Source: Candidatus Kapaibacterium sp. (GTDB lineage: Bacteria > Bacteroidota > Ignavibacteria > Kapaibacteriales > Kapaibacteriaceae). From it: a DNA stretch of 64,000 nucleotides. Positions 1 through 64,000 of the stretch are shown here, piece after piece. Numbering within the stretch: position 1 is the first letter of the stretch; each line of letters begins with the position of its first letter. Position numbers and translations under genes: made by a program. The notes under the pieces are model-generated. The model ran no database searches, had not been told where the DNA came from, and saw nothing but the letters and a program-made list of their open reading frames with translations. The DNA is taken from positions 5,963 to 69,962 of the forward strand of contig VEQR01000004.1 in assembly GCA_018883125.1 (NCBI GenBank). Direction: 5' to 3'.

Positions 1-2
1 GG

Positions 3-212
3 GCCAGTTTCGGGCAGAGCTGGGGGGGACTTCAAACGTACTGGTCGGATGACAAGACCAATACCGCGTCAATGGTTATCGCTGAACATCCCCGGGAGGC
101 TGGCAAGCCCCGTACGGTAACCGTCACCCTGTACCTATTCCTGAACAAGGATAACTATTTCCGTCCGGCGAGGCAGGAGCAGATTTTAGGGACCTTTACC
201 CTCGTCCTATAG
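3..212 (+). CDS. 3' end of an unidentified CDS truncated by the window edge
   Basis: Frame 3 is open from base 3 to TAG at 210-212 (69 codons ending ..GKPRTVTVTLYLFLNKDNYFRPARQEQILGTFTLVL). The other two forward frames stop early. No family recognised. Confidence 0.35.
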   Translation, partial: ASFGQSWGGLQTYWSDDKTNTASMVIAEHPREAGKPRTVTVTLYLFLNKDNYFRPARQEQILGTFTLVL

Positions 213-341
213 GTCAGGGAATGCTGTAACGTTATTTTCTGTCCGGGTATCTTGATGGTGCTGCTGTTGCGGATCGTATCCGAGCAGCCCCCTTCCATTT
301 GTCAGTATTACGTTCAATTCACTCAATCAAGGAGAATCGCC

Positions 342-2948
342 ATGAAGTTCATCAACGCGATTCAACGGTTTGTTCTCGTGACGGTAGCGGTGCTCTCGAG
401 CGCGCTGTCGTTGACGGCACAAACACAATATCCATCGCCGACGGGTCTGACGGCAACCTATACGGCCTCTTCAAATGGGCTGTCCGGTTACGTCGTTCTC
501 TCATGGAACGGCATTGCGGATTACACGCCCCTTCCGGGCAAGTACTCTGTTCACCAGGCATCTGGCATCACGGAGGACATGTCAAAGTTTGCGATGATCG
601 GCACGGTGCTGCACAATGCCGGCAACCGGGAGAACCGGTATTCGTTCACGATCCAAACGATCAAATCCGGTACGTACACGTTTTATGTGCGTGGCCTGTG
701 GACAAATGGCGAAGGACCTCGTTCGGCGATTGTCACCCTCGAGGTAAAGACGCCGGATGCTCCGGTGATTCGCTTTGTTTCTGTGCCGGTAACGTCGGGT
801 TTTGTTGGCAAGGCATACGAGTATCAAACGAAGATTGAGACTTCTGCAACTGGCCCTGTGACGTACAAGCTCGTCTCGGGTCCGGACGGCATGACGATCA
901 CCGACGGCGGTAAGCTCGTGTGGAACGAACCACGTGTTGGACGCTATGAGATCGTCATAACGGCGTATGTGACAAAGGATGGCAAGACCTACGATGTGCG
1001 TCAGTCGTACGTACTCACCGTTACCGATGGTGCCGAACAGGTTCTGAAGTTCCTCACGGAACCGATCAAGTCCGGCACGGCAGGAATCCGCTATGCGTAT
1101 CAGGCCCGTGCTGGAGTCGTGAACGGCAACGTCATGCCTACATACTCGATTGTAGTTGCTCCGCAAGGCATGGTGATCGATGCCAAGACTGGACTTCTGA
1201 TGTGGGAGAACCCCGCAGTCGGCAAGTATGATGTTGTGATCGCGGCAAAAGCAACGATCAACGGTGTTGAGACCATCGTCAAGCAGAGCTTTGCGCTGGA
1301 GATCAAAGAAGGCAAGCCATCCGAAAAGGGCTGTGCTACGATCACCGGCGTTGTGACATTTGACGATCCGACCTCAACAGCAAAGCTCGAAGGTGTCGTC
1401 ACTGCATGGCGTCAGGAAGTAGTGAAGAAGGATAATGGCTCATCTTCATCGGTGTATCGCCCGATCTACAAGGGCGAGATCAATAACGGTGTCTACACCA
1501 TCAGCCTTCCTGAAGGAACGTACAAGCTCCGCATCGAAGGAAAGACGTTCTATTCCGAGTGGCACGCTGATGCGCTGGAGCTTGCCGATGCGAAGGATGT
1601 TGTTGTTGCCTGCAACACAACGGAAAAGGTTGACTTCAGCGTGAAGGTTCGTCCTGAGCCCGTGCTGGTTGTTGCTGAAGGACGCGTCTTTGACGCTGTC
1701 ACAAATGAGCCGGTCAAGGCCGTTGTTGTTTTCGAATGCCGCTCCAAAGAAGTTGGTAGCGTTGATGACCGTTATCGCGTGGTGAATGCTGAAACCCGCA
1801 CCGATGGTACCTACGAGATCAAGATCCAGGCCGGCGTGAATTACACGGCCATGGTCCGGGTGATTCCTACACGGGATAATGCTAACGCCCAGTATCTGGC
1901 AGAGTTCTGGAACAACACCAACGACGCTACGCAGGCCACGGTAATCAACGTTACTTCGAACATCAAGGACGTCAACTTCCCGATGGACAAGCGTCAGCCC
2001 CGAAACAATGGTTTCGGCGGAACGATGATGAATCACTATACCAGTGCGCCTGTTACGGGTAAGGTTGTAGCCTACCGCTTTGCAACGCGTGTTGGCGAAA
2101 AGGGTGATACGATTATGACCAAGGCCGGTGCATTTACCGTCGAAACAAACTCCAATGGCGGATATCTCTTTGCCGACATGGAGCCAGGTGAGTATATCGT
2201 GATGGGTATGCCATCGGGACGTCCGTTTATCCCCGGATGGATGGTGATGGGTCAAATGGCAGCCAAGGAATGGAAGGGGGCTCAACGGGTCAGTGTGGGC
2301 GATGTGATGCTGGCAGTCCAGTACGACATTCGTCTAGACACCGTCAAGGGAGAAAAGGGCAAGGGTCGTGTTCGCGGCTTTGTATTCGATAAGAGCGGCG
2401 GCATCGTAAAGAAGGATGGCGACAAGGTCGAGAGCAGCAACGGCGTTGTTGGTACGCTCGTGATCGCCCGTGACGAGAATGGAGACGTTGTCGACTTTGC
2501 AATGACCGAAAATGATGGAGCATTTGAACTCTCCGAAATGGCTATCGGCACGTCAACAATCGTTGCCGATCGCCTCGAGTTCGAGCCGACAACGCAGATG
2601 GTGACTCTTGATCCAACCACTACGGAACGCGTGATCTCGATAGGTCTGCAGACCAACAAGAGCACCACTGGTGTTGATGTTCCACTGAATGAGATCGGTG
2701 CGACATTGAACCTCTGGCCAAATCCAACGACGGGATCGGCATCGGTTCGCTTTGATGCAAAGGCCGGCGAGGTAATGGTCCGCATCGTGTCCACCACGGG
2801 CGCCGAGCTTGCCAGCATTGCAACGGTGGTTGCCGGTGGCGATGTTTCAATTGCGCTGCCAACAGCCGAGCTGCCAACAGGCATGGTTATGGTGCACGTG
2901 ACGAATGGTTCCAAAGCCTTCGCACTGCCACTAAACATCGTCCGGTAA
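342..2948 (+). CDS. Secreted multidomain surface protein (putative-Ig/cadherin-like repeats, CarboxypepD_reg-like beta-sandwiches) with T9SS C-terminal sorting domain
   Basis: ATG at 342 is preceded by AGGAG (330-334) and gives the signal peptide MKFINAIQRFVLVTVAVLSSALSLTAQ. Repeats of the type YEYQ..SGPDGMTI..GKLVWNEP.VGRYEIVI are present. The C-terminus LNLWPNPTTGSASVRF...VHVTNGSKAFALPLNIVR looks like a T9SS CTD. The 30 upstream codons of the track ORF (from 252) were rejected. Confidence 0.8.
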   Translation: MKFINAIQRFVLVTVAVLSSALSLTAQTQYPSPTGLTATYTASSNGLSGYVVLSWNGIADYTPLPGKYSVHQASGITEDMSKFAMIGTVLHNAGNRENRYSFTIQTIKSGTYTFYVRGLWTNGEGPRSAIVTLEVKTPDAPVIRFVSVPVTSGFVGKAYEYQTKIETSATGPVTYKLVSGPDGMTITDGGKLVWNEPRVGRYEIVITAYVTKDGKTYDVRQSYVLTVTDGAEQVLKFLTEPIKSGTAGIRYAYQARAGVVNGNVMPTYSIVVAPQGMVIDAKTGLLMWENPAVGKYDVVIAAKATINGVETIVKQSFALEIKEGKPSEKGCATITGVVTFDDPTSTAKLEGVVTAWRQEVVKKDNGSSSSVYRPIYKGEINNGVYTISLPEGTYKLRIEGKTFYSEWHADALELADAKDVVVACNTTEKVDFSVKVRPEPVLVVAEGRVFDAVTNEPVKAVVVFECRSKEVGSVDDRYRVVNAETRTDGTYEIKIQAGVNYTAMVRVIPTRDNANAQYLAEFWNNTNDATQATVINVTSNIKDVNFPMDKRQPRNNGFGGTMMNHYTSAPVTGKVVAYRFATRVGEKGDTIMTKAGAFTVETNSNGGYLFADMEPGEYIVMGMPSGRPFIPGWMVMGQMAAKEWKGAQRVSVGDVMLAVQYDIRLDTVKGEKGKGRVRGFVFDKSGGIVKKDGDKVESSNGVVGTLVIARDENGDVVDFAMTENDGAFELSEMAIGTSTIVADRLEFEPTTQMVTLDPTTTERVISIGLQTNKSTTGVDVPLNEIGATLNLWPNPTTGSASVRFDAKAGEVMVRIVSTTGAELASIATVVAGGDVSIALPTAELPTGMVMVHVTNGSKAFALPLNIVR

Positions 2949-2975
2949 GCTCCCCATCGTTAGACGAAAGAACAT

Positions 2976-3018
2976 GAAGGGTCGCGGCTTCACATGGCCG
3001 CGACCCTTCTTTCGTTTC
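2976..3018 (+). terminator. Rho-independent terminator
   Basis: 13-bp perfect stem GAAGGGTCGCGGC (2976-2988) / GCCGCGACCCTTC (2997-3009), followed by TTTCGTTTCG. Confidence 0.8.
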
Positions 3019-3038
3019 GATCGTTAGATTCGTGGTCT

Positions 3039-4994
3039 ATGTGCAAGCCCCTTACCATCGGCATCATCGCCATCGCATCGTTGCTGGCGTGTCATAGCGC
3101 CAACGCGCAGATCTCTCGTCCAACGCTCTACCGTCCACAACTCTTTGACGTGCAGCATTATGATGTGGACGTGAGGCTTCCTGACCCCGCAAAGCGCCTG
3201 ATAGAAGGAAAGGTTGAGACGCGTATTTCGTGGACTTCACGCGCTGAAAACGGCGAATACATGTTTCATCTCAGGGGGCTGAGTATCGACTCTGTTATTG
3301 TTGAGGGCAAGCCCCGTGAATGGAAGACGTACGGCGTACCCGCTGATGACACCATGCACCATCGCGTTGTTGTGCCGGGAATGCACGACTCCGGCTCTGT
3401 TTCCCGTGTGTCGATCTTCTATCGTGGTACGATGACCAATGAAGGTGGAAGCTCTCCGTGGGGCGGTGTGCAGTATGACGACAGCGTTCTCTATGCGCTC
3501 GGCGTGGGTTTTGCTAACGCATCGGTAGGGGCTACGCAGTACTGGATGCCATGTTACGATCACCCATCGGACAAGGTCACATTCACGGGACGCTTCACCG
3601 TGCCGGATTCATCGTGGCTTGTTGCCTCGAATGGGCTAGAATCGCCGATGGCACGCAATGTAAATGGCTCAGTGACCTACACCTGGAATGAACAACGTCC
3701 GATTGCGACGTACCTGCTAACCTTTGCCGCCGCTCGGTTCCGAACGTTCTCTCTTGCCGGACGTGTGCCGCACGTGTTCTACGTGTTGCGGCGAGACAGC
3801 GTGGTCAGTGCAAAGTCGTATCGTCTCGTACCACGGATGACGGATGTCTATTCCGCACTTTACGGGGCGTATCCATTCGATAAAGTTGGTTATTATAACT
3901 CATTGAAGGGTTCGATGGAGCACCAGGGCATGATTGCCTTAGCCCTTTCTGTTGCCAAGTCAGGTGATTCAGCGAATGTGACGGCGGCGCACGAACTGGC
4001 GCACCAGTGGTTTGGGGATTGTCTTTCGCCGCGGGACTTCCGTTACGCCTGGCTAACGGAGAGCTTTGCCACGTATAGTGAATGCTCGTGGCTTGAAGCG
4101 CTTCGTGGATGGGCTGCCTATCTGTCGGCAGTACAGTCAAAGGCCCGTTCGTACATCACGCAGATCTCCAAGAGCGAGGGCGTGTTTGCTCTGGAAGACT
4201 TCCCACGCGTTGCCCCTTCGTCGAACTACCCCGGTACGATCTATGCTAAGGGGGCTGTGGTACTCGCCATGGCGCGCGCACTTGCGGGCGATAGTGCGTT
4301 CTACAGTGCTTTGCGAAAGTACGTGGCCAAGCATTCGTATTCGACGGTCGTTACCGAGGACTTTCGCGCCGCAATGGCTCCAGCTCTTGGTGATCGAACA
4401 GACGCCTTCTTTGCAGAATGGATCACAGGAATAGGATGGCCAAAGCTCAATGTGGATCAGGTGAGCGAAAATGGCGTTGTCCAGGTGACGATCTCTCAGG
4501 TGCAGCGTCAGACCAATCCAACGTGGCCGATCTTCTCAACATTGCCTCTGAATGTACTCTACACGCGGTCTCGCGATGGGTCGGCAATCGTTGATACGAT
4601 TGATGCGGTCATGTATCCAGACAGCGACGGTATTGTGCGCTTCTCATGCCGACAGCTTCTTGGGGTGAATGCCGGCGGATTAGTACGCTCTCTTGTTGAG
4701 ATAGCGCGCACCACGAGTGTGAGCTCCGACAATACACTGCACGCGGTAACCTACACGCTTGCCCCGCAACCGGCTTCCGATGATGTGGTCATCCAACGAA
4801 GCGATGCATCAATGGCCGCGAAGGTGCAGATCGTCGATCTGCGAGGTGTTGTCCAAACTGAAATAGCTTTTGGTCAGGGGGCATCACAGCTCCCGGTGGG
4901 TCTGACGGACCTGCCTTCTGGGGCATATTGCGTTCTTATATCCTGGTCGGGTAGTCAGATCGCTTTGCCGATGCTGGTCACACGCGGAGAGTGA
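3039..4994 (+). CDS. M1-family zinc aminopeptidase with T9SS C-terminal domain
   Basis: HELAHQWFGD (HELAH = 3990-4004) plus a downstream E in WLTESFATY gives the HExxH-x18-E gluzincin signature. Signal peptide MCKPLTIGIIAIASLLACHSANAQ from ATG 3039. The track start at 2994 lies inside the upstream terminator stem. The C-terminal ~80 aa are T9SS-CTD-like. Confidence 0.85.
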   Translation: MCKPLTIGIIAIASLLACHSANAQISRPTLYRPQLFDVQHYDVDVRLPDPAKRLIEGKVETRISWTSRAENGEYMFHLRGLSIDSVIVEGKPREWKTYGVPADDTMHHRVVVPGMHDSGSVSRVSIFYRGTMTNEGGSSPWGGVQYDDSVLYALGVGFANASVGATQYWMPCYDHPSDKVTFTGRFTVPDSSWLVASNGLESPMARNVNGSVTYTWNEQRPIATYLLTFAAARFRTFSLAGRVPHVFYVLRRDSVVSAKSYRLVPRMTDVYSALYGAYPFDKVGYYNSLKGSMEHQGMIALALSVAKSGDSANVTAAHELAHQWFGDCLSPRDFRYAWLTESFATYSECSWLEALRGWAAYLSAVQSKARSYITQISKSEGVFALEDFPRVAPSSNYPGTIYAKGAVVLAMARALAGDSAFYSALRKYVAKHSYSTVVTEDFRAAMAPALGDRTDAFFAEWITGIGWPKLNVDQVSENGVVQVTISQVQRQTNPTWPIFSTLPLNVLYTRSRDGSAIVDTIDAVMYPDSDGIVRFSCRQLLGVNAGGLVRSLVEIARTTSVSSDNTLHAVTYTLAPQPASDDVVIQRSDASMAAKVQIVDLRGVVQTEIAFGQGASQLPVGLTDLPSGAYCVLISWSGSQIALPMLVTRGE

Positions 4995-6294
4995 TCCAGC
5001 GCGCAACTTCTTTCAGCGTTGGCTTCTTCCCGTAGGAGAGAATGCCAATGCGGTAGATCCGCGAGGCAAGCCACACAGCACCGAAGAACGCCCCAATACT
5101 GAGCGCCATACTCAGCATCATCTGCCATGCCGGTACATCGGTTGCCGCCACGCGCACCGTCATAAGGATGGGGGAGAAGAGCGGGATCATCGACATCAGC
5201 GTGGCAAAGGTGCTGTTTGGAGCGCTGATGATGTTGCCGATGAACATCATCGTCAGGATCACCGGCATCGTCACTGGTAGTGTGAGCGACTGCGCATCGG
5301 ATTCTTGATCGACAGCCGAACCAACGGCTGCGAAGAGTGAGGCGTAGAGGAAGTAGCCGGCAAAGAAGTTGAAGATGAACATCAGAATAGACGAGAGAGG
5401 AATCGCGGGAAGGATAAGCCCCTTGCTGGCAAGCAGTGCTGCTGTGTTCGTGGTTCCCTGCACCTGCATGGGTCCACCAGCTGCGGCCTGATTTGCCATA
5501 CTGTCGGCCAGCATCGGACCGAGGACAAAGCCCAAGCCAATGAAGGCCGCGATGCCGAGAAGTGCCCAAATGGCCAGCTGCGTTAGCCCCACAAGTCCGA
5601 TGCCCACAACCTTACCCATCATGATCTCGAAGGGACGCACCGATGATGCGATGACCTCCACAATGCGGTTGGCTTTTTCTTCCACAACGCCGCGCATCAC
5701 CATCGATCCGTAGAGGAAGATGAGCATGTAGATGAGAAAACCGGCGATGTAGCCGATGGCAGCGGACGCTTCCGAGGCGTCAGCTTCGACGCCTTTTTCG
5801 GTGACTTTGAGAGAGTTGATCGCCACGCCCTGTTCAACAATGTCGATGACCGACGTGTCCACACCCCGACGCGCCAACCGGGCGCGTGTGATCACCTGGT
5901 TAAAGTCGTCAGTAATGGAAGACTCGAAGCTGATCCCTGAGCCCCCTTGCGAATACATCACCAAACGCGAGCTGTCAAGAATATCCGCCGGAATGATGAT
6001 GTACGCCTGAATCTTTTCCGCTGAAAGCTCGTTGGCAAGCTGCGCTTCCGTGCGAGTGCCCGCCAGTTCGTATTTAGCCGTATCGGAGGCCATAATACGC
6101 GTTGCGAGTGAGTCGGTCTTATCGAGCAGCACCACCTTACCCTGACTGCCGTCGCCGGCCAGGGCGGCAGCGATTATGGGGATCGTCATTATGAGCACCA
6201 GACCCAAGGGGCCGAGTAGTGTTGAAACAATGAACCACTTGGCCTTGACGCGGGTCAGGTATTCGTGGGCAATGATGACGGAGATCTTGCTCAT
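4978..6294 (-). CDS. ABC-2 type (NatB-like) transporter permease
   Basis: One N-terminal TM helix, a large periplasmic loop, then 5 C-terminal TM helices; ABC-2 family appearance (..VVEEKANRIVEVIASSVRPFEIMMGKV..). No ATPase gene is adjacent. Confidence 0.7.
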   Translation of the reverse strand: MSKISVIIAHEYLTRVKAKWFIVSTLLGPLGLVLIMTIPIIAAALAGDGSQGKVVLLDKTDSLATRIMASDTAKYELAGTRTEAQLANELSAEKIQAYIIIPADILDSSRLVMYSQGGSGISFESSITDDFNQVITRARLARRGVDTSVIDIVEQGVAINSLKVTEKGVEADASEASAAIGYIAGFLIYMLIFLYGSMVMRGVVEEKANRIVEVIASSVRPFEIMMGKVVGIGLVGLTQLAIWALLGIAAFIGLGFVLGPMLADSMANQAAAGGPMQVQGTTNTAALLASKGLILPAIPLSSILMFIFNFFAGYFLYASLFAAVGSAVDQESDAQSLTLPVTMPVILTMMFIGNIISAPNSTFATLMSMIPLFSPILMTVRVAATDVPAWQMMLSMALSIGAFFGAVWLASRIYRIGILSYGKKPTLKEVARWITLRV

Positions 6295-6384
6295 GGAGGG
6301 TCTGTTCTGGGAATTCCTGTGAGAAAGTTACGGTTTGTTGCATCAAGTAACCGTATTAGCATGCGACCATTGGGTTCGCCGTGT

Positions 6385-6392
6385 TACTTTTG
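6385..6392 (+). promoter_or_regulatory. Candidate Bacteroidota-type -7 promoter box (TACTTTTG) for gltA
   Basis: Matches TAnnTTTG and lies 30 nt upstream of ATG 6422. No well-spaced -33 TTG was seen. Confidence 0.3.
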
Positions 6393-6421
6393 CACGCCAT
6401 ATTTTCCAGGAGTACACCACC

Positions 6422-7684
6422 ATGAGCATCCTTCACGAGAACCTTACGTCACAAGCAGAAGCCCTACGTGCAAAGCGCGCCACGTTGCTGAAAGAGCGTG
6501 GTGAAACCGTGCTTGGGAGTGTGACCATCGAACAGGTGCTCGGTGGCATGCGCGGTGTACCTGCTTTGGTCTGCGATACGTCAAGCGTATCGGCCGATGA
6601 AGGTCTGCGCATCCGCAACACACCAATCCTTGAGCTTACCGACATCACGCCGGAAGAAACGTTCTGGCTGCTGGTTACGGGTAAGCGCGCCACGGACGAC
6701 GAGCGCAAGGAGCTCAGCGCCATCTTCGCCAAGTACTACGCGGTTCCACAGTACGTTGTGGACACGCTCAAGGCCATGCCAAAGGATTCGCATCCGATGG
6801 CGATGCTCAGCGTAGGTCTTCTGGCGATGGAACGCGAAAGCGAATTCCGTGCTGCCTACGATAAGGGGGCAGGCAAGGATGTCCTGTGGCAATCAATGGT
6901 CAACGATGCCGTACGACTTGTGGGCTCCATCCCGGGTATCGCAGCCGCGATCTATCGTATTCGCTTTGACAAGGGCGATGTGATCGCACCTCTGACAGAT
7001 GATAATGACTTGTCGAACAACTTCGCCCACATGCTCGGCGTAAGTAACGATGCATCGTGGAAGGAACTGATCCGCCTGTATCTGGTGCTTCACTCGGACC
7101 ATGAAGGCGGCAACGTCAGCGCTATGACGTCGTACGTTGTCAGCTCGGCCCTGAGCGATCCGTTCTACAGTGTTTCAGCCGCCATGTGTGGTCTTGCAGG
7201 CCCCCTGCATGGACTTGCAAATCAGGAATGTCTGCGATTCATCATGGACGTGCGCGAGCAGTTTGGTGGCGTCCCAACGGATGAACAGCTGACAGAGTAC
7301 ACATGGAACCGCCTGCGCAACGGCCAGGTCATCCCGGGATATGGTCACGCGGTTCTGCGCGTTACAGACCCGCGATTCACGGCCTTCCACGACTTCGGCG
7401 TCAAGCATGGTCTTACGGACGAGAACGTCCAGATCGTTCACAAGATCTTCCGCCTCGTGCCTGGTATCCTCAAGGAGCACGGCAAGGCCAAGAACCCATG
7501 GCCAAACGTTGATGCAGGTTCCGGTTCGCTCCTTTACGCCTACGGCATGACCGAGTTCGATTTCTACACCGTGATGTTCGGTGTCAGCCGCGCAATCGGC
7601 CTCTGCTCGCAGATGGTCGTCAACCGCATGATGGCTTCTCCGATCGTTCGTCCAAAGTCGCTGACGCTGGACGAGCTGAGCTAA
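6422..7684 (+). CDS. gltA: Citrate synthase (eukaryote-like type)
   Basis: GYGHAVLRVTDPR and SDHEGGNVSA motifs. Start taken at MSILHENL (ATG 6422); the upstream extension was rejected. Confidence 0.9.
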   Translation: MSILHENLTSQAEALRAKRATLLKERGETVLGSVTIEQVLGGMRGVPALVCDTSSVSADEGLRIRNTPILELTDITPEETFWLLVTGKRATDDERKELSAIFAKYYAVPQYVVDTLKAMPKDSHPMAMLSVGLLAMERESEFRAAYDKGAGKDVLWQSMVNDAVRLVGSIPGIAAAIYRIRFDKGDVIAPLTDDNDLSNNFAHMLGVSNDASWKELIRLYLVLHSDHEGGNVSAMTSYVVSSALSDPFYSVSAAMCGLAGPLHGLANQECLRFIMDVREQFGGVPTDEQLTEYTWNRLRNGQVIPGYGHAVLRVTDPRFTAFHDFGVKHGLTDENVQIVHKIFRLVPGILKEHGKAKNPWPNVDAGSGSLLYAYGMTEFDFYTVMFGVSRAIGLCSQMVVNRMMASPIVRPKSLTLDELS

Positions 7685-7686
7685 GC

Positions 7687-7896
7687 GAAGACTGAAGACT
7701 GAAGACTGATGACTGATGACTGATGACTGATGACTGATGACTGAAGACTGAAGACTGATGACTGAAGACTGATGACTGATGACTGATGACTGATGACTGA
7801 TGACTGAAGACTGATGACTGAAGACTGATGACTGAAGACTGATGACTGAAGACTGAAGACTGATGACTGATGACTGATGACTGATGACTGATGACT
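7687..7896 (+). repeat. 30-unit perfect heptamer tandem array with two unit types, GAAGACT (11) and GATGACT (19)
   Basis: Read unit by unit. There are no indels and no substitution other than A/T at unit position 3. It starts 2 nt after the gltA stop codon. Confidence 0.97.
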
Positions 7897-7910
7897 GTCG
7901 TTGTGAATCG

Positions 7911-7980
7911 TAATCAGTAATTAGTCATCAGTAATCAGTCATCAGTCATCAGTAATCAGTAATCAGTAATCCGTAATCGT
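7911..7980 (-). repeat. About 10-unit heptamer array in inverted orientation (TCATCAG / TAATCAG)
   Basis: TCATCAG is the reverse complement phase of GATGACT. A 14-nt spacer separates it from the forward array. Confidence 0.9.
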
Positions 7981-8006
7981 CCGCCGGTTCCTGTGAAAAT
8001 GTAAAA

Positions 8007-8035
8007 AGCCCGTCACATTGACGGGCTTTCTATCT
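8007..8035 (+). terminator. Rho-independent terminator after gltA and its repeat arrays
   Basis: Stem AGCCCGTCA (8007-8015) / TGACGGGCT (8019-8027), followed by TTCTATCTTTG. Confidence 0.7.
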
Positions 8036-8060
8036 TTGTGCCCTACGGGGGCAAATGTCG

Positions 8061-8137
8061 TGGTGGACGCTACTAGATTCGAACTAGTGACCTTTACGAT
8101 GTCAACGTAACGCTCTAACCAACTGAGCTAAGCGTCC
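8061..8137 (-). tRNA. tRNA-Val(GAC): tRNA-Val (anticodon GAC), CCA encoded
   Basis: Manual cloverleaf: acceptor GGACGCT/AGCGTCC, D arm GCTC..GAGC, anticodon stem TTACG/CGTAA with loop TTGACAT, T arm ACTAG-TTCGAAT-CTAGT, then ACCA. Confidence 0.9.
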
Positions 8138-8202
8138 CAAAGGGGATGCGAAGTTAAAAAAATCTTCGAACATTCACTGGTCTCACACGAGAAAGGATTT
8201 GC

Positions 8203-10308
8203 ATGTCGATCATTTCCATCATTCTAGGTCTAGGCGTCCTGGCCTTGATCGTCGCCGTCATCTTCCGTCAGCGGGTGCTGTCGGTGAAGGTTGAGGATGG
8301 GGCTTCTTCGCCGGAAGAACTCTCACGACTGACCGAGATCTCTACGGCAATTGCCGAGGGAGCAATGGCGTTTCTGAGCCGTGAGTACCGCGTGCTCGGA
8401 CTGTTTATGGCCCTGTTTGCCGTGCTGATCTTTTTCACTGTGGACCACGGAGCCCACACAGCACTTGCCTTTGTATGCGGTGCAGCAACATCGGTTGCCG
8501 CTGGCTACATCGGCATGAAGATCGCCACCGTGGGCAACGTTCGCACAGCGTCGGCTGCACGCGTTTCGCTACAGAAGTCGTTCTCGGTTGCCTTTGAATC
8601 GGGTGCCGTGATGGGATTTGGCCTTACGGGTCTTGCCGTTGTCGGCCTTATCCTCGTGTGGCTTGGTATCGATGCGATGCTCCCTGGTGTAAGCCGCGAA
8701 GTGCAGATGGAAATTCTCTCCGGTTTTGGTCTCGGAGGTTCGGCTGTGGCTCTGTTCGGTCGTGTAGGTGGTGGTATCTATACAAAGGCTGCCGACGTTG
8801 GGGCCGACCTTGTGGGTAAGGTCGAAGCAGGAATCCCGGAAGACGATCCACGCAACCCAGCAGTTATCGCCGACAATGTTGGCGATAACGTTGGCGATAT
8901 CGCCGGCATGGGCGCAGACCTCTTCGGCTCGGTGGCAGAATCGACCTGTGCCGCTTTGGTCATTGGTGCTGCCAGCTACGCTGCCATGCCCGCCGGTGCT
9001 GCCAATATGAACATCGTCCTCTTCCCGATGCTTGTTAACGGCGTTGGGATTGTTGCGTCAATCCTTGCTCTTCCGTTTGTGCGTGCCTCAAGCGAAGAGA
9101 AAGTAGAAGGGGCTCTGAAGAACGCCCTCATCATCTCAACGGTCATCATGCTAGCTGCTCTGTATCCGATTACGAACTGGGCCTTTGGAACCACATCCTT
9201 CATGGTCGGCACTGTGTTGGTGAACGGCATGGGTGTGTTCACGGCGCTGGCTGTTGGTCTTGTTGCCGGACTTCTCATTGGTCTTGTGACAGAGTTCTAC
9301 ACGTCGCACCGCTACAAGCCCGTGCGCGAAGTTGCCGATGCTTCCAAGACCGGTTCGGCAACGAACATCATCTATGGTCTTGCACTCGGCTACAACTCTG
9401 CTGTTATCCCAATGCTCCTCATTGCTATCAGCGTTGTGGTGGGGTACTCGTTTGCCGGCATGTATGGTATCGCACTCACAGCCATCGGTATGCTGGGCAC
9501 GATTGCGGTTGGTCTTACGATCGATGCCTATGGCCCAACGTCGGATAACGCCGGTGGTATCGCCGAAATGGCCGAGATGGGCAAGGATATCCGCAAGCGC
9601 ACAGACGCTCTCGACGCAGCCGGCAATACAACGGCCGCAATCGGTAAGGGCTTCGCCATCGGCTCGGCTGCGCTGACATCTCTTGCGCTCACCAGCGCAT
9701 TCCTCACGCGTGCGAAGGTTCAGGGCACTGCCCTTGCTATCACCGATCCGCACGTTCTTGCCGGACTTCTGGTAGGGGGCGCACTGCCGTTTGCCTTTAG
9801 CGCCATGACGATGAAAAGCGTCGGCAAGGCCGCCTTCGCCATGATCGAAGAAGTCCGCCGTCAGTTCCGAACCATTCCTGGTCTGATGGAAGGCAAGGCC
9901 AAGGCCGACTATGCCAAGTGCGTTGACATCTCGACGGCTGCATCGATCAAGGAGATGATCGCTCCTGGTCTGCTCGTGATCCTCTCGCCCCTTGTCGTCG
10001 GCTTCCTCTTTGGTGTGCAAATGCTTGCCGGACTCCTCATTGGCTCTCTGGTTGTGGGCGTGATGCTGGCCATCAGCATGGCTAACTCCGGTGGTGCATG
10101 GGACAATGCCAAGAAGTACATCGAGACAGGCGTTCACGGTGGTAAGGGCTCGGATACGCACAAGGCCGCCGTCGTAGGCGACACTGTGGGTGATCCGTTC
10201 AAGGACACGTCGGGACCGGCTCTCAACATCCTTATCAAGCTGATGGCCATCATTTCGCTGGTGTTTGCCGGCGCGTTCGCCTCAAGCGGCGGAATCTTGT
10301 TGAAGTAA
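8203..10308 (+). CDS. hppA: Membrane-bound ion-translocating pyrophosphatase, K+-dependent subtype
   Basis: About 16 TM helices; motifs [38 protein letters not shown] and [14 protein letters not shown] (Ala rather than Lys in the GNTT[A/K]A determinant). Confidence 0.93.
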
Positions 10309-10372
10309 TTACGGAATTACTGAAGTACTGAGTTACTGAAGTACGGAATTACTGAATTACCGAATTACAGAA
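10309..10372 (+). repeat. 8-unit octamer array, [G/T]TACNGA[A/G]
   Basis: TTACGGAA TTACTGAA GTACTGAG TTACTGAA GTACGGAA TTACTGAA TTACCGAA TTACAGAA, starting at the base after the hppA stop codon. Confidence 0.9.
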
Positions 10373-10374
10373 GG

Positions 10375-10414
10375 ACGGGAGTTGCGAGGTGTTCGCGGCT
10401 CCCGTTTCTTTTTT
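10375..10414 (+). terminator. Rho-independent terminator of hppA
   Basis: Stem ACGGGAGTTGCGA / TCGCGGCTCCCGT (with G-U pairs), followed by TTCTTTTTT. Confidence 0.75.
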
Positions 10415-10503
10415 AGAGCTGAGAAATACGCGTCACACATGGGAACCTGTCAACCCTGTTTATTCGTTATGTCGGCTCTGCACAACAACATCTGCACAGG
10501 AAT

Positions 10504-12915
10504 ATGATGCGTCTAACGTGGCTCTTCATACTTGCTCTACTGGCAAGCTCAACGATCAATCTCACAGCGCAATCAACCGGTACGATCACCGGGAGCGTTA
10601 AGAACTCCGCAACACAGGAGGCGCTCGTTGGCGCCACGGTGCGCATTGAAGGCACAAAGCTTGGTGGGTTCACCAACACCAAGGGGGAGTTCACCATCAA
10701 GAACATTCCTCCGAAGTCGTACACCATCGTGGTGAGCTCCGTCGGGTACAAGACGAAGTCGCTGTTCAACACCGTCATCACCTCGGGCAACGTTGTGAGC
10801 TTGACGGTGGAGCTTGAGCCGACGTTTACGGAGTCGAAAGAGATTGTTGTGGAAGCGACAACCTTCGGTAAGCGCTCCGAAACGCCCCTTTCCGTGCAGA
10901 GTCTTACCACTGAAGAGATACGCAGTAATCCGGGCGGCAACTTCGACATCTCAAGGGCCATCCAGGCGCTGCCGGGGGTAGGGGGCGCAACGGGCGGAGC
11001 AGGCTTTCGCAATGACATTACGATTCGAGGGGGCGGACCAAGCGAGAACGTCTACTACCTCGATGGCATTGAGATACCCCAGATCAATCACTTTGCAACG
11101 CAGGGCAGTGCGGGCGGTCCGGCCGGTATCCTCAATGTTGCCTTCATCGAAGATGTGAACCTGAGCTCTTCGTCCTTCGGGAGCGGTTATGACAACGCCC
11201 TGTCGTCGGTTATTGCGGTGAAACAAAAGAACGGAAACAACGAGCGTCTGCAGGGGAACATCCGTGTAAGCGGCACAGAGACCGCCCTAACGTTTGATGG
11301 TCCACTATCGGATAACACCACGTTCATCGCCTCTGCGCGTCGGAGCTATCTCGATCTCCTCTTCCAAGCTCTCGACCTTCCAATTCGTCCGAACTATTGG
11401 GACTTTCAGTTCAAGACGACCACGAAGCTCGACGAGAAGACAACGCTGTCAGTTCTTGGAGTAGGTGCCATTGACGACTTCCGATTTGCTGCCCCAAAGC
11501 AATCGACGCCTGAAAAGGAGTATGCTTTCCGAACGGCGCCGATCGTCAATCAATGGAACTACACCATTGGTGCTTCGCTGCGTCGCGCGATCGGGAATGG
11601 ACAACTCTTTGTGTCGTTGAGTCGAAACATGTTCGATAATACCCTCGACAAGTTTGCCGATGGTAAAAATGATGACGAATCAGCTCGCGTGTTCAAGCTC
11701 ACGTCGTGGGAGATCGAGAATAAGTTCCGTGCCGAATACTCGTTGATTACGAGCGAGCTGAAGTTCAAGACTGGTGTGCAGGGTCAGTTGGTACGGTACA
11801 CCAATACGACATTCAATAAGTTCTCTCCGGTACTGCCGGCAGTGCAGTTTGAGTCAGATCTGCGTTTTGGTCGCTACGGTGCCTATGCGGATATGGCCTC
11901 AAGCGCACTGAACAATAGACTGCAGTTTACGGCCGGCGTGCGATTCGATGGCAATACGTTCACGACCACCGGCAACGAATTCTGGCGAACACTCTCGCCA
12001 CGGGCATCGATGACATTTGTCGTAGACTCGGCATGGAGTATTAACGCCACGGCCGGTCGGTATTTCAAGATGCCCCAGTACACCATTCTCGGGTATCGCG
12101 ACAGTACCAATGCCCTCGTGAATCAAGGCGTGGCCTACATCGGAACGAATCACGCAGTCATAGGCGTCGAGTACGTTCCCGACCCAAGTATCCGCATCAC
12201 TGCTGAGGCGTTTTACAAGACCTACGATAACTATCCTGTCTCAAACGTTGACGGTGTTTCGCTGGCAAACAAGGGCATCACCTTTGGAGCTATCGGAAAC
12301 GAGCCTGTGACCAGCGATGGTAAGGGGCGCGCCTACGGCATGGAGTTGTTCTTTCAGAAAAAGCTGACGGAGAATTGGTTCACCACGGTCTCGTACACGC
12401 TGCTGTTTAGCGAGTTCACCAGTCGATTTAGTCCTGACGTGTACGTCCCTTCGGCCTGGGACTTCCGACACCTTGTTTCCGGAATTGTTGGATACAAGCT
12501 CGGAGACGGATGGGAACTCGGGGGCAAGTTCCGCTTTGCAGGTGGCTCGCCATACACACCGTATGACACAGCACAGTCCCGTCTTCAGTACCTCACAACG
12601 GGTAATGGTGTGTTTGACAATACTCGTCTCAACAGTTTGCGTCTCGGACCGTTTCGTCAGCTTGACATTCGCGTCGATAAGAAATGGTCGTTCCAGTCAT
12701 GGTCTCTCGACATCTTCATCGACGTCCAGAATCTGCTTGGCGCCACACAGCCGGCAGTTCCTGGATACACCTTCACCCGGACAGAAGACAACGCTGGTTG
12801 GGCCTCCACCGATGGCCAACCAGTTCGCATTGACGGTGCTAATGCCACGCCGGTGTTGATTGAAAACGGCTCACGCCTTGTTCAGCCTACGCTCGGTATC
12901 ATCATTGAATTCTGA
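10504..12915 (+). CDS. TonB-dependent outer-membrane receptor with N-terminal CarboxypepD_reg domain
   Basis: Signal peptide MMRLTWLFILALLASSTINLTAQ. CarboxypepD_reg-like segment TGTITGSV..VRIEGT..GEFTIKNIPPKSYTIVVSSVGYKT, then a plug and a long beta-barrel ending in ..IIIEF (terminal aromatic residue). Confidence 0.85.
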   Translation: MMRLTWLFILALLASSTINLTAQSTGTITGSVKNSATQEALVGATVRIEGTKLGGFTNTKGEFTIKNIPPKSYTIVVSSVGYKTKSLFNTVITSGNVVSLTVELEPTFTESKEIVVEATTFGKRSETPLSVQSLTTEEIRSNPGGNFDISRAIQALPGVGGATGGAGFRNDITIRGGGPSENVYYLDGIEIPQINHFATQGSAGGPAGILNVAFIEDVNLSSSSFGSGYDNALSSVIAVKQKNGNNERLQGNIRVSGTETALTFDGPLSDNTTFIASARRSYLDLLFQALDLPIRPNYWDFQFKTTTKLDEKTTLSVLGVGAIDDFRFAAPKQSTPEKEYAFRTAPIVNQWNYTIGASLRRAIGNGQLFVSLSRNMFDNTLDKFADGKNDDESARVFKLTSWEIENKFRAEYSLITSELKFKTGVQGQLVRYTNTTFNKFSPVLPAVQFESDLRFGRYGAYADMASSALNNRLQFTAGVRFDGNTFTTTGNEFWRTLSPRASMTFVVDSAWSINATAGRYFKMPQYTILGYRDSTNALVNQGVAYIGTNHAVIGVEYVPDPSIRITAEAFYKTYDNYPVSNVDGVSLANKGITFGAIGNEPVTSDGKGRAYGMELFFQKKLTENWFTTVSYTLLFSEFTSRFSPDVYVPSAWDFRHLVSGIVGYKLGDGWELGGKFRFAGGSPYTPYDTAQSRLQYLTTGNGVFDNTRLNSLRLGPFRQLDIRVDKKWSFQSWSLDIFIDVQNLLGATQPAVPGYTFTRTEDNAGWASTDGQPVRIDGANATPVLIENGSRLVQPTLGIIIEF

Positions 12916-12982
12916 CGACTGTTGACACAGGCCGTATCTTCAACGGTCATTTGATTTCGGCGTCACCATCCCGTTTGCTCGG

Positions 12983-15037
12983 ATGCTGAGACACATCCTG
13001 CTTGCATTCCTTGTAGCTTCCTCAGCTGCCGTCGTAGCCTTTGCAGCCCCCTACTACGAGGGCCGTATCCGTGTGACGTTTCGAGATACTGCGAGGGGGA
13101 AGGACATTCCCATCACGATCATCTATGCCGCTGATTCGGCAAGCGGAGACAATCGGCCACTTGTTGGTACGGGCACGAAGAACATCCCAACCTTCGGCGT
13201 TGTGGTGGTAGGCCATGGCTATCAGATGCCGGTAACGGCGTACAAGACCCTCGGCACAACGATCTGTCAGCACAAGGGCAACTACATCGTCGTGCTCCCA
13301 GAAACCGGATCCGGGCTCTTTCCCAACCATAACGATTTTGCCCTCGACATGGTCTCTGCCGTTGCTTACATGCATCGCGAGGGCAAACGCAAGGGGTCAA
13401 TCTGGGAAGGACACATCCGCGACGAGACCATCCTCGCAGGACATTCCATGGGAGGGGGCGCAACGTTTCTCGCTGCTAAGTCGCTTTTACAGTCGGGTAC
13501 CTCAACACTCGGTGGAGTCATCGCCTTTGCACCTGCTGAGACCAACCCCAGCTCATCAGCTGCAGCAGCATCAGTAACTTGTCCGACACTGATCCTTGCC
13601 GGCGGGGTGGACTGTGTGACGCCCCTTGCCTCAACCGTGCAGCCGATCTATGACAAGCTTTCCGCATCATGCAAGGTACTTGCCGTGATCCCCGGTGCAA
13701 GCCACTGTCAGTTTGCTGATGCCAACTCCACCTGCAACCTTGGTGAGCTGAACTGTAAGGCCACGATCAGCCGCGAGGCGCAGTTTGCTCGGTGCTGGAA
13801 GTATGTGAGTGCATTTCTTGATCGTAGTGATGACTTCTCTCGTGTGATCGAAAACACGCAGGTGCAAACCACAATGCTGCCGCTAGCATCTTCGGAGCTG
13901 AAGTTTGACCGTTCCACCTACTGCGTGAACGACACTATCCGTGTTGAGTACCTGGGTGATCCACGAGATGTGCTCTGGCTGCCGGACAGTGCTCGTGGCA
14001 AAAAGTACGTCGCCATTGCGCGGGGCGAGCGATTGACGATCTCTGCCATGCGAACGACCTGCTTTGGTACGACCCGTCTCGATACATCCATCTCTGTCAT
14101 CCCGCGTCCACAGGTTGAGATCAAAGGGGCACGCAGTATGTGTCCGGGAGATTCCATCTTTCTGCGCGCGGCGAGCAATGCCTCTGCCTTCAATCCTCTC
14201 AGCGTTCGCTGGTCAACCAACGAGACCTCAGACCAGATCGTTGTCCGCCGTGCAGGTGTCTACTCCGTCGAGGTTTCCAGTACGCAAGGATGTGGTTCGG
14301 TGACTGCCCGTGCATCAATTGACCTTGTCGATGTGCCTCCCATTACGATCGGCATTTCCGGTGATTCCATCCTCTGTGATGGCAAGGGACGGATGGTTGC
14401 CACACTCCTTGGCGATGTTGATCGCGTTCGTGGGATTGTCTGGAGCACAGGCGACACCACGCGCGAGATACGTCTGACGAAGGCTGGTAGGTATGAGCTC
14501 TATGCACGGATGATCCTTCGTGATTCACTCGCATGTCCCGTCACATCTGACACCGTCTCGTTCTCACTGCGCAGGTACAACGCCACCGTACCGACGATCT
14601 CCGGTGATGCCGATACGCTGACTTCCACTCCGGCCGATACCTACCAATGGTCTGTTGACGGTGCAGACATTGCCGGCGCCACTGAGCGTGTGCATGTGGC
14701 ACGCCGCACCGGACGCTATCGTGTTACCACCACGCGCGCTGATGAAGGGGGCTGTCCGGCAACAAGCGAGCCGCGCTCCGTTGTTGTGAGCGGTGTTGAA
14801 GAGAACGCACGTCAGTATCCCCTGCTACGTCAGCTGCCAGGGAGCATCATCGTTGAGGTTGCCGCCGGCACACACATCATCGAGATCCGGAACGTCCGTG
14901 GACAGAACGTTCTCACGCGCCGCTGCGAGTCTTCTCAGGCCCAGCCAATCCTCATTGACACCAGCACATTTGCCATCATTCCTCATTTGCTTACTGTGGA
15001 TGGTCAGCCGGCTGGATTGTTCGTTCCGCAGCGCTAA
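12983..15037 (+). CDS. Secreted alpha/beta hydrolase (cutinase / dienelactone-hydrolase-like) with Cys-containing Ig-like repeats and a probable T9SS CTD
   Basis: Nucleophile elbow GHSMGG (13439-13456), downstream ILAGGVDCVTP (Asp) and IPGASHCQF (His). Signal peptide present. The C-terminal half is repetitive beta-rich sequence. Confidence 0.7.
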   Translation: MLRHILLAFLVASSAAVVAFAAPYYEGRIRVTFRDTARGKDIPITIIYAADSASGDNRPLVGTGTKNIPTFGVVVVGHGYQMPVTAYKTLGTTICQHKGNYIVVLPETGSGLFPNHNDFALDMVSAVAYMHREGKRKGSIWEGHIRDETILAGHSMGGGATFLAAKSLLQSGTSTLGGVIAFAPAETNPSSSAAAASVTCPTLILAGGVDCVTPLASTVQPIYDKLSASCKVLAVIPGASHCQFADANSTCNLGELNCKATISREAQFARCWKYVSAFLDRSDDFSRVIENTQVQTTMLPLASSELKFDRSTYCVNDTIRVEYLGDPRDVLWLPDSARGKKYVAIARGERLTISAMRTTCFGTTRLDTSISVIPRPQVEIKGARSMCPGDSIFLRAASNASAFNPLSVRWSTNETSDQIVVRRAGVYSVEVSSTQGCGSVTARASIDLVDVPPITIGISGDSILCDGKGRMVATLLGDVDRVRGIVWSTGDTTREIRLTKAGRYELYARMILRDSLACPVTSDTVSFSLRRYNATVPTISGDADTLTSTPADTYQWSVDGADIAGATERVHVARRTGRYRVTTTRADEGGCPATSEPRSVVVSGVEENARQYPLLRQLPGSIIVEVAAGTHIIEIRNVRGQNVLTRRCESSQAQPILIDTSTFAIIPHLLTVDGQPAGLFVPQR

Positions 15038-15053
15038 TCAGCTGTAAAGCCCC

Positions 15054-15083
15054 TTGCAGATTTCTTCGATGCCCGTATCTTTG
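15054..15083 (+). promoter_or_regulatory. Bacteroidota-type promoter (TTG-N19-TATCTTTG) for tRNA-Lys
   Basis: TTG at 15054-15056, a 19-nt spacer, then TATCTTTG at 15076-15083, ending 4 nt before the tRNA 5' end. Confidence 0.45.
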
Positions 15084-15086
15084 CGG

Positions 15087-15160
15087 GCTTCCTTAGCTCA
15101 GCTGGTTAGAGCAACTGACTCTTAATCAGTGGGTCCGGGGTTCGAGTCCCCGAGGGAGCA
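15087..15160 (+). tRNA. tRNA-Lys(CTT): tRNA-Lys (anticodon CTT), CCA not encoded
   Basis: Manual cloverleaf: acceptor GCTTCCT/AGGGAGC (one G-U pair), anticodon stem ACTGA/TCAGT with loop CTCTTAA, T arm CGGGG-TTCGAGT-CCCCG. Confidence 0.9.
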
Positions 15161-15170
15161 CACAAAACTC

Positions 15171-15207
15171 AAAAGCCTTCGCTTTGAAAGAAGCGAAGGC
15201 TTTTTTT
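15171..15207 (+). terminator. Rho-independent terminator after tRNA-Lys
   Basis: Stem GCCTTCGCTT (15175-15184) / AAGCGAAGGC (15191-15200), followed by TTTTTTT. Confidence 0.85.
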
Positions 15208-15304
15208 GTCGTGCTAGGATGAATCGACGTCTTTCGTCGAATTCAGGCGTATTCGAAACAATGCAATACAGCTCGTTGGCAAAGCAAGTATGCTCTTTGG
15301 ATGA

Positions 15305-15577
15305 TCACGACTCGCTTGCAATCAGCGGCAGAATCTCAACCGATAGTGCCAATGAATACAGTGGTAGGGTAGTCATCAAGTGGCGCGCATGTTCTTCAGT
15401 GACGCCGTTAAAGATTAGAACTGCTCCGTTTCGCGTTGGCCGAAGGTAGAGCTGTTCTAGAATCCCATCGTGCTTCCACTGCGCGACGACTTCCCGTTCA
15501 TGGATGAGGATCTCCTGGAAGTTGTCTGGCAGATTCTCCGTGCGAATGGTCAGGATTGCGAGCACCTTGTTAGTCAT
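15305..15577 (-). CDS. Muconolactone-isomerase-like small protein
   Basis: 90 aa. The stretch ..EREVVAQWKHDGILEQLYLRPTRNGAVLIFNGVTEEHARHLMTTLPLY.. resembles the MIase ferredoxin-like fold family. It lies 2 nt downstream of the OYE gene. Confidence 0.55.
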   Translation of the reverse strand: MTNKVLAILTIRTENLPDNFQEILIHEREVVAQWKHDGILEQLYLRPTRNGAVLIFNGVTEEHARHLMTTLPLYSLALSVEILPLIASES

Positions 15578-15579
15578 GT

Positions 15580-16668
15580 TCAGTTTCCTTCGCTGCCAAG
15601 AAATGGGTAATCGATGTACCCACTGTCGTTTCCACCATACATCGTTGCGCGATCGGGTGCGTTCAACTGGGAATTGAGTTCGAAGCGCCGAGGGAGATCA
15701 GGATTTGCTAGGAATAGAGAACCATAGGAGATCATTGATGCAAGCCCCCTGTTAATTTCCGCTTCGCCGGAATCGCGCGTGTAGCCGCAATTGGCAATGA
15801 TCGGATGTCGGCTGATACTGCCAAAGGTCTCGATTGCGTCGGCAGGGTATTGCGGAAAGGCGTCGGTTGAGAAGGGGACCTTCATGATGTGCACTTAGGA
15901 CAGTGGCATCTCATTCATTTGATGCAGAAGCATAGTGAACTGTTCAGTAGGATCGAGGTGCGCAATGCCGTTGTATGTGCTGGTTGGGGAAATACGAATA
16001 GCTGCTTTGTCAGGCCCAACTGCTGCGACAAGTGCTTGCATCACCTCGATCACAAAGCGGTTGCGGTTTTCGTGACTTCCGCCATAGCCATCAGTGCGTT
16101 GGTTTGAGCTTTCGGCGAGGAACTGGTTTGGAAGGTAACCGAAGGCTGCATGGAGTTCAACGCCGTCAAAACCGGCCTCGATAGCATTCTTTGCTGCTTG
16201 CTGATAGTCCCCCACGATGCTCGCGATTTCATGAACGTCCAACGCGCGCGGCGTTTCATAGTCCTTCAACCCTTGCATGGTAAAATGCTGTTGGCCAGTG
16301 ATGCCAACGGCAGACGGAGCAACCGGTAGTTCGCCATTTTTCACGAGTGAGTGCCCAACACGGCCAGTATGCCACAGCTGGGCATAAATGACGCCTCCCT
16401 GTTCATGCACAGCCTTGGTGACATGTTGCCAGGCCTCGATCTGGTCCTGTGTATAGAGTCCTGGCGTTAAGGGGCTCCCTGTTGCCTGCTTGCTGATATT
16501 GATCGCCTCGCTGATGATCAGACCAGCGCTTGATCGCTGCGTGTAGTAGGTCACTACTGATGACCCTACAACGCCGTCGCTGCTTGCCCGGCTGCGAGTC
16601 ATCGGCGCCATCGCTAGGCGATTCTTGAGCACGTGTGTGCCGATGCGGGCTTGTTCGAGAAGCTTCAT
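15580..16668 (-). pseudogene. NADH:flavin oxidoreductase (Old Yellow Enzyme / NemA-like) interrupted by an in-frame TAA
   Basis: Track ORFs 15895..16710 and 15580..15894 are contiguous in one frame, separated only by TAA (15895-15897). Together they give a full-length OYE (..LAMAPMTRSRA.., ..FGSLFLANPDLPRRF..). The likely start is MKLLEQ (ATG at 16668). Confidence 0.65.
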
Positions 16669-16747
16669 GGTTTGTTCCTTTTTGCAGTGGTGATAATTTT
16701 CGAGGGCCAAACTAGGATCCTAGTTGCAAATACAGCTGTAGTTTCGA

Positions 16748-17146
16748 TTGCAACACCTAGGACATGTTTTTAGACTAATGGAAGAACCGTCCGTGCGCAA
16801 GACCAAAGACTTCGTTCCTCGCAACTGTCCTGTTGGATATTGCATGAACATCATCGGGGGTAAGTGGAAGCTGACCATACTATACATGATCCGTACCAAC
16901 AGGAATCGGCACAGCTTGATGCTGAGGAGCATCCCTGAGATCAGTAAGCAGACACTAACGAATCAGCTTCGAGAGCTTGAGGCCGATGGCATCATTGAGC
17001 GAGTCATCTATCCGGAAATCCCGCCTCGAGTTGAGTACAATATCACGTCCTACGGAAGTACACTTCTTCCGATCATTGAGAGTATGTATCGGTGGTCGAT
17101 GGAGCACATGCCGGCTGAGCTGCGGCCGGCGAACGTACAAGGCTGA
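16748..17146 (+). CDS. HxlR-family winged-helix transcriptional regulator
   Basis: CPVGYCMNIIGGKWKLTILYMI..QTLTNQLRELEADGIIERVIYPEIPPRVEYNITSYG. Divergent from the OYE gene. The start could instead be the internal Met at 16778. Confidence 0.85.
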   Translation: MQHLGHVFRLMEEPSVRKTKDFVPRNCPVGYCMNIIGGKWKLTILYMIRTNRNRHSLMLRSIPEISKQTLTNQLRELEADGIIERVIYPEIPPRVEYNITSYGSTLLPIIESMYRWSMEHMPAELRPANVQG

Positions 17147-17298
17147 TAGACGGACGGGGCGACGTGTGCCATGAAGCGAGGCGTTGTTTCACGGATGAAC
17201 GACTATCGTCAGACTCTGCTCGGTTTCTTTCTCATGCGCTCACCACGTAAGCGCGAAATCCGTGTACTTTGCGCTCGAGAAAACCGAGTACTCCAACT

Positions 17299-18876
17299 AT
17301 GATGTCCCTCCTAATCGTTTGCCAGTTCCTACTTCTTGCGACCGCCCAGTGCATCATTGCTCAGGACTTTGTGCGCAGCGAACTGCCGACGCCGCTCATC
17401 CGTCCATGGGAGATGCTGTACGGTGCCGACGGATATCTCTGGATCAGTGAATCCGGTGGTGTTGTCGCCCGCGTTCATCCGGAGTCGGGCGAAAAGCAGA
17501 TCGTCTTTACCGCAAAGGACTATTCCTGGGGTGACTCATCCGAGCGCCATCCGTATTGTCATCGTCCAAACATTGCGGCGGGGACGTTGGGGTTGGCTCT
17601 GCATCCGGATTTCCCCACCGCAGGCAGCAACTTCATCTACTACGTCTATTCCTCGAATCACGGGTCGTCATCGGCACCGATGACGCGGTTCAAGATCGTG
17701 CGGCTCACGTGGGATGCGGCATCAAAGTCCGTCGTCGATGCAGTCGATCTTGTTAAGGGGCTTCCCAGCGGTTACGACCATCCCGGTGGTCGCCTCCTGG
17801 CTATTCGGCAGGCAGGGAAGGATTTCCTCTATTACGCTGCCGGCGATGGCGGACTGTCAGATGACAATGACCCCGGGTGCTATCCCGCTCCGGCTGTCAA
17901 CCCCAACACGTATGCACAGGATCCTGCGTATGCGAATGGCAAGTTCCACCGATTCACGATCGATGGGGGCATTCCCGACGACAATCCGATACCCGGTAAT
18001 TCGATGTTCACGCGCGGACATCGCAATCCGCAAGGCCTGGTCTATAATTCCGTCGGAAATGTGCTCTATGGAATTGAACATGGCGACCGGACAGATGATG
18101 AGATCAACGTACTCGAGCCTGGCATGAACTACGGATGGAAGGATGTTCGTGGACACAGCGCAGATGATAACTATCCGGGCGAAGCCGCGTTTGTGCGGGA
18201 CTACAAGCCCCATCCCCTGATTGCCAATGACGCACTCAAGGATCCATTGTGGAGCTGGTGTGCTGCCCCTCAGCCAACGACAGACAAGTATCTCGACTGG
18301 TGTACCGTCGCCCCTTCTGATGGGGTGTATTACGCATCGGATGCGATTCCGGGATGGAAAAACTCGCTTCTTGTTGTAACGCTTAAAGATGGCGTTGATA
18401 CAGATAAAGAAGTCTATCAGTTTGCCCTGAGTCCTGATGGTCGTTCGATCCTTCCAGGCACGAGCGAAAGGCCTAACCCGCGCAGATATTTTTCTGGTGA
18501 TCAGGATACCAACGGTCGTCTGCGAGACATTGCCGTCTCACCTGATGGCATGAAGATCTATCTCATCAACAATGGTGGTGCCAGCACCGACAAGATCACC
18601 GTGTACACCTATGCAGGGCCCACTGGCGTTGGTGATCACTCACCCGAAGAATCCTTGGAGGTCTATCCCAACCCGGTCTCGGATCAGCTGACGGTCCGTG
18701 CAGACCAGTACATGGAGTACCTTGGTATCTATGACCTGCTTGGACGAGAGATTGTTAATGGCGTTGGTGTGAACACGATCACAGTCGACATGCATGATGT
18801 TTCGCAGGGGTCTTACGTCGTTCGAGCACGGTTCGCCGGCGGAGTAGTTCGAAACCGCTCGCTCGTGAAGCAATAG
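17299..18876 (+). CDS. PQQ-dependent sugar (glucose/sorbosone) dehydrogenase-like beta-propeller with T9SS CTD
   Basis: GHRNPQGL motif and the DHPGGRL / GDGG pattern. Signal peptide MMSLLIVCQFLLLATAQCIIAQ from ATG 17299. C-terminus LEVYPNPVSDQLTVRA..SYVVRARF... Confidence 0.75.
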   Translation: MMSLLIVCQFLLLATAQCIIAQDFVRSELPTPLIRPWEMLYGADGYLWISESGGVVARVHPESGEKQIVFTAKDYSWGDSSERHPYCHRPNIAAGTLGLALHPDFPTAGSNFIYYVYSSNHGSSSAPMTRFKIVRLTWDAASKSVVDAVDLVKGLPSGYDHPGGRLLAIRQAGKDFLYYAAGDGGLSDDNDPGCYPAPAVNPNTYAQDPAYANGKFHRFTIDGGIPDDNPIPGNSMFTRGHRNPQGLVYNSVGNVLYGIEHGDRTDDEINVLEPGMNYGWKDVRGHSADDNYPGEAAFVRDYKPHPLIANDALKDPLWSWCAAPQPTTDKYLDWCTVAPSDGVYYASDAIPGWKNSLLVVTLKDGVDTDKEVYQFALSPDGRSILPGTSERPNPRRYFSGDQDTNGRLRDIAVSPDGMKIYLINNGGASTDKITVYTYAGPTGVGDHSPEESLEVYPNPVSDQLTVRADQYMEYLGIYDLLGREIVNGVGVNTITVDMHDVSQGSYVVRARFAGGVVRNRSLVKQ

Positions 18877-18898
18877 AAACAACAGAGGTAGTAGTCCA

Positions 18899-19456
18899 AT
18901 GATCGCCACACTCGTACTGATCTCTATGCTGCTTTTCAATGGTACAACCGAGAAACCAATGAAGATCGATTTCGGCAACGGTCCTGACAAAAGTCAGGAG
19001 TGGGTTTTACTGTCCGATAACGTCATGGGTGGCGTTACCAAATCGAATCTCACATACACAACCAATTCCGTTGTGCTGACGGGCGAAATCTCGTTCAGGA
19101 ACTTTGGTGGGTTCTCCTCGACCAGAACCAGGTTCCATGCTTTCGATCTTTCGGCATTCAAAGGCGTCAAGATCAGGTTCAAATCGGTAAATCAGAAGTT
19201 CGCCTTCACACTCGAAGACAGCCGCAACTGGATGCAGCCGAATTACAAGTGCGCATTCGCCTCCACGAAGCCAGACACATGGGAAGAAGTGATCCTGTAC
19301 TTCGCGAATTTCAAGCAGTACGTCATCGGCCGTTCTACCGGTGGTGGCATGGACTCTGGAATCTTGAAAGACGTCGTCCGCCTCGGCATCATGACCGATG
19401 AGAAGAAGGAAGGGCCGTTCTCGATTGAGATAGATTATGTTGAATTTATCAATTGA
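18899..19456 (+). CDS. CIA30 (complex I intermediate-associated protein 30)-domain protein
   Basis: WVLLSDNVMGGVTKSNL...GEISFRNFGGFSSTRT pattern typical of the CIA30 domain. Confidence 0.6.
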   Translation: MIATLVLISMLLFNGTTEKPMKIDFGNGPDKSQEWVLLSDNVMGGVTKSNLTYTTNSVVLTGEISFRNFGGFSSTRTRFHAFDLSAFKGVKIRFKSVNQKFAFTLEDSRNWMQPNYKCAFASTKPDTWEEVILYFANFKQYVIGRSTGGGMDSGILKDVVRLGIMTDEKKEGPFSIEIDYVEFIN

Positions 19457-19540
19457 GAAGGAGGGTCTGTTGACCAGCCCCTCAGGCGCTTTCTTCGTCG
19501 CTAAGACCACACCATACAGATCAAAGCTCAAAAGAACACC

Positions 19541-20014
19541 ATGAACATCATTGATCGGCTTAACCTTCTCGAGCACCCTGAAGGGGGCTATTACCGCGAA
19601 TACTATCGATCGTCGATCACCGTGCCTACAGAGAGGGGGCCGCGCTGCGCAGCCACGTCAATCTGGTTTTGTTTGCCGGTAGGTGTTGTGTCGAACTTTC
19701 ATCGGCTATCGAACGATGAGATCTGGTATTGGCACGAGGGCGGACCCGTGGTGGTTCACATCATTCATCCGGATGGACGGTACGAGCATGTTGAGCTTGG
19801 CTCGCCCCCTTTCATGCATGCCGCTGTATTGCCGGCAGGAACATGGTTCGGTGCGGAGTCACTCGAACAAGATGTGCTTGTATCAGCAATGGTAGCACCT
19901 GGCTTTGAGTTTGAAGACTTCGAATTGGCCACGCGAGCTGGGCTTCTGGCTATGTATCCGCAGCATGGAGAGATTATACAGCGATTGACTCGAGAAGAGG
20001 GACAGAGGTACTGA
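19541..20014 (+). CDS. Cupin-fold protein (DUF985-like)
   Basis: LEHPEGGYYREYYRS N-terminal motif and cupin-like core. The last five codons and the stop codon lie in a 16-bp tandem repeat. Confidence 0.65.
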   Translation: MNIIDRLNLLEHPEGGYYREYYRSSITVPTERGPRCAATSIWFCLPVGVVSNFHRLSNDEIWYWHEGGPVVVHIIHPDGRYEHVELGSPPFMHAAVLPAGTWFGAESLEQDVLVSAMVAPGFEFEDFELATRAGLLAMYPQHGEIIQRLTREEGQRY

Positions 20015-20037
20015 GGGACAGAGGTACTGAGGGACGA
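19999..20037 (+). repeat. GGGACAGAGGTACTGA x2 plus a partial copy (octamer pair GGACAGAG / GTACTGAG)
   Basis: Exact 16-mer at 19999-20014 and 20015-20030, partial copy to 20037. The first copy contains the cupin stop codon (20012-20014). Confidence 0.9.
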
Positions 20038-20175
20038 TTTATGCGTTGTGGTTACTGAAGTGATTCAGAAGGCAGACTTGGTGTGTAGTCCGCTCCGCGG
20101 GCACTACCGTTGCTGAAAAAACTGCTTACCCAACCGCAACGAGTAAGGTCATTGAGGGTGAATATGTTCCGACCA

Positions 20176-21420
20176 TTAGCGAATGCTGGTGACTGTCCGC
20201 ACGCATGTTCCCTTTCGTTCTACGCGTAGCGTTAGTCCCGTTGTTGACGAATCAACAGATCTCCCGAGCACATCATAGGTGGCTTCGAGTATCCATTCGC
20301 CATCGCCGGAATCGCCTTCTACGGAGGTGACGGAGTCGAGTGCAGCGCGGATCTGCTGCTTAAGCTTCATGTAGGTGGGGTAGATATCGACAACGCTGCT
20401 GGACTTCACGGCCAGCACGCCACAGTAGCGACGTTCGAAGTCGATCCACGGACTGAAGCCGAACCGGCCCTGGGAAGCCCCCTCAATGAGTGTGTCATTT
20501 GATGAGTCAATACGCTCGCGCCATACGCCGATGCCGTACCGAGTGTTACGATCACTCAATGCGATGCCCATGTATGGAGAGTATCCGATCTTGGCGCCAC
20601 GAGTTTGATCGGTGAGCATCGAGTCGATCCACGCCGAGCCAAGCACACGCCTGCCTTCGTAGACGCCATCGTTGAGGATCATCACAAGCAGGCGCATGTA
20701 CTCTTCGGCTGTGCTCCAGACGCCACCGTCGATGCGTGGATTGTCCGTGTCGTAGATGCCTCGGATATCCCAAGAAGTGCGCGTCCATCCGAGTGGACGT
20801 GCGATGGTGGTGGTAAACAGCGAATCCCAGCATGAGCCTGACCCTATGGGCAGCTGCGAAGCCACCTCGGCCATTCGTCCGGCTACCTGCATGCCCTCAC
20901 TGCCATAATTCAGAAAGCTACCCGGTGGCGTGGCCAACGTGCCGGCCAGGATGTTATCGACGCATTCGGCAAGCGTGAGTTTACAGTTCACATCCTCCAC
21001 ACAGGGTGTTATGGGGCCTGCATTGCCGCGAAGTCCAGAGGTGAACGAAAACAGCTGGCGAATGGTCATGCGCCGCATGTCGCCCTTGGCCGTCGGAATA
21101 TACTGTGCTACGGAATCGTCAAGATTCAACGTCCCATTCTCAAGCAGTGCCGTCATCACGGAACCCGAGACCCACTTCGATGCCGAAGCAATGGGGATGA
21201 GACGCGACTTCGACATCGTCTTGCCAGCAAGGGCTACTGACCGCTCATAGATGAGCCGGCCATCCTTCCAGAGCAGCAGGCACGCTCCGCCAAAGTCCGT
21301 TTCGCGGGTTCCTCCAAGCACGGACAGCGAATCCTGAAGTGTCTGGTCCACAGCCGAGAAATTGTAGTTCTGCGCGCTTAGCGGCGCAGCAAGAGCGAGA
21401 AGAAGAAGGATGAGGTGCAT
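20176..21420 (-). CDS. Beta-lactamase-related serine hydrolase (class C / PBP4*-like)
   Basis: SxxK motif in IASASKWVSG. Signal peptide MHLILLLLALAAPLSAQ from ATG at 21420. The track ORF extends to 21657 only by reading through non-coding repeats. Confidence 0.75.
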   Translation of the reverse strand: MHLILLLLALAAPLSAQNYNFSAVDQTLQDSLSVLGGTRETDFGGACLLLWKDGRLIYERSVALAGKTMSKSRLIPIASASKWVSGSVMTALLENGTLNLDDSVAQYIPTAKGDMRRMTIRQLFSFTSGLRGNAGPITPCVEDVNCKLTLAECVDNILAGTLATPPGSFLNYGSEGMQVAGRMAEVASQLPIGSGSCWDSLFTTTIARPLGWTRTSWDIRGIYDTDNPRIDGGVWSTAEEYMRLLVMILNDGVYEGRRVLGSAWIDSMLTDQTRGAKIGYSPYMGIALSDRNTRYGIGVWRERIDSSNDTLIEGASQGRFGFSPWIDFERRYCGVLAVKSSSVVDIYPTYMKLKQQIRAALDSVTSVEGDSGDGEWILEATYDVLGRSVDSSTTGLTLRVERKGTCVRTVTSIR

Positions 21421-21421
21421 A

Positions 21422-21516
21422 GTGACTAGTGACGAGAGATGAGTGACGAGTGACGAGAGACGAGAGACGAGTGACGAGTGACGGAGGTACGGAATGACGG
21501 AATGACGGAATGATGT
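21422..21516. repeat. 9 heptamers (GTGACGA / GAGACGA) followed by 4 octamers (AATGACGG type)
   Basis: Read unit by unit: heptamers 21422-21484, octamers 21485-21516. Confidence 0.85.
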
Positions 21517-21645
21517 TCTCCCGCATAATAGCCCATGGCCTTGGCCATGGGAACGCGATGTTGACGGAATGACGTTCTCCCGCATAATAGCCCATGGCCT
21601 TGGCCATGGGAACGCTGGCCATGGGAACGCTGGCCATGGGAACGT
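21504..21645. repeat. Composite repeat: a 53-bp unit x2 (1 mismatch) plus TGGCCATGGGAACGC x3, each 53-bp unit carrying the palindrome CCCATGGCC-TT-GGCCATGGG
   Basis: 53-bp copies at 21504-21556 and 21563-21615. 15-mers at 21601-21615, 21616-21630 and 21631-21645. Palindromes at 21532-21551 and 21591-21610. Confidence 0.9.
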
Positions 21646-21715
21646 GGAAGACCACACATCGATGACACAGGTTTAACATGTGTGACCGTCCGACCGTTTT
21701 AGTCGTGGAAGGCCG

Positions 21716-22798
21716 TTAATGCCCAAGTCGACGCAGCAGGGTCGATGGATTGAACTTCTTCCACGCATGCCACGCGTCGGCATGCACCTGCACGGGGCGT
21801 CCATCGATGCTGATACGGTAGCCGTTGCCGCGACAGGAGTTTCCAACGATGGTTACGATGTGTCCTTGTACGGTATCGGTCAGTATGGAGTCCGAATGCT
21901 GACGTTGGCACAGATCTCGTACGGGGTAGGCGAGAGTTAGCCCCGGCACTACCGCTCCAAGAACCAATGTTCGACGGGTCACGGAATCACCTTCGTCGCC
22001 TGTCCACTTCGAAAACCCTTTCGACCAGTCTCCGCGATCGCCCGTCGAAGGGTCGGACCTCATGATTGATACGAGTCCGCGCCGATACGCCTCTTCGTAT
22101 CTCTGCGGTACATCATGCAGATCGATCTGCTCGTAGGGGAGATCCTTGAGCGCCATGCCTCGGCGAGGTCCGGCAACGCACTCTCCTGTGGCCTGATACC
22201 ACCAGGATCCCGAAGTGGCATCCTCGAACATGGCGTTATAGTAGTTTGCTCCAACAAGGCGGAATCGCTCGAGCTTCCCATCCACAATTGGTGAGAAGAC
22301 GCGCCCTGTGTGACACATGGTGCAGTAGGTGATGAGTACCTGCTCGCCCCCTACCGTATCAATGACCTTGTGATGATGCGCAACCAGGTCAATGGGGTAG
22401 GCCGCAACAACACCATTGCGCTCAACGACCATCACGCCTTCATCATTCAAACGTCCAGCGATTAAGCGCTCGCGGACAACCGTTTCGGGTTCGTTGAACA
22501 TGGCCTCGGCCGACATCTTTGTCGCAACGAGAACGTGAATGGCCGTGGCAATGAGCATTGCCAGGATCAGAACTGCCCGACCATACCAACGCCCCTGCTG
22601 CCAGCATTCGTAGGCACCATAGGCAGCGCTAACGGTTCCGACGAGATAGAATGCCCACCTCCAGGCGTGGAAGAAAAATGCCCACGGAACGGCATCGAGT
22701 TCCTGAGCACCCGGCACGATGGGCATCATGAGGATGACGGAGGAAAGGGGCGGAGCGGTTGCCAAGAGCAGTCCGCAGATCAGCAGTATCCAGCGCAT
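21716..22798 (-). CDS. DUF3179-domain membrane-anchored protein
   Basis: N-terminal TM helices followed by ..ITYCTMCHTGRVFSP..GANYYNAMFEDATSGSWWYQATGE.., typical of DUF3179. Confidence 0.6.
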   Translation of the reverse strand: MRWILLICGLLLATAPPLSSVILMMPIVPGAQELDAVPWAFFFHAWRWAFYLVGTVSAAYGAYECWQQGRWYGRAVLILAMLIATAIHVLVATKMSAEAMFNEPETVVRERLIAGRLNDEGVMVVERNGVVAAYPIDLVAHHHKVIDTVGGEQVLITYCTMCHTGRVFSPIVDGKLERFRLVGANYYNAMFEDATSGSWWYQATGECVAGPRRGMALKDLPYEQIDLHDVPQRYEEAYRRGLVSIMRSDPSTGDRGDWSKGFSKWTGDEGDSVTRRTLVLGAVVPGLTLAYPVRDLCQRQHSDSILTDTVQGHIVTIVGNSCRGNGYRISIDGRPVQVHADAWHAWKKFNPSTLLRRLGH

Positions 22799-22923
22799 GC
22801 GACGAATCTACCGGATTTAGCGAATCCGCCGCAGGCATCTTGTATGTTCGCCCGCTGCTTCATGGTTGTATATTCACCTGTGCTGTAGGGGTCCTTTACC
22901 ATAGGTTCAAAGCGGGGCAGTCC

Positions 22924-25338
22924 GTGATAACTTTCAATCGTTTCGTCATCGCAGCGCTCTGCGCTGTAATTCCAACGATCAGTCTCTTCGCACAATTCGG
23001 CGTGCGAGAACTTATGCCGGATGGTCATGGTCGAATCGACCGTGATCAGTGGGAACGGCAGCATGTACCGGTTCCCGGAGTGACGCCAAGTTGGCAGCCT
23101 GATGGGATTGACGGTGCGCAGTATCAGCCCCTTGATGTGTGGTCAGCGCCGCAGCAATGGCGAAATCTTGGGCCGTTCTACTCTACCGATATGGCTGGTT
23201 CTGGTCGCACGTCGGCGATTGCCATCAATCCGAAGAATACGAAGTCGATGGTCATGGCCACGGCTAGTGGCGGCCTCTGGCAAAGCTTTACCGGTGGTGA
23301 ATCGTGGCTCCCGATCACGGATGCGCTCCCAACTACGGGCGTGTCGGATGTGGTATATGACCCTCAGGACACGGCAACGATCTATGTTGCCACCGGCGAT
23401 TCGTGGAGGTGGACGTATACATCGCACGGTATCTATCGGACCACCGATGCCGGCAAGACATGGTCGCGCTGGGCAGCTCTGTTTCCTAAGCCGATCAACG
23501 ATGGAGGGGGCTTCTATGGAATCCGCTCCATCAGCATCAATCCGTCCGATGTGTCGAATGTTGTGGCTGTAACGAATAATGGCATTTATGCCACCACGGA
23601 TGCCGGAAAAACGTGGAAGCTTTCGTTCCAAGGGATGTGGTTTGATGCTCTCGACCGTCATCCAACAGATCATCGGATTCTGTTTGCCGGAAATGGCGAT
23701 GGTAACGCCAGCAATGGAATGTTCTTTCGGTCAACAGACAAGGGGCTTACCTGGACTCGTATCGATAGTGGAATGACGGGCAGAAAGGGCTTCCGGACAT
23801 ATATCCGGGCATCGCCGGCTGATCCTTCACTGGTGTATGCACTGGTGCATGACGACTGGGTGCCGGCATACGTGTACACCTCGCGTGATACCGGCTTGCA
23901 CTGGACGTTCGTCAAGGACACCTCGATATACTTCAATGTCTTTGCTGTTGATCCGCTAGAACCTAACACTATTTACGGATCGTCCTATGAGCACTGGGTG
24001 AGTCGTGACGGTGGAAAGCATTGGGATACATTGAATACGGTAAAGACCGTTCATTGCGATCACTGGTGCACGCGTTGGGATGCCGACGGAGCCATCTATG
24101 ACTGTAACGACGGCGGCGTATGGCGCCGTCGAAAGGGCGATTCCGTTTGGCAGAATCTGAACCGAACAATCTGTGCATTCGAATACTACGACATGCACAA
24201 TGCACAGCGCGATACTGTACACATCATGACAGGTTCGCAGGATAATACGGGCCAGTATCGCTCATCGCCTGAGCCAGCTGGATGGAAGCACGGAATCTTC
24301 CATGGAGACGCCATGATGTGCGCTGTGGACCACGACAACCCGGACATCGTCTACTCTGAGGGTATCGGCGGATCGCTCTTCAAGACTACGGATGAATGCG
24401 AGCGCTGGGACTGGTGCGCACCGAAGTATAAACGTGAGGGGAACTGGTACACGCCATTCGTGATGGACCGGGATAGACCCGAGCGAATGTACATCGGCTA
24501 TCAGGAGCTGTGGTTCACTCAGGACAAAGCCCTGACCTGGGTGAAGCTTACGGACTCTATCGGAACCGGAGAGAACATTGATCGCATCGCGATAACCCCG
24601 GCAAACAGGAATGCAATTGTTGTATCGCAAGGTGGTCGATGCAGCCGCTCCGATGACCAAGGCAAGACATGGAAGCGCCTGACGTCACTCGATACCGTTA
24701 TAACGAAACCACAGTCGTCGATCTCTGACGTCGAAGTTCGCCCTAACGATGATCGCGACATCGTTGTAGTCTTTGAAGGCTTCGGTAGTGGCGGACGCGT
24801 GTTCCGATCGCAGAACGCGGGTGCTAGCTTTGTGGACATCACCGCGAATCTGCCGAAGCCCCTTTCCTACCATAGCGTCGCGCTTGCATCAGATCCGCTA
24901 CATACGATCTATGTTGGGAGTCGTACCGATGTGTATGTTCGGAACGACACCATGAATACGTGGGCGCTCTTCGACAGGGGGCTTCCAAATACCCTTGTCA
25001 TGGACCTTGAGCTGCTGGAGCAATTTGGCAAGCTCCGTGCATGTACATGGGGAAGGGGCATCTGGGAGACCGATGTGTGGGATGGCCGGTTGGTGACCGT
25101 TGCCGAACAGCTCAAAAACACGACCCCTGATGTTTGGTATGACCGATCGTCCGGACGATTGGTCGTTCGAGATTCGCAGGCACGAGTATGGACTCGCGTC
25201 GAACTGGTCACAATGCTCGGTCAGACTATTGCAACGTCCGCACTCGATCAGCAGATTCAGCTTTCACGCGGAGCATACGTTGTGCGCCTTGCATCGGATC
25301 AGGGTCAGGTTCTATCTACATCGGTCCTTGTCTGGTAG
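22924..25338 (+). CDS. BNR/Asp-box repeat beta-propeller protein (sortilin/VPS10- or PSII stability factor-like glycosidase family) with probable T9SS CTD
   Basis: Repeated Asp-boxes (TTDAGKTW x2, STDKGLTW, SRDGGKHW, SDDQGKTW). The only plausible start upstream of the signal peptide VITFNRFVIAALCAVIPTISLFAQ is GTG at 22924. The track start at 22759 overlaps the divergent gene. Confidence 0.65.
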   Translation: MITFNRFVIAALCAVIPTISLFAQFGVRELMPDGHGRIDRDQWERQHVPVPGVTPSWQPDGIDGAQYQPLDVWSAPQQWRNLGPFYSTDMAGSGRTSAIAINPKNTKSMVMATASGGLWQSFTGGESWLPITDALPTTGVSDVVYDPQDTATIYVATGDSWRWTYTSHGIYRTTDAGKTWSRWAALFPKPINDGGGFYGIRSISINPSDVSNVVAVTNNGIYATTDAGKTWKLSFQGMWFDALDRHPTDHRILFAGNGDGNASNGMFFRSTDKGLTWTRIDSGMTGRKGFRTYIRASPADPSLVYALVHDDWVPAYVYTSRDTGLHWTFVKDTSIYFNVFAVDPLEPNTIYGSSYEHWVSRDGGKHWDTLNTVKTVHCDHWCTRWDADGAIYDCNDGGVWRRRKGDSVWQNLNRTICAFEYYDMHNAQRDTVHIMTGSQDNTGQYRSSPEPAGWKHGIFHGDAMMCAVDHDNPDIVYSEGIGGSLFKTTDECERWDWCAPKYKREGNWYTPFVMDRDRPERMYIGYQELWFTQDKALTWVKLTDSIGTGENIDRIAITPANRNAIVVSQGGRCSRSDDQGKTWKRLTSLDTVITKPQSSISDVEVRPNDDRDIVVVFEGFGSGGRVFRSQNAGASFVDITANLPKPLSYHSVALASDPLHTIYVGSRTDVYVRNDTMNTWALFDRGLPNTLVMDLELLEQFGKLRACTWGRGIWETDVWDGRLVTVAEQLKNTTPDVWYDRSSGRLVVRDSQARVWTRVELVTMLGQTIATSALDQQIQLSRGAYVVRLASDQGQVLSTSVLVW

Positions 25339-25431
25339 CGTGTTCCGCAGGTGTAAAATGTTTTGCGGGTTACCTGGAACCAATGCCGTGTCGTGGGCAT
25401 ATTTGCATGCCATATCACCCCAGGATGCAAA

Positions 25432-27975
25432 ATGAAGATCACGACGCTCCTCTGTGCTATCACACTCCTGGTTTCGACGGAGGTTTTTGCGCAGAACTAC
25501 AATCCATTGTGGATTCCCGATACCATAGCCGGTTCACAGTTCAATCTGACGATGGAAAGGGGAGTGGAGAAGTGGCTTGGGCCATCCTCTGCCGTTGAAA
25601 CAGCAGGATTCAACACGCAGCAAACGGGACGTGGCTCTTGGGGCCCGACGCTATTCGTCCGCAAGGGCGAAACCGTTACGATGAATGTCACGAACAACCT
25701 CTCGGATACTACGGCCGTGCATTGGCATGGATTCAAGATGTCCGCCGAAATGGTGGGAGGTCCAAAGCAGCGAATAGCCCCAAAGAGTTCGTGGAAATCC
25801 TCATGGAAAGTGACAAACAGTGCCGGTACATACTGGTACCGTCCAGGGTTGCATGCCAAAGCACAGGAACAGCTTCTCAAGGGGCTTGGAGGCATGATCA
25901 TCGTTCGCGACGACGAGGAAGCTAAGCTTGATCTTCCGCGCACATACGGAGTCGATGATATTCCGCTTGTCTTGAGCGACCGTGCATTTACTGCAGAAGG
26001 ACAGATAGCGGTGAGAGCATATGGCGACTCAATGCAGGTCAACGGAGTGATTCGCGCCCAATGCAATGTCCCCGGCCAAGTTGTGCGATTTCGACTCCTC
26101 AACGCGAATACTGAACGATGCTATTTCCTCGGTTTTGGAGACAACCGAAAGTTCTCCGTCATCGCAAGTGACGGTGGACTTCTCAATGCGCCTGTCGAGC
26201 TGACGAGATACTTCCTGTCACCGGGAGAACGAATCGAGATTGTGGTGAATTTCTCTGCTGACAAGGGAAAGAGCGTAAAGCTACGAGCGTTTAACAGCTT
26301 CTTGCCGCAGAGCATCTCGGGAGGAGAACGCACGCAGACGGGACCATTTGTCAACGCCCTGGCGCGCGCGGATTTCGACATTCTAAATGTTGTTGTCGGC
26401 GATCCAACTGCAAAGCCGGTCACGGCGATACCGACGCAGCTTGCAATCGTTCCACCACTGAAGGAAGCTGACGCCTTCGTGAATCGTCGAATCACGATCT
26501 CCGATAGTGTCTTGGCAACAGGCACACCAACATCCTACATGTATAACCGGAAGTTCTACAATCCGGATTCGATTGAATTCAAGGTTGGTCTCAACAACAC
26601 CGAAGTATGGGAGATCGGCAACACTGGCAACTTCTCGCACCCACTCCATATTCACGGAGTACAGTTCAACATCCTCACACGCAACGGTCAGGCATCCAGA
26701 CCTGAAGAAGCCGGTTGGAAGGATGTTGTTTTCGTTCGAAATCGTGAAACAGTGCGTGTCATTGCCAAGTTTGATGACTTCCCGGACAGCACTCGGGCAT
26801 ACGTTTTCCATTGCCAAAATGCGCGCCATGCTGACCAGGGTGAAATGGGGCAGTACGTCGTTGTCGATAATGGTAATGTGCCGACGCTTTCCTTCATGTC
26901 CACACCGGTGCGGACAGCGCGTGAAGGGACCCCATACACTTACACGTCACGCGTTGCTTCGAATGTTCAGTCTCCTGTCACATTTGCGGTTACGAGTGGG
27001 CCTGCTGGACTGACGATCAATGCCACAACCGGAGTAGTAACATGGGCAACTCCTGCTGCTGGAGCGTACGACGTGGCGTTGGCTGCATACATGGTGGTGA
27101 ACGGACAGAACTATGGTGCGCAGCAAACGTATAAGCTCACCGTTACGCCGCCGCTGACGGTAACATTCACGTCAACCCCGGTGACCACCGGATATGAGGG
27201 AGTTACCTATGCGTATGCTGTGCGTGCAAGGTGTTCAGACACGACGCGATTTCTTTCATACCGTATGGTTGACTCCGTCGCAGGTATGAACCTGTCCCGT
27301 CAGGGTCAGCTTACTTGGGCGAAGCCCGCACTAGGAACGTACAACATCGCCATTCGAGCAACGGTGAACGGAGACACGGTTAACGCTGTGCAACGATATG
27401 TGTTGACGATCGGAAGTAGTGATGCAACGCGAGTGACATTCACTACTGCTAACCTCCCGCCGGGCACAGAAGGCAAACCGTATTCGTTCAAGGTTAATGC
27501 CATGTGCACGGATTCTACCAAACGCGTTGAACTCACATTCCGTGATTCTGTGGCCGGTATGTCATTGACGCCGGCTGGTCTGCTGGAGTGGCCTGCACCT
27601 GTCATTGGGATGCACAGAATCACGATACGCGCGAAGGTCGTTGGCGATACGTTGTTTGCCGACCAGACGTTCAATTTGAGTATCCGGCCAGATACAACAA
27701 CGGATGTCGCTGAGGATCAGTCGTCATCGGCAACCTTCAGAGTCTATCCTATCCCGGCATCACAGTATGTGACCGTGGAAACAGCTGAACCGCTAAGAGA
27801 CCGGGCAACGATTTCGATCATTGACGTTTCAGGTCGGACGGTTGCATCCATACCAGTGAAGGCAGGTTGTGCAGTTTGGTCAGTCGATACAGCCTCGCTG
27901 CCGCAAGGTTCGTATGTGATACAGATCGATCAATCTGCTCGTAGGGTTAGGGTGCCGCTTCTGATCAGTCGCTAA
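25432..27975 (+). CDS. Multicopper-oxidase homologue with degenerate copper motifs, four putative-Ig repeats and a T9SS CTD
   Basis: HWHG (25720-25731), WYRPG in place of WxHPH (25834-25848), HPLHIHG (26638-26658), HCQNARHADQGEM (26809-26847). Signal peptide MKITTLLCAITLLVSTEVFAQ. C-terminus FRVYPIPASQYVTVE..SYVIQIDQ... Confidence 0.8.
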   Translation: MKITTLLCAITLLVSTEVFAQNYNPLWIPDTIAGSQFNLTMERGVEKWLGPSSAVETAGFNTQQTGRGSWGPTLFVRKGETVTMNVTNNLSDTTAVHWHGFKMSAEMVGGPKQRIAPKSSWKSSWKVTNSAGTYWYRPGLHAKAQEQLLKGLGGMIIVRDDEEAKLDLPRTYGVDDIPLVLSDRAFTAEGQIAVRAYGDSMQVNGVIRAQCNVPGQVVRFRLLNANTERCYFLGFGDNRKFSVIASDGGLLNAPVELTRYFLSPGERIEIVVNFSADKGKSVKLRAFNSFLPQSISGGERTQTGPFVNALARADFDILNVVVGDPTAKPVTAIPTQLAIVPPLKEADAFVNRRITISDSVLATGTPTSYMYNRKFYNPDSIEFKVGLNNTEVWEIGNTGNFSHPLHIHGVQFNILTRNGQASRPEEAGWKDVVFVRNRETVRVIAKFDDFPDSTRAYVFHCQNARHADQGEMGQYVVVDNGNVPTLSFMSTPVRTAREGTPYTYTSRVASNVQSPVTFAVTSGPAGLTINATTGVVTWATPAAGAYDVALAAYMVVNGQNYGAQQTYKLTVTPPLTVTFTSTPVTTGYEGVTYAYAVRARCSDTTRFLSYRMVDSVAGMNLSRQGQLTWAKPALGTYNIAIRATVNGDTVNAVQRYVLTIGSSDATRVTFTTANLPPGTEGKPYSFKVNAMCTDSTKRVELTFRDSVAGMSLTPAGLLEWPAPVIGMHRITIRAKVVGDTLFADQTFNLSIRPDTTTDVAEDQSSSATFRVYPIPASQYVTVETAEPLRDRATISIIDVSGRTVASIPVKAGCAVWSVDTASLPQGSYVIQIDQSARRVRVPLLISR

Positions 27976-28060
27976 TGATTGAAGCGCAAGAAGGCTCTCA
28001 TCTCCCGCCGCTTCGATGGCTCCCAATCGAGCGATGACGGGCGATTGCCAAGAAAAAACG

Positions 28061-28094
28061 AAAGCCCCCTTGTGAAAATCAGCAAGGGGGCTTT
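28061..28094. terminator. Bidirectional rho-independent terminator
   Basis: Stem AGCCCCCTTG (28063-28072) / CAAGGGGGCT (28083-28092), flanked by A-rich sequence on the left and TTTTGG on the right. It lies between convergent genes. Confidence 0.75.
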
Positions 28095-28118
28095 TGGTAC
28101 AGAAACATGGTTGAGCTC

Positions 28119-28292
28119 TTACTTGGCCTTGCCCTCAGCGATTGACGCCTGATTATACGGCGTGATGAGCTTCTTCAGGGCGCTGGCGGCCTTGCGCGCT
28201 GTGGCGGCATCTTTCTTGAATTTCGAGTTGTGAGCAGTGGTGAACTCGCCGAACAGGCGCACCATCTCGTCGTAAACTTCCTGCTTTGTCAC
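28119..28292 (-). CDS. Small basic histone H1-like (Hc1-type) DNA-binding protein, 57 aa; absent from the ORF track
   Basis: Own translation: (GTG)TKQEVYDEMVRLFGEFTTAHNSKFKKDAATARKAASALKKLITPYNQASIAEGKAK*. GGAGA lies 7 nt upstream of the GTG. It resembles the Lys/Ala-rich histone H1 proteins of Bacteroidota. Confidence 0.55.
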   Translation of the reverse strand: MTKQEVYDEMVRLFGEFTTAHNSKFKKDAATARKAASALKKLITPYNQASIAEGKAK

Positions 28293-28372
28293 GCTACATC
28301 TCCAATTAGCGGTGTGAAAAAACGGTATGACCTTGCATACATCGCGGCCAACATTAGCAATTTTTGATCACA

Positions 28373-28380
28373 TATTTTTG
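28373..28380 (+). promoter_or_regulatory. Candidate -7 box TATTTTTG
   Basis: Matches TAnnTTTG, 26 nt upstream of ATG 28406. Confidence 0.3.
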
Positions 28381-28405
28381 CACCTCAAACCTCTAAACAT
28401 TACCA

Positions 28406-29377
28406 ATGGAAATGTCCACCATGCTTCGTTCCATCATTCTTTGCTCGGTGCTGGCCGTCGGATTCACTTCCAATGCATACGCACAGCAGCCCGCCGCTTC
28501 ACGTCCAACCGAAGTCGATTCAGCGATCGTTGCCTTCAATGCCAAGGATTATGCAAAGGCCAAGGAGTGGGCACAGAAGGCCGTGCGCGTGAATGATCAG
28601 GCGCGTGAAGGGTGGGAGATCCTCGGCTTTGCGGCGCAGTCGCTGGATGATGCGCCGACGATGATTGCAGCCGGTGAGAAGCTCTCGAAGCTGGTGCCGG
28701 GTGAGAGAAATGGATGGTACCTGCTCTCGATCGCCTACTTCAAACAGAGTCGATTCGACAAGGCGGTCGAACCCATGAAGCAGCTCTGCGTTGTCGACCC
28801 GTCAACCTGCAAGACGTCCGGTATCGAGAAGATCCTCTATGCTCTGTCTCAGGATTCGCTCGGCGTCCTCGATAGCACCTTCAGCTGTTTGGATGGCAAG
28901 ATCTCAATCACACTGCCACGAACATGGAACTCCTTCGTTCGTGATGATGGCAAGACCCTTAACTGGTTCGTAACTCTTGAGCCGATGCAAAGTGACTCTG
29001 ATGTGTTCTCGGTTGGTGGATCATTCCGGTGGGTACGTGAGATCACCTCATCGTTTCTGATCGAAGAGAAGAACAACAATGCGACGTTCCTTGTCAGCTT
29101 CTGGGACCAGTTCATCGAAGCGCAAATGAAGGGCTTTACGCCGCACATGCGAAAGATCGTCGACAGTTCGGCGATAACAGTCAACGGATGGAGCGGTATG
29201 CGCAGGACGATCGACTTCCAGTTCCGCGAAAACACGCCAGTACAACGTCGCACAGAAGCCATACTCGCCCGCAAGGGAGAGGTCTTCACGTACACGTTCG
29301 AGTGCACGGGAACGAACTGGGCCGTCTATGAGCCCCGTTTCAAGAAGGCAATATCATCGCTACAGTTGCCGCAGTAG
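28406..29377 (+). CDS. Secreted TPR-like repeat protein, unknown function
   Basis: Signal peptide MEMSTMLRSIILCSVLAVGFTSNAYAQ. The N-terminal third is helical and TPR-like (..AKDYAKAKEWAQKAV..). The rest is unassigned. Confidence 0.5.
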   Translation: MEMSTMLRSIILCSVLAVGFTSNAYAQQPAASRPTEVDSAIVAFNAKDYAKAKEWAQKAVRVNDQAREGWEILGFAAQSLDDAPTMIAAGEKLSKLVPGERNGWYLLSIAYFKQSRFDKAVEPMKQLCVVDPSTCKTSGIEKILYALSQDSLGVLDSTFSCLDGKISITLPRTWNSFVRDDGKTLNWFVTLEPMQSDSDVFSVGGSFRWVREITSSFLIEEKNNNATFLVSFWDQFIEAQMKGFTPHMRKIVDSSAITVNGWSGMRRTIDFQFRENTPVQRRTEAILARKGEVFTYTFECTGTNWAVYEPRFKKAISSLQLPQ

Positions 29378-29399
29378 TGACGCAGAAGTGATGATGCGC

Positions 29400-30872
29400 T
29401 CAGATCGTTGCAAACCACGAGGCAACATCGATCGATTCGCAGGGGGCTGACCTGACCAGTTCAAACTCGTTCGAGTCTGCGATGGCCGCATAGGCGCTAT
29501 TGCACTCTTCGTGATTCTCAGCAATCCAGCGCACAGCTCTCGCTATCTCGTGGGCCTCGTCATTACTCATGGTGGGATGGATAGAAATGCGAACCCATCC
29601 TGGACGCGTCTGCACGTTGCCGCTGACGATCTCGCAGTGTATGGTGTGAGAGTCATCGGGCGAGATATTCAGCAGGTAATGTCCGTACGTACCGGCGCAT
29701 GAGCAGCCCCCTCGTACCTGAATTCCGAACCGGTCATTGAGAACACGCACGGCCAGGTTATAGTGGACGTTGTCGAAACACAGGGGAATGATGCCAAGAC
29801 GCCGACGATGATGTCCTGCCAGAAGCCTTACACCCTGCACGTTTGAAACACCGTCCCATAGGATCTGCATGATCTCATGCTCACGGGCAAGGATGTTCTC
29901 GACGCCCATCTGCTCTTTGAGACGCATGCACAGAGCCGTGCGCATCACCTGCAGAAAGCCCGGAGTGCCGCCGTCTTCTCTCGCTTCGATGTCATCAAGG
30001 TACTGGTGAACGCCCCATGGGTTGGTAAAGGCCACAGTTCCACCGCCGGGGTTGTCAGGGACGGAGCTCGTATAGAGTGCCGTGTTGAACACCAGAACAC
30101 CACTCGTGCCGGGACCACCCAAGAACTTGTGTGGTGAGAAGTAGATCGCATCCAGTGAGGCCTGCGGTCGGTCGGCCGGATGCATATCGATGGCGATGTA
30201 GGGGGCGCTGCAGGCAAAGTCAACGAAACAGTAGCCCCCTGCCGAATGCATTGTCTCAGCGATGTCATGGTATGGCGTTATGATTCCGGTGACGTTACTG
30301 CACGAGGTGATGGCGGCGATCTTGAGTGGACGCTCGGAATATTCATCCAAGAGTGCACGAAGTGAATCAAGATCTACCAGTCCATCTGCGGTGCTGCTGA
30401 TGATTCGCACCTCGGCGATGGTCTCTAGCCACGAGGTCTGATTAGAGTGGTGCTCCATGTGCGTGATGAAGACCACCGGACGTTCCGGTTCGGGAATCGT
30501 CACCGAGGAACGGAACCGCTCATGCAGGCGCAGACCCAGCATGCGCTGAAGCTTATTCACCACTGCCGTCATGCCCGATCCGTAGCAGATCACCGCATCG
30601 GACTCTGCAGCGTGCACGTGACGTCGGATCGTGCGCATCGCCTCGGAATAAGCACGCGTCATGGTTGTGCCGCAGAACGACGTTTCCGTGTGTGTGTTGG
30701 CAACGTACGGGGCCACCATGGAAAGCATGCGTTCTTCGATCGGACGATACATTCTTCCGCTCGCAGTCCAGTCTGCATAGATGACTCGCCGGCGGCCATT
30801 GGGCGACTCGAATTCCGCATCGATGCCGATGACATTCTTGCGGTAGGGGGCGAAGTACTCTTCGAGATTCAT
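29400..30872 (-). CDS. Class V aminotransferase-fold PLP enzyme (cysteine desulfurase / selenocysteine lyase-like)
   Basis: PLP-lysine motif FSPHKFLGGPGTSGVL; ITHMEHHSN; C-terminal ..RGGCSCAG... Confidence 0.7.
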   Translation of the reverse strand: MNLEEYFAPYRKNVIGIDAEFESPNGRRRVIYADWTASGRMYRPIEERMLSMVAPYVANTHTETSFCGTTMTRAYSEAMRTIRRHVHAAESDAVICYGSGMTAVVNKLQRMLGLRLHERFRSSVTIPEPERPVVFITHMEHHSNQTSWLETIAEVRIISSTADGLVDLDSLRALLDEYSERPLKIAAITSCSNVTGIITPYHDIAETMHSAGGYCFVDFACSAPYIAIDMHPADRPQASLDAIYFSPHKFLGGPGTSGVLVFNTALYTSSVPDNPGGGTVAFTNPWGVHQYLDDIEAREDGGTPGFLQVMRTALCMRLKEQMGVENILAREHEIMQILWDGVSNVQGVRLLAGHHRRRLGIIPLCFDNVHYNLAVRVLNDRFGIQVRGGCSCAGTYGHYLLNISPDDSHTIHCEIVSGNVQTRPGWVRISIHPTMSNDEAHEIARAVRWIAENHEECNSAYAAIADSNEFELVRSAPCESIDVASWFATI

Positions 30873-30937
30873 ACGGGGATCTGTTCAGGCATGTGAGTGG
30901 TTGACAAAAATGGACAAATCTCCAGTAGCTTTGCCAG

Positions 30938-31537
30938 ATGAATCAGTCCCGTTCGGATGCCATTGAAGGCATTATTCGCGATTCGATCGCCGTCAAAGAG
31001 AGGCTGCTGCACGAACAGACGGAAGCAATTCGGTCAGCCGGAGCAGTTCTTGCCCAATGCGCCAATCTTAATCGGTTGATCATGCTCTGCGGCAACGGTG
31101 GAAGCGCTGCCGATAGTCAGCACATCGCCGCAGAACTGGTCGTGCGCCTTCGCAGCGACGTGAACCGTCGGGCGATCAAAGCCCTAGCTCTAACGACCGA
31201 CAGCAGCGTTCTGACGGCAGGCGGCAATGACTACGGCTTTGACCGTGTCTTCAGCCGTCAGATCGAGGCATTTGGAGACTCGGGTGACGTACTTATCGCC
31301 ATCTCCACAAGCGGCACATCGAAGAACGTTGTCCTCGCCGTGGAGGAAGCTCGTAATCGCGGTGTGCGCACAATCGGTCTCCTCGGTGGAACCGGCGGCG
31401 TCCTGAAAGAGTTATGTGATCATGCGGTTGTGGTCCCATCTTTGGTTACCGCCCGCATTCAGGAGTGCCACATCATGATTGGGCATATCTGGTGCGAGAT
31501 GATTGAGGAAGGAATTACGGAGTTACGGAATTACTGA
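30938..31537 (+). CDS. gmhA: Phosphoheptose isomerase (SIS domain)
   Basis: GNGGSAADSQHIAAEL and AISTSGTSKNV motifs. The last 7-8 codons and the stop codon are encoded by octamer repeats. Confidence 0.8.
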   Translation: MNQSRSDAIEGIIRDSIAVKERLLHEQTEAIRSAGAVLAQCANLNRLIMLCGNGGSAADSQHIAAELVVRLRSDVNRRAIKALALTTDSSVLTAGGNDYGFDRVFSRQIEAFGDSGDVLIAISTSGTSKNVVLAVEEARNRGVRTIGLLGGTGGVLKELCDHAVVVPSLVTARIQECHIMIGHIWCEMIEEGITELRNY

Positions 31538-31616
31538 AGTACGGAATGACGACCATCGTCATTCACGCGAAAGCGGGAATCCATCCTTGATGACTGATGA
31601 CTGATGACAATGACGA
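31515..31616 (+). repeat. Five octamers (TTACGGAG TTACGGAA TTACTGAA GTACGGAA TGACGACC, 31515-31554) and four heptamers (GATGACT type, 31589-31616)
   Basis: Read unit by unit. The gmhA stop TGA (31535-31537) lies inside unit 3. Confidence 0.85.
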
Positions 31617-31643
31617 GAACGATGTTTTAAACAGGAGAACACC

Positions 31644-32483
31644 ATGCGATCTATGATGCAAATCCTCTGCCTTCTTTTCATCACCTCAATGGTCAGTGCT
31701 CAGGAGCTGAAGCTGCCGGCGCTGAGCCCAACAGCAACGATCTCGCAGGATTTTTCGACATCGAAGATCGAGATCACCTACAGCCGTCCGTCGATGCGTG
31801 GACGCAAGGTCTTTGGTGACCTTGTTGCATACGGGAAGGTATGGCGCACGGGTGCGAATGCCGCAACCAAGATCACGATCAGTGAAGAGATGGTTATCGG
31901 CGGCTCAACGATTAAGCCGGGTTCGTACTCGCTGTACTCCATCCCCGGACAATCCGAATTCACCGTCATCATCAACAAGAATACGGGTGGCTGGCCTGGT
32001 GGCGATGGCTGGTCGAAGGACGACGACGTAGCCCGATTTACGGTTCCGGCATCGCGCACGCCACAGACCATAGAAACATTCTCGGTCGGCATTTCGAACG
32101 TCACGTTCTCCAGTTGCTCTGTCGATATCATGTGGGAGAACACCATGATTTCTATTCCTGTGAAGGCCGAAAATCAGCAGCGTCTGCTCACGGCCATTGA
32201 CAAAGCGATCACTGCACCCAACATCCCGTATCAGCAGGCGGCAACGTATCTCTATGAGACCGGACAGAATCTCGGCAAGGCTCTAGAATATGCGAGTGCA
32301 GCATTGGATCGCAACCCGAAGGCGTACTGGATTGCCTTGACGAAGGCAAAGATCGCCGCCAAGCTGGGTCGCAAGGATGTGGCACGCGAGGCTGCGCAGA
32401 AGACGATTGAGATCACAAAGGCCGCTGGTGGCGATGCTGACTACGAGAAGGCAGCACAGGACATCATCAACTCTTCGAAGTAA
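31644..32483 (+). CDS. DUF2911-domain periplasmic protein with C-terminal TPR-like helices
   Basis: ..ITYSRPSMRGRKVFGDLVAYGKVWRTGANAATKIT.. is typical of DUF2911. Signal peptide present. Confidence 0.6.
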   Translation: MRSMMQILCLLFITSMVSAQELKLPALSPTATISQDFSTSKIEITYSRPSMRGRKVFGDLVAYGKVWRTGANAATKITISEEMVIGGSTIKPGSYSLYSIPGQSEFTVIINKNTGGWPGGDGWSKDDDVARFTVPASRTPQTIETFSVGISNVTFSSCSVDIMWENTMISIPVKAENQQRLLTAIDKAITAPNIPYQQAATYLYETGQNLGKALEYASAALDRNPKAYWIALTKAKIAAKLGRKDVAREAAQKTIEITKAAGGDADYEKAAQDIINSSK

Positions 32484-32490
32484 TACCTCG

Positions 32491-34899
32491 GTGCAATTCG
32501 TTCGCATTGCCTGCGCGCTCGCGCTCGCTACCTCGTTGTCATGGGCGCAGCAGCGCACGCCGTCACCGTCACACCGTATTATCGGTCAGTTGCACCGACT
32601 GAAGACATTGACGTCTGTCCTGTACGTAGCAGCCCATCCGGATGATGAGAACACGCGTCTTCTTTCGTGGCTTGCCACCGGACAGCACATTCGCACCGGG
32701 TATCTTTCGATCACTCGTGGAGACGGCGGACAAAACATCATCGGCAGTGAGCAGGGGGCGCCCCTTGGCCTGATCAGAACTCATGAATTGCTTGCGGCTA
32801 GAAAGCTCGACGGGGCTGAGCAGTACTTTGCTCGTGCAATCGATTTTGGGTTTTCCAAGAACCCCGATGAGACATTCCGTCAGTGGGACCAGAGCACATT
32901 GGTTCAGGATGTTGTAAAGGTCATCAACCAGTTTCGCCCCGATGTCGTGATTTGCCGTTTCCCAAAGGACTCCATGGCCGGCCATGGTCAGCATTCGGCA
33001 TCAGCCATCATCGCCGAAAATGCTGTCCAGCGTTGCATGGCCGACCCGGCTCTCTGGAAGCCCAAGCGGCTGGTCTTCAATGCATTCCGGTTTGGTAACC
33101 GTAGCACCATCTCCGAAGGAATGTTCAAGCTTGAAGTTGGCCAGTACGATCCATTGCTTGGCATGGGGTACGGAGAGCTCGCCGGCATTAGTCGGAGTCT
33201 GCACAAGAGTCAGGGGGCCGGCACGCCACAGACACCCGGCGTACAGCCGGAGTTCTTTGCGACGTGGCTTGGTGAGCCCCCTATCAGGAGCCTCTTCGAT
33301 GGGATCGATACAACGTGGAACAGAGTCGGTCAGCCAGAGATCGGCAGAGCAATTGATAACGTGATCGCATCGTTCGACATGCTTCATCCGGAGCGCTCCA
33401 TTGATGCACTGCTATCGATACGGCGGATGATCGGCAATGTGAAAGACCCGTTCTGGCGCAACAGTAAGGGCGCGGAGCTTCATGACATTATCCTCTCGTG
33501 CATGGGCGTGACGGCCGATGCGAGCGTGACTTTTCCAACGGTTGTTTCCGGTGACACGATTCAGCCACAGATACGCCTTACGGTGCGCGCGGGGAAGACT
33601 GTCAGATGCGCTCGGATCGTATTCCCAAATGGACGCGTGCTTTCTGACGTGGACTGTCCACACGATTCAACCCGCATCGTGCAGGACGTCTCGATGGCAG
33701 TTGCCGGACCGATAACCGAACCGTACTGGCTTTCGCGAGACGCTAAGGGTGCGTTGTTCACGATTCCGAATGAAGAGGTGCTTGGCCGTCCGACGAGTCC
33801 GCCAAGCGTTTCGCTGCAGCTTTGGTTTGCCTTTGGCGCTGACACGATCCCGCTTACGCTGCCACTGAGTTTTAAGCGTCTGGATCCGCTCAAGGGAGAT
33901 GTCATCGAGGAGCTGCGCGTTGTCCCGCAAGCGAGTCTCGAGCCCCTTACCCGAGTGATCGTTGCCCCCAATGGAACGCCAAGTATCAAGCTCCGACTGC
34001 GCGCCTATCGTGCCATCAATGACGCCGAACTGGTCTGCTTCAGTGGCTCCCAAACGATTGCGACTGTTCGGGATATCAGATTGCGCGCCTCAACAGATTC
34101 GCTCATCACGATCGAGCCCACGCTTCGCGGAACGGCCGATCTCACGTTTCGTCTTCGCATTGCCGGAGAGGACTTCACGCGCCAAGTGTCGATACTTGCG
34201 TACGATCATCTTCCAACATTGCAATACACCCAGCCGGCTGCCGTGCGAGTGGTCGTAGAGCCCATCGTGGTCCGTGCCAAGCGCATTGCTTACGTTGCCG
34301 GTGCAGGTGAGTTCACACCGGAGTTTCTCCGTAGCCTCGGCGTTAGTGTTGAAGAGATCGATGATGAAACCATCCTGAAGACCGATGAGCTACTGAAGTA
34401 CGATGCCGTGCTGGTTGGTATCCGCGCTGTGAATACTCGCAAATCGATGCAGTTCCTTATGCCGTCGCTGATGACGTATGTAGAGCGGGGCGGAACCTTG
34501 GTGATGAGTTACATGACCACTCAGGACATGGCAACCAAAACGCTTGGACCGTACCCGTTCGTGCTTGGTCGTGCACGGGTCACCGAGGAGGATGCACCGG
34601 TACGTGTTCAGAATCCCAACCACCCGTTGCTCGCAGGTCCTAATCGAATCACAGCCGGTGATTTCGATGGATGGGTACAGGAACGTGGCTTGTACTTTGC
34701 CGAGAGTATCGATCCGCGCTATGAGACGCCCCTTTCCATGAATGACTCCAAGGAGTCTCCGAATTCGGGATCACTCCTGTATGCCCGCTACGGTAAGGGT
34801 CACTACGTGTACTGCGCACTCTCACTGTTCCGACAGCTACCGGCCGGCGTGCCGGGTGGCATGCGAATTCTTGCGAATCTTCTCAGCATCGGAAAATGA
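32491..34899 (+). CDS. PIG-L / LmbE-family deacetylase fused to a ThuA-like (class I glutamine-amidotransferase-like) C-terminal domain
   Basis: VLYVAAHPDDENTRLL motif. Signal peptide VQFVRIACALALATSLSWAQQ if GTG at 32491 is the start (uncertain). The track start at 32377 overlaps the preceding gene. Confidence 0.7.
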   Translation: MQFVRIACALALATSLSWAQQRTPSPSHRIIGQLHRLKTLTSVLYVAAHPDDENTRLLSWLATGQHIRTGYLSITRGDGGQNIIGSEQGAPLGLIRTHELLAARKLDGAEQYFARAIDFGFSKNPDETFRQWDQSTLVQDVVKVINQFRPDVVICRFPKDSMAGHGQHSASAIIAENAVQRCMADPALWKPKRLVFNAFRFGNRSTISEGMFKLEVGQYDPLLGMGYGELAGISRSLHKSQGAGTPQTPGVQPEFFATWLGEPPIRSLFDGIDTTWNRVGQPEIGRAIDNVIASFDMLHPERSIDALLSIRRMIGNVKDPFWRNSKGAELHDIILSCMGVTADASVTFPTVVSGDTIQPQIRLTVRAGKTVRCARIVFPNGRVLSDVDCPHDSTRIVQDVSMAVAGPITEPYWLSRDAKGALFTIPNEEVLGRPTSPPSVSLQLWFAFGADTIPLTLPLSFKRLDPLKGDVIEELRVVPQASLEPLTRVIVAPNGTPSIKLRLRAYRAINDAELVCFSGSQTIATVRDIRLRASTDSLITIEPTLRGTADLTFRLRIAGEDFTRQVSILAYDHLPTLQYTQPAAVRVVVEPIVVRAKRIAYVAGAGEFTPEFLRSLGVSVEEIDDETILKTDELLKYDAVLVGIRAVNTRKSMQFLMPSLMTYVERGGTLVMSYMTTQDMATKTLGPYPFVLGRARVTEEDAPVRVQNPNHPLLAGPNRITAGDFDGWVQERGLYFAESIDPRYETPLSMNDSKESPNSGSLLYARYGKGHYVYCALSLFRQLPAGVPGGMRILANLLSIGK

Positions 34900-36542
34900 G
34901 CACCCTTGATTGGGGTGTGTTTCTCGCTACGCTGCTTGGCGTAGTTCTCTACGGACTCTGGCGTGGGCGGGGTAACACCTCGGCAGACGATTATCTGCGT
35001 GCAGGACGGTCTCTCCCGTGGTATTCGGTGCTTCTCGGCGTGATGGCAACGCAGGCAAGTGCCATCACCTTTCTCTCGGCTCCGGGTCAGGCATTTACCG
35101 ATGGCATGCGCTTCGTGCAATACTACTTCGGATTGCCGCTGGCGATGATCGTCATTAGTGTCGTGTTCATTCCGATGTTTCGGACGGTGAATGCCTACAC
35201 CGCCTATGAGTTTCTCGAACAGCGGTTTGATCGTCGAACGCGGATGACAACGAGCATTTTATTTCTGCTGTCGCGAGGGCTAAGCACTGGCATCAGCATC
35301 TATGCACCGAGCATCATTGTCGCAACACTGCTCGATTGGAATATCTATGCTACAAACATCGTCGTGGGCGGTCTCTTGCTACTCTATACGCTCTCCGGTG
35401 GGGCCCGCTCGGTAGCGCACACGCAGACGCTGATGTTCGGGATCATTCTCACATCGATGGCTGTGGCAGGGGTCTTTCTCGTCCAGGGTTTCCCGAATTC
35501 AATGACGTTGGCGGATGCACTTCGGCTTTCAGATGCCGCCGGTAAACTGAACATCATCACTACAAGATTCGATCTTCATGACAAATACAACATCTGGAGC
35601 GGCCTGATAGGGGGCTTCTTTCTTGCCCTGTCATACTTCGGAACTGATCAAAGTCAGGTCGGACGATTCATCACGGGAAAGAACATCCGTGAAAGTCGCA
35701 TAGGCCTACTCGTCAATGGCATCGTTAAGATTCCGATGCAGCTTGGTATACTGCTGATCGGTGCGTTGCTTGTGGCGCTCTACAGCGTTATGCCCAGCCC
35801 CATATTCTTCAATGAAGCTGTTGCGCAACGCGTCGATCGTATCGATTCATCACAAGCATCCCTGCTGCATCAGAAGTGGGATGCGGTCAATGCTGAGTTA
35901 CGGCGCACAGCAGCGAATGTACTCGATGGAAAACCTGGTGCTAAAATCGCCTATCGTCAGACATTCGACAGCACAACGCGGCTACGCTCCGAGTACCGAA
36001 CGTTTGTTCGCTCCACGGGGGTTCTCGAGTCGAACGATACCAACTACATCTTTTTGCACTTCGTGCGAACCATGCTTCCGGCCGGTCTTGTCGGTCTGAT
36101 CTTTGCCGTCGTTATCATGGCATCGTGGGGAAGTATCTCCGCCGGATTTCATTCCCTAGCAACGGCAAGCGTGGTTGATCTGCGAGGTATCACGAACACA
36201 GCCGCCGATGTTACAGCCGCGCGCTGGCACACATTCTTATGGGCAGTGTTCGGCGTAGCGATGAGCATGCTCGCAACGCAGATGGGGTCACTCATTGAGG
36301 CCGTCAACATTCTCGGGAGCCTCTTCTATGGCCCCATTCTCGGGATCTTTCTCGTTGCATTCCTGGTCAAAAAAGCAAATGGCACCGACGTTTTCCGCGG
36401 TGCCATTGCTGCCGAATTGATTGTTGTTGCCTGCTGGGCTTTGAACGTTGTTAGCTTCCTATGGCTGAACGTTGTTGGCGCTGTTGCCGTGGTGCTGTAC
36501 GCTTTAATGAGCTCAACGTACCACCGAGAACCGGCGCGTTAA
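34896..36542 (+). CDS. Sodium:solute symporter family transporter
   Basis: About 13-14 TM helices with an SSF-like N-terminus (DYLRAGRSLPWY, FLSAPGQAF). ATGA overlap with the deacetylase gene. Confidence 0.7.
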   Translation: MSTLDWGVFLATLLGVVLYGLWRGRGNTSADDYLRAGRSLPWYSVLLGVMATQASAITFLSAPGQAFTDGMRFVQYYFGLPLAMIVISVVFIPMFRTVNAYTAYEFLEQRFDRRTRMTTSILFLLSRGLSTGISIYAPSIIVATLLDWNIYATNIVVGGLLLLYTLSGGARSVAHTQTLMFGIILTSMAVAGVFLVQGFPNSMTLADALRLSDAAGKLNIITTRFDLHDKYNIWSGLIGGFFLALSYFGTDQSQVGRFITGKNIRESRIGLLVNGIVKIPMQLGILLIGALLVALYSVMPSPIFFNEAVAQRVDRIDSSQASLLHQKWDAVNAELRRTAANVLDGKPGAKIAYRQTFDSTTRLRSEYRTFVRSTGVLESNDTNYIFLHFVRTMLPAGLVGLIFAVVIMASWGSISAGFHSLATASVVDLRGITNTAADVTAARWHTFLWAVFGVAMSMLATQMGSLIEAVNILGSLFYGPILGIFLVAFLVKKANGTDVFRGAIAAELIVVACWALNVVSFLWLNVVGAVAVVLYALMSSTYHREPAR

Positions 36543-38948
36543 ACGTCCGACTGAGGATTCAAGCACAACGGTGTACGAACCCGATGCAAGGTCGCTTACG
36601 ATGAGCTTCATATCTGTTGCACCAGCGGCTGCGGCCGTACGACGAATCTCACTGCCGGTGTTGTCGATGATCACAACCGAGTGCACATTCTGACCGTTCC
36701 AGTGCAGCTGGACAACGTCGGTTGCCGGAACCGGCCATACAGCAACGTCAACAAGAACTTCCTCATCGACGCCGGTGACCATAACACTGACCTCGTCACT
36801 CTTCGTCGAGCGACCACACTCTGATGTCACGGTGCACTGATACATACCCTGACCTTCGGCAGTAACTGATGCAATCTTGAGCGTTGAGGACGTTCCATCA
36901 GGAGCGGGGATCGCTGTGCCATTGTGCGTCCACTGGTACGTCAGGCCCGGACCTTCGGCAGCAACCGACAACTCAAGGGCAGAGCCCGCGCTGACAGATT
37001 TGGCAATTGGTTGTTTGGTGATGACGGGGCTGTCCGCGATCTGCACCTTCGCCGCATCGCTGGTCTTCGATCCACACGTGGTGGTAAGGACAACGTCATA
37101 CGAGCCGGATGAGTTTGCGGTCGGTGACGCAATGCTGTAGGTGGCGTTTGTTGCACCGTCAATGTTCGCTCCGTCTTTCCGCCACTGATAGGTAGTGCCC
37201 GGCGTTGTTGTTGCAACCGATAGCGTGAGCTGGCGTCCGGAACAAGCTGTGACGCCCAGTGGCTGTGTTGTGATGGCCGGAACAACCCCCGTTGTAAAGG
37301 TCAGGGGGCTTACTGCGACATTGCCGCGACTTGACCGAACGCGCAACTGGATCGAACCGACCATGTCTTCGGCCTTTGGCGTCCAGCTATATGAGCGCGT
37401 CTTCAGACCGGAGACAACGGATGTCCACGCCTTCCCGTCGGTAGAACGCTGCACAGAATATGTGTCTGATGCCTGCATCCCATCGGCACCCCATGTGATC
37501 GACACTTCTGATCCTTCGCAGAGCGATGGATTCTCGGTTGGTGTGCGCCACGTCATTACGCCGAAAGGATACTTTTCAACGAATGCCGTGAAGGCAGATG
37601 CTCCAACCGCTTTCCGGGAACCAACGCGATAGACGTCATCGTACGAATCAACGGCGAGTGCCAAAGGCTGATCTGCACCTGGTGTTCCCGTGATCGTGCA
37701 ATATGTCTGCTCCAATGTGGTGAAACGAACGAGGAAGCCATCCTGCTCGCCCCGTGCCTGTGAGGATGCCCCGAGTCCAACCTCGGGGATGGATGCCGTT
37801 GTGGTGCCGACAGCGGTAACGATCGAGCCAACCGAGCGAGCTCCGGTGATCCGATCGTCTCCCGCACCACCGACATACTGCGCCGAAACAAGCTTGAGAC
37901 CATTCGATGATACTGCGGCATAGAAGCCGTCATTCTTGCCACCGAACGTTGAATTCACTTCGGCAGGTATAGGCAGATCTGCTGAGCTGGTATATCCAAG
38001 CAGGTAGGCTACGTCTTCCGCGCCAACGGCAACGCTGGTTCCGATATCCACGCCTGCACCTCCGAAAAAGGCGGAGTAGACCATTGTGCCGCCAAGTTGA
38101 ATCTTGATTACTACGGCATCCTGACCGCCACCAAAGGAGTTGTCAAAACACACATTCCCCGTTTCCTCCCAGTGGCCGGTCGCACAGCCATAGTACGGAC
38201 ATCCTCCGTCATCAACCCAGACGCGATTCTTCACGGGAAAGGTTGGGAAGTCAAGGGAGGCAGTGTATCCACCAATCACGGCGTTATTCTTGGAGTCAAC
38301 AACGACAGATGTCATTTCATCATTCTCCACTCCGCCGAGGTAGCTCGCGGAGTTCACGAACTTCCCGAAAGCATCTAAGGAGATGTAGAAGCCGTCGTTC
38401 TTACCATTCTGTGTTTCGTCAAAGCTGTTGACCGTTGGCAGCGACTTTGCTGATGCGATGCCACCAACCACCACCACATCGCCCAAAGGTCCGATCGCGA
38501 TTGCATTGGCACGGTCTGCTCCGGTTCCTCCGATATACATCCCAACTAGGACCGTCTTTAGATCTGCCGATAACTTCGCAACGAAACCATCGGTCGCCCC
38601 CTTGAACGCTCCCTTAAGGGGCGAAGCAGGGAATGGCAGGTCGTTTGACGTTGTCTCGCCGCAGATCCATACCGACCCATCGGCTGCCACGGCCATCCCC
38701 GTAATAATGTCTTTGCCAGAACCACCGAAGGTGGCCGATGCCACGACAGATTCGAGATCAGAGGCGTGGACGACGATGGCCCCGTCGGTGTTGTCGGCTT
38801 GTGTCACGTTGCCGACGGAAATGATGTAGCCGTTCTTCAAGATCATCGTCGCCGTAGCTTCGGTCATCTTCTCGAAGGTGTTTTGCGAGAAAACATTGGT
38901 CAATGAAACGACGGTTAACGCGCAACAGATGAGAAGAGGTTTGATCAT
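36513..38948 (-). CDS. Secreted SBBP beta-propeller-repeat / Ig-like-domain protein with T9SS CTD
   Basis: Repeats of the type Y.GG.G.D.A.AIA....G.VVV.G.T.S.D.P. Three Ig-like modules (..YQWRKDGANIDGATNATYSI..SGSYDVVLTT.CG..). C-terminus VAVWPVPATDVVQLHW..SYTVVLES... Confidence 0.75.
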   Translation of the reverse strand: MIKPLLICCALTVVSLTNVFSQNTFEKMTEATATMILKNGYIISVGNVTQADNTDGAIVVHASDLESVVASATFGGSGKDIITGMAVAADGSVWICGETTSNDLPFPASPLKGAFKGATDGFVAKLSADLKTVLVGMYIGGTGADRANAIAIGPLGDVVVVGGIASAKSLPTVNSFDETQNGKNDGFYISLDAFGKFVNSASYLGGVENDEMTSVVVDSKNNAVIGGYTASLDFPTFPVKNRVWVDDGGCPYYGCATGHWEETGNVCFDNSFGGGQDAVVIKIQLGGTMVYSAFFGGAGVDIGTSVAVGAEDVAYLLGYTSSADLPIPAEVNSTFGGKNDGFYAAVSSNGLKLVSAQYVGGAGDDRITGARSVGSIVTAVGTTTASIPEVGLGASSQARGEQDGFLVRFTTLEQTYCTITGTPGADQPLALAVDSYDDVYRVGSRKAVGASAFTAFVEKYPFGVMTWRTPTENPSLCEGSEVSITWGADGMQASDTYSVQRSTDGKAWTSVVSGLKTRSYSWTPKAEDMVGSIQLRVRSSRGNVAVSPLTFTTGVVPAITTQPLGVTACSGRQLTLSVATTTPGTTYQWRKDGANIDGATNATYSIASPTANSSGSYDVVLTTTCGSKTSDAAKVQIADSPVITKQPIAKSVSAGSALELSVAAEGPGLTYQWTHNGTAIPAPDGTSSTLKIASVTAEGQGMYQCTVTSECGRSTKSDEVSVMVTGVDEEVLVDVAVWPVPATDVVQLHWNGQNVHSVVIIDNTGSEIRRTAAAAGATDMKLIVSDLASGSYTVVLESSVGRLTRRFSVVR

Positions 38949-39055
38949 AGGGGAACCCGCACAGAAGATGATAGAGATTTCATACCGTATAGTCTGAATT
39001 CGGACGTTTTAGTTACATGAAATCCGAAAAATATCCCCCCCCAGCTACGGATCGG

Positions 39056-39796
39056 CTATTGTGCGAGATAACCGCCATCGACAGGGAAGTACCCTCCTGT
39101 TACGAAGGATGCCTCCTCTGAGCCAAGGAATGCAACAAGTGCCGCTACCTCGTCAGGAGTGCCGACTCGACCGATTGGATGACGCGCGACGACGTCATGG
39201 GCGACCTGTGGATCTTGCATTACGCCGGCAATCATCGGTGTGTCGATGAATCCGGGACCCACGGCATTGATCCGCACACCCTGCGCCGAATGATCGATCG
39301 CCGCCGACCGAACCAGTCCGACAAGTCCGTGTTTGGCAGCCGTGTACGCCGGTGCTCCGGCAAAGCCGACCATGCCGAGAACGGACGAGATCACGATGAT
39401 CGACCCCTTGCCTTGCTTGAGCATTGCGGGTAGCTGTGCCCGTATGCCGTAGAACACCCCGGAGAGGTTCACGTCGATGATGCGGCGCCACTCCTCCACG
39501 GGGTATGTGGCCGTAGGAGCCCCTTGCCCGCCAATGCCGGCATTGTTCACGGCCACATCAAGCCGACCGAATTCACGAAGTGTTGCCTCCATGCACGCCT
39601 CGTGATGCTCAGGAATCGAGACGTCGCAATGAACATACAGAGCATTGGCTCCCTGCTTCTTCAGTTCTGTCTCAAGCTGCACGCCATGCTCATCGTTGAC
39701 GTCCGCAAGGACCACATTGGCGCCTTGCATTGCATATCGACGAGCAATCGCCGAGCCGATGCCAGAGGAGGCGCCGGTGATTAGAACAACGGACAT
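39056..39796 (-). CDS. Short-chain dehydrogenase/reductase (FabG-like)
   Basis: TGASSGIGSAIA cofactor motif, catalytic YTAAKHG, NNAG. Confidence 0.85.
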   Translation of the reverse strand: MSVVLITGASSGIGSAIARRYAMQGANVVLADVNDEHGVQLETELKKQGANALYVHCDVSIPEHHEACMEATLREFGRLDVAVNNAGIGGQGAPTATYPVEEWRRIIDVNLSGVFYGIRAQLPAMLKQGKGSIIVISSVLGMVGFAGAPAYTAAKHGLVGLVRSAAIDHSAQGVRINAVGPGFIDTPMIAGVMQDPQVAHDVVARHPIGRVGTPDEVAALVAFLGSEEASFVTGGYFPVDGGYLAQ

Positions 39797-39802
39797 AATG
39801 AG

Positions 39803-40290
39803 TTACTGAGTTACTGAATTACAGAGGTACAGAAGTACAGAAGTACTGAGGTACAGAAGTACAGAAGTACAGAAGTACCTAAGTACAGAAGTACTGAGGT
39901 ACAGAAGTACAGAAGTACCTAAGTACAGAAGTACTGAGGTACAGAAGTACCGAAGTACCGAAGTACGGAAGTACTGAGGTACAGAAGTACAGAAGTACAG
40001 AAGTACAGAAGTACAGAAGTACAGAAGTACAGAAGTACAGAAGTACAGAAGTACAGAAGTACTGAAGTACAGAAGTACTGAGGTACAGAAGTACAGAAGT
40101 ACCGAAGTACCGAAGTACAGAAGTACCGAAGTACCGAAGTACCGAGGTACAGAAGTACAGAAGTACAGAAGTACAGAAGTACAGAAGTACAGAAGTACAG
40201 AAGTACAGAAGTACAGAAGTACAGAAGTACAGAAGTACAGAAGTACAGAAGTACTGAGGCACAGAATTACGGAAGTACAGAGACACAGGA
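39803..40290. repeat. 61-unit octamer tandem array, consensus GTACAGAA (37 exact units)
   Basis: Read unit by unit with no indel over 488 bp. Variants: GTACTGAG, GTACCGAA, GTACCTAA, GTACGGAA. Pure GTACAGAA runs of 10 units (39979-40058) and 13 units (40147-40250). A 40-bp higher-order unit is repeated at 39859-39898 and 39899-39938. Confidence 0.97.
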
Positions 40291-40360
40291 AACACGGTGG
40301 TAGCAATGACGTAGGGGCAAGGCGTCGTCTTGCTGATTCGTCTTGCGCACTCGCGGTGCC

Positions 40361-41221
40361 TCAGTGCGATGAATCTCGCTTCGTAAACGGGGCCACCACT
40401 TGATGAAAGAAGCCGTGGGGATAGTGCTCAACATCCTCGAAACCGAGAGTTATGTCGCGTCCCGAGGTGGGCATGTAGGCGGTTCCGAACAGCCAGTCCC
40501 ATACGCTAAGCGTAAGTCCGTAGTTCACGCTCTTAACGCCTTCGGGCAGGTTCTTGGCATGATGCCAGATATGCATCTGTGGCGTGTTGAAGAGATACTT
40601 CAGGGGGCCGATGGGCAGCACAATGTTTGCATGATTCAGATGGCCGACCGCGGTGGCAAAAACGCCCACGGCAAAAAAATCGACAAGGTTGATGCCAAGC
40701 AGCATGAGAGGGATGTATTCCAGCACTCCATAGACGATGTTCTCGGCAAAGTGAAAGCGCAGGTGGGCAGCGAATCCCATCTGTTCGACGCTGTGGTGGA
40801 CCTTATGAAACTCCCAAAGGGTGGACGAGGCATGCAGAAGTCGGTGCACGTTCCACTGAATGAAGTCCCGAGAAACAAAGATTATTAGCAGCAGAGCCCA
40901 CTTCGGGAGCTCGCCCATTACCCCATGAAGTCCGCTAAGAAACGGGAACGCATCAGATACGGCCGTGCGAACCACTGTGCTGATCCCGGAGTAACCGATG
41001 GCACCGAAGATGAACATGTTGAAGAACATGTACCACGTGTCCAGCCAGAAGTCTTTCCGAATCACCGGCTGATTCTTACGCCATGGAACAATTATCTCCA
41101 GAAGCCACACGGCAACAGACAGCCCAACCAGCCACCAGAAGAAGTTGTGCCAGGTGGGCTGTGTGATGGTTGACCCGAGATAGGAGAACTGGGCTGCGTA
41201 GTATGAGACGAGTTGTTCCAT
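40361..41221 (-). CDS. Fatty-acid hydroxylase / sterol desaturase-family membrane di-iron enzyme
   Basis: His boxes HRLLH, HKVHHS and HIWHH, with 4 TM helices. Confidence 0.75.
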   Translation of the reverse strand: MEQLVSYYAAQFSYLGSTITQPTWHNFFWWLVGLSVAVWLLEIIVPWRKNQPVIRKDFWLDTWYMFFNMFIFGAIGYSGISTVVRTAVSDAFPFLSGLHGVMGELPKWALLLIIFVSRDFIQWNVHRLLHASSTLWEFHKVHHSVEQMGFAAHLRFHFAENIVYGVLEYIPLMLLGINLVDFFAVGVFATAVGHLNHANIVLPIGPLKYLFNTPQMHIWHHAKNLPEGVKSVNYGLTLSVWDWLFGTAYMPTSGRDITLGFEDVEHYPHGFFHQVVAPFTKRDSSH

Positions 41222-41246
41222 TAGTTCAAATTACAAGGGCGTCGCT

Positions 41247-41558
41247 TTAGATTTTCTGCAGTCGGGACCACATATCGGGATGCTTCTCTACAAGCCGAAT
41301 AAGGACGGCGGCCTGCGCATTCGGACGCGAGCGACCCTGCTCCCAGTTCTCAAGCGTCCGAACGTTGGTTCGCATGTAAGCGGCGAAGATCGCCCTCGAG
41401 ACGTTAAGCCGACGTCGCAGTTCTATCAACTCCGATGCGCTAACCTCAGGTGCAGGGTTGTCTGTTACCGCGTGTGTGCGTAAAGTCAACTTTTCTTCAC
41501 GCTGGCCGGCAAGAGCGTCAAAGCCTTCCTTTAATTCCGCTATGAGGGAGCGTTTCAT
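41247..41558 (-). CDS. higA: XRE-type HTH antitoxin (HigA-like)
   Basis: C-terminal HTH ..LNVSRAIFAAYMRTNVRTLENWEQGRSRPNAQAAVLI... 4-bp overlap with the upstream toxin gene. Confidence 0.7.
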   Translation of the reverse strand: MKRSLIAELKEGFDALAGQREEKLTLRTHAVTDNPAPEVSASELIELRRRLNVSRAIFAAYMRTNVRTLENWEQGRSRPNAQAAVLIRLVEKHPDMWSRLQKI

Positions 41559-41893
41559 GAGCGTTGCTTCAGCTCATACTTGAGGAGCCTGTGTAGAAGT
41601 TGAAGATCGCCAGGATGTAGGTTGTCCATTTCATCTTTGTCATATAGGGTGAATAGCCAGAACTGCTTACCTTCTTGCCACCAAAAATAGATGACCCGGA
41701 TGCCACCTCGTCTTCCCTTTCCACGACGAGGGTCACCGAACCGGAGCTTTCGCAGACCCCCGGTCCCTTTGATCAGCGAGCCAGCATCAGGCAGTGCCAA
41801 CAGGACATTTTGAAGTGCCACGAAGGCTTCGTCAGACAGGTAGCTTGCTCTGTGACGCTGAAATGCAGGCAGTTCAACGAACATTGCTCTCAT
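41555..41893 (-). CDS. higB: RelE/HigB-like type II toxin
   Basis: 112 aa with ..GGLRKLRFGDPRRGKGRRGGIRVIYFWWQEGKQFWLFTLYDKDEMDNL.., typical of toxin-first HigB-2/RelE-like modules. Confidence 0.7.
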   Translation of the reverse strand: MRAMFVELPAFQRHRASYLSDEAFVALQNVLLALPDAGSLIKGTGGLRKLRFGDPRRGKGRRGGIRVIYFWWQEGKQFWLFTLYDKDEMDNLHPGDLQLLHRLLKYELKQRS

Positions 41894-41988
41894 GCAATTA
41901 TACGTAATATGCGTACAGATAAAACTGTGCTTACGTATCTACGGGCAGCAAACAACAACCAACGTGACGTCCCGCCTACCATATCCAT

Positions 41989-42020
41989 AAAAAAAGCCCG
42001 CAACCTTGAAGTTGCGGGCT
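41989..42020 (-). terminator. Rho-independent terminator after tRNA-Thr
   Basis: Stem AGCCCGCAAC (41995-42004) / GTTGCGGGCT (42011-42020). The minus strand has 7 T immediately after the stem. Confidence 0.85.
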
Positions 42021-42027
42021 TGATTCC

Positions 42028-42103
42028 TGGAGCCAACTGCCGGACTTGAACCGGCGACCTGCTGATTACAAATCAGCTGCTCTACCAGCTGAGCTAAGTT
42101 GGC
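42028..42103 (-). tRNA. tRNA-Thr(TGT): tRNA-Thr (anticodon TGT), CCA encoded
   Basis: Manual cloverleaf: acceptor GCCAACT/AGTTGGC, anticodon stem GCTGA/TCAGC with loop TTTGTAA, T arm GCCGG-TTCAAGT-CCGGC, then TCCA. Confidence 0.9.
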
Positions 42104-42114
42104 CTTTCGAGGCG

Positions 42115-42122
42115 CAAAGATA
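42115..42122 (-). promoter_or_regulatory. Candidate -7 box TATCTTTG for tRNA-Thr
   Basis: Same octamer as upstream of tRNA-Lys. Its G lies 12 nt upstream of the tRNA 5' end. Confidence 0.4.
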
Positions 42123-42147
42123 CGAAAAGACGTATTTCATGCACGCC

Positions 42148-42996
42148 CTATTCGCGGGAATTTCGTCGAAGAGCTTGTCCGCCAAGAATCGCAGATATCA
42201 CGATCGCGCCACCTAGTATGGACGTTGAGGAGGGCACCTCGCCCAAGGCAAGTCCCACCCACAGTGGATTGAGAAGGGGCTCCAGGACGGTAATCAGCAC
42301 GGCCTCCAGGGCTGTGACGTGGGCAAGTGCCCAGGAGTAAAGCAAGTAGGAAACTCCTAGCTGCAACATACCGAGCACCAGTAATGGGAGAATCCAATCC
42401 ATCGTTGCCGGCGGGAGCGCTCCGGCGAGTGGTGCGCACACGATAGCGGTCAGCACGTTTCCCAAGATTATGCTCTCGGTGGTTGACGTGCCACGCTGCT
42501 GACGCATGAACAGGGCAACGCCGGCAAAGGCAACGCCACTGGCAATAGCAAGGGCGTTTCCAAGGATGGCACCCGGACTTAGTGCGTCGAGAAAGAAGAC
42601 CACCATCCCAAGCATCACGCATCCAACAACAATGACGTCGCGCCTCGCAAGACGCTCCTTGGCCACGGTAGCACTGAAGATGGCCACCCACACTGGTGCG
42701 GTGTACTGAAGCAGGATTGCATTGGCTGCGGTAGTCTTCTTCGTGGCCCACACGAAGAGCACCACCGTGAACATGTAACTGATGATGCTCCCGAATTGCG
42801 CAGGCGTCCACGCTGGCTTCAGCGGCCCCTTGCGGCGAATCCAGAGAAACATCACCGCAGCGGCAATGGCACTTCGCAATCCCGCTATGGCAAGGGGCGA
42901 GAGCGGCAGCAGTTTGATAAGCAGTCCGCCACTGCTCCATAGAATGGCACATACAACCAGCGCCGCAACAGCGGCCGCATGGTGCTTGTTGTTCAT
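42148..42996 (-). CDS. EamA/DMT-family transporter
   Basis: 10 TM helices in two EamA-like halves. Confidence 0.75.
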   Translation of the reverse strand: MNNKHHAAAVAALVVCAILWSSGGLLIKLLPLSPLAIAGLRSAIAAAVMFLWIRRKGPLKPAWTPAQFGSIISYMFTVVLFVWATKKTTAANAILLQYTAPVWVAIFSATVAKERLARRDVIVVGCVMLGMVVFFLDALSPGAILGNALAIASGVAFAGVALFMRQQRGTSTTESIILGNVLTAIVCAPLAGALPPATMDWILPLLVLGMLQLGVSYLLYSWALAHVTALEAVLITVLEPLLNPLWVGLALGEVPSSTSILGGAIVISAILGGQALRRNSRE

Positions 42997-43856
42997 CGGA
43001 TGAATTCTGACTGACGGCTGGTGGTGACGTATGACTCGGCGCGCTGGGTACCCTGCGAGGCGGAGTACGTCTGGGTGGTTGATGTGGTTAGTGCCACAGG
43101 CGGAAAGCGCGCATCAAGTGGCACAACGTACCGGAACTCTGCCACGAGCGACCCGACGAGTGGGTAAGGGGCTCCTTCAAGTCGCATTGTGAACTTCGGA
43201 GCTTCAGCCCGAGCTGTAACAACAGCCGTCGTCTGCGGCCCGGTGCTATCGATGGCTGCAAACGTGACGGTGCCGTCGATCTTCTTCATCAGCCGGACCT
43301 GCTCGCGTCCAAGGATCCGTTTCAGTGCGGCAATATTCATCTTCCACGTCGAACCCAGCACGACGGGCTTCTTGGCATCAAGAACATTGCCGGTCTTTGC
43401 GCCCCCTTCACCCATCACGACGTTACTGAGAAGGGCAGCCACGGTGTCAGCGACCGGTTCGCCGTTAACGGTGAACACGCTTCCACTGTCGGAGAACCAG
43501 CATCGAACCTTTGTGCCGGTATTCATCACATCAAAGGTGTCGGTATTGGTCTGGAGCTGGAAGCTGCGGATGACCAGATTCTTCTCTTTCTCTTGGCCAT
43601 CAACGGTGACGTAGGTGACCGAACACTGGGCGGCAATAATGATGCGCACGATGTCTGTGGTGTCGCCCAACAGGTTGTCTCCACTGAAGACCTTGGTCTG
43701 CGACCGCTGCTCGTAGGTGGCCTTGAGAAGGTACTGGTCAAACTCCTTGAGCCCTCGTCCAAGCTTTAGAGTGTAAGCCGTTGGTTGCTGTGCCGAAGCA
43801 CTGGCAACGCAGATGAGGCAAAAGAGAACGACTTTAGAGAAGTGTGTTCTGAGCAT
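42993..43856 (-). CDS. Secreted hypothetical protein
   Basis: Signal peptide MLRTHFSKVVLFCLICVASASAQQ. No recognised motif. 4-bp overlap with the EamA gene. Confidence 0.5.
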   Translation of the reverse strand: MLRTHFSKVVLFCLICVASASAQQPTAYTLKLGRGLKEFDQYLLKATYEQRSQTKVFSGDNLLGDTTDIVRIIIAAQCSVTYVTVDGQEKEKNLVIRSFQLQTNTDTFDVMNTGTKVRCWFSDSGSVFTVNGEPVADTVAALLSNVVMGEGGAKTGNVLDAKKPVVLGSTWKMNIAALKRILGREQVRLMKKIDGTVTFAAIDSTGPQTTAVVTARAEAPKFTMRLEGAPYPLVGSLVAEFRYVVPLDARFPPVALTTSTTQTYSASQGTQRAESYVTTSRQSEFIR

Positions 43857-45186
43857 AGCGTCGAATGTAGGATTTCACGTCAAACTTGCGGGCGCAGCCA
43901 TTGGCATTCATGTAGCGGATCTTTCCGTAAACCGGACGTTCAAACCAGGCACGGTCATGCACGCCCCCTACACTCCAGGCAACTCCAACGTAACCGTTGG
44001 GGTCTCGTCCATCAAGAGCATACGTGTCGTTGAGCGCAATGCCGATTGCCAGTGCTTCATCCGGAGAAGCACTCCATTCGAGGATCTTCTTGGCCCAATA
44101 CATCCGCATGAATCCGTGGAGCTTGCCGGTGGTGACGAGCTCGCGCTGGGCTGCATTCCAGAGCTCATCATGGGTGCGCGCGGACTCCCATTGCTCATGA
44201 GTGTAGACGTAGTCACGAGGGTCGTTGCGATGATCGTTCAGCGTCTGCTGCGCCCACGCTGCAAATCCGTCAAACGAATCGTACCGATCGTTGTAGAACG
44301 TAAAGTTGTCGCTCAGTTCGCGTCGGATGATGAGCTCTTCAAGAAAACTGTCGGAGGGTTCCCCAACTCTCGGTGTGGCTAGGGCAGCGCGCTGCGGAGC
44401 AAGCTGGCCAAAATGGAAATAGGGCGAGAGGTTGCTCTGTCCGGCCTTTGTCGGATCATTACGATCGGCATACTGCTCGATCTTCGCAACGAAGGCGTCA
44501 AGTCGGGCACGACCAGCTGAAGCACCGGGTGTGAGCCATGACACCGGACCGATCGAGGTATTCACGCGAAGGGTCGAGCGAACAGCAGTCCAATCCGTCA
44601 GGGGGCTCGGCGCTCCATCGAACGGATGTCTCACTACACTCGGAAACTCTTCGAGGTACGTCGGCAGAAGCTTGGTGATCTTCGGTCGGATAGTATAGGC
44701 CGCAAACTCGAGCTTGGGCGAGGCGATCCAGCAGGGGACGATATTATGGGCATCCACCTGGTGAAGGGGCACGGTAGACCCGTCGATGACCTCCTTGATC
44801 CACTGCTTCTTGATGCGCAGGGGCTCAAAATCGGTGACCAGCAGCGACGGGGCTGTTTCTTCCAGTAATGGGAGCAGAGCGTCATGCGGACTACCCAGCA
44901 GTAGACGAAATCCGATGTTGACCTCGGCAAGGTCTCGCTCGAGTTCCTCGAGCCCCCGTATCATGAAGTCGTACTGGCGAAGTGTGGCTTCGAGAAACGT
45001 CGGGACAAGGCAGAACACCGCGATCAGCGGCACCTTCCGTTCTAATGCCTCCTGCTGCGCATACAGCAATGCCCAGTTGTCGTCCCGACGTCGGTCACGG
45101 TTGATCCAATAGATCACAGGTCCGGGTCCCTGCGGATCCGGCCTGCCGGGCGTAAGGATGCGAACGCGGTCGCTTCGGACGTTCAT
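43834..45186 (-). CDS. phr: Class II CPD photolyase
   Basis: ..GKLHGFMRMYWAKKILEWS.. and the N-terminal ..VIYWINRDRRRDDNWAL.. are typical of class II deoxyribodipyrimidine photolyases. Confidence 0.85.
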   Translation of the reverse strand: MNVRSDRVRILTPGRPDPQGPGPVIYWINRDRRRDDNWALLYAQQEALERKVPLIAVFCLVPTFLEATLRQYDFMIRGLEELERDLAEVNIGFRLLLGSPHDALLPLLEETAPSLLVTDFEPLRIKKQWIKEVIDGSTVPLHQVDAHNIVPCWIASPKLEFAAYTIRPKITKLLPTYLEEFPSVVRHPFDGAPSPLTDWTAVRSTLRVNTSIGPVSWLTPGASAGRARLDAFVAKIEQYADRNDPTKAGQSNLSPYFHFGQLAPQRAALATPRVGEPSDSFLEELIIRRELSDNFTFYNDRYDSFDGFAAWAQQTLNDHRNDPRDYVYTHEQWESARTHDELWNAAQRELVTTGKLHGFMRMYWAKKILEWSASPDEALAIGIALNDTYALDGRDPNGYVGVAWSVGGVHDRAWFERPVYGKIRYMNANGCARKFDVKSYIRRYAQNTLL

Positions 45187-45191
45187 GGGGA

Positions 45192-45617
45192 TTAGTCTTC
45201 TTCAACCCGGTACGAAGCGCCGGGAATGTCGGTAGGGGGCTTGGGCGTTCCATTCGAGCGCATGCGAGAGAAGGCGATCCACAATCCAAGGATGATCAGA
45301 ATGATCGGCCAGAACACACCCCAGAACTGATCGACAACGCCGAGCTTCTTTAGTTGAATCACCGTCATCACGATGATCGTGAGTCCTGACCAAAACGTCG
45401 AGCCACTGCCGGTGAGCAGACGCACCGCTGCATAGATGATCACTCCCGTGGGCCACCACATCTGCACCACACTGTACATCTCCGGCATGCCAAGTCGGTC
45501 GAGCAGCATGGCAATGCCGAAGAGCGCTACGGCCAGTCCAAGAAGAATCTGACTCAGTAGACTATCCTTTGAGCGACCAAACTGGACGCGAAACCCCTGC
45601 TGAAACTGCTGGTTCAT
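45192..45617 (-). CDS. Small integral membrane protein (4 TM, LiaF/DUF5668-like)
   Basis: Hydrophobicity pattern only. Confidence 0.45.
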   Translation of the reverse strand: MNQQFQQGFRVQFGRSKDSLLSQILLGLAVALFGIAMLLDRLGMPEMYSVVQMWWPTGVIIYAAVRLLTGSGSTFWSGLTIIVMTVIQLKKLGVVDQFWGVFWPIILIILGLWIAFSRMRSNGTPKPPTDIPGASYRVEED

Positions 45618-45641
45618 GGCTGAAGCCCCTTCAAAAACTCA

Positions 45642-46859
45642 TCAAGCGTTGGTGCCGCACTCAGCACAATCCGGACATTCCGATTCGCCATGCTCATGTT
45701 CGCGTTCAAAATCAGTGATGGCGGCAACCACTTCTCGAATATGGTGCTCTTCCAGCTCCGGATAGATCGGCAGCGAGAGAACCGTTGCAGCCAGGCAATT
45801 GGATATCGGGAAGGCGTTGTCATCGCAATTCAGCGAGGCAAAACACTCCTGACGATGGAACGGCACCGGGTAGTAGATCTCGCTACCAATGCCGCGCTCC
45901 GCCAGGTATGACCGCAGGGCATTGCGGTGAGCGGTGCGGATCGTAAACTGATTGAAGATGTGGTTGTCGGTTGAGGTGCCGGCACTGACAGCCTTTGGAA
46001 GCAGTATCGCATTGCCCGGACCAAACGATGTGACGCCAGGAGCACTGCTCAATCCGGCTTCGATGAAGAGCTTCGTGTAGAGCTCAGCATTGCGCCGTCG
46101 TCCCTCGTGCCATGATGGAAGGTGCGGAAGCTTCACGCGCAGAACAGCCCCCTGCATGGCATCAAGGCGGAAGTTCCCGCCCATGATCCTGTGGTAGTAA
46201 CGGGGCTCCATGCCATGATTGCGGATCTGCTTCAAGCGCACCGCCAACTCGTCGTCATTGGTTGTCACAAGTCCGCCATCGCCAAAAGCGCCAAGGTTCT
46301 TCGTCGGGTAGAACGAGAAGCATCCGATGTGGCCGATGCTTCCGACGCGGCGTCCATCTGATGTCTGTGTACCGATGGCCTGAGCCGCATCCTCAATGAT
46401 GGGGATGTTGAGCTCACGGCTAATGTCCATGAAGGTATCCATGTTGGCGGCCTGACCAAACAGGTGCACAGGGATGATGGCCTTTGTGCGCGGGGTGATA
46501 GCCTTACGCGTGAGTTCGGGGTCGAGATTGAATGTGACGTTGTCGACGTCCACAAACACCGGCGTTGCATTCAGGCGTGCAACGCATCCGGCCGTTGCGA
46601 AGAACGAGAATGTTGGAACGATGACCTCATCGCCCGGGCCAACTCCGAGAGCCATCAGTGCCATTAGTAGGGCATCGGTCCCGCTCGAAACGCCGATGGC
46701 GTGCTTCACGCCCAGATAGGACTCAAGCTCGCGTTCAAGGGCATCCACTTCCGGACCCAGGATGCAGGCCTGAGATTCGGCAACTCGGATCAGGGCCGCG
46801 TCGATCTCTGGCTTGAGCGCGCGGTACTGTATTTTGAGGTCCAGCAAGGGTACGGGCAT
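45642..46859 (-). CDS. DegT/DnrJ/EryC1/StrS-family sugar aminotransferase
   Basis: MPVPLLDLKIQYRALKPEID.. N-terminus and PLP-lysine context FSFYPTKNLGAFGDGG. Confidence 0.85.
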   Translation of the reverse strand: MPVPLLDLKIQYRALKPEIDAALIRVAESQACILGPEVDALERELESYLGVKHAIGVSSGTDALLMALMALGVGPGDEVIVPTFSFFATAGCVARLNATPVFVDVDNVTFNLDPELTRKAITPRTKAIIPVHLFGQAANMDTFMDISRELNIPIIEDAAQAIGTQTSDGRRVGSIGHIGCFSFYPTKNLGAFGDGGLVTTNDDELAVRLKQIRNHGMEPRYYHRIMGGNFRLDAMQGAVLRVKLPHLPSWHEGRRRNAELYTKLFIEAGLSSAPGVTSFGPGNAILLPKAVSAGTSTDNHIFNQFTIRTAHRNALRSYLAERGIGSEIYYPVPFHRQECFASLNCDDNAFPISNCLAATVLSLPIYPELEEHHIREVVAAITDFEREHEHGESECPDCAECGTNA

Positions 46860-46905
46860 TCAGTTCACTTTCGCGTCGGAAATGGAAAGCACAAAATTAG
46901 CCAGA

Positions 46906-47328
46906 ATGAACCGACGGTCGTGGCTTCGGACAATTGCCGCCGCAGCAGGACTTACAACCATCTCGTTGGCTACCACGGAGTATCTGCAGCCGCAGGGTGA
47001 TTCCGGCGCACGAACGGTGGATCTTGGTCCGATCGATGAGGTGATCTCCGATGGAACGCGGCGGGTGGTAAACGTCAATGGCCGGATGGCACTGCTGAGC
47101 AGACGTGCCGATGTTGTGACAGCGCTAGACCTAACATGCACACATGCCGGTTGTCCGCTGGCATTCGATGCGAAGACTCAGCGCATCCGCTGCGCCTGCC
47201 ACGGTGGAGCATTTGCCGTCACGGGCGAGCCCGTTGCCGGACCGCCCCGCAGGCCCCTTGACCAGTTGGAGTGCCGCACCGAGAATGGCAGACTGTATAT
47301 CCGAACACAGTTGAATGGCGATGTATGA
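46906..47328 (+). CDS. Tat-exported Rieske [2Fe-2S] protein
   Basis: Twin-arginine signal MNRRSWLRTIAAAAG. Cluster-binding boxes CTHAGCP and CACHGGAF. An earlier start (46813) would overlap the divergent DegT gene. Confidence 0.8.
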   Translation: MNRRSWLRTIAAAAGLTTISLATTEYLQPQGDSGARTVDLGPIDEVISDGTRRVVNVNGRMALLSRRADVVTALDLTCTHAGCPLAFDAKTQRIRCACHGGAFAVTGEPVAGPPRRPLDQLECRTENGRLYIRTQLNGDV

Positions 47329-48344
47329 CGAGCGCCGCGAGATCATCGCTGGAGAGCGCGCAGCCTATCCTAATCGGACTCAGCGCTGCCACTCTGTTGT
47401 TGGTTGTGGTCACCGGAATGCTGCTCTCGATGTGGTACGTGCCGTCCTCGGATCCTCTGCGCACGTCTACCGGTGCGGCTCAGACGATCGTCACGTCCAC
47501 ACGACTTCTCCACAGCGGACCGTATACCGACACCATCACTGCCTCATCCGTAAACCCACAGCTCGCCCCGGCATCAACCGGCGAGCCGGCTGTTAGCGCC
47601 GCGCAGAGTTCTATCCGCGTAACCATCCACAACGCCCCCTATGGAAGTGCTGTCCGCAGCATCCATCACTGGATGTCGGACATCCTGCTAGCGTTGCTCA
47701 CGACGCTGATGTCGGTGCTATGTGTGCTGCGGACCTACGAGGCAGACCGCTCGTTGTGGCTAAGGTTGATATCGCTAACACTGATAACTGTGGCAGGGGG
47801 CTGGACGGGCCGCATACTCGTTGATGACGTGTATGCTGAGATCTCCCGTCGTATCATGGGGTACGAGCTTCAGACGGCACCGTTAGGCAATGCCATTTCG
47901 GCCATCCTCGGAATTCAGCCTGGAGCGCTGCTTCTTGCCCGCACGTATTCGGTGCATGGTTTTATGCTTGGTGTAATTGGCCTGTTGCTGATCACCCCGA
48001 ACCTTCGTCAGATACTTGTCCAAGCATCGCGTCCACCGTTCTTCTCCACCGCACTTCTCGTTTCAGTGGCAGTCTCGTTCATTTCCGTTCCGGACTGGGG
48101 GCTGCGCGACGCTTTAAGGGGACTTGCCGGCTGGGAGCACGTCACTCCCTGGTGGGGAATCGTGCCCTTCCGCACATGGTCGCACTGGCTAGGCTCCGAG
48201 CTGGCAGGATACCTGGCGATCCCGGCGATCATAGCCTTTGGGTCACTACCGCTCTGGTATCGGCAGATTTCCAAGCGGGCGGTAACGATTCTTTTTACGG
48301 TCATCGCCCTCGCGTTACTAGTGGGGTTTCTGTTCGGCTATTGA
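47325..48344 (+). CDS. Divergent cytochrome b-like membrane protein (fused b6 + subunit IV-like)
   Basis: ATGA overlap with the Rieske gene. ..GSAVRSIHHWMSDILLALL.. resembles LIRSVHRWSASMMVLMM of cytochrome b6; ..WTGRILVDD.. resembles GY.LPWDQ; ..TPWWGIVPF.. resembles PEWYF. About 8 TM helices. Confidence 0.6.
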   Translation: MTSAARSSLESAQPILIGLSAATLLLVVVTGMLLSMWYVPSSDPLRTSTGAAQTIVTSTRLLHSGPYTDTITASSVNPQLAPASTGEPAVSAAQSSIRVTIHNAPYGSAVRSIHHWMSDILLALLTTLMSVLCVLRTYEADRSLWLRLISLTLITVAGGWTGRILVDDVYAEISRRIMGYELQTAPLGNAISAILGIQPGALLLARTYSVHGFMLGVIGLLLITPNLRQILVQASRPPFFSTALLVSVAVSFISVPDWGLRDALRGLAGWEHVTPWWGIVPFRTWSHWLGSELAGYLAIPAIIAFGSLPLWYRQISKRAVTILFTVIALALLVGFLFGY

Positions 48345-48416
48345 GCGCCGATTTCGCACTTTTGCAGTCTTGTATTGCAGAAAATTCCCCCAACAACTCA
48401 CCAATCGAGGATGGTT

Positions 48417-49529
48417 ATGCTGATCGGCGTACCAAAGGAAATCAAGACAAATGAAAAGCGCGTGGCGCTCACACCCGGTGGTGTTGATGCCCTTCGCTCT
48501 AACGGTCATGACGTGATCGTTGAAACCAATGCCGGCGTCGGTAGTGGATTTTCGAACGAAGCCTACATCGCAGCCGGCGCAACCATCATTGATACGGCTG
48601 CCGAGGTGTATGCCAAGGCCGACATGATCATGAAGGTAAAAGAGCCTATCGCACCCGAGTACAGCCTCATCCGTAAGGGTCAGACGCTCTTCACGTACTT
48701 CCACTTTGCTGCTTCACGCGAGCTCACCGAGGCAATGGTCAAAGCTGGTGCTACGTGTATCGCCTATGAGACGGTTCAGAAGTCCGATGGCTCGCTGCCG
48801 CTTCTGATCCCGATGTCGGAAGTTGCCGGACGTATGGCAACGCAAGAAGGTGCGAAGTACCTTGAGCATCCTATGGGCGGACGCGGCATTCTCCTCGGCG
48901 GTGTGCCAGGTACACGTCCTGCGGAAGTTGTTGTTCTCGGCGGTGGCGTTGTTGGAACGAACGCTGCGAAGATGGCTGCCGGACTGGGTGCAAGCGTTAC
49001 GCTGTTCGATAACAACCTCTACCGTTTGCGCTACCTTAACGACGTAATGCCCGCCAACGTCGTCACGCAGATGTCCACCAAGGCCAACATCCGCGAAGCT
49101 GTCAAGACGGCAGACCTTGTGGTTGGTGGTGTGCTGATCGTTGGGGCCAAGGCTCCGCACCTGATCACGCGCGACATGCTTTCGACGATGAAGCCCGGTT
49201 CGGTGATCGTTGACGTTTCGGTCGATCAAGGGGGCTGTGTGGAAACCTGCAAGCCAACAACGCACGAAAACCCAACGTATGTGGTCGACGGTGTTGTACA
49301 TTATGGTGTGGCCAATATGCCGGGAGCTGTGCCATACACATCAACGATTGCTCTCACCAACGCCACGCTTCCATACGCCATTCAGCTGGCCAACCACGGC
49401 TGGAAGGATGCCTGCAAGGCCAGCAAGGAACTTGAGCTTGGCATCAACGTGGTTGATGGTAAGATCGTTTACGAAGCTGTTGCCGAAGCATTTGGCATGG
49501 AATACACGCCAATGGAGCAGTGCTGGTAA
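48417..49529 (+). CDS. ald: Alanine dehydrogenase
   Basis: MLIGVPKEIKTNEKRVALTPGGV N-terminus and NAD fold VVVLGGGVVGTNAAKMA. GAGG lies 6 nt upstream of ATG 48417. Confidence 0.9.
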   Translation: MLIGVPKEIKTNEKRVALTPGGVDALRSNGHDVIVETNAGVGSGFSNEAYIAAGATIIDTAAEVYAKADMIMKVKEPIAPEYSLIRKGQTLFTYFHFAASRELTEAMVKAGATCIAYETVQKSDGSLPLLIPMSEVAGRMATQEGAKYLEHPMGGRGILLGGVPGTRPAEVVVLGGGVVGTNAAKMAAGLGASVTLFDNNLYRLRYLNDVMPANVVTQMSTKANIREAVKTADLVVGGVLIVGAKAPHLITRDMLSTMKPGSVIVDVSVDQGGCVETCKPTTHENPTYVVDGVVHYGVANMPGAVPYTSTIALTNATLPYAIQLANHGWKDACKASKELELGINVVDGKIVYEAVAEAFGMEYTPMEQCW

Positions 49530-49562
49530 GCCCCGTATCAACGGATGCGATGATTCTACGAC

Positions 49563-49590
49563 AATGGCTCCCTCGGGAGCCATTTTCATT
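49563..49590 (+). terminator. Rho-independent terminator after ald
   Basis: Stem AATGGCTCC / GGAGCCATT (49563-49584), followed by TTCATT. Confidence 0.65.
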
Positions 49591-49603
49591 AGATTGCCTT
49601 CGT

Positions 49604-50503
49604 ATGAAGACGAAGAAACGTCAACCAATGCTCAGCCGGCTCGTCATCCTTACGGTGGTGTGCATCGCTGCGCTTGCCAGTGCATCGGTATCACAGGCGC
49701 AGCAAGCTGTGCCTATTGGCACATGGGTAACGGTGGAGAAGACCGATGATGGTCGGTACGTGGGTGTTTTGTTGTCGGCTGACGAGCGGGAAGTACTCCT
49801 AGATTCCACCGCCATCGGTTCGGTGATGATTCCGCGCACACTTGTGCGCTCCATATTGCCGGCCGCCGGTCAGGCAAGCCAGCAGCGCGCATTAGCTGCG
49901 CAGACGCTACCGTTTTCATCGCGGTATTTCATAACGACCAATGGCTTCCCGATCGGTGATGATGGTGCCTACATCCTCTTTACCACGTTTGGTCCGGACT
50001 TTCAGTTTGCACCGACGGAGAACCTCTCGGTGGGGATTCTTACCACGTATATCGGCTCGCCGATTCTCGGATCGATCAAGGCAACAACGCGAGTTTCCGA
50101 TAATGTGAATGCCGCTGCCGGAGCACTGATTGGCTGGAATGGTTGGATTCCTGAATTCATCTTCTTTGCCCTTCCCTATGGATCGCTCACCTTTGGAAGT
50201 CGTGCATCGAACGTTACGCTGTCAACAGGATATGGATACGTCTCCTACGACGGCGATGGCGGTGGACGAGCAATGTTCTCCGTTGCAGGGCAGACGCATG
50301 CCTGGTCAAAGGTCTCGCTGATGTTCGACTCGATCATCCTCTCGGCTGGTTCCAGCACCGGTATGCTGGTGTTCGGCATGCCTGGAGTGCGTGTGGCCAC
50401 CGGACGCAATTCCGCATTCCAGGTGGCGTTCCCATTTGTTTACGCAGAGAATGAGCTGCGGATGGTTCCTGTTCCAACCGTCGGGTATTTCGTGAGGATG
50501 TGA
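49604..50503 (+). CDS. Hypothetical exported/membrane protein, paralogue 1 of a tandem pair
   Basis: Signal peptide MKTKKRQPMLSRLVILTVVCIAALASASVSQAQ. A small N-terminal domain ends ..PRTLVRSILP, followed by a Gly/aromatic-rich hydrophobic region. Homologous to the next gene. Confidence 0.5.
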   Translation: MKTKKRQPMLSRLVILTVVCIAALASASVSQAQQAVPIGTWVTVEKTDDGRYVGVLLSADEREVLLDSTAIGSVMIPRTLVRSILPAAGQASQQRALAAQTLPFSSRYFITTNGFPIGDDGAYILFTTFGPDFQFAPTENLSVGILTTYIGSPILGSIKATTRVSDNVNAAAGALIGWNGWIPEFIFFALPYGSLTFGSRASNVTLSTGYGYVSYDGDGGGRAMFSVAGQTHAWSKVSLMFDSIILSAGSSTGMLVFGMPGVRVATGRNSAFQVAFPFVYAENELRMVPVPTVGYFVRM

Positions 50504-51516
50504 TGAAGCGCCTGCACATAATCATCCTTGCAATACTGTTGGTACCCGCAGCCACTGTGTTTTCTCAGCAGCAGACATGGACAGATAGCCTGTCAATGCA
50601 GAGTATTGAACGTCATGACGGCAGCGAGCTGCGTGGACGTGTTGTAGCGATGAATGCACGCGAGGTTACCATCGTATTGGCCGATGGCACGCGTCTAGTT
50701 CTGCCGAAGCACCTTGTCCGGTCAATCATTCCGCTCGATAGCCCACAGCAGCAGTCGGCAGTTTCCGCTGTACAGACCGCAACGTATTTCGTGACATCCA
50801 GTGCCTTGCCGATGCCCAAGGGGACATCGACACTGCAGTTCAACATTGCCGGCGTTGCTCTGGAGGCCTTTCCTACGGAGCGTCTCAGTATAGGGGTTCT
50901 TTCCTCCTGGATCAGTGCTCCGATCATCGCCACAGCTATGGTTCGTATGCCCGTTGCCGACAATGTTTGGCTGGGTGCAGGGGGCATAGTTGGCTGGGGT
51001 GGAAGTCTGGCAGATAGGAATTTCTTTGCCGCACCAACGCTGACGCTGACGGTTTTGTCGGGCTCGACATCGTTCTCGCTGACAGGGGGCTATGGGGCTA
51101 CGTCACTCAAGGTAGAGACGTATACTCAACCCGACTACTCTGCAGTGCGAGACACGCTGCAGGTAACCTCTCCCCGAGCCTATGCAGCCCTCGGAGTCTC
51201 GCTGAAACTTGCGCGGAAGATCAGGTTGATCGTCGATGCATTTATGATCTCCGGCTCGGGATCCGTGACGCTGCCCGATGGGCGTTGGGTATGGACAGAC
51301 GTTTACAACTACTACGACCCGAGTTCGGACTTCACCAGATCGTTCGAGACCTACTCAAATATTTTCATCATCCCCGCCATCCGGTGGGACTATTCAGTTG
51401 ATGCCTATTGGCAGTTTGGTTTCGCTGGCTACAAGGGTAACCTGCTGAATCTCGAGGATAACTCGAATTGGTCGCCCATTCCCATACCTGTTGTTCAGTG
51501 GGTGATTGCCCTATAG
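50503..51516 (+). CDS. Hypothetical exported/membrane protein, paralogue 2
   Basis: Signal peptide MKRLHIIILAILLVPAATVFSQ. Shares ..LPKHLVRSIIP.. and ..FPTERLSIGVLSS.. with the upstream gene. TGATG overlap with it. Confidence 0.5.
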   Translation: MKRLHIIILAILLVPAATVFSQQQTWTDSLSMQSIERHDGSELRGRVVAMNAREVTIVLADGTRLVLPKHLVRSIIPLDSPQQQSAVSAVQTATYFVTSSALPMPKGTSTLQFNIAGVALEAFPTERLSIGVLSSWISAPIIATAMVRMPVADNVWLGAGGIVGWGGSLADRNFFAAPTLTLTVLSGSTSFSLTGGYGATSLKVETYTQPDYSAVRDTLQVTSPRAYAALGVSLKLARKIRLIVDAFMISGSGSVTLPDGRWVWTDVYNYYDPSSDFTRSFETYSNIFIIPAIRWDYSVDAYWQFGFAGYKGNLLNLEDNSNWSPIPIPVVQWVIAL

Positions 51517-51652
51517 GTGAGGCTGACGCGCGCACGCAGCATGGCGCTCAAACATTAAGCAACATAGGTTCTTGCCCCTTGCACGCTGCCCATGGTTGCC
51601 GCTATGTTGCGCCCCGTTCGACAAGACTTCACTACTACATCGGAGAGCAACG

Positions 51653-52798
51653 ATGCAAGCTGGGTACATTTTCATCATCACACTTGTGATTGTCTCAGCA
51701 GCCGTAGAGCTCAGAGCACAGGGATGCGTAGCCGTTCGAGGCGGCACAATGTGCGGCACGAACGCGGGCAACACGTTCAACCTCAAAGCAGGTGAATTCA
51801 ATGTTGTTACTGGTGCCAGGTACTTCAAGTCGTTCCGACATTTCCGTGGTGACCACGAGGAAGCATACCGCGTGCAGCAGGGTAGTGAAGTGATCAATCA
51901 TGCCGGATCGATTGATCTCTCGCTGAGTTATGGAATTACAGACCGATTGTTTGTAAGCGCAATAGTCCCCCTTGCCTACAACGACCGGTCCTCAATGTAT
52001 GAGCACGGTGGAAACCCGAAGTTCGACAGTACGGGAGCGGTGGTCGGCACATGGAAGGGTGATCGCCGGCTTACATCGTCTGCAGGGCTTGGTGATGTGC
52101 GATTCTCCGTTGGCTATTGGTTGTTTGATCCTGCCACATCCGAATCGAATTTTTCTGTTGCTCTTGGCGCCAAGCTTCCCACCGGGAAGTACGATGTAGT
52201 GGATGATTTCTATAATCAGGGTCCGCAAAAGAACTTGACCGTTCCCGGTGTGGTCGATCAATCAATTCAGCTCGGTGATGGTGGATATGGCATCACGGCA
52301 GACGTTCAGGGAATTCAGACCATCGGCACCGACCTGGTGTTCCTATCAAACCTCTACTACATGGCCAATGTGACGAATACGAATGGTGTGCGACAACGAA
52401 CCGCGGCAGTATCCGATGCTCCAGACTCGGCAGAGTTTTCGAGTGCAGACCAGTTTGGCGTGCGCTTGGGAGTGATGTACGGAATGTTCAATGGTTGGAC
52501 TGCGTACCTCGGTGCTCGGGCTGAAGGAGTTCCATCCACCGATATCATTGGAGGAAGTGCCGGCTGGCGTCGCCCGGGCTATGTGCTCAGCATTGAGCCG
52601 GGTATTGGCTATTCGACATCGTCCCTGTCTGTCTTCTTTAGCGCGCCTATTGCCGGCTATCGGAATCGAGTACAGAATTACATCGACAAGATTCGGACGC
52701 AGCAGCGAGGCGTTGAGGTTATCGGTGATGCCGCATTTTCCGATGTCCTTTTCAACCTGAGCGTCAGCTACCGCTTTGGTGGCAGTCACAGCATGTAA
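51653..52798 (+). CDS. Outer-membrane beta-barrel transporter (MetA-pathway/phenol-degradation-like OMP family)
   Basis: GGAGAG lies 6 nt upstream of ATG 51653. Signal peptide MQAGYIFIITLVIVSAAVELRAQ. ..AGLGDVRFSVGYWL..LGAKLPTGKYD.. with an alternating beta-strand pattern. Confidence 0.55.
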   Translation: MQAGYIFIITLVIVSAAVELRAQGCVAVRGGTMCGTNAGNTFNLKAGEFNVVTGARYFKSFRHFRGDHEEAYRVQQGSEVINHAGSIDLSLSYGITDRLFVSAIVPLAYNDRSSMYEHGGNPKFDSTGAVVGTWKGDRRLTSSAGLGDVRFSVGYWLFDPATSESNFSVALGAKLPTGKYDVVDDFYNQGPQKNLTVPGVVDQSIQLGDGGYGITADVQGIQTIGTDLVFLSNLYYMANVTNTNGVRQRTAAVSDAPDSAEFSSADQFGVRLGVMYGMFNGWTAYLGARAEGVPSTDIIGGSAGWRRPGYVLSIEPGIGYSTSSLSVFFSAPIAGYRNRVQNYIDKIRTQQRGVEVIGDAAFSDVLFNLSVSYRFGGSHSM

Positions 52799-52868
52799 GA
52801 TATCCTGGATGCTTCGCGGAGGTGGACGCTGTCGTAGTTTTGTGGCCCACGAAACTTGGAGTCCTGTT

Positions 52869-54539
52869 ATGACGCTCGCCGATCTTCGCACTGCCCACGA
52901 GACGACGCTTGATGCTGCAATCAAAGCCAATGCGGAAAGAACCTTTCATGCGCATTGGCCGGAGGCACCAAGCGGGAAGATCTACGGTGAGACGGCCAAC
53001 GACGAGGCTCTTGCACGCTTCCAGTCGCAGCTCAACAACCGATTCGCTCGTCTCGGCGATGCCGATGAATGGATCGGCGAAGAAGTCTCGCCCTACGGTT
53101 TTGATCTCGGCATTACCTATCCGGCCGCTGATGTAGAAACTCTGGTCTCGCGTTCTAGCGCAGCACAGACCGCATGGCAGTCTCTTACTCCATTCGACAG
53201 AGCAACCATCCTGGTTGAGGCCCTTGAGCGTGGGGCTAAGTCGTTCTTCGAAATCGGCTACGCAACACAGCACACTACCGGTCAGGGATTTGTAATGGCC
53301 TTTCAGGCCTCAGGTCCGCATGCATTTGATCGAGCACTGGAAGCAACAGCACTTGGTCTTGCAGCCCAGTCATCCTTCACGCCGGGCGTGATGTGGACGA
53401 AGTCGATGGGGAAGATCAGTGTGAGCATCGAAAAGACGTATCGCATTGTACCTCGCGGAATCAACCTCGTCATTGGTTGCTCTACATTCCCAGTCTGGAA
53501 CACTGTTCCCGGAATGTTTGCCGGCCTTGTCACCGGTAACGCCGTCATTGTGAAGCCCCATTCCGGTGCGGTGTACCCGATCGCGATTGTTGTCGCTGCC
53601 CTGCGCGATGTTCTCGCAGAGCTAGGTATGGATCCCAATATCATCCAAATGGCTGTTGATACGGCTGCCGAGCCCCTTACGCTGCACCTCGTGAAGCACC
53701 CTTCCGTCAGTATCATCGACTATACCGGGGGTCCGGCCTTTGGTGCTGTTGTTGAGAGCGCGGCTACTGAACACCGCAAGGCGGTCTTCACGGAAAAGGC
53801 TGGCGTCAACTGTGTCATTCTCGATTCGACGGAAGATCTCGAGAAAGCAATGGATAATCTGGCCTTCTCGCTGACGTTGTACTCGGGGCAGATGTGTACG
53901 GCTCCGCAAAACATCTTCATCGCCAAGGACGGAATGCTGGTAGGGGGCGAGCATGTATCAGTGGATGCCGTTTCTGCAAAGCTCCGAGAGAAGATCGACG
54001 CACTTGTTTTCAATGAAAAGGCAGGCCCCGGCACACTTGGTGCCGTGCAGAACCCGATCACTGCAGCTCGCGTGGCAGAAGCCGCCGCGCTGGGCTTCGA
54101 AGTTGTTCGAAGCAGCGAACCCGTTACACAACCTGGGTTCGACGGTTCGCGGTCAATGTCTCCCCTTGTGCTGAAGACTGACACCGCGCATGCGGATGTG
54201 TATACAAAGGAGTGGTTCGGTCCGATCTCCTTTATCGTGGTCACCGACAGCTTTGAGGACTCTCTCAACGAGGTCGTCAGCAGTATTCACCAGCACGGTG
54301 CTTTGAGCAGTCTTGTCTATACCACAAACGCTGAGCTTATGCAGACGGCCGAAGACGCGATCGTCTCCGCTGGGGCACCTGTGGCCTTCAACTTCAACAG
54401 CTTTGTCTGGGTGAACCAGTCAGCTGCTTTTAGTGACTTCCATGGAACGGGCTGCACTCCGGCCGGTAACGCCACATTCGCAGATTGGCAGTTTGTGACC
54501 AATCGGTACAATGTGGTGGGTGTGAGGAAGCAGGCTTAG
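52869..54539 (+). CDS. paaN: PaaN-like aldehyde dehydrogenase
   Basis: N-terminus ..ERTFHAHWPEAPSGKIYGE.. and catalytic Cys context YSGQMCTAPQNIF are typical of stand-alone PaaN-type ALDHs. Confidence 0.7.
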   Translation: MTLADLRTAHETTLDAAIKANAERTFHAHWPEAPSGKIYGETANDEALARFQSQLNNRFARLGDADEWIGEEVSPYGFDLGITYPAADVETLVSRSSAAQTAWQSLTPFDRATILVEALERGAKSFFEIGYATQHTTGQGFVMAFQASGPHAFDRALEATALGLAAQSSFTPGVMWTKSMGKISVSIEKTYRIVPRGINLVIGCSTFPVWNTVPGMFAGLVTGNAVIVKPHSGAVYPIAIVVAALRDVLAELGMDPNIIQMAVDTAAEPLTLHLVKHPSVSIIDYTGGPAFGAVVESAATEHRKAVFTEKAGVNCVILDSTEDLEKAMDNLAFSLTLYSGQMCTAPQNIFIAKDGMLVGGEHVSVDAVSAKLREKIDALVFNEKAGPGTLGAVQNPITAARVAEAAALGFEVVRSSEPVTQPGFDGSRSMSPLVLKTDTAHADVYTKEWFGPISFIVVTDSFEDSLNEVVSSIHQHGALSSLVYTTNAELMQTAEDAIVSAGAPVAFNFNSFVWVNQSAAFSDFHGTGCTPAGNATFADWQFVTNRYNVVGVRKQA

Positions 54540-54542
54540 TCT

Positions 54543-55676
54543 CTACGCTACCGCCTGCTCAACATCCGCCATCAGGTCCTCGACATCCTCGATGCCGCAG
54601 GAGAGGCGGATCAGGCCTTCGGTGACGCCGAGCCGTTCGCGCTGTTCTTTGGGGATTGAGCCATGCGTCATGCTAACTGGGTGGCAGACGAGTGACTCGA
54701 CTCCGCCAAGGGATTCGGCGAGAGTGAACAGCTTGAGCTTGTTTGTTACTTCAATGGCGCGTTCACGGGACCCGAGTTCAATGGAGATCATTCCACCGAA
54801 CACCGACATCTGACGCTTGGCAAGCTCGTGTTGCGGATGGTTCGTAAGGCCAGGATAATGCGTTGCCAGGATCTTGGAATGCTGACCGCAGAACTCGGCA
54901 ATACGCTGAGCATTTGAACTGTGGCGATCCATCCGAACGGGAAGGGTCTTCGCCGACCGCAATAGAAGCCAGCAGTCAAAGGGGCCCGGCACAGCGCCTG
55001 CCGCATTTTGAATGAAGCCGAGTTGTTCGGCAATGGACTCGTCGTTTGTCGTCACAATGCCGCTAACAAGGTCACTGTGTCCGCCGAGGTATTTCGTTGC
55101 GGAATGGACAACGATTGAAGCTCCCATTTCCAGAGGTCGCTGTGCGTACGGGGTGGCGAAGGTGTTGTCGACCACCATATAGCAGTGCGCCTGGCGGGCG
55201 ATCGAGGAGATTGCCGCAATGTCCGTTATCGTCATCATCGGATTCGTGGGCGTTTCCGTGTAGATCATCTTCGTGTTCGGGCGCACTGCATTGGCCACAT
55301 TCACGGGGTCACGCATATCCACGTAGGAGAAGTCCAAACCGAATCGACGGAGAATCCTCTCGGCCAGACGGAAGGTGCCCCCGTACATGTCTTCGGCCAT
55401 TATCACATGATCTCCGGATGACATCAGGCGCATGATTGCATCGATAGCGGCTAGCCCGCTTCCAAAGGCGAAGGCGTCAATGCCCCCTTCCATCGCGGCC
55501 AGATTATCTTCCCATGCAAAGCGTGTCGGGTTTTGGGTTCGGGCATACTCAAATCCGGTATGGCGGCCGATCTCATGCTGGGCATAGGTTGAGGTTTGGA
55601 ATAACGGCACTGTAACGGCGCCAGTTTTTTCTTCGGGTTCCTGGCCGATGTGGATGGCCTTGGTGGCAAACTTCAT
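54543..55676 (-). CDS. Cys/Met-metabolism PLP enzyme (cystathionine gamma-synthase / beta-lyase family)
   Basis: MKFATKAIHIGQEPE.. N-terminus and PLP-lysine motif HSATKYLGGHSD. Confidence 0.85.
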   Translation of the reverse strand: MKFATKAIHIGQEPEEKTGAVTVPLFQTSTYAQHEIGRHTGFEYARTQNPTRFAWEDNLAAMEGGIDAFAFGSGLAAIDAIMRLMSSGDHVIMAEDMYGGTFRLAERILRRFGLDFSYVDMRDPVNVANAVRPNTKMIYTETPTNPMMTITDIAAISSIARQAHCYMVVDNTFATPYAQRPLEMGASIVVHSATKYLGGHSDLVSGIVTTNDESIAEQLGFIQNAAGAVPGPFDCWLLLRSAKTLPVRMDRHSSNAQRIAEFCGQHSKILATHYPGLTNHPQHELAKRQMSVFGGMISIELGSRERAIEVTNKLKLFTLAESLGGVESLVCHPVSMTHGSIPKEQRERLGVTEGLIRLSCGIEDVEDLMADVEQAVA

Positions 55677-55687
55677 GGCAACTCCTT

Positions 55688-55719
55688 CAAACGAAACGAG
55701 CCACCAAAGGCGGCTCGTG
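55688..55719 (-). terminator. Rho-independent terminator
   Basis: Stem ACGAGCCACC / GGCGGCTCGT (one mismatch). The minus strand continues TTTCGTTTG. Confidence 0.55.
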
Positions 55720-55743
55720 AAATGATCAATCGAGAGTAGGTTG

Positions 55744-56268
55744 TTATCGACTAAAGAAGAACTTTTCGGCCTTCCGGAAGTTGTTGCCCTGCATCACACA
55801 CATGTAGACGCCTTCGGGCAGGTCAGACACGGACTGCGCATGCTCATGGATGCCGCGGGCTGAGGCGCCTTTGTACACTTCCATGACACGCTTGCCAAGC
55901 ATGTTGAAGATTGCAATGTCGACAAGGGGCTCGTCTGTTGCCATCTCGATCTTGGCCGTGAACACTTCAGCTGCAACTCGGGTTGAAATGATGCGCGGTG
56001 CCGCAACGCTGGAGTCCCGGCCCATGGCGGTCTTGCCCTGTGCGCGCATTTCCGCGCCGTCCCTGCGGGCCGTCAGCGTGCGCAGAGCGCTACTCACAGC
56101 ACGGTTTACCGGGGAATAGCTACCGCCTGTTGACGATTTTGTCGGCACCCGAGACGTAGTCCCACGCTTGTCGTTTTCGGCGTGAGCCGGCATCGACAAT
56201 GCGCCCAGCATGAGCACTGTAAAAAGTGCACTGAGGAACGGGGCTATATGTTGGCGAAGTGGCTTCAT
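55744..56268 (-). CDS. Small secreted protein consisting of little more than a T9SS CTD
   Basis: Signal peptide MKPLRQHIAPFLSALFTVLMLGALSMPAHA from ATG at 56268. C-terminus ..IAIFNMLGKRVMEV..LPEGVYMCVMQGNNFRKAEKFFFSR. Confidence 0.6.
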   Translation of the reverse strand: MKPLRQHIAPFLSALFTVLMLGALSMPAHAENDKRGTTSRVPTKSSTGGSYSPVNRAVSSALRTLTARRDGAEMRAQGKTAMGRDSSVAAPRIISTRVAAEVFTAKIEMATDEPLVDIAIFNMLGKRVMEVYKGASARGIHEHAQSVSDLPEGVYMCVMQGNNFRKAEKFFFSR

Positions 56269-56365
56269 CCGCTCTGCAAGATAACGAACCAAAATGCAAC
56301 AACCAATAATCATGCCAGAGGCCACCAGCAGTGCGCTCCGAGTGTGCCCGGAAAAGTCAGGGGTC

Positions 56366-56401
56366 TGAAAAAGAAAACGGCGACCCATAGGGGTCGCCGT
56401 T
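56366..56401 (-). terminator. Rho-independent terminator of the giant cargo gene
   Basis: Stem AACGGCGACCC (56376-56386) / GGGTCGCCGTT (56391-56401). The minus strand continues TTTTCTTTTTCAG. Confidence 0.85.
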
Positions 56402-56427
56402 GAAGCTTCTAAGGATTGTGCTGACTC

Positions 56428-59400
56428 TTAATCAGCGATCATCAGACGCTGTGTCTGGTCGAACTCTACGGTGCGCATACGCACGAAGTATGCACCTGAA
56501 CCCAGACCCTGAGTATCGAAGCTCAGATCATACTCACCCACCTGCAACTTGGAGCTGACAAGCGTGCGAACCACCGCCCCTTGAGCATTGATCAGCTCAA
56601 TGGTGGTTGGCGCAGAGATGCCCACGCCGAACGTGAGCTTGGCAACACCTGAGCTGACCGGGTTAGGAGAAACCGGGGAGATCATTGAGCGGGCCGAGGA
56701 GATCTCGACAACGCGACGGGAAATTGCGCAGTTGAAGATTGCGGTCGAATCACCAGACGTTGATGGCACCAGACATGGACGCCCGAGATCGATCTGCAGA
56801 TCTTGCTTTGCCGAAAGCTTGTCGGTAAGCAGAAGCGATGTGCCAAAGGAGAAGATCGGACCGTTTGTGGCGATACGATTCTGACCCGTACAGGTGAACG
56901 TCAGCTTCGAAACAGATGGCGAAACAACGGCAATTGTTGGATTGCTGATGAGCCAACCAGGTGCGGCGGCAAGCGTCTGTACCGTGTTGGCTTCGAAACC
57001 GATCGTCGCTGGGTCAAAAAGCACTTCGGCCGTGAATGAACGCAGGTTGGCGCTGGCCCAGTCATTGGAAGTTCCGCTGACCGTGAAGTTGACGCGCGAA
57101 CCAGGGTTGCGACTTTCGCTGCCTGCCAGGTCATTGGTGAGATTCATCGTCACTGGGACAACGAATCCAACGCCTGTCATCTTTGCCACAACTGTCTTGA
57201 ATGATGTTGCTTCACCCTGAGCATAGCCGTCGATCTCGAACTGGGCGGAATAGTTGTTGTCAGCCCATGGAGCCGCATTTGGCAACGTCGGCGTGAACTG
57301 CACGCGAACGGTAAATGTCTGGCCCGCCGTCAGGATGAGCGGGAACGCCACCGGCTGACTGTTCACGTCAAGAACCTGGACGATCTTGAAGGCTGCTGCA
57401 TCTGGACCCTTGGCGCGAATGTCCTTGATCTCAAGGGGCTTCAGCGAGCCACTTGGATTGTTGATCTTGAATTCCTTGGTCGGTTGATCGCAGTTCGCAA
57501 GATTCCGTCCGAAGTCCAGATCCTCTGTTGTGATGTCTGGCGAAGAGCACGAAGCAACCGATATGCGCTGTGTGTGCGGTCCAACCGGTGCCAGCGTCGT
57601 TGCGTCAACACCAGTTCCCGGCGTAGCATCATGCACAACTTCGATGTCTGCCGTCGTTGCACTGCCATTGCCGATTGGGCGCGTGTAGGCGACCGTTATC
57701 GGGTAGGTTCCGCCGTTTTCGCGAACCGTTACAGGGAAGGTCGGTGCTGTGATAAGAGCATATCCTGCCGGAGCTCCGGCCACAAGGCTGATGTTTGTGA
57801 TCGTCAGTGGCATGGTGCCACCGTTGGTCAGCGTGATGTCGCGACGAACTTCATCACCTTCTGGAGTCTCCGCACACGTGAGGGTGATCGGATTAGAGTT
57901 GATCTTTGGAATGATGCCCTCGCCGATCAGACGAGATGTGCGGGCATCTTGCGTAGTTGACCAGACAGGCTGGATCTCAACATTGTAGATCTGCTCGGCA
58001 TCCGGACGGAAGAACACCTCAACGTCTGCTGTGTCGCCCTTCAGTGCGACCGTGGTGACGGTTGTTCCGTTTTTCTTGATGTCGCCGATCTTAAAGACGA
58101 AGTTGTTCTCGTTCGATCCGGCTGGGTAATACTTGCCCCCTGACAAGAAGTTGACATCGTTGAGCGTGATCTCCTGGTTGCCTGTGTTGTACACCCGCAC
58201 CGTCCATGGGTGACGAGTTCCTACGCGGCGCTTGAGCCAGTCGTAGCCGGTGATGCCAGGGCCCGGCGTCTGAGTGTTGCCGGTCCACTTGGAAACAGAG
58301 TCCGGACCATCGCCATTGCTGCTGAAGGTCACGTCTTTTGTTTCGTCGATGACCTTGTCGCTGACAAAGCAGACATCCTTCAGTTCCACGGAGCCCTTTG
58401 GCGGAATGATGATCGGCAGGGCTGGCGTGAAACCGGCAGACAGCGAGAATGCCGATGGATCGTATCCAGTGATGCTGGTTATCACCAGCGTATCAGAGCC
58501 CGGATTTTCAATGAGTACTCCTGCGCAATACTTCTCGTTCAGACCTCTCGTACCGGCATCAAAGTCGCGAACCTTGATGCGTGGGATTGCGGCCACACCC
58601 TGCAGGCCGTGCTTAAACTGACCGCAACCCGTTGTGACAATGAGCGTATCCTTGTCCCAGTCCTTCAAGATGTCTGTTGTCTCGCGTGTTCCCAGGTATT
58701 GAATGTCGAATGTGTAGGTACCACGGGCCGGGATCTTGACCTCCTGGCCATTAGGGATTGCCCCCGATACCAGCTTGAAGTACGTTCCAAGTTTGATCTT
58801 CGAACTCGTGAGCTTGACCTCTGCGTCCTGGTTGTTCGTTACCGTAAGCGTCAGGGTCTTGTTTGCCCCTAACCGAAGCTTGCCAAAGTCGAGCGGGTTT
58901 GGCACGAAAGCGATCTTGTCGGCAAAGTAGGTGCAGGTGTCAACGGTGATGTTTCCGGCGAAGTCCGCCACGAAATAGATAGCCCGTGCATCCTTGCTCT
59001 TGTCGATTACCTGCCACTCGTATTTGAAACGCTTGTAGGCAACAGCTTGCGGGAAGGTCTGGTCTGTGATGAGCACGAGACGGTAGTTGTAGCTGCCTCT
59101 GCCATCAACAGTATCTATCTGAGCGATACCCGTTTCTACCTGGTCAGTGTCAATCGGCGGAGTCTTTGGAGGGTCAGGAATATTGCGAAGTTCGGTCGCC
59201 TCGAAGGTGTAATCGCCGCAGAGTGAATCACCCTTGATGACAGGGGGCATGGTGTCCACCGAAGTTGTCGGGCGGAAACCTGCCGCAGCCGGCCAGCCGT
59301 AGGCGTCAACGGCACCGAATCCGTAGATGTATCCTCCAAAGCTCACAAGGCCATTGCTCTTGATTCGGTGCGCCCGTGCTTCTGTTCCAAATTCGATGCC

Positions 59401-60786
59401 GGCAAAGTACATGCCGTTGGGCATGCGTGAGAACAGGAGTGACGGCTTGATCGCTTTACCGTTATTCCAGACTGGCTGACCGTCGATCTCCAGCGACTTC
59501 AAGTTTTCGATGAGGTTGGGATCCGACGTATCGGTCTTGACGATGAGATTGAGATAGTGCTTCGTGAACTGACTCATCGTTGGCGACTGGAATATCGTAC
59601 TCGTTATGAACTGCTCTTCCGGAGTAACGCAGAACATGAATGGGTCAAGGATCGGGTCTCCATCCCATGTTGACGAACACGAGTACTGCATGAGGAAGAC
59701 CGGTTTGTTGGCCTCCCATACCGAGAAGCCTTCAACAAGGGCCGTCGGCAGTGTAGCGTTTACTTCGTCTTGGAAGTCGCCCGCATTTATGAGCAGCCCC
59801 CCGCGGCGACCAAGCAGTTTGCCAGTGGTTTTATCGTAAAAGTTGCACGACCATTTCGTCTGGGGTTCCTTGCAGACGATCCGGAAAGCGTCTCCACGCC
59901 CGGCTAGGAGTCGGGCTCGCTGCAGCTCCAGAGATACGTACCGCTTACCCCACGTGTTCACTGGGGGAAGCATCTCGCATAGGTGATTGCGGCCACTGCC
60001 TTGGATGAGCAGATTGGGCATGGTCGTGCGCATGTGAAAGCCGATCACACCAACCGGCTTGTCAGCGTTGATGAGGGTTCCAGTCAAGTCGAACTCGCCT
60101 CGCGTAGTGCCATCGCCGTGGACCATGTAGATCTCGCCTTCGTCAAGGGTCACCGTGATCTGTTCCTTGAGCTTGCGGCCGTTCGCAGTTTGTGCTGCCC
60201 CTTGACCACGGAGAAGGATCTGAAGGGTGGTCGGTTCCTTAGCAATAACAATGAAGCCGCCCGGCCATGGCCTGATTTCTTTGAAGTCTGAGTAGGCACA
60301 CGCGATGTACTCCGTGCCCCAACCGTTTGTGGGAATCGCCATATAGCCGTCGGTGGTCGCCTGTTTGGAGTTGATCACATACACCGAGATCGGCTTGTCG
60401 GAGGTCAGACGCAGCGCTTTCCGCACCGGTATCTCGGCATCGCGATTCTCCATCGACCAATTCAGTACCGGTTTGCCACTCTTGGCATTATCCGATAGGG
60501 TCAGAATTTCCATCGCCTTAATCTTAAATCGCGTCTCCTTGTCACCAGCATAGTCGAACAACTTAACCTCGGCATCAAAGGCCGATGCCACGTAGATTTC
60601 GACGCCCACCGGCGGGTACGCTCCAACCTCATTCGGCGGGATCGTCAGAAAGAACTCCGTGCCTTGGCTGCCGGTATTGAGGATGTTCTCAACGCCCGGC
60701 TTTTTGCGCTGCGCAACGGCCGACGTTGACGCGCCAATGGCAATGGCGGTGACCAATAGAATCAGATAAGCGAAACGCTTAAGCAT
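56428..60786 (-). CDS. Giant T9SS cargo protein (1452 aa): IgGFc-binding-N-terminal-like module, then about 7 ASH/choice-of-anchor-D-like beta-sandwich domains, then a T9SS CTD
   Basis: Start MLKRFAYLILLVTAIAIGASTSAVAQ (ATG at 60786). GTEFFLTIPPNE.., ..SDKPISVYVINSKQATTDGYMAIPTNGWGTEYI... Repeats of the type NPLDFGKLRLGANKTLTLTVTNNQDAEVKLTS. C-terminal ..GAVVRTLVSSKLQVGEYDLSFDTQGLGSGAYFVRMRT... Confidence 0.8.
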   Translation of the reverse strand: MLKRFAYLILLVTAIAIGASTSAVAQRKKPGVENILNTGSQGTEFFLTIPPNEVGAYPPVGVEIYVASAFDAEVKLFDYAGDKETRFKIKAMEILTLSDNAKSGKPVLNWSMENRDAEIPVRKALRLTSDKPISVYVINSKQATTDGYMAIPTNGWGTEYIACAYSDFKEIRPWPGGFIVIAKEPTTLQILLRGQGAAQTANGRKLKEQITVTLDEGEIYMVHGDGTTRGEFDLTGTLINADKPVGVIGFHMRTTMPNLLIQGSGRNHLCEMLPPVNTWGKRYVSLELQRARLLAGRGDAFRIVCKEPQTKWSCNFYDKTTGKLLGRRGGLLINAGDFQDEVNATLPTALVEGFSVWEANKPVFLMQYSCSSTWDGDPILDPFMFCVTPEEQFITSTIFQSPTMSQFTKHYLNLIVKTDTSDPNLIENLKSLEIDGQPVWNNGKAIKPSLLFSRMPNGMYFAGIEFGTEARAHRIKSNGLVSFGGYIYGFGAVDAYGWPAAAGFRPTTSVDTMPPVIKGDSLCGDYTFEATELRNIPDPPKTPPIDTDQVETGIAQIDTVDGRGSYNYRLVLITDQTFPQAVAYKRFKYEWQVIDKSKDARAIYFVADFAGNITVDTCTYFADKIAFVPNPLDFGKLRLGANKTLTLTVTNNQDAEVKLTSSKIKLGTYFKLVSGAIPNGQEVKIPARGTYTFDIQYLGTRETTDILKDWDKDTLIVTTGCGQFKHGLQGVAAIPRIKVRDFDAGTRGLNEKYCAGVLIENPGSDTLVITSITGYDPSAFSLSAGFTPALPIIIPPKGSVELKDVCFVSDKVIDETKDVTFSSNGDGPDSVSKWTGNTQTPGPGITGYDWLKRRVGTRHPWTVRVYNTGNQEITLNDVNFLSGGKYYPAGSNENNFVFKIGDIKKNGTTVTTVALKGDTADVEVFFRPDAEQIYNVEIQPVWSTTQDARTSRLIGEGIIPKINSNPITLTCAETPEGDEVRRDITLTNGGTMPLTITNISLVAGAPAGYALITAPTFPVTVRENGGTYPITVAYTRPIGNGSATTADIEVVHDATPGTGVDATTLAPVGPHTQRISVASCSSPDITTEDLDFGRNLANCDQPTKEFKINNPSGSLKPLEIKDIRAKGPDAAAFKIVQVLDVNSQPVAFPLILTAGQTFTVRVQFTPTLPNAAPWADNNYSAQFEIDGYAQGEATSFKTVVAKMTGVGFVVPVTMNLTNDLAGSESRNPGSRVNFTVSGTSNDWASANLRSFTAEVLFDPATIGFEANTVQTLAAAPGWLISNPTIAVVSPSVSKLTFTCTGQNRIATNGPIFSFGTSLLLTDKLSAKQDLQIDLGRPCLVPSTSGDSTAIFNCAISRRVVEISSARSMISPVSPNPVSSGVAKLTFGVGISAPTTIELINAQGAVVRTLVSSKLQVGEYDLSFDTQGLGSGAYFVRMRTVEFDQTQRLMIAD

Positions 60787-60982
60787 GAAGCCTCCAAACG
60801 AAAAAATGTCGTTTTCAGAGCAGGTGAGCATGGACGGCCCTGCATGCTCTGGAGTCGCATGCAAAGACACGCTTCCCCAGGCAAGAGACCTATCTCTCAC
60901 CCCATAACCCGATAATAAACAAAAAGTTGCTACAGGGGTTCCATTTTCCCGGCCGGAAATTTCCCTAAAATTGGTGCCCTCG

Positions 60983-63484
60983 TTAATGAGCGTAGAAAAG
61001 GGGGCGGGTACAACGTAGGGTTGGGCCCGTTACGCTGACAAGGTAGAGCCCTGTTTGCAGTCCGGTGAGATCAAGAACTGCTGGTCCACCGGTGGGCGCC
61101 GACGTTGTTGCCATGAGACGTCCACGCAGGTCGAAAACCTGCACCAAAATGCCCGTTGCATCATCGGTGAGGGTGACCGTTGCCGAGCTCCTGTCAGCAT
61201 TCAGCACAACATCCACACACGGACTTGGAGTGTTGTCGGCGGCAACGCTTGTTGTGGGTGAGTAGCGAATGGTGTCGGTGGAGATATTCCCAGCCCGATC
61301 GCGCGCCGTGATCGTTGCCATTGCATTTGCGCTCGCATCCTCCACAAACAGCGAGAAGGCAGTCCGGGGCACCATCGAATCCGGCGAGAACTTCATTGTG
61401 CCTCCGACGTACCGCATGTTTACGCGCTGAACGGTGACCTCTGAGAGCCCCCTATCAACCTGATCACCGGCAACGGGGCAACTGCGGGGAGGATTTGGCC
61501 GATTCGACTCTTCGGTAACGGCTATGTCCCACATGGTATTCTTCGCTGTCGTGCGAGTGATCGCAGGCTTGGCGGTGTCGACCGTAGTAGCCGGCGTGTA
61601 GATGAGACTGTCAATCGTTTTGTTGCCGGCAAAATCACTGACGGCATACACTGCCCTGGCGGGACGACGGCCATCGATAACCGTCCATTCGTAGGTGAAT
61701 TTTTTATACGGACTCTGGTTTGGAAACATTTGATCTGTGACCAACACGATTCGGTAGTTAGTCGACCGCATGCCCGGCACCGTGTCGATTGAAGCGATTC
61801 CGCTTTCGACCTGGTCGCCAGCCTGAGGTGTAGCTCGTGGTGGATCAGGTATGTTGCGAAGCTCTGTTGCCTCGAAGCGAAAGCCTCCGCATGCGCCACC
61901 AATTGGAGCTTTTGTGATCAGGGGGCGCATGGTGTCCTTGGTCTCAACAGAACGGCTTAGTGCCAGAGGCCATCCATAGGCATCGACGGAACCGAAGCCG
62001 TACACGTATCCGCTAAAGCTAGCGCGGCCATTACTTGTGATACGATGAGACCGTGCTTCTAATCCAAACTCCACACCAGCGAAGTACATGCCGTTGGGCA
62101 TGCGGGAGAACAGAAGCGATGGTTTTGTGGCCTTAACGTTGTTCCATACCGGCTGACCATCAATTGCAATGGACTTCAGATTCTCTTCGAGATTGGGGTC
62201 TGTGGTATCAACTTTGACAACAAGGCTCAGATAGTGCCTCGAAAATTGACCCATGGTAGGGGTGGTAAACACTGCTTCCGAAGAGAATTGTTCTTCCGGC
62301 GCTATGCACATCATAAATGGATCCAGAATCTGGTCGCCATCCCACGTTGAAGAGCAGGAGTACTGCATCAGCAGGATCGGCTTGTCTGCTTCCCAGACGG
62401 AGAAGCCTTCCACCGAAGCAGTTGGTTGCGCGGCTTGTACCTCGTCAGCGAAATCACCGGCGTTCTTGAGAAGGCCGCCACGTTGGCCGAGCAGATTGCC
62501 GGTGGACTTATCATAGAACTTGCAGGTCCAGCGTGTGTCGTCGTCCTTGCATACCACACGAAAAACATCCCCTCGTCCGGCGAGCAGTCGTGCACGCTGA
62601 AGCTCCAGAGTTGCAAATCTTTTTCCCCATGCTGTTGTCGGCGGAATCATCTCGCAAAGGTGGTTTCTCCCATTGCCATTGATGAGCATGTTGGGCATTG
62701 TGGTGCGCATGTGGAACCCGATGACGCCAACGGGTTTGTCTGCCGTTATCAGAGATCCGGTCAGGTCGAACTCTCCGCGAGTTGTCCCGTCACCATGCAC
62801 CATGTACACTTCGCCCTCATCAAGGGTGACGTCGATGACATCACCGATGGACTTACCTCCGGATGTTTTGGCAAGCCCCTTGCCAGCTCCTCTGAGCTGG
62901 ATCGTAAGCTTCGTCGGCTCCTTGGCGATGATGGTAAATCCGCCGGCCCACGGTCTGATCTCTTTGAAATCCCAATATGAACATGGTATGTATTCTGTGC
63001 CCCAGCTACTGGTTGGAATCGCCATGTAGCCGTCGGTTGTCGTCTGTTTGGAGTTGATCACGTATACCGAGATCGGCTTGTCGGACCTCAAACGCAGAGC
63101 TTTCCGAATTGGAATCTCGACATCGCGATTCTCCATCGACCAATTCAATACCGCTTTGCCGCTCCTGGCATTATCCGATAGGGTCAAAATTTCCATCGCC
63201 TTAATCTTAAATCGCGTCTCCTTGTCACCAGCATAGTCGAACAACTTAACCTCGGCATCAAAGGCCGATGCCACGTAGACTTCCAGTCCAACAACCGGGT
63301 ACGCTCCGACCTCATTCGGCGGTATAGTAATGAAGAATTCCGTGCCTGTGTTTCCGGAACTCAGCACCGTCTCGGCTGCAGGGGGCTTGCGGTCCTGCGC
63401 GGTGAACGTGGCGAATCCAGCGACGAGACACAGAATGAATATCGTCGTATGCCGGCACAGCGAACTTTGCATGAATGACATCAT
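60983..63484 (-). CDS. Paralogous T9SS cargo protein (833 aa): the same N-terminal module, a duplicated 115-aa module, and a T9SS CTD
   Basis: Start MMSFMQSSLCRHTTIFILCLVAGFATFTAQ (ATG at 63484). The N-terminal ~500 aa are colinear with the downstream paralogue. C-terminus ..VQVFDLRGRLMATT..GLYLVSVTG... Confidence 0.8.
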   Translation of the reverse strand: MMSFMQSSLCRHTTIFILCLVAGFATFTAQDRKPPAAETVLSSGNTGTEFFITIPPNEVGAYPVVGLEVYVASAFDAEVKLFDYAGDKETRFKIKAMEILTLSDNARSGKAVLNWSMENRDVEIPIRKALRLRSDKPISVYVINSKQTTTDGYMAIPTSSWGTEYIPCSYWDFKEIRPWAGGFTIIAKEPTKLTIQLRGAGKGLAKTSGGKSIGDVIDVTLDEGEVYMVHGDGTTRGEFDLTGSLITADKPVGVIGFHMRTTMPNMLINGNGRNHLCEMIPPTTAWGKRFATLELQRARLLAGRGDVFRVVCKDDDTRWTCKFYDKSTGNLLGQRGGLLKNAGDFADEVQAAQPTASVEGFSVWEADKPILLMQYSCSSTWDGDQILDPFMMCIAPEEQFSSEAVFTTPTMGQFSRHYLSLVVKVDTTDPNLEENLKSIAIDGQPVWNNVKATKPSLLFSRMPNGMYFAGVEFGLEARSHRITSNGRASFSGYVYGFGSVDAYGWPLALSRSVETKDTMRPLITKAPIGGACGGFRFEATELRNIPDPPRATPQAGDQVESGIASIDTVPGMRSTNYRIVLVTDQMFPNQSPYKKFTYEWTVIDGRRPARAVYAVSDFAGNKTIDSLIYTPATTVDTAKPAITRTTAKNTMWDIAVTEESNRPNPPRSCPVAGDQVDRGLSEVTVQRVNMRYVGGTMKFSPDSMVPRTAFSLFVEDASANAMATITARDRAGNISTDTIRYSPTTSVAADNTPSPCVDVVLNADRSSATVTLTDDATGILVQVFDLRGRLMATTSAPTGGPAVLDLTGLQTGLYLVSVTGPTLRCTRPLFYAH

Positions 63485-63501
63485 GATGTTACCTCTCACA
63501 G

Positions 63502-64000
63502 TTATCGAGTGTAGGAATAATGACGCGTACAGCTCCAATCGCGGCTGCTGACGCTGATGAGGAAATGCCCTGTATGGAGATCCGAGAGATCGATCGTGAT
63601 TGTTCGGCCATTGATGTTTGGCAAGGATTTCACCTTGCGACCCTGTAGGTCGTACACGTCGACGTTGATCCCTGATTCGTTGTCGGGAAGATTGATGTGC
63701 ACTACACCTTGGCACTTGTCAGGAGTTACGTCAAAGCATGGGTTCGCGGAGACGTCGTCCTGCACATCAGCAGGAGGGTTTGTCGGAATCTCGCCGAGTT
63801 GGTTTGGGAGGGGCCATCCGTAACAGTCGACAGGAGTATACCCGTAGACGTAGCCGCCGAAGCTGACCGAGCCGCTGCCAGTGATCCTGTGTGCTAACGA
63901 ATCAGCCCCTATCTCGATCGAACTCCAGAACATCCCGTTCGGCATTCGACTAGAGAGAAGTGGCTGTTGAGCCTTCGGATGATTCCAGACCGGTACGCCG
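63502..64000 (-). CDS. 3' part of a third paralogue (N-terminus lies beyond the window end) with T9SS CTD
   Basis: The frame is open to the window edge. ..SRMPNGMFWSSIEIGADSLAHRITGSGSVSFGGYVYGYTPVDCYGWP.. aligns with ..SRMPNGMYFAGIEFGTEARAHRIKSNGLVSFGGYIYGFGAVDAYGWP.. of the other two. Ends ..VDVYDLQGRKVKSL..GHFLISVSS... Confidence 0.75.
   Translation of the reverse strand, partial: GVPVWNHPKAQQPLLSSRMPNGMFWSSIEIGADSLAHRITGSGSVSFGGYVYGYTPVDCYGWPLPNQLGEIPTNPPADVQDDVSANPCFDVTPDKCQGVVHINLPDNESGINVDVYDLQGRKVKSLPNINGRTITIDLSDLHTGHFLISVSSRDWSCTRHYSYTR

Follow-up and report, generated by a model that had tools for sequence, protein, structure and literature searches.

What kind of repeat are the tandem arrays of very short units that lie between genes at six loci of the 64-kb window (the whole stretch of DNA analysed here), and which process could have placed them there? 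They belong to a type of bacterial repeat already described elsewhere, met here in a new lineage, Candidatus Kapabacteria, and with some details that are new.

Six arrays at gene boundaries

All six loci proposed by a sequence-only reading were recovered where it had placed them by Tandem Repeats Finder and direct reading, with units of 7 or 8 nt only. A lag-match scan of the window gave seven runs at period 7, six at period 8 and zero at periods 4–6 and 9–12, while 50 shuffled sequences yielded no runs at all. Each locus is situated inside a non-coding gap; by a crude ORF call, such sequence makes up ~7% of the window and coding sequence ~93%. The proposal that the arrays are non-coding, not CRISPR and STRR-like in kind is supported. 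The relatedness of the unit types as one family is likewise supported; GACTGAT (7690–7897) and TGATGAC (31588–31608) are one unit in two rotations. In the octamer KTACNGAR, AC is invariant and variation is focused on position 5, with an entropy of 1.36–1.75 bits that includes duplicated, and hence non-independent, unit variants. The adjacent genes, identified by Pfam searches covering 20 of the window's proteins, are unrelated and have housekeeping or enzyme functions. The window stems from a metagenome-assembled genome (MAG) of Candidatus Kapabacteria, and copy numbers of long arrays are given as assembled.

At loci 1, 2, 3 and 5 the array starts at or includes a stop codon (TAA 7682–7684, TAA 10306–10308, TGA 20012–20014 and TGA 31535–31537; the closeness to a stop codon at four loci had been noted in the earlier reading) and is purine-rich on the mRNA, whereas the arrays at loci 4 and 6 are antisense to their genes and end 0–6 nt from the next start codon. 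The general placement between stop codons and terminators that had been suggested therefore describes the former loci as regards the stop codon, but not the latter two, which are leader or intercistronic sequences. Read in the purine-rich orientation, sense arrays have their 5' end anchored at a stop codon and antisense arrays at a start codon, and inverted units or a GC-rich hairpin are found 3' of several arrays.

All features are given on the plus strand. Locus 1 comprises 30 units of the heptamer GA[A/T]GACT (7687–7897; 29.7 copies at 7690–7897 in Tandem Repeats Finder), 19 of them GATGACT and 11 GAAGACT, which begin 2 nt past the citrate synthase stop codon in sense orientation. This array is followed by ten units of GT[A/C]ATCA (7906–7979), the reverse complement of the preceding units. 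By computation the heptamer array RNA is unstructured by itself, but together both arrays can pair as an imperfect stem of ~70 nt (z = -7.9). The intrinsic terminator of citrate synthase (8005–8029) is kept in relatives lacking arrays and is ancestral. At locus 2, eight octamers [G/T]TACNGA[A/G] (10307–10372) occupy the entire gap between the H+-PPase stop codon and the stem of a terminator hairpin (10373–10414, also delimited as 10373–10407), which is common to the window and its relative L114 only. Downstream of this hairpin there is a decayed remnant of another terminator, the one that serves L002, L003 and L115. Terminators had been predicted at both loci, and they are present there and conserved in relatives.

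Locus 3 consists of alternating octamers GGACAGAG and GTACTGAG (2.4 copies, 19996–20037; 19996–20035 in Tandem Repeats Finder) between convergent genes, and includes the stop codon of a Cupin_5 gene. At locus 5, five octamers of the GGAATTAC type (31511–31551) start directly after the conserved ..CEMIE of a SIS-domain protein and encode its final residues and stop codon. A small hairpin GAATGACGA/TCGTCATTC (31544–31584), overlapping the NTS-like hairpin CGTCATTCACGCGAAAGCGGGAATCCAT at 31557–31584, leads over to three TGATGAC heptamers with degenerate units (31583–31616; Tandem Repeats Finder core 31588–31608), ~30 nt upstream of the ATG (31644) of a DUF2911 gene.

The genes flanking loci 4 and 6 are encoded on the minus strand. 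At locus 4, nine heptamers AG[T/A]GACG (21421–21483; CGTCACT on the minus strand) abut the ATG (21418–21420) of a beta-lactamase-family gene with 0 nt spacing, a signal peptide following, and adjoin four octamers GAGGTACG/GAATGACG (21484–21516; three copies at 21489–21513 in Tandem Repeats Finder). Only this part (21421–21516) of the 7/8-mer array once delimited as 21422–21645 is composed of such units; positions 21503–21644 hold a 59-nt element in 1.9 copies and then a 15-mer in 2.9 copies. Each copy of the 59-nt element contains the palindrome CCCATGGCCTTGGCCATGGG (21532–21551 and 21591–21610) which, like the inverted array of locus 1, contradicts the earlier statement that inverted repeats are missing. 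Locus 6 is an array of 61 octamers (about 59–61 units; 39799–40290, or 39799–40281 in Tandem Repeats Finder), antisense to both flanking genes, with 14 unit types and GTACAGAA accounting for 37/61. It lies 70 nt past the fatty-acid hydroxylase stop codon (40361–40363) and 3–6 nt before the ATG (39794–39796) of an SDR gene. The ~70 nt to the preceding stop codon, noted before for loci 4 and 6, thus holds at the far end of both arrays, but at their near end they run up to the ATG of the following gene, in antisense.

The same boundaries in related genomes

Related species share arrays at the 3' end of the PPase gene, the 3' end of the SIS gene and the 5' end of the beta-lactamase-family gene, while unit sequence, unit length (7 versus 8) and copy number all differ across species. 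After the SIS gene the window carries five 8-mers, L280 carries GTACTGG in 9.6 copies, L286 AGTGACG in 14.6 and L291 AGTGACG in 3.1; in all four species the array follows the conserved ..CEMIE and brings its own stop codon. The eight units behind the PPase gene are matched in L114 by ~15 of different variants, and the beta-lactamase-family gene shows the same architecture in the window and L294, with the array ending in GTCACT-ATG. Boundary arrays are kept in up to four species, at just ~72–83% nucleotide identity to the window. In L002, L003 and L115, arrays are absent after citrate synthase and PPase, where single unit-like motifs are found; at the site of locus 6, L291 has single antisense units versus 61 in the window, and this spacer measures only 45–48 nt in two sister species.

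Polymorphism in unit number is present even within species. GTTTCAG occurs in 7.7 copies in L280, L282 and L283 versus 5.7 in L281 and L284 (assemblies 99.7–99.98% identical), and AGTGAC[G/A] in 14.6 copies in L286 and L287 versus 3.4 in L290 (98.3% identity). Six assemblies of a single species give an identical 9.6-unit array.

A total of 113 arrays from other genomes were placed by our own ORF-based calls, and the upstream gene is co-oriented in 58 cases versus 29. In 26 of the 58 the upstream stop codon lies between -21 and +12 nt relative to the point where the array begins, with 36 nt as the next value, and sense arrays outnumber the others at stop codons by 26 to 10. Similar arrays are present in many phyla, including the closed isolate genomes of Flavobacterium anhuiense FLA4, Psychrobacter sp. 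ER1 and Vibrio. Permuted control motifs matched the octamer motif in frequency in a collection of viral contigs, the only one tested.

Origin of the arrays

On balance, the arrays are probably slippage-driven minisatellites, a lineage-specific hypervariable family of the LSSR/STRR kind that fills untranslated gaps at gene boundaries. Single or double proto-units pre-existing in a spacer would have been the origin, and slipped-strand mispairing in replication or repair would lengthen and shorten the arrays. Slippage together with microhomology deletion could wear away neutral flanks until a constrained stop codon, start codon or terminator stem is reached; arrays would fill their gaps exactly because erosion halts at such sequences. 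Since neither 7 nor 8 is divisible by 3, units with TGA, TAG or TAA end translation in any frame, so that an array could harmlessly take over a gene's last codons and stop. In long-read lake metagenomes, non-coding deletions are tied to intergenic tandem repeats (PMC9426551). The arrays would be transcribed as 3' UTR at loci 1, 2, 3 and 5 and as leader or intercistronic RNA at loci 4 and 6, mostly as near-neutral filler, with a long 3' stem (locus 1) or altered leader length (loci 4 and 6) as possible side effects. Three observations speak against this explanation. Persistence at boundaries in up to four species exceeds what is expected for a purely neutral, readily lost repeat and would suit either selection or a process that generates arrays at specific sites, the concentration of variation on position 5 of KTACNGAR hints at a motif constraint, although duplicated variants are not independent, and the purine-rich sense bias is not predicted by plain slippage.

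A role as cis-regulatory elements, i.e. multivalent mRNA (or DNA) sites for a lineage-specific protein that tune stability, termination or translation initiation, appears unlikely. In its favour, array position is held at three gene boundaries across species, the purine-rich strand tends to be the sense strand, and the AC..GA core is conserved around a free middle position. Two arrays lie 0–6 nt from start codons, necessarily in the ribosome landing region, and the locus 1 arrays fold beside the terminator as a long stem, which on this account would act as an adjustable, REP-like 3' stabilizer. A regulatory role has moreover been put forward for the TAACTGA repeats that precede start codons in Beggiatoaceae, one mismatch away from the heptamer described here (MacGregor 2015, PMC4679880). 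However, units of this one family have sense orientation at loci 1, 2, 3 and 5 but antisense orientation at loci 4 and 6, so that a single RNA-binding specificity cannot serve all. Units at orthologous sites are wholly different between species (GGAATTAC, GTACTGG, AGTGACG), one site holds 3 to 15 copies within a species, several close relatives lack arrays at the same genes, the genes concerned are functionally unrelated, and a candidate binding protein was not found.

Somewhat more doubtful still is an origin of the arrays as by-products or parts of a REP/BIME- or NTS/Ssn-type hairpin system. In that case tandem amplification of GTCA-type flanks beside small palindromes would have produced the units, with a hairpin-specific single-strand nuclease or transposase nicking by the hairpin and repair synthesis slipping. 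By their sequence, the units resemble what amplification of the flanks of REP-like and NTS-like hairpins would give, and small palindromes in 3' spacers are shared with REP/BIME and Neisseria NTS/dRS3 elements, where SsnA cuts single-stranded DNA 3 nt 5' of the NTS flank (PMC11893778). The REP-like hairpin module of locus 4 is found again, together with GTCACTY heptamers, in related MAGs: these heptamers border the palindrome CCCCGGGCCAAGGCCCGGGG in L071, L075, L079, L291 and L294 as well as the window variant at 21532–21610, heptamer and palindrome lying within a 48–59-nt tandem module. Reverse-complemented, the octamer GGAATGAC(G) reads CGTCATTCC, which equals the 5' flank and arm start of the NTS-like hairpin CGTCATTCCYGCGAAAGCRGGAATCCA. 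This hairpin is situated 4–60 nt 3' of arrays in the window (31557–31584), L036, L066, L075 and L113, and a reversed copy is located, in L114 and L003, in the citrate synthase 3' UTR that carries arrays in the window; by our own count, 26 of 28 positions of the window copy match the Neisseria NTS consensus. Nevertheless, the arrays are not palindromes, and hairpins occur at two of the six loci (4 and 5), with loci 2, 3 and 6 devoid of them. The published SRM search pattern matches the window at chance level only, and crude motif scans of the window and fetched loci, with Pfam searches of 20 window proteins, revealed no cognate GIY-YIG or Y1-transposase gene. Shared residence in short 3' spacers would alone put arrays near hairpins, and arrays of unrelated units (GTACTGG, GTTTCAG) occur without them.

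In Haemophilus, 7-nt repeats in the hmw promoters mediate phase variation. That the present arrays are such contingency loci, whose unit number switches or grades expression of the neighbouring gene, is very unlikely. Strains do differ in copy number and two arrays immediately precede start codons, as short units between promoter and start codon do in phase-variable loci; precedents include leader and promoter repeats such as the AGAT repeats grading expression in the Moraxella uspA2 leader (PMC4679880) and published work on simple-sequence-repeat phase variation in Haemophilus. Most arrays, however, follow stop codons, a place in which a change of length is not expected to turn expression on or off, and their genes serve metabolism (citrate synthase, PPase, SIS, SDR) in a free-living environmental bacterium, as opposed to surface or host-interaction genes of host-adapted pathogens. 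In addition, LSSRs of 5–11 nt are typical of non-pathogens according to Mrazek 2007 as summarized in PMC4679880.

Assembly artefacts are hardly credible: although the window is drawn from a MAG, short reads can hardly resolve the length of up to 14 identical octamers in a row (112 nt), and the contig of L114 begins exactly at the expected array position, so that arrays do break assemblies, independently assembled related species have arrays at the same boundaries, the six assemblies of one species agree, closed isolate genomes carry similar arrays, and assemblers do not invent repeats with unique flanks, which limits the doubt to copy number.

Relation to described repeat families

The closest precedents of the minisatellite family are the LSSRs (Mrazek 2007), the cyanobacterial STRRs and the TAACTGA repeats (MacGregor 2015). 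According to the summary in PMC4679880, LSSRs are slippage-driven intergenic arrays of 5–11 nt units, most commonly heptamers, from many phyla (Mrazek, Guo & Shah 2007). As far as this summary goes, they resemble the window's arrays in head-to-tail arrangement far beyond chance length, a predominance of 7-nt units, a large number of loci in each genome, occurrence in non-pathogens, sporadic phylogeny and proposed slippage. They differ in that the window has octamers as often as heptamers, that the Kapabacteria/Ignavibacteria group was outside the survey, and that codon anchoring and unit turnover at conserved sites are absent from the summary.

The assumption that nothing equivalent had been described in FCB bacteria fails, because MacGregor 2015 (PMC4679880) reports intergenic TAACTGA arrays in five Bacteroidetes, besides Beggiatoaceae and cyanobacteria, reaching 43 copies in Gramella and Aequorivita, while close relatives have no such array in the same spacer. 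Likenesses include intermixing with other heptamers, many arrays whose end is separated from a start codon by a few nt and others that directly follow stops (PMC4679880), a heptamer RNA predicted to be unstructured, and window heptamers TGACTGA/AGACTGA one base away from TAACTGA. However, the window's units are not TAACTGA, octamers dominate, the start-codon arrays are in reverse orientation, most arrays are 3' of genes, and position is conserved across species despite different units. Presence of the same family in close relatives, which the sequence-only reading had named as refuting its proposal if already catalogued, holds for the sequence data, since related MAGs carry it, but not for the literature, in which no paper on Kapabacteria repeats was found.

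STRR1–3 of heterocystous cyanobacteria are intergenic tandem heptamer families with several unit types per genome. They are intergenic tandem repeat families like those of the window, but belong to another phylum and have other unit sequences; no STRRs with 8-nt units or stop-codon anchoring are known.

Genome-specific tandem 7- and 8-nt families have also been described in Geobacter metallireducens, with 4–5 units at dozens of loci, and were interpreted by the authors as regulatory sites (PMC2700814). Those arrays have a fixed low copy number (4–5), often form paired sites and are sometimes intragenic (PMC2700814), whereas the arrays of the window vary from 3 to 61 units and lie strictly between genes.

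Tandem arrays at six gene boundaries

The tandem arrays that the sequence-only reading had placed at six loci are present at all six, as determined with Tandem Repeats Finder and direct reading. Four loci follow plus-strand genes (gene assignments by Pfam). Downstream of the citrate synthase gene (6335–7684), the array of locus 1 (7690–7897) comprises 29.7 copies of a 7-nt unit and starts 2 nt past the TAA at 7682–7684, while at locus 2 eight 8-nt units (10307–10372) adjoin the TAA (10306–10308) of the H+-pyrophosphatase (PPase) gene (8203–10308). At locus 3, two octamers alternate (19996–20035) and the array encloses the TGA (20012–20014) of the Cupin_5 gene (19541–20014). The TGA (31535–31537) of the SIS gene (30938–31537) likewise lies inside the first array of locus 5, five 8-nt units at 31511–31551, with three 7-nt units (31588–31608) located further towards the DUF2911 gene (31644–32483, plus strand). 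The other two loci are flanked by minus-strand genes. Locus 4, situated between the genes for DUF3179 (21716–22798) and a beta-lactamase-family protein (20176–21420), combines nine 7-nt units (21421–21483) with three 8-nt units (21489–21513). Locus 6, between the genes for a fatty-acid hydroxylase (40361–41221) and an SDR protein (39056–39796), consists of about 59–61 8-nt units (39799–40281).

The proposed position between stop codons and terminators does not describe loci 4 and 6. The other four arrays begin at the stop codon of the gene upstream, with which they share the sense orientation; the terminators predicted behind loci 1 and 2 were found at 8005–8029 and 10373–10407. Loci 4 and 6 are indeed located about 70 nt past the stop codon of one gene, but they run antisense and their far end touches the ATG of the next. 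No nucleotide separates the array from the ATG (21418–21420) at locus 4, where a signal peptide follows, and 3–6 nt do so at locus 6 (ATG 39794–39796). A phase-variation contingency locus would have its repeat where unit number alters the reading frame, or the promoter or leader function, of a gene with variable expression; these two arrays sit in leaders, and no window array is found in a 5' coding region. The Bacteroidetes-type -7 promoter motif (TAnnTTTG) gave very few matches near loci 4 and 6.

In a lag-match scan of the window, periods 7 and 8 are the only ones with runs, and periods 4–6 and 9–12 gave none. The 13 runs observed, versus 0 in 50 shuffles, are beyond chance for the composition. 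All six loci fall into gaps, although about 93% of the window is coding according to a crude ORF call. The octamers match KTACNGAR or GAATGACG and the heptamers AGWGACG or GAWGACT; GACTGAT of locus 1 and TGATGAC of locus 5 are the same unit after rotation. Within the arrays AC is fixed, GA almost fixed and variation mostly limited to a single position, the entropy of position 5 amounting to 1.36 bits for the 61 units of locus 6 and to 1.75 bits for those of locus 2. All six arrays are purine-rich on the plus strand, which has a positive GC skew.

When folded, the long 61-unit array is predicted to self-pair strongly through its GUAC cores (z = -16). The forward array of locus 1 yields no structure alone, and an inverted heptamer array at 7906–7979 is predicted to pair with it (z = -7.9). 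An Rfam scan of the window returned three tRNAs and no other known RNA family. In line with the initial assignment, the arrays are neither CRISPR, which consists of 20–50 nt repeats with unique spacers, since their units are contiguous and lack spacers, nor remnants of MITE or IS elements: no terminal inverted repeats or target site duplications frame them, and the inverted array of locus 1 is itself repetitive.

The same boundaries in related species

Related contigs share about 70–87% nucleotide identity with the window and are therefore assigned to other species; a metagenome scan with the conserved PPase retrieved distant relatives only, at 75% identity or less. Comparison of orthologous spacers revealed differences in unit number both between and within species.

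At the PPase locus, three related contigs (L002, L003 and L115) carry short 3' spacers without arrays; they retain the citrate synthase terminator, and their PPase terminator differs from that of the window. In a fourth contig, L114, about 15 octamers (GTACTGAG, TTACGGAA and TGACGGAA, the last present eight times) directly follow the PPase stop codon and precede the terminator known from the window. Both the window and L114 contain, further downstream, a decayed remnant of the PPase terminator of the other species. Alignment of window positions 10373–10470 with L002 12120–12170 places the new terminator hairpin upstream of this remnant (..CATGGGAACC..) in both. In these two genomes, remodelling seems to have affected the PPase 3' UTR in its entirety.

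At the 3' end of the SIS gene, an array begins directly after a conserved ..CEMIE and provides the stop codon in four species. It is built from five GGAATTAC-type units in the window, from 9.6 GTACTGG/GTACTAG units in the species of contig L280, from 14.6 AGTGACG/AGTGACA units in that of L286, and from 3.1 AGTGACG units together with two hairpin elements in that of L291. The beta-lactamase-family gene of L294 is preceded by three 48-nt hairpin elements and 9.9 copies of GTCACTC, which end in GTCACT-ATG, and the minus strand of the window displays the same arrangement at this gene. The spacer between the hydroxylase and SDR genes measures 45–48 nt in two species and 175 nt in L291, which holds single antisense units there; in the window it is 564 nt long. 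Next to the hydroxylase gene, a RelE-like/MqsA-like toxin-antitoxin pair (41247–41893) is located between it and tRNA-Thr; this segment has no counterpart in sister species L280 (alignment gap at 41230–42030).

The cases of length polymorphism within a species come from sister species and not from the population to which the window belongs. Among six assemblies of one species (99.7–99.98% identical), GTTTCAG is repeated either 7.7 or 5.7 times, and a second species (98.3% identity) has SIS arrays of 14.6 units in L286 and L287 versus 3.4 units in L290. Taken together, the presence of an array at a site is long-lived, and its units and copy number turn over fast.

GTTTCAG is the other strand of a second heptamer family, (C/G)AAACC(T/C), which occurs in related genomes (L001/L002 461–487; downstream of arrays in L063 and L103; L280 326–379), adjoins a tRNA gene twice and is length-polymorphic across L280–L284. 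In addition, arrays built from one and the same octamer run in opposite directions at a distance of a few hundred bases in the related MAG contigs L017 (262–372 and 764–844) and L075 (2710–2817 and 3391–3450), bracketing a short segment or a small gene.

Distribution and relation to known repeats

In a collection of species-representative genomes, four successive copies of TACNGARN were found in at least 109 stretches. The matches listed include Proteobacteria, Actinomycetota, Firmicutes, Acidobacteriota, cyanobacteria, Patescibacteria and others, closed isolate genomes among them, a wide spread that is probably a property of octamer arrays as such. Going by record titles, MAGs of Kapaibacterium, Ignavibacteria and Melioribacter account for 15 of the 109 matches listed, and one Kapaibacterium MAG contributes seven of the 15 as separate contigs. 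That the motif is universally favoured was rejected on viral contigs, the collection used for the control: three permuted patterns, with 11, 27 and 29 stretches, were as common there as the target with 15, and the motif does not stand out from other octamer arrays in this collection. In the fetched loci, period 7 (56 arrays) and period 8 (110, seeds counted) outnumber every other period, and each genome mostly reuses its own units.

Placement was analyzed for 113 arrays from other genomes, using our own ORF-based gene calls. Ninety-nine are intergenic, and the 14 exceptions stem mostly from high-GC genomes, in which the ORF caller probably over-calls. For 58 arrays the upstream gene runs in the same direction, versus 29 for which it does not. 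Among the 58, the distance to the stop codon of that gene is bimodal: 26 lie within -21 to +12 nt, and the next is found at 36 nt. Stop codons are adjoined by 26 arrays in sense and 10 in antisense orientation, start codons by fewer (7 and 5). A general rule based on the replication strand was discarded, since local GC skew is unrelated to orientation across the 113 arrays (55 positive, 56 negative, p = 0.73). In Kapaibacterium samp_4321, six of seven loci start at TAG, TAA or TGA, the seventh being situated at a contig end, and the first unit often carries a stop codon in place of its GAR part.

The cyanobacterial STRRs, heptamers such as CCCCAGT, TTGGTCA and CAACAGT, were the first known intergenic arrays of 7–8 nt units. 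The window does not share these units (GAWGACT, AGWGACG and KTACNGAR being found instead), and its host belongs to Candidatus Kapabacteria and not to the heterocystous cyanobacteria: its PPase and hydroxylase show 100% identity to proteins of a Candidatus Kapabacteria MAG. Long simple sequence repeats (LSSRs) have units of 5–11 nt (Mrazek 2007, as summarised in PMC4679880). The arrays agree with them in their head-to-tail order (six loci, all with a period of 7 or 8), in being longer than chance (13 runs versus 0 in 50 shuffles), in the non-coding position of units that are not multiples of three (six of six window loci; 99 of 113 elsewhere by ORF-based calls) and in slippage-consistent length polymorphism in sister species (5.7 versus 7.7 and 3.4 versus 14.6 units). 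Tandem hepta- and octanucleotide families are described for Geobacter metallireducens (PMC2700814), and TAACTGA and other heptamer arrays for Beggiatoaceae, cyanobacteria and five Bacteroidetes (MacGregor 2015, PMC4679880). TAACTGA itself is absent from the window arrays, the nearest units being TGACTGA and AGACTGA (one mismatch) and TTACTGA+A. Moreover, TAACTGA repeats run forward a few nucleotides upstream of start codons, whereas the two start-abutting arrays of the window are reversed (pyrimidine-rich on the mRNA) and the other four follow stop codons. A literature search for repeats in Kapabacteria found nothing. To the known repeats the arrays add the mixture of 7- and 8-nt units, the anchoring at stop codons, the turnover at conserved sites and, possibly, a link to hairpins.

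Origin of the arrays and neighbouring hairpins

According to the best-supported reading, the arrays are minisatellites of the LSSR/STRR kind that are driven by slippage and make up a family specific to this lineage. They fill the untranslated gaps at gene boundaries, which confine them, and would be transcribed as 3' UTR or leader RNA; slippage, near-neutrality and erosion of the flanks are, like transcription, inferences. The conserved positions, the constraint on the core and the bias towards the sense strand leave room for two other explanations: the arrays may have a regulatory role, or they could originate from the action of hairpin-specific nucleases.

According to the latter explanation, the arrays are not products of generic slippage but tandem copies of a GTCA-type flank on the cleavage side of a hairpin, reiterated by repair synthesis after a nick by a hairpin-specific single-strand nuclease. 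Candidate hairpins are of the NTS/Ssn type and the REP-like CCCCGGGCC..GGCCCGGGG type. In Neisseria, the single-strand nuclease SsnA cleaves 3 nt upstream of the hairpin element NTS (PMC11893778). Window positions 31557–31584 (CGTCATTCACGCGAAAGCGGGAATCCAT) agree with the 28-nt NTS consensus CGTCATTCCCGCGMAVGCGGGAATCYRG at 26 of 28 positions by our own count, one mismatch being allowed in the paper. Nearly identical NTS-like copies are found beside arrays in MAGs of Ignavibacteria, Kapabacteria and Melioribacter (L036, L066, L071, L075, L113 and L114), and the 5' flank of the NTS-like element, when reverse-complemented, gives the octamer GGAATGAC(G). The hairpin CGTCATTCCYGCGAAAGCRGGAATCCA lies shortly past the 3' end of arrays in the window (31557–31584), L036, L066, L075 and L113, and L114 and L003 have a reversed copy of it in the 3' UTR of their citrate synthase gene.

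A REP-like palindrome family (CCCCGGGCCAAGGCCCGGGG) is flanked by GTCACTY heptamers in L071, L075, L079, L291 and L294; with CTAGTAA after the palindrome, these flanks give rise to tandem modules of 48–59 nt (L294: 7136–7275). GTCACTY also flanks the window's variant CCCATGGCC..GGCCATGGG at locus 4 (21532–21551 and 21591–21610), where a 59-nt element carrying the palindrome CCCATGGCCTTGGCCATGGG is repeated 1.9 times. This locus, with two copies, is the only one in the window with a REP/BIME-type palindrome, the arrays themselves being non-palindromic.

Against a nuclease origin, hairpins accompany only two of the six loci, and the looser SRM pattern published for Ssn targets (PMC11893778) matches the window at chance level only. 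A nuclease gene was not found either: ssnA belongs to GIY-YIG_unchar_3 and often has the motif at its flanks, and crude motif scans detected no GIY-YIG gene in the window or the fetched loci, and no RAYT (Y1 transposase) occurs among the 20 window proteins scanned. Amplification of hairpin flanks is regarded as quite unlikely, and the association with hairpins as a lead, not a conclusion. If true, such amplification would offer a mechanistic origin for STRR/LSSR-type arrays and account for their polarity, with the hairpin on the 3' and the gene boundary on the 5' side.

Irrespective of their origin, the arrays are able to provide the stop codon and last residues of a gene or to make up the entire leader before a start codon. 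The lineage represents a natural series, in which several species have arrays at shared gene boundaries but differ in units, unit lengths and copy numbers, and in which unit number also varies among strains of a single species. This renders array neutrality, erosion of flanking DNA and seeding by hairpin-specific nucleases testable.

Arrays of 7- and 8-nt units break short-read assemblies: position 1 of the short-read contig L114 lies exactly where the citrate synthase array is expected, and arrays are therefore probably under-represented in MAGs. On the minus strand, stop-free octamer units give rise to spurious ORFs of 167 and 138 aa (39803–40306 and 39879–40295) and stop-free units add 79 codons in front of the real ATG of the beta-lactamase-family gene (ORF 20176–21657), which is a trap for automatic annotation, including that of MAGs. 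Also on the minus strand, a gene for an Old-Yellow-Enzyme-type flavin oxidoreductase (15580–16710) is broken by an in-frame TAA (15895–15897) and represents either a pseudogene or a sequencing error.

Follow-up and report, generated by a model that had tools for sequence, protein, structure and literature searches.

A heptamer array with a diverged inverted partner downstream of gltA in a Candidatus Kapaibacterium genome, probably generated by replication slippage

The STRR tandem heptanucleotides (units CCCCAGT, TTGGTCA and similar) were reportedly described by Mazel et al. in 1990 from the intergenic DNA of heterocystous cyanobacteria. They are dispersed intergenic tandem heptamers like the repeats considered here, with different units and in a different phylum. 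Heptanucleotides of Calothrix are also mentioned in PMC4692102. According to the survey of Mrazek, Guo and Shah (2007), as it is cited in PMC4679880 and PMC4692102, the long simple sequence repeats (LSSRs, units of 5-11 nt) of many prokaryotes are most often heptamers, and polymerase slippage was proposed as the cause. As far as these citing papers describe the LSSRs of prokaryotes, the prominence of heptamers, a sporadic phylogenetic spread and a mostly non-coding location are features that they have in common with the gltA repeats.

Two systems have been studied individually. Repeats of TAACTGA occur in Beggiatoaceae, cyanobacteria and five Bacteroidetes, in arrays of up to 43 units (MacGregor 2015, PMC4679880). 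Their forward frames are filled with stop codons while the reverse frames are open, the repeats have no RNA structure of their own, and relatives may lack the array at the same site. In Beggiatoaceae the sets comprise 2-6 units in forward orientation just upstream of start codons, and the single-base variant TGACTGA is never repeated in the genome studied (PMC4679880, Table 3). In Bacteroidetes and Microcystis long arrays are mixed with other heptamers (PMC4679880). The second system consists of the intergenic heptamers GGGAATC of Xanthomonas and GGGGA(C/T)T of Nostoc, which form arrays genome-wide (Rehm et al. 2015, PMC4692102). In each Xanthomonas genome 70-75 pairs of arrays converge, most of them no more than 50 bp from a stop codon on the coding strand; the same genes flank the arrays in related species, the length and sequence of the arrays vary, and no regulatory role was found (PMC4692102). 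From the STRR of 1990 through the 2007 survey to the two papers of 2015, the question has been why one 7-nt word accumulates at dozens to hundreds of intergenic sites.

The window, that is the whole 64-kb stretch of DNA that was analysed, looks as if it came from a metagenome-derived genome; array copy number and unit order are given as assembled and are uncertain in MAGs. The locus is made up of the following features:

6422..7684, plus strand: gltA, coding sequence of citrate (Si)-synthase, 420 amino acids from the ATG (NCBIfam NF007128, 499.7 bits against a cut-off of 344; translation)
7687..7896, plus strand: direct heptamer array of 30 units (exact parse; TRF score 346, 29.7 copies, 0% indels)
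7897..7910, plus strand: 14-nt spacer or centre, GTCGTTGTGAATCG, separating the two arms (sequence parse)
7911..7980, minus strand: inverted heptamer array of about 10 units (TRF, 10.6 copies; parse)
8005..8029, plus strand: intrinsic terminator hairpin, 11 pairs, 6 of them GC (terminator scan; conserved in the related loci L001-L008 and L033)
8061..8137, minus strand: tRNA-Val (GAC), convergent with gltA and bounding the intergenic region (ARAGORN; Rfam tRNA, 72.5 bits)

The upstream gene had been taken for citrate synthase on sequence alone, and the family match agrees. Its stop codon (TAA, 7682-7684) is followed by GC and then, from 7687, by the direct array, which is composed of 19 GATGACT and 11 GAAGACT units in the order AAATTTTTAATATTTTTATATATAATTTTT and contains, over 210 bp, neither an indel nor any further substitution. 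The exact parse reproduces what the sequence-only reading had described here: thirty gap-free heptamers two nucleotides past the stop codon, their counts and order, and variation confined to A or T at unit position 3. Thirty exact tandem heptamers far exceed chance expectation. The spacer and the opposite array, also described in that reading, were recovered by both the parse and TRF. On the plus strand the inverted array reads TAATCAG (four units), TCATCAG (three), TAATTAG, TAATCCG and TAATCGT. Its reverse complement is GAT[T/G]ACT, with a GATTACT-type majority and three GATGACT units, and its variable base adjoins that of the direct array, as had been pointed out; at its distal edge it decays into units like those of the related locus L001 (GTAATCC, GTAATCG). 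Together the arms form 69-nt inverted repeats that are 83% complementary and can be aligned in many registers.

The direct array contains TGA repeatedly in all three sense frames and leaves all three antisense frames open, in agreement with the sequence-only reading. No ORF of at least 40 amino acids is listed on either strand between 7687 and 7980; the antisense strand yields none because it has no start codon within the array. The terminator that had been proposed 3' of the arrays was found as an 11-pair stem, whose position is conserved in congeners either straight after gltA or after their arrays. On the minus strand TTTTTACATTTT follows the stem, and the hairpin probably serves both gltA and the convergent tRNA-Val.

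The locus has the attributes of an LSSR: a unit of 5-11 nt iterated head to tail beyond chance length (30 exact units), a non-coding site between the gltA stop (7684) and tRNA-Val (8061-8137), and a period that is over-represented in the lineage (period 7, in 589 kb). LSSR is a descriptive class, not a mechanism, and octamers are nearly as prominent as heptamers in the window. Read in TAACTGA phase, the direct array consists of TGACTGA (18) and AGACTGA (11) and the inverted arm of TTACTGA, which places the gltA units one base (TGACTGA, TTACTGA) or two bases (AGACTGA) from that unit. The TGACTGA entry in Table 3 of PMC4679880 gives LMTDD- and SVISHQS translations identical to those of the gltA array. 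Both systems are intergenic, with stops in the forward frames, open reverse frames and a direct array without structure; as RNA, the left arm alone folds at -5.2 kcal/mol (z 0). The same-strand orientation noted for Microcystis (PMC4679880) is found in the window too. However, none of the window arrays is built of TAACTGA itself, a word that occurs twice in the window, both times outside arrays. Compared with the short sets upstream of start codons in Beggiatoaceae, the gltA array has 30 units just 3' of a stop codon, an inverted partner and a convergent tRNA as the next gene downstream. The window also differs in having 8-nt versions of the core beside 7-nt ones, and a Kapaibacterium-type host is absent from the taxa listed in PMC4679880.

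With Xanthomonas the gltA locus has in common a convergent (inverted) pair of arrays near a stop codon, the presence of intergenic arrays throughout the genome, and neighbouring genes that stay constant between related species as array length and sequence change. The units of Xanthomonas and Nostoc have G-tracts and form G-quadruplexes, whereas GATGACT and GAAGACT have no G-run and cannot; the GGGTTTT-type arrays of one congener, L003, would qualify as G-tract repeats. Arrays in that system typically have about 4 units (PMC4692102), against 30 in the gltA direct array. Strictly, the gltA array belongs to neither the TAACTGA nor the G-tract family, and it fits the general class on every testable feature. 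The pair is a new example of a repeat type already described in other bacteria and adds Kapaibacteria as a new lineage. It is no CRISPR: the units are contiguous, with no unique spacers between them.

Within the window, TRF detected six intergenic regions filled with arrays of 7- or 8-nt units. Apart from the gltA locus, the arrays are:

10307..10378, plus strand: about nine octamers of the TTACTGAA type, from the membrane pyrophosphatase stop codon up to a terminator at 10373-10407 (TRF)
19996..20035, plus strand: five octamers, GGACAGAG/GTACTGAG, into which the 3' end of a Cupin_5 gene, with its last codons and stop, extends (TRF)
21421..21513, plus strand: (GAGTGAC)9 and (GGAATGAC)3, in the gap between minus-strand genes of the DUF3179 and beta-lactamase families (TRF)
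31511..31608, plus strand: (GGAATTAC)5, a REP-like hairpin and (TGATGAC)3, the first array overlapping the stop of a SIS-domain gene (TRF)
39799..40281, plus strand: about 59 octamers, mostly GTACAGAA, filling the gap between two minus-strand genes (TRF)

The arrays of the window closely adjoin stop or start codons; a mere 3 nt separate the end of the long one at 39799-40281 from the ATG of an SDR gene. Set in a common phase, their units read TGACTGA, AGACTGA, TTACTGA, TTACTGAA, GTACTGAG, GTACAGAA, TGACGGAA and GGACAGAG, and a K-A-C-N-G-A core is common to 7- and 8-nt units alike. The same heptamers are not enriched in the window outside the arrays. All eight forward arrays lie on the same strand whatever the direction of the genes, and GC skew is positive in 14 of the 16 4-kb bins of the window. 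Most of the sister arrays have no inverted partner. Among the 45 arrays of at least 3 copies in the window and 80 related loci (589 kb in all), 22 have period 7 and 8 have period 8, together 30, while each other period accounts for at most 5, the TRF score threshold disfavouring very short periods. No GANTC or GATC methylation site was seen within the units by inspection. The REP-like hairpin, GTCATTCCCGCGAAAGCGGGAAT, was considered as a seed of the arrays and rejected, as it has one copy in the window (31562) and the arms of the gltA pair follow each other in the opposite order. Nor does a 'stop-codon trap' against read-through ribosomes hold as a general rule, since units such as GTACAGAA, GGTTTTG and AGCAGCG have no stops.

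Exact-protein look-ups of gltA, the pyrophosphatase and the upstream permease gave no match. In the genome collection, gltA is closest to that of MAGs which bear the label Candidatus Kapaibacterium or Ignavibacteria and come mostly from fresh water. Such relatives contradict an assignment to a Rhizobiales genome with octamer VNTRs of the Brucella type, which the many 7- and 8-nt arrays had first suggested. The nearest relatives are other species, with a gltA DNA identity of 85-90%, and both flanks of the window locus are colinear with theirs. In L001 the gap holds (GATTACG/GAGGACG)10, the shared spacer GTCGTTCTGATTG and, beyond it, (GTAATCC/GTAATCG)58. L001 repeats the palindromic layout of the window locus, except that its long arm lies on the opposite side, and its variation is again mostly two-state. 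The spacer is single-copy in the window and among the relatives occurs only in L001; it ties the window locus to L001, together with the distal right-arm units GTAATCC and GTAATCG. Alternating two-unit patterns are seen in L001 and in the array at 19996. In a sister clade (L002, L003, L006 and L033) G-rich heptamers (GGTTTTG, GGTTTGA, GGTGTGG) are followed by a central terminator hairpin and by complementary C-rich heptamers. In L004 and L005 the left array consists of G-rich heptamers and the right one of GTAAnTCn octamers, with no complementarity between the two, and L017, L018 and L025 have (AGCAGCG/AACAGCG)7-9 with no inverted partner. In L007 and L008 there is no array, and the gap is 38-58 nt. 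An arm matches its own partner at 16-21 of 21 positions in six of eight genomes and at only 11-13 in L004 and L005; between two clades the arms match at 10-17 of 21. Judged from these comparisons, the array site is old and recurrent, and unit sequence, length and presence turn over between species, so that the congeners offer a natural series of presence, absence, unit turnover and inverted pairing at one site. Arrays occupy the gltA 3' gap in about 11 of 36 congeners, against few other gaps; this apparent enrichment was discarded, being confounded by ancestry (three clades) and crude gene calls.

The same comparison bears on whether the array length, the unit order or the inverted arm could have arisen by metagenome misassembly. 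All the relatives are MAGs, perfect repeats of 210 bp and 470 bp assemble poorly, and Elizabethkingia contigs have been reported to break inside such repeats (PMC4679880). Nevertheless, L001, which was assembled independently, shows this architecture and this spacer between the same two genes, arrays stand at the gltA spot in ten other independent assemblies, and the flanks are colinear with the relatives. An artefact is very unlikely.

A terminator scan found no terminator between the gltA stop and the arrays. Since, in addition, the conserved hairpin abuts gltA directly on its 3' side in array-free congeners, the arrays are likely co-transcribed with gltA, and because the only terminator lies downstream of both arms, these would probably be transcribed together. 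The sequence-only reading had placed the arrays in the gltA 3' UTR. Their position between the stop codon and the sole downstream terminator is observed, and carriage in the 3' UTR is the most likely reading of it. The gltA mRNA probably carries a tail of 300 nt of repeats, in which a perfect duplex of 20 bp can form. That reading had also suggested a long imperfect hairpin, and such a fold was obtained: the right arm with the nearest part of the left arm (7820-7990) folds at -84.6 kcal/mol (z -10.5), with a centroid almost the same as the MFE structure and two stretches of perfect pairing, 20 and 13 bp long. The hairpin does not resemble an intrinsic terminator (a GC-rich hairpin with a U-tract), as it is followed by GUCCGCCGGUUCC. 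In an Rfam search, no family besides tRNA reached its gathering threshold; the miRNA-precursor matches scored 28-44 bits, against thresholds of 80-104.

These properties could reflect a functional RNA that controls gltA mRNA decay, either as a selected 3' UTR duplex or as a UGACUGA platform for an RNA-binding regulator (S1, Csp or CsrA-like), acting, for instance, as a site of RNase III cleavage or as a shield against 3' exonucleases. The stability of the local hairpin and the fold of the whole 3' region (-114.7 kcal/mol, z -7.9) are what such a duplex would predict, as are the lack of a terminator ahead of the arrays, their closeness to stop and start codons and the recurrence of the direct-plus-inverted design with other units in L001, L002, L003, L006 and L033. 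Regulator binding has moreover been proposed for the near-identical TAACTGA unit (PMC4679880). Yet the arms are only 83% complementary, and the private variant of each is unpartnered: GAAGACT (11 of 30 left units) has no complement in the right arm, and the GATTACT type has none in the left. The ensemble of the full transcript spreads over many registers, and the centroid loses the long stem. In the sister clade the arms are unlikely to share one RNA because the terminator separates them; arrays are absent from L007 and L008; most sister arrays of the window lack an inverted partner; the Rfam matches are generic, sub-threshold miRNA hairpins; and in Xanthomonas a search for a regulatory role was fruitless (PMC4692102). 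A hairpin of about 65 base pairs is possible, and nothing shows selection for arm pairing. We regard a functional RNA as unlikely, though it deserves some weight.

The strict two-state variation had been ascribed to recent expansion, homogenisation or selection on the unit sequence. The first two are a standard and sufficient account of so clean a pattern: with no other substitution over 210 bp, the present units must be young copies of one another. Selection on the unit, or on the hairpin, is not borne out, given the arm-private variants without a partner, the random-like A/T order and the heptamers of congeners, which differ or are absent. The A/T order is indistinguishable from a random permutation and without sign of selection on order. 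It has 14 runs where about 15 are expected (P 0.43), its longest repeated block is 7 units (P 0.80), and its k-mer diversity is ordinary (P 0.49-0.71), so that higher-order structure was rejected. One statistic, chosen post hoc, departs from this: T-runs have length 1 or 5 and no other (P ~0.005), a hint that an A-T5 block and AT pairs were copied.

Taken together, the evidence favours a slippage-driven heptamer SSR, one member of a family of 7- and 8-nt arrays found genome-wide, with an inverted partner that arose at the DNA level and with probable passive carriage in the gltA 3' UTR; we hold this reading to be probable, with appreciable room for doubt. Arrays of this kind would grow and shrink by replication strand slippage, one or more units per step, an instability suggested by the comparisons between species. 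The inverted partner would have arisen in the DNA by template switching or inverted duplication around a central sequence, which in the sister clade would be the terminator hairpin, and the two arms may since have drifted apart. The ancestor was likely a (GATTACN)n / (NGTAATC)n palindrome, in which a T-to-G change likely gave GATGACT, now found in both arms, and a T-to-A change GAAGACT, found in the left arm only. Spread of that single T-to-A change at unit position 3 through the left arm by slippage would yield the two-state pattern. If transcribed, the arms would fold into an imperfect duplex of about 65 base pairs, preceded on its 5' side by about 20 unpaired units, and any effect on gltA mRNA stability would be a by-product and not a selected function. 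The opposing outcome envisaged in the sequence-only reading, a neutral microsatellite with fast turnover, is largely what the congeners show, with the qualification that the comparison is between species.

Several observations fit replication slippage less easily. Slippage by one unit should cluster variant units, yet A and T units are interspersed, so that multi-unit slippage or recurrent change is needed; the former is plausible because alternating two-unit patterns recur in two further arrays, that of L001 and the one at 19996. The presence of GATGACT in both arms requires transfer between arms or parallel mutation. Slippage alone leaves unexplained the common K-A-C-N-G-A core at independent loci and in both periods, as well as the arrays of unrelated units in the gltA 3' gap of three clades; the placement of all forward arrays on one strand likewise remains unexplained by this account. 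If array formation depended purely on length, through the footprint of the polymerase, a core common to 7- and 8-nt periods would hardly be expected.

A different explanation lies at the level of DNA: a small foldback-type mobile element with inverted ends of heptamer repeats, or arrays that a sequence-specific DNA enzyme or binding protein produces or uses, with possible roles as a nucleoid or gyrase site or as a barrier between convergent, highly transcribed genes. REP/BIME are palindromic intergenic elements of enterobacteria that lie in 3' UTRs or between convergent genes and can stabilise the upstream mRNA, and the Foldback transposons of eukaryotes have long inverted termini built from short tandem repeats. 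The resemblance goes no further, as the gltA arms are simple repeats that differ between loci, and the pair has no dispersed identical copies, associated transposase or target-site duplication. Neither the dispersed near-identical copies nor the target-site duplication expected of REP/REPIN or MITE elements was found; the spacer is confined to one copy in the window and to L001, and comparison by inspection with the array-free L007 and L008 revealed no duplicated target. The empty sites in these two genomes would themselves suit an element, and a word that is shared by independent loci in two periods, is not enriched outside arrays and sits in eight forward arrays on one strand of predominantly positive GC skew would suit a specific enzyme. 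A metagenome scan anchored on the spacer returned five chance matches in coding DNA and an unrelated heptamer palindrome, contig L085, in which the 15-nt ACTGTCGTTGTGAAT recurs ahead of a GTAATC-type inverted heptamer pair; by a rough estimate, however, this pattern is expected to give several matches by chance, as five of the six were. Units also differ between loci and species, unlike those of a copied element, no transposase or candidate protein was identified, and arms of 83% identity with a 14-nt spacer should be poor substrates for cruciform extrusion. An origin or role of this kind is improbable.

A broader proposition is that K-A-C-N-G-A arrays are the footprint or substrate of a specific factor, an RNA-binding regulator or a DNA enzyme, that is shared across phyla and possibly moved by phages. 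We assign a small probability to such a cross-phylum mechanism because of the shared core in two periods, the one-strand arrays and the gltA gap of three clades. If it were true, the gltA pair would act as a regulated module of the 3' UTR, and the factor might be shared with the TAACTGA carriers (Beggiatoaceae, cyanobacteria and Bacteroidetes); unless a specific factor or function emerges, current understanding of these repeats is unchanged.

Among IMG/VR viral contigs, (TAACTGA)4 occurs in 32 and (TGACTGA)4 in 4, and shuffled controls in 1 and 3. Viral carriage is suggested for TAACTGA only and says nothing direct about the gltA locus; as a vector for TGACTGA arrays, viruses were rejected, the 4 contigs being no more than the shuffled controls. 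TGACTGA arrays do exist elsewhere, and they are not notably common in viral contigs. In two of the viral contigs with TGACTGA, L088 and L090, the DNA contains GCGATCGC, which we take to be the cyanobacterial HIP1 word, and the array stands directly after a probable stop codon.

The core K-A-C-N-G-A, common to the 7- and 8-nt array units of the window, lies on the plus strand in all eight of the eight 'forward' arrays (window positions 7687-40281), irrespective of the direction of the neighboring genes. The right arm of the array pair behind gltA is the only reversed array in this interval. Of the window's 16 4-kb bins, 14 show a positive GC skew, so the shared orientation may stem from a replication-strand bias; for Microcystis, repeats lying on one strand have likewise been reported (PMC4679880).

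Features of the window among or beside these arrays include:
39799-40281: tandem octamer array of about 59 units, GTACAGAA in the majority, with variants GTACTGAG, GTACCGAA and GTACCTAA
31548-31590: REP-like hairpin GTCATTC(A/C)CGCGAAAGCGGGAATCC, between two arrays

The octamer array occupies the entire gap from a fatty-acid hydroxylase gene to the start codon (ATG) of an SDR gene; the two genes are encoded on the minus strand. It gives rise to an ORF of 167 amino acids (39803-40306, minus strand), which has no Pfam match and is spurious. The REP-like hairpin occurs once in the window; several copies, in tandem or nearby, are found downstream of gltA in one congener (L014, ~2430-2630). At 21503-21644, two copies of a 59-bp repeat, 98% identical to each other, and three occurrences of TGGCCATGGGAACGC adjoin 7/8-mer arrays; the result is a compound repeat region located upstream of a gene of the beta-lactamase family.

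The flavor of the array unit varies between species. Just upstream of gltA, the congener L036 carries two adjacent and unrelated heptamer arrays, (AGTGCCA)8 and (TTCCCAG)10 (2825-2965), with octamer arrays of TCTAGCTA and GTCAGCTA about 1.4 kb farther upstream (1274-1548). In the more distant relatives L030 and L031, a 29-nt unit, TGCCGGGAGGCATATGCTGCCGGGTAACT, is repeated three to four times ~80-250 nt after gltA. Another congener has the following feature:
L003 4270-4301 and 4376-4408: (GGGTTTT)n array and its C-rich complement, across a central terminator

This telomere-like array could form G-quadruplexes, and the G4 heptamer repeats of Xanthomonas and Nostoc (PMC4692102) resemble it more closely than they do the gltA array of the window.

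The same 15-nt sequence as at the window's spacer, ACTGTCGTTGTGAAT, is also present in L085 (5051-5130; contig Ga0075163_10001706); behind it come five heptamers of the GTAATCG type, then TAA, then four units in inverted orientation. L085 is an unrelated, AT-richer metagenome contig, and its repeats lie between two co-directional ORFs that by inspection resemble a PadR-family regulator and a permease. The likeness is due either to chance combined with convergence or to a module that the two have in common.

Heptamer arrays are also found in IMG/VR viral contigs: (TAACTGA)4 in 32 of them (L091-L122) and (TGACTGA)4 in four, against one and three for two shuffled controls. Two contigs (L088 and L090) carry 9-13 TGACTGA units in DNA containing GCGATCGC, the HIP1 word that is characteristic of cyanobacteria. 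Such arrays might be moved from host to host by phages or prophage-like regions.

The metagenome-assembled genomes with a gltA protein that shares 77-98% identity with that of the window (L001-L036) bear widely discordant taxonomic labels, among them Chitinophaga pinensis, Patescibacteria, Didemnitutus, Bradyrhizobiaceae and Melioribacter; several of these labels must be wrong.

Follow-up and report, generated by a model that had tools for sequence, protein, structure and literature searches.

A tandem array between two co-oriented genes

The DNA analysed here (the window) is a 64-kb stretch from Candidatus Kapaibacterium sp., in which a tandem array of octamers runs between two genes of the minus strand, a placement that the earlier note had read correctly. 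On the upstream side of the array lies a gene of the fatty-acid hydroxylase / sterol desaturase family (40361–41221, minus strand, 286 residues, PF04116), the product of which is 100% identical to MBU3678220.1 from a metagenome-assembled genome (MAG) named 'Candidatus Kapabacteria bacterium'. On the downstream side is the gene of a classical short-chain dehydrogenase/reductase (SDR; 39056–39796, minus strand, 246 residues), which matches adh_short_C2 with E = 3.5e-71 and is intact, with the TGASSGIG, NNAG and YTAAK motifs present. Read along the sense strand, the junction consists of the hydroxylase stop codon, 70 unique nucleotides with small hairpins (40291–40360, minus strand), (TTCTGTAC)n, the six nucleotides CTCATT (39797–39802, minus strand), which contain no Shine-Dalgarno sequence, and the ATG of the SDR. 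The spacer between the two genes totals 564 bp.

The array itself (39803–40290, plus strand) is 488 bp long and made up of 61 successive phased 8-mers with the consensus GTACAGAA, which reads TTCTGTAC in the sense direction of the flanking genes. Unit counting finds no indel, and Tandem Repeats Finder (TRF) describes the array with a period of 8, 58.8 copies, 0% indels and a score of 716, given which chance is not an issue for an array of this length. The 61 units comprise 37 copies of GTACAGAA, six of GTACTGAG, six of GTACCGAA, two of GTACCTAA and 10 units seen once each. No unit departs from A at position 3 or C at position 4, and the variation is focused at positions 5 (A41/T9/C9/G2) and 8 (A51/G10). 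A T at position 5 is paired with a G at position 8 in seven of nine units (Fisher p = 9e-6), a coupling most simply explained by copying of one variant unit, GTACTGAG, which is also present in two other arrays of the window (arrays B and C, described below).

Mismatches to the consensus average 2.0 per unit in the seven edge units versus 0.48 in the 54 interior units, a pattern of pure interior and degenerate edges that is typical of arrays homogenised from within. The SDR-proximal edge (TTACTGAG TTACTGAA TTACAGAG, 39803–39826, plus strand) includes two units, TTACTGAG and TTACTGAA, of the type found in arrays B and E. On the minus strand its three units supply three TAA codons spaced 8 nt apart, which shut all three reading frames 6–22 nt ahead of the SDR ATG. 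The hydroxylase-proximal edge is formed by GCACAGAA TTACGGAA GTACAGAG ACACAGGA (40259–40290, plus strand). Between the edges, a 40-bp higher-order block (GTACAGAA GTACAGAA GTACCTAA GTACAGAA GTACTGAG) stands twice in tandem (39859–39938, plus strand), and there are two pure runs of GTACAGAA on the same strand, one of 10 units (80 bp, 39979–40058) and one of 13 units (104 bp, 40147–40250), the latter containing the 100-bp stretch that is the array's longest exact internal repeat. The unit number, the 37 exact copies, the coupled variants, the doubled block and the pure runs had been described in the earlier note and were recovered unchanged.

The sense strand of the array is composed of 44% U, 26% C, 15% G and 15% A. 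Both strands fold into ladders of 4-bp GUAC:GUAC helices with 4-nt loops between them. These folds are far more stable than those of shuffled sequences (z = −12.5 and −20), and their ensemble is diffuse, reflecting many equivalent registers. A search of the window against Rfam returned only three tRNAs at the gathering score, and the array matches no RNA family.

Array length and coding capacity

The window derives from an 82.8-kb MAG contig, i.e. from a metagenome assembly, and a repeat that is real could have been collapsed, expanded or joined chimerically, with errors in the length and unit order of the assembled sequence. At 80 and 104 bp, the two pure runs fall just under common maximum k-mer or read lengths, as a collapsed run could look, and both could have collapsed in assembly. 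A second assembly of the species was not found for comparison: exact-protein look-ups with the SDR, the hydroxylase and P0001 returned no other assembly on record, and a scan of metagenomes with the SDR protein returned only relatives, at no more than 53% identity. Nevertheless, an assembly artefact is very unlikely. No k-mer of at least 111 nt is repeated in the region, which leaves a single assembly path when k is large or reads are 150 nt long; with its longest exact internal repeat of 100 bp, the array can be assembled from 150-nt reads or at k ≥ 101. The genes on either side are syntenic and stand in the order and orientation expected, and the contig contains five further assembled arrays of the family. 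Furthermore, the variant units occur in an order that is not trivial and that a loop in the assembly graph would not invent.

Open reading frames of 138 and 167 codons are found across the array, and the earlier note had dismissed them as spurious. The longer one (39803–40306, minus strand) would encode a hydrophobic peptide, (CTSVLLYF)n. In keeping with such a product, the unit is free of stop codons in every frame of both strands, and the frame can be read from a TTG start across the whole array to a TAA located 6 nt ahead of the SDR ATG. The absence of stop codons from the unit is also the sole reason for both ORFs. However, the 8-nt unit is not a multiple of three, neither ORF has a Pfam match, the four orthologous loci with spacers of 35–48 bp (see below) hold no such ORF, and the other arrays of the family are clearly non-coding or stand after stop codons. 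The missing Pfam match and the missing counterpart in relatives effectively refute a coding role, and the probability left to it is close to nil.

The junction in related species

Contigs of related species were recovered via homologues of the hydroxylase. The gene order photolyase – hypothetical – EamA – (tRNA) – hydroxylase – SDR is kept in these relatives, and in four of them the spacer is short and carries no array: 35 bp in L027 (hydroxylase 81% identical to that of the window), 44 bp in L045 (87.5%), 45 bp in L049 (92.7%) and 48 bp in L037 (87.9%). The spacer of the fifth, L023 (86.9%), is 175 bp long and has no octamer array, only other small repeats, with a TCAGTAA motif 12 nt from the ATG. 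The short array-free spacers of the relatives identify the array as a lineage-specific expansion in a normally compact junction. Judging by that compactness, the hydroxylase and the SDR are presumably co-transcribed. At the place equivalent to the array, L045 carries CATTACTTCTC, which is a plausible candidate for the seed from which the array grew. A second site that can be compared is the stop codon of gmhA, where TTACGGAA-type units occur in the window, (GAGTGAC) ×3 in L023 and no array in L027. In this comparison, array sites persist while their units and lengths turn over.

The SDR of the window is 74.8% identical to that of L037, versus 73.6% between L049 and L037. Thus, relaxed selection on the SDR following the array expansion is not seen, and its evolution is no faster than in relatives. 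As the gene is intact, the array evidently does not abolish SDR expression, and the sequence gives no sign that the expansion silenced it.

A family of arrays with a shared unit, strand and position

The array under study, here array F, is one of six in the window with units of 7 or 8 nt and the largest of them; all six are given below as they read on the plus strand. Array A (7690–7978) consists of 30 GACTGAT/GACTGAA units, starts 5 bp after the stop codon of citrate synthase and has an inverted partner, (TCAGTAA/TCAGTCA) ×10.6 (7906–7978). No such partner, and no long inverted repeat, was found around array F. Array B (10309–10380) has nine TTACNGAA-type units, starts 0 bp after the stop codon of the H+-pyrophosphatase gene (hppA) and runs into an intrinsic terminator. 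Array C (20000–20031) is (GGACAGAG GTACTGAG) ×2, with the TGA stop codon of a cupin gene inside its second unit. Array D (21421–21510) is formed by (AGTGACG) ×8 followed by TGACGGAG GTACGGAA TGACGGAA TGACGGAA and abuts (0 bp) the ATG (21420) of a minus-strand gene of the beta-lactamase family, an arrangement like that of array F. Array E (31515–31554) reads TTACGGAG TTACGGAA TTACTGAA GTACGGAA TGACGACC, and a gmhA-like SIS gene ends at a TGA in its third unit.

The six arrays share a consensus, which is KKACNGAR for the 8-mers and TKACTGA or KKACGAR for the 7-mers. Outside the arrays, single copies of the motif are not enriched (52 observed versus 55 ± 7 expected for the 8-mer, 8 versus 18 for the 7-mer). 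Arrays of 7/8-nt units with at least four copies account for eight TRF rows in the 64-kb window versus none in 58.7 kb from Kapabacteria relatives and none in 299 kb of unrelated metagenome loci, a background that consists of the loci from the SDR protein scan. A restriction-modification system specific for GTAC was considered as an explanation and rejected: GTAC is not avoided outside the arrays, where its observed/expected ratio of 0.80 is like that of other 4-nt palindromes.

All six arrays read KKACNGAR on the plus strand whatever the strand of the neighbouring gene (two-sided p ~0.03), a common strand that is suggestive only. The earlier note had array F in the opposite orientation to the arrays after hppA, gmhA and the cupin gene. 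This is true relative to the genes but not relative to the chromosome, and the apparent reversal of array F arises because its flanking genes sit on the other (minus) strand. GC skew is positive over nearly all of the window (overall +0.022, with the cumulative skew rising throughout), and by the usual GC-skew rule the plus strand is probably the leading strand.

The arrays are also polar in position. Each starts 0–6 bp from the gene on its left, at the stop codon of four plus-strand genes and at the start codon of two minus-strand genes, and 70–195 bp remain on its right. This placement is far from random. It could result from the arrays occupying transcribed UTRs between a CDS and the nearest constrained signal (a terminator or promoter), or from a polar process. 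One unit family, one orientation and a polar position are not predicted by plain slippage from random seeds and hint at a sequence- or strand-specific process or at selection; the shared unit, shared strand and polar placement are the most interesting unexplained points of the family.

The octamer is found outside this lineage as well. A scan of a one-genome-per-species collection for (GTACAGAA)×3, run with no matched control, returned 22 loci from many phyla with at most 16 copies. In a MAG of Puia sp. (Bacteroidota), the same octamer, as GTACAGRA, occurs at many loci and nearly always abuts stop codons. There, array orientation depends on the abutted gene and varies along the contig; the Puia MAG and the genome of the window therefore do not follow one simple orientation rule. 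In scans of viral collections, the octamer gave no hits versus one or two for each of three controls, numbers too small to interpret.

These observations bear on the possibility of a genome-wide, sequence-specific system, in which the KKACNGAR arrays would serve as protein-binding platforms in DNA or RNA or would be the products of a replication-coupled, strand-specific process acting on single-stranded DNA. Its attraction is that one unit family recurs at six loci (a random octamer matches the pattern, taken in any rotation or on either strand, with a chance of ~0.8%, but the pattern was fitted to these arrays), that all six run the same way on the G-rich (plus) strand and that all start 0–6 bp from a CDS end. 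The Puia octamers at stop codons point in the same direction, as does the recurrence in Beggiatoaceae, Cyanobacteria and Bacteroidetes of TAACTGA, one mismatch from the units here, for which a binding protein has been proposed (PMC4679880). However, no array has a gene for a candidate protein beside it, single copies of the motif are not enriched, and the two genomes differ in their orientation rule. The polar placement is also explicable by arrays eroding neutral DNA up to a constrained CDS, terminator or promoter, and the sample comprises no more than six arrays from 64 kb. Such a system is, on balance, distinctly unlikely.

Expression signals in the spacer

Neither a sigma-70-like site nor an intrinsic terminator was found on the sense strand in scans of the hydroxylase–SDR spacer, which also lacks a TAnnTTTG box. 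Elsewhere in the window, TAnnTTTG boxes stand directly before both tRNA genes (15087 and 42103) and also precede other genes, among them the gmhA-like gene at a distance of 12 nt; the organism uses promoter boxes of the Bacteroidetes type. The missing Shine-Dalgarno sequence ahead of the SDR is expected for such an organism. One rotation of the array unit, TACTTCTG, is a single mismatch off TAnnTTTG, an observation on which no weight is placed.

The best functional analogue is the (ATCTTTC)n repeat in the 5′ UTRs of hmw1A and hmw2A of Haemophilus influenzae, where a longer repeat leads to lower expression (PMC12721329). For hmw1A, which encodes an adhesin, copy-number variation, transcription of the repeat, a hairpin cleaved by RNase III and an inverse dose-response have been shown experimentally (PMC12721329). 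In both systems a repeat that is pyrimidine-rich on the sense strand lies between upstream transcription signals and a start codon, and by analogy slippage would be expected to change the length of array F, and expression to fall as the array lengthens. The two differ in that the gene behind array F encodes a cytoplasmic SDR and that array F is known from sequence alone. Array F was not assigned to the contingency-locus type, as the SDR is not a surface, host-interaction or restriction-modification gene.

The analogy raises the question of an expression rheostat or contingency locus under selection, in which the array would be transcribed as a 5′ leader ahead of the SDR coding sequence and reversible changes in unit number would tune SDR expression. 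This would suit an array that ends 6 nt from the ATG of an intact gene, has a sense strand pyrimidine-rich like ATCTTTC (PMC12721329) and carries, in its last units, three TAA codons that shut all frames just before that ATG; array D, too, stands against a start codon, that of the beta-lactamase-family gene. Selected tuning is nonetheless unlikely. The SDR is cytoplasmic and is not a surface, restriction-modification or virulence gene, and the other arrays flank housekeeping genes (citrate synthase, H+-PPase, gmhA), mostly at their 3′ ends. The orientation of the arrays tracks the chromosome strand and not the gene, 61 units are far above the working range reported for such switches, and four relatives do with a spacer of 35–48 bp and no array. 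In addition, no recognisable promoter is found upstream of the array or in it.

Comparison with known repeat classes

Long simple-sequence repeats (LSSRs) with 5–11-nt units are abundant in scattered bacterial lineages and have been attributed to polymerase slippage (Mrazek 2007, as described in PMC4679880). Array F consists of uninterrupted head-to-tail units, is longer than chance would allow and has a non-triplet unit in non-coding DNA. These are features of LSSRs (unit of 1–11 nt), which in the same description are built of short head-to-tail units beyond chance length and are intergenic when non-triplet. Relative to what that description covers, three differences stand out: heptamers are commonly reported, whereas octamers dominate here; 61 copies (488 bp) are longer than the examples found; and the arrays of the window share a unit family, a strand and a polar position.

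The TAACTGA repeats of Beggiatoaceae, Cyanobacteria and some Bacteroidetes, whose function is unknown, are the closest in sequence (MacGregor 2015, PMC4679880). They are intergenic, often lie a few nucleotides upstream of a start codon, typically in forward orientation, and are absent from the shorter spacers of close relatives (PMC4679880). Like them, the arrays of the window are intergenic, mix related units and supply stop codons, and the counterparts of array F in four relatives are shorter, repeat-free spacers. The KKACNGAR and TKACTGA units are one mismatch from the TAACTGA repeats (PMC4679880), as seen for TGACTGA, TTACTGA and TTACTGAA; the units that come closest are TTACTGA(A/G) at the edge of array F and TGACTGA/TTACTGA in array A. 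In contrast, the main unit here is an octamer, GTACAGAA, that contains no stop codon. Array F is only 6 nt from the SDR ATG but is reversed relative to the gene, and four of the six local arrays follow stop codons. Membership in the TAACTGA family was rejected because the defining unit differs.

The KKACNGAR arrays and the TAACTGA-type repeats could in principle both be, instead of random products of slippage, the footprint of a sequence- and strand-specific process that writes or maintains repeats at CDS ends, a proposition that we regard as a long shot. Candidates for the process would be a replication-coupled activity on single-stranded DNA or a dedicated binding protein. If true, it would explain one unit family, one strand and a distance of 0–6 bp at all six loci, and it would make the 61-unit array a runaway product.

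Cyanobacterial short tandemly repeated repetitive (STRR) sequences are tandem families of 7-nt units in the non-coding DNA of particular lineages and have no known function. The arrays of the window resemble them as lineage-specific short tandem units in non-coding DNA and differ from them in phylum, unit length and unit sequences; the STRR heptamers of Calothrix and Nostoc enter this comparison as they are cited in PMC4692102. The heptamers GGGAATC of Xanthomonas and GGGGA(T/C)T of Nostoc are genome-specific, lie in intergenic DNA near gene ends, form G-quadruplexes and are distributed about equally between the strands; one 26-copy array stands between pecE and pecF of a single operon (PMC4692102). 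The family described here likewise is a dispersed, genome-specific unit family, and the convergent inverted pairs among the G-rich heptamers have a parallel in array A. Unlike those heptamers, however, the unit here has no G-tract, and the six local arrays share one strand.

The copy number of array F exceeds the reported maxima found, which are 43 for TAACTGA, in Bacteroidetes (PMC4679880), 26 for GGGGATT (PMC4692102) and 16 in the one-genome-per-species octamer scan. The description of the array as exceptional in the earlier note thus stands as a matter of degree but not of kind, its class having been described already. By its sequence features, array F can be assigned to the general LSSR class only, as an extreme example and not a new kind of element.

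Proposed origin and predicted consequences of the array

We favour, with moderate confidence, the explanation that array F is a hyper-expanded LSSR, the largest local member of a lineage-specific KKACNGAR family of 7/8-nt units in a lineage rich in simple-sequence repeats, which grew by slippage and probably has no dedicated function. The seed would have been a TTACTGA-like sequence just upstream of the SDR start codon, in an ancestral intercistronic spacer of 35–48 bp, and growth from it would have proceeded by replication slippage or unequal exchange. With a GTAC palindrome in every unit, single strands could pair out of register, and such pairing would stabilise slipped intermediates and lead to the gain or loss of single units as well as multi-unit blocks. 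Slippage is suggested as the mechanism by the pure interior, the degenerate edges, the 40-bp duplication and the register-degenerate folds. That the array is highly prone to slippage, as the earlier note proposed, is plausible in view of its purity, higher-order blocks and GTAC self-pairing. Arrays of the family would accumulate against CDS ends, wherever a non-triplet repeat is tolerated.

As a consequence of the proposed expansion, the SDR would now lie behind ~564 nt of untranslated RNA that is 70% pyrimidine and has more C than G. With no recognisable promoter for the SDR itself, its expression should depend on transcription reading through from the hydroxylase gene. Long, untranslated, pyrimidine-rich RNA with more C than G is a good substrate for Rho. 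With a leader of this kind, read-through into the SDR should drop as the unit number rises, and SDR expression would fall or vary with unit number, for instance through Rho-dependent polarity or RNA structure. A unit-number effect of this kind is a prediction from the sequence, and the polarity may be weak or absent, given that the SDR is intact.

Provided that its length is real, array F ranks with the longest arrays of short units known from between paired bacterial genes, and no such array has so far been reported from this uncultured Kapabacteria lineage. It offers a natural test of non-Shine-Dalgarno, Bacteroidetes-type expression with a repetitive leader of ~500 nt. The six arrays together form a compact data set on a 35-year-old question, namely why certain 7/8-nt units proliferate in certain genomes. 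The locus would also serve as a highly discriminating strain marker (VNTR) and is a likely assembly breakpoint for the organism.

Arrays at gene ends

When read on the plus strand, all six 7/8-nt arrays of the window (starting at 7690, 10309, 20000, 21421, 31515 and 39803) begin 0–6 bp past a gene's right-hand end (the stop codon for plus-strand genes and the start codon for minus-strand genes), and 70–195 bp are left on their right-hand side. In two of them, those of the cupin and gmhA-like genes, the TGA stop and the last codons of the gene come from the array units themselves. The array at 7690–7978 (plus strand), which follows the citrate synthase gene, is composed of about 30 copies of GACTGAT/GACTGAA, the first of which lies 5 bp 3′ of the stop codon, and then of an inverted partner array, about 10 copies of TCAGTAA/TCAGTCA. 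Both lie between the citrate synthase gene and a convergent tRNA gene (8064–8137), where they could form a very long hairpin.

The same layout is found in the AAGCCTA/TTTAGGC pairs of a Puia sp. MAG (CBDCCE01, Chitinophagaceae). This genome carries the GTACAGAA/GTACAGGA octamer of the 61-unit array between the hydroxylase and SDR genes of the window at seven or more loci (L004, L005, L008–L010, L012 and L014), along with many heptamer arrays (26 TRF rows in 56 kb, in loci chosen for carrying arrays), and nearly all arrays in these loci abut stop codons. The longest run of the octamer in the one-genome-per-species collection, 16 perfect copies, is located on a high-GC actinobacterial plasmid of Streptosporangium sp. 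CA-135522 (NZ_CP192027.1; L001, 4402–4528) and is overlapped by a 516-aa ORF.

The array at 21421 is adjoined by REP-like palindromic elements (21503–21644), in which CCATGGCCTTGGCCATGG sits inside a 59-bp unit (1.9 copies) and which also include a 15-bp unit (2.9 copies). A similar palindrome, CCCGGGCCTTGGCCCGGGG, occurs twice on the reverse strand of the Kapabacteria relative L023 (15400–15500), next to a small array after gmhA.

The hydroxylase–SDR junction and its surroundings

In L023, where the gene order is the same, the 175-bp hydroxylase–SDR spacer (7062–7236) contains a 24–25-bp direct duplication, CCGGGATGACGGGATTAGT[T/C]AG, and the family motif fragments TTCCGTAA, GGTCAGTCATCAGT and TCAGTAA, which suggests that repeats arise recurrently at this junction. 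In another Candidatus Kapaibacterium sp. genome (GCA_046092945.1; L050, 745–960), most of the SDR gene is gone, and about 200 bp from the start codon onward are joined directly to the 3′ flank. Either the assembly is at fault here or the deletion is real, and in the latter case the SDR would be dispensable in that lineage.

Upstream of the hydroxylase gene, a RelE-like toxin and an MqsA/HigA-like antitoxin (41247–41893; PF06296 and PF15731, both weak matches) are inserted between it and a tRNA gene (42031–42103); in L023 and a second relative, L037, this interval is only 100-odd bp. Both relatives have the promoter box TAGTTTTG immediately 5′ of the hydroxylase ATG, and its window counterpart is changed to TAATTTGA.

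Bacteroidetes-type −7 boxes (TAnnTTTG; 15076–15083, 42115–42122, 30926–30933 and 28373–28380) stand immediately 5′ of both tRNA genes and several protein genes. This placement, with 7 of the 12 window matches in upstream regions, shows that promoters of this kind are employed by the Kapabacteria MAG.

Follow-up and report, generated by a model that had tools for sequence, protein, structure and literature searches.

A conserved Rieske/cytochrome b gene pair of Candidatus Kapaibacterium that keeps the histidine pair of haem bL only

Cytochrome b is commonly treated as having four invariant haem-binding histidines, and large surveys have discarded cytochrome b sequences without them (Kao and Hunte 2014, PMC4122944). 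The gene pair described here belongs to a conserved and selected family that departs from this rule, and it raises the question of what a Rieske/cytochrome b module can do when the ligands of a single haem are in place. It lies in a 64,000-nucleotide stretch of a Candidatus Kapaibacterium genome (GCA_018883125.1, VEQR01000004.1:5963-69962), referred to here as the window. The features on which the analysis is built are collected in Table 1, numbered from the first letter of the window.

Table 1 Features of the Rieske/cytochrome b locus in the window
Feature	Position	Strand	Basis or remark
Rieske [2Fe-2S] protein gene	46882..47328	+	148 aa from the conserved upstream ATG; a start at 46906 gives 140 aa
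Tat (twin-arginine) RR in NRRSWLR, followed by a 16-residue hydrophobic stretch	46912..46917	+	Sequence reading
Rieske box I, CTHAGC (cluster ligands Cys and His, plus disulfide Cys)	47137..47154	+	Family-wide
Rieske box II, CACHGG, followed by A-F	47191..47208	+	Sequence and comparison with relatives
ATGA overlap of Rieske stop and cytochrome b start	47325..47328	+	Sequence reading
Cytochrome b-like gene, 339 aa, seven predicted TM helices, b6 plus subunit IV type	47325..48344	+	PDB match, profile, model, Foldseek
AB-loop (periplasmic) insert, residues about 42-90, four predicted beta strands	47448..47594	+	Profile alignment and model
His114, equivalent to b6 His86, helix B ligand of haem bp/bL	47664..47666	+	HMMER alignments; 35/35
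Leu128 at the b6 His100 site, helix B ligand of haem bn/bH	47706..47708	+	L, W, V, A or T in the family, never His
cd-loop/Qo-region motif GGWTGRILVDDVYAEISRRIMGYEL	47796..47870	+	Aligns with canonical FGVTGYSLPWDQ
His211, equivalent to b6 His187, helix D ligand of haem bp/bL	47955..47957	+	HMMER alignments; 35/35
Pro225-Asn226; Asn226 at the b6 His202 site, helix D ligand of haem bn/bH	47997..48002	+	HMMER offset
P-W-W in the ef loop for P-E-W of PEWY	48147..48155	+	MAFFT columns against canonical cytochrome b

The Rieske gene and the cytochrome b-like gene

The first-pass annotation of this DNA had described a Tat-signal Rieske protein with CTHAGC and CACHGG boxes, coupled through ATGA to a protein of about 339 residues. 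The boxes, the overlap and the Pfam match (PF00355 Rieske, 45.7 bits against a cut-off of 20.3, both ligand boxes present) agree with that description. The features of a bc-type Rieske protein are complete, with CTHxGC and CxCHG boxes and both disulfide cysteines, and the Tat motif is kept in 27 relatives. The best solved relative is the Rieske ISP of Chlorobaculum tepidum (8hn2_A, E=7e-13). At the five closest loci (L012-L016) the Rieske match stops at base 6001, the start of the cytochrome b gene, consistent with an overlap like that in the window. The start codon, by contrast, is better moved from the position 46906 first given to it. The N-terminus read from the ATG at 46882, MESTKLARMNRR, is conserved; its form MESTKLARM(N/D)RR is common to relatives, and this Met is the sole one in distant relatives. 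By this comparison the ATG at 46882, which lies 24 nt upstream, is more likely the true start. Ser and Tyr near box II raise the potential of high-potential Rieske proteins. At their sites the CACHGGAF stretch presents Gly and Phe, and these residues suggest a lower cluster potential, which would fit menaquinol.

Structural and profile comparisons of the second gene product provide insights on its fold. As a single 339-residue sequence it stays under the Pfam Cytochrome_B gathering cut-off (22-24 bits vs 27), and against solved b6 it finds 2zt9_A at E=2e-7. Built from 24 diverse family members, a profile reaches E=1e-21 against b6 and also aligns with full-length complex III cytochrome b over residues 85-333, so that homology takes in the subunit IV-like C-terminal half as well. 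An AF2 model computed from 16 close sequences had a pLDDT of 48, and an alignment of 35 sequences from fetched loci was used instead (pLDDT 81.6, pTM 0.82). In a Foldseek search against the PDB with the latter model, the 50 best matches are all complex III cytochrome b, with probability 1.0 and TM scores of 0.52-0.64. The alignment pairs RSIHHW with RSIHRW, TGRILVDD with TGYSLPWD and PWWG with PEWY. The NCBIfam model for ExtP, the cytochrome b of a selenite/tellurite operon, gives 52 bits and does not reach its curated cut-off of 290. By profile and model, then, the product is a true cytochrome b homologue in both its N-terminal four-helix core and its C-terminal three-helix part. This bears out the initial by-eye alignment with cytochrome b6 plus subunit IV, with which the profile and Foldseek results agree; profile alignment and superposition of the predicted model both place the protein in the cytochrome b fold. 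The eight helices first counted are not sustained, as the model gives seven, the number in b6 plus subunit IV.

Haem sites, Qo face and AB-loop insert

Conservation at the haem sites was read across 35 family members that are 26-80% identical, and the invariance of histidines also in alignments of 16 and 24 sequences. His114 and His211 are the only invariant histidines in all three alignments. With T/S30-G31 of helix A and Arg111, they make up the determinants of the bL site that are fixed in the 35 sequences. At the helix D position of the second haem, residue 226 is D, L, N, E, P or another across the family, and the helix B position varies likewise (Table 1), mostly among residues that do not ligate haem. 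A histidine near the bH sites occurs in 1 of the 35 members within four residues of position 128, and in 1 of the 35 within residues 221-230. The surroundings of this haem have changed with its ligands: position 131 (b6 Arg103, which serves the bH propionate) is aliphatic in the family, position 148 (b6 Gly121, the helix C glycine near bH) is mostly bulky, and position 15 (b6 Cys35, the haem ci/cn cysteine of the helix A CxGG motif in b6f and Firmicute-type 'green clade' cytochromes b6) is Ile in this protein, variable in the others and never Cys among the 35 sequences. Compared with b6, the protein also lacks about 20 N-terminal residues, as judged by profile-alignment offsets, and the missing part helps form the Qi side.

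Read position by position, the sequence offers no place for an N-side haem and no means of forming a Qi site. The narrower structural claim, that of one haem and no Q cycle, is very probable. The retention of the P-side His pair alone, with Leu/Met and Pro/Asn at the other sites, had been proposed at first reading, and the profile, the model and the 35-sequence columns agree with it. An alignment with four histidines at the canonical positions, or a sign that the protein is not homologous to cytochrome b, was looked for and neither was found. A Rieske/mono-haem b module that lacks the Qi haem and would be incapable of a Q cycle is the reading the sequence supports, its haem stoichiometry being what we infer.

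The periplasmic face of the protein presents a different picture of conservation. The segment GGWTGRILVDD stands for canonical FGVTGYSLPWDQ, and G162, R163, L165, D167, D168, Y170 and S174 are invariant. R163, D167 and D168 sit where b6 has Y, W and D, and a Trp replaces the Glu of PEWY. This last motif is family-wide P-W-W-(G/V/P), with W276 in 35/35 and W277 in 34/35 sequences. It matches neither PEWY nor the described variants PDWY, PVWY, PPWF, APWY and GPWY, and the PWW variant has no mention in Kao and Hunte 2014 (PMC4122944). Judged by these columns, the periplasmic Qo face is remodelled yet strictly conserved, not decayed.

The AB loop is enlarged by about 48 residues, which separate YVPS from PSxAxxS, two segments that adjoin each other in b6. 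The Ser/Thr/Ala-rich insertion noticed at the outset is thus real, but it is no loose linker: the insert is modelled with a pLDDT of 85-91 as a confident, predicted four-strand beta element, and G50, D69 and T70 within it are conserved.

Genomic setting and candidate function

The locus scan, with one genome per species, gave 29 loci, nearly all of them labelled as Kapaibacterium, Ignavibacteria or Bacteroidota MAGs. The Rieske gene is directly upstream of the cytochrome b gene in 29/29. The order of photolyase, LiaF-like membrane protein and DegT aminotransferase genes, then the Rieske and cytochrome b genes, then alanine dehydrogenase, is kept down to 27% cytochrome b identity. A functional tie to these neighbours was considered and rejected; the deep synteny looks like lineage inheritance and suggests no redox partner. 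The absence of an adjacent cytochrome c1/f gene, remarked on in the first-pass annotation, extends further, as no CxxCH open reading frame is found within about 7 kb and no neighbouring gene has a cytochrome c Pfam match. The C. tepidum complex is also without cytochrome c1 and passes its electrons to a separately encoded cytochrome c-556 (PMC10172866), so that the missing c1/f neighbour is ordinary in this lineage.

Both genes are under purifying selection, with dN/dS of 0.13-0.23 for cytochrome b and 0.11-0.20 for the Rieske gene in comparisons with dS below about 1.5. The distribution of the histidine-deficient variant, traced with the family profile, covers 75 of the 201 genomes of the order and 15 of its 65 genera, in addition to the wider clade described below. 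The module is in all 29 genomes of the host's own genus, and in none of the 10 of the sister genus.

The respiratory chain of the host provides the context for this module. The assembly is 2.9 Mb and 99% complete, and a search with Cytochrome_B, Cytochrome_B_N_2 and the family profile found no second cytochrome b in it. A canonical petB/petC pair elsewhere in the genome was likewise not found, which leaves the module described here as the sole source of cytochrome b. The host does have an alternative complex III operon with an actABCDEF-like subunit order, whose products are a penta-haem cytochrome c, a 1013-aa molybdopterin-like/Fe-S fusion, a 473-aa NrfD-like subunit, two small proteins and a second large membrane protein. 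There are also three COX1 loci (haem-copper oxidases) and several small signal-peptide CxxCH proteins. Across the order, COX1 is present in 187/201 genomes overall vs 73/75 of the module-bearing ones, the two exceptions being 69% and 86% complete; co-occurrence with COX1 does not set the module-bearing genomes apart. Alternative complex III serves the host as its main quinol:cytochrome c reductase, and the Rieske/one-haem-b module would therefore be an accessory branch.

On balance we favour a membrane-bound, functional Rieske/cytochrome b complex with a single haem bL, no bH and no Qi site, which would serve accessory menaquinol oxidation. Haem bL (bp) would be held by His114 and His211, and menaquinol would be oxidised at the Qo-type pocket. 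The first electron would pass to the [2Fe-2S] cluster and from there to a c-type cytochrome, periplasmic or in the membrane, or to an oxidase. The second would be parked on haem bL, unable to cross the membrane, and would go back to the re-oxidised cluster, or to quinone, by way of the same site or, with bL-to-bL transfer in a dimer, of the partner's Qo site. The net outcome would be quinol converted to quinone with two protons released outside and no charge moved across the membrane: as the second electron comes back from bL, both electrons would end in the high-potential chain without an electrogenic step. Laboratory bH-knockout bc1 complexes turn over slowly and leak superoxide, so an efficient linear mechanism is not guaranteed. 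The polar invariant pocket (R163, D167, D168 and a Trp for the Glu of PEWY) moreover means that the substrate might not be an ordinary quinol. A b6 mutant that lacks a bH ligand keeps some electron flow, according to the passage of PMC10715153 that cites it. A more specific version of this proposal is tentative: the module may be a free-standing 'half' bc complex with no two-haem partner, in which the charged Qo pocket and the new beta-domain support two-electron quinol oxidation at the outer face, for example with bL-to-bL transfer in a dimer. If that were true, it would be a natural and selected case of quinol oxidation without a Q cycle, and this family would head a diverse, undescribed one-haem clade.

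Other explanations of the same evidence have to be weighed. Electrons could flow in reverse, from a periplasmic donor through the Rieske protein and haem b to quinone, or the pair could sense redox state or feed electrons to a periplasmic enzyme, in which case the charged pocket could bind a ligand other than menaquinol. The pocket, strongly charged, remodelled and invariant in R163, D167, D168 and PWW, would suit such a role, as would the lower-potential cluster that CACHGGAF without Ser and Tyr suggests and the fact that alternative complex III already covers the main quinol oxidation. We nevertheless consider it unlikely, as neither a donor enzyme nor a sensor output domain is near any of the 29 loci, and the module is, overall, built like a Qo site to which a Rieske protein docks. 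Retention of haem bH by non-histidine ligands or by a partner subunit is highly improbable given that the ligand sites vary between Leu, Trp, Val and Ala on one helix and Asp, Leu, Asn and Pro on the other, and that the accompanying Arg and Gly are gone too. A heterodimer in which the one-haem cytochrome b is one half and a second, two-haem cytochrome b the other has next to no likelihood and is rejected: the 99%-complete genome returns a single match to Cytochrome_B, Cytochrome_B_N_2 and the family profile, and no second cytochrome b is nearby at the 29 loci.

The module might also be a decaying or purely structural relic. Such a state has been proposed for the 'deranged' bc1 of Acidiphilium and Acidocella, acidophilic Acetobacteraceae that have lost both bH histidines; their Rieske protein lacks its ligands or has no gene at all, and the complex is taken to be non-functional (PMC10715153). 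The resemblance lies in the natural loss of both bH ligands, a loss that was given this interpretation in the published cases (PMC10715153); the whole module is absent from the sister genus (0/10 genomes), and with alternative complex III in place the host can do without it. None of the Rieske ligands is missing here, unlike in Acidocella, and both genes evolve under purifying selection (dN/dS 0.1-0.2), a difference from the 'deranged' complexes on which we reject the relic reading. Invariance of the bL site, and of about 18 columns besides, persists at identities as low as 26%, and the gene pair is kept in 15 genera, which makes decay quite improbable.

Known systems and the wider family

The closest known system is the PetC/PetB menaquinol:cytochrome c oxidoreductase of C. 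tepidum. There, too, a Rieske gene precedes a cytochrome b in which b6 and subunit IV are fused, in an operon without c1/f, and both hosts are in the Bacteroidota/Chlorobi group. Chlorobi cytochrome b keeps all four histidines and a PEWY-type motif. The module of the present work differs in the absence of the bH pair, in PWW, in the charged cd loop, in the AB insert of about 48 residues and in the shorter N-terminus. With b6f and bc1 it shares the fold, the bL/bp site, the TG motif, the Arg before the first His and a bc-type Rieske protein with its disulfide; unlike them it has, by the alignments, no predicted bH/bn haem, Qi site or haem ci, and neither c1/f nor PEWY. Literature on Kapabacteria and Rieske proteins yielded no report, and the genome papers name alternative complex III and oxidases, not this module.

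Replacement of bH/bn ligands has natural precedents that leave the haem number in doubt. The cytochrome b of Pyrobaculum has lost the fourth His, one of the bH ligands (Kao and Hunte 2014, PMC4122944), and the cyanobacterial short cytochrome b subfamily K has lost the helix-2 His and the helix-1 Gly that accommodates bn (Dibrova et al. 2017, PMC5600118). These belong to other phyla and have neither the AB insert nor the remodelled Qo motif. The trait is thus not unique, since the wider clade and the published cases are also without haem bH. What makes this variant notable is the intact Rieske partner, the remodelled Qo face and the lack of a two-haem companion; the loss of bH itself has precedents. 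The family thereby offers a natural test of what a Qo site is capable of when the low-potential chain stops at haem bL, of how short-circuits and superoxide formation are avoided, and of how bc complexes lose or gain the transmembrane branch.

An exhaustive profile search over 1.84 billion representatives returned 270 matches. The aligned set, made of the close family and the best 150 of the 270 matches, holds 75 proteins with the bL-only histidine pattern and 76 with all four histidines. In a quick maximum-likelihood tree the host protein falls in a clade of 47 rows, 44 bL-only and 3 partial (SH-aLRT 82), with a long AB loop in all but three rows; the Rieske-coupled family is a subclade of 23 rows (SH-aLRT 97). 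A second subfamily of the clade has no Rieske gene, and its cytochrome b is found in a context of NuoD, SpoU methylase and asparagine synthase. The one-haem cytochrome b clade comprises 44 clusters at 50% identity. Proteins of the bL-only pattern also occur elsewhere in the tree, and the well-supported branches force at least eight state changes.

The origin of the family was also approached through its relatives. In a comparison for positional orthology, a canonical Rieske/cytochrome b pair from the order (L043) has no flanking genes in common with the present locus. The AB insert recurs in a further family of this class, one member of which (L041) keeps four histidines and PEWY. In L045 a four-His cytochrome b with the AB insert is fused to a Rieske domain, and in L040, of the same class and with the AB insert, only the helix-B ligand is lost. 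Taken together, these relatives suggest that the insert arose before haem bH was, in all probability, lost; the AB-insert relatives with four histidines or with one ligand lost, and the bL-only family, would form a readable evolutionary series.

Conservation of the gene neighbourhood

The gene order around the Rieske/cytochrome b pair (42148-49529 in the window) is kept among relatives whose cytochrome b is just 27% identical (loci L011-L039). The conserved block has c6, c4 and genes for a photolyase, a LiaF-like protein and a DegT aminotransferase on one side, and continues with the Rieske protein, cytochrome b and alanine dehydrogenase. Over this interval and these loci, the conserved neighbours show no evident functional connection. 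In closer relatives, as in the window, the alanine dehydrogenase gene is followed on its 3' side by two tandem paralogues, which overlap by 4 nt, have signal-peptide-like N-termini and gave no Pfam match.

Ends of the two proteins

The most likely start of the Rieske gene is 24 nt 5' of position 46906, where the first-pass annotation had placed it. The upstream ATG at 46882 is favoured because the N-terminus MESTKLARMNRR is kept in relatives, a stop codon lies immediately 5' of the equivalent ATG at locus L013, and the internal methionine is replaced by threonine in distant relatives. With a start at 46882, the Rieske gene and the divergently oriented DegT gene are separated by just 22 bp.

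At the other end of the pair, helix G of the one-haem cytochrome b (haem bL ligands kept, bH ligands lost) seems to be either dispensable or truncated to varying extents, as judged from its gene sequences: in several relatives (e.g., G398, G422, G041, G361, G283 and G134) the profile match reads across one or two stop codons close to the 3' end, and some family members of merely 306-312 aa are without the last helix.

Related cytochromes b and other complexes

The AB-loop insert of the window's cytochrome b is also found in cytochromes b from another family of the same class (L040, L041 and L045), which keep more of the histidines; at both L040 and L041 no Rieske gene adjoins the cytochrome b. 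One-haem cytochromes b with the insert also form a second subfamily (L042, L047 and L049), which has no accompanying Rieske gene; its conserved neighbourhood comprises NuoD-like, SpoU methylase, cytochrome b and asparagine synthase genes.

Coordinates of the window features and related loci
Feature	Source	Position	Strand
Rieske N-terminal extension	window	46882-46905	
Tandem paralogue 1, 327 aa	window	49520-50503	
Tandem paralogue 2, 338 aa	window	50500-51516	
Cytochrome b with AB insert; helix-B bH ligand the only loss	L040	5062-6465	
Four-His cytochrome b with AB insert; PEWY retained	L041	4946-6469	
Rieske-cytochrome b fusion, single 646-aa protein; four His, PPWY	L045	5294-7234	
One-haem cytochrome b, second subfamily	L042	5797-6789	-
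One-haem cytochrome b, second subfamily	L047	6001-7155	
One-haem cytochrome b, second subfamily	L049	6001-7122	
Alternative complex III-type operon (actABCDEF-like layout), window's genome	G000:C100 (L046)	3934-11686	

Six further cytochrome b relatives (P0054, P0063, P0082, P0087, P0089 and P0151) carry Gln, Leu or Arg at the helix-B bH-ligand position, most of them with the motif (V/I)RQ(A/T)HHWAALLLP, and form their own clade placed among four-His proteins. The actABCDEF-like operon of the window's own genome is followed by dihydrolipoyl dehydrogenase and LipB genes.
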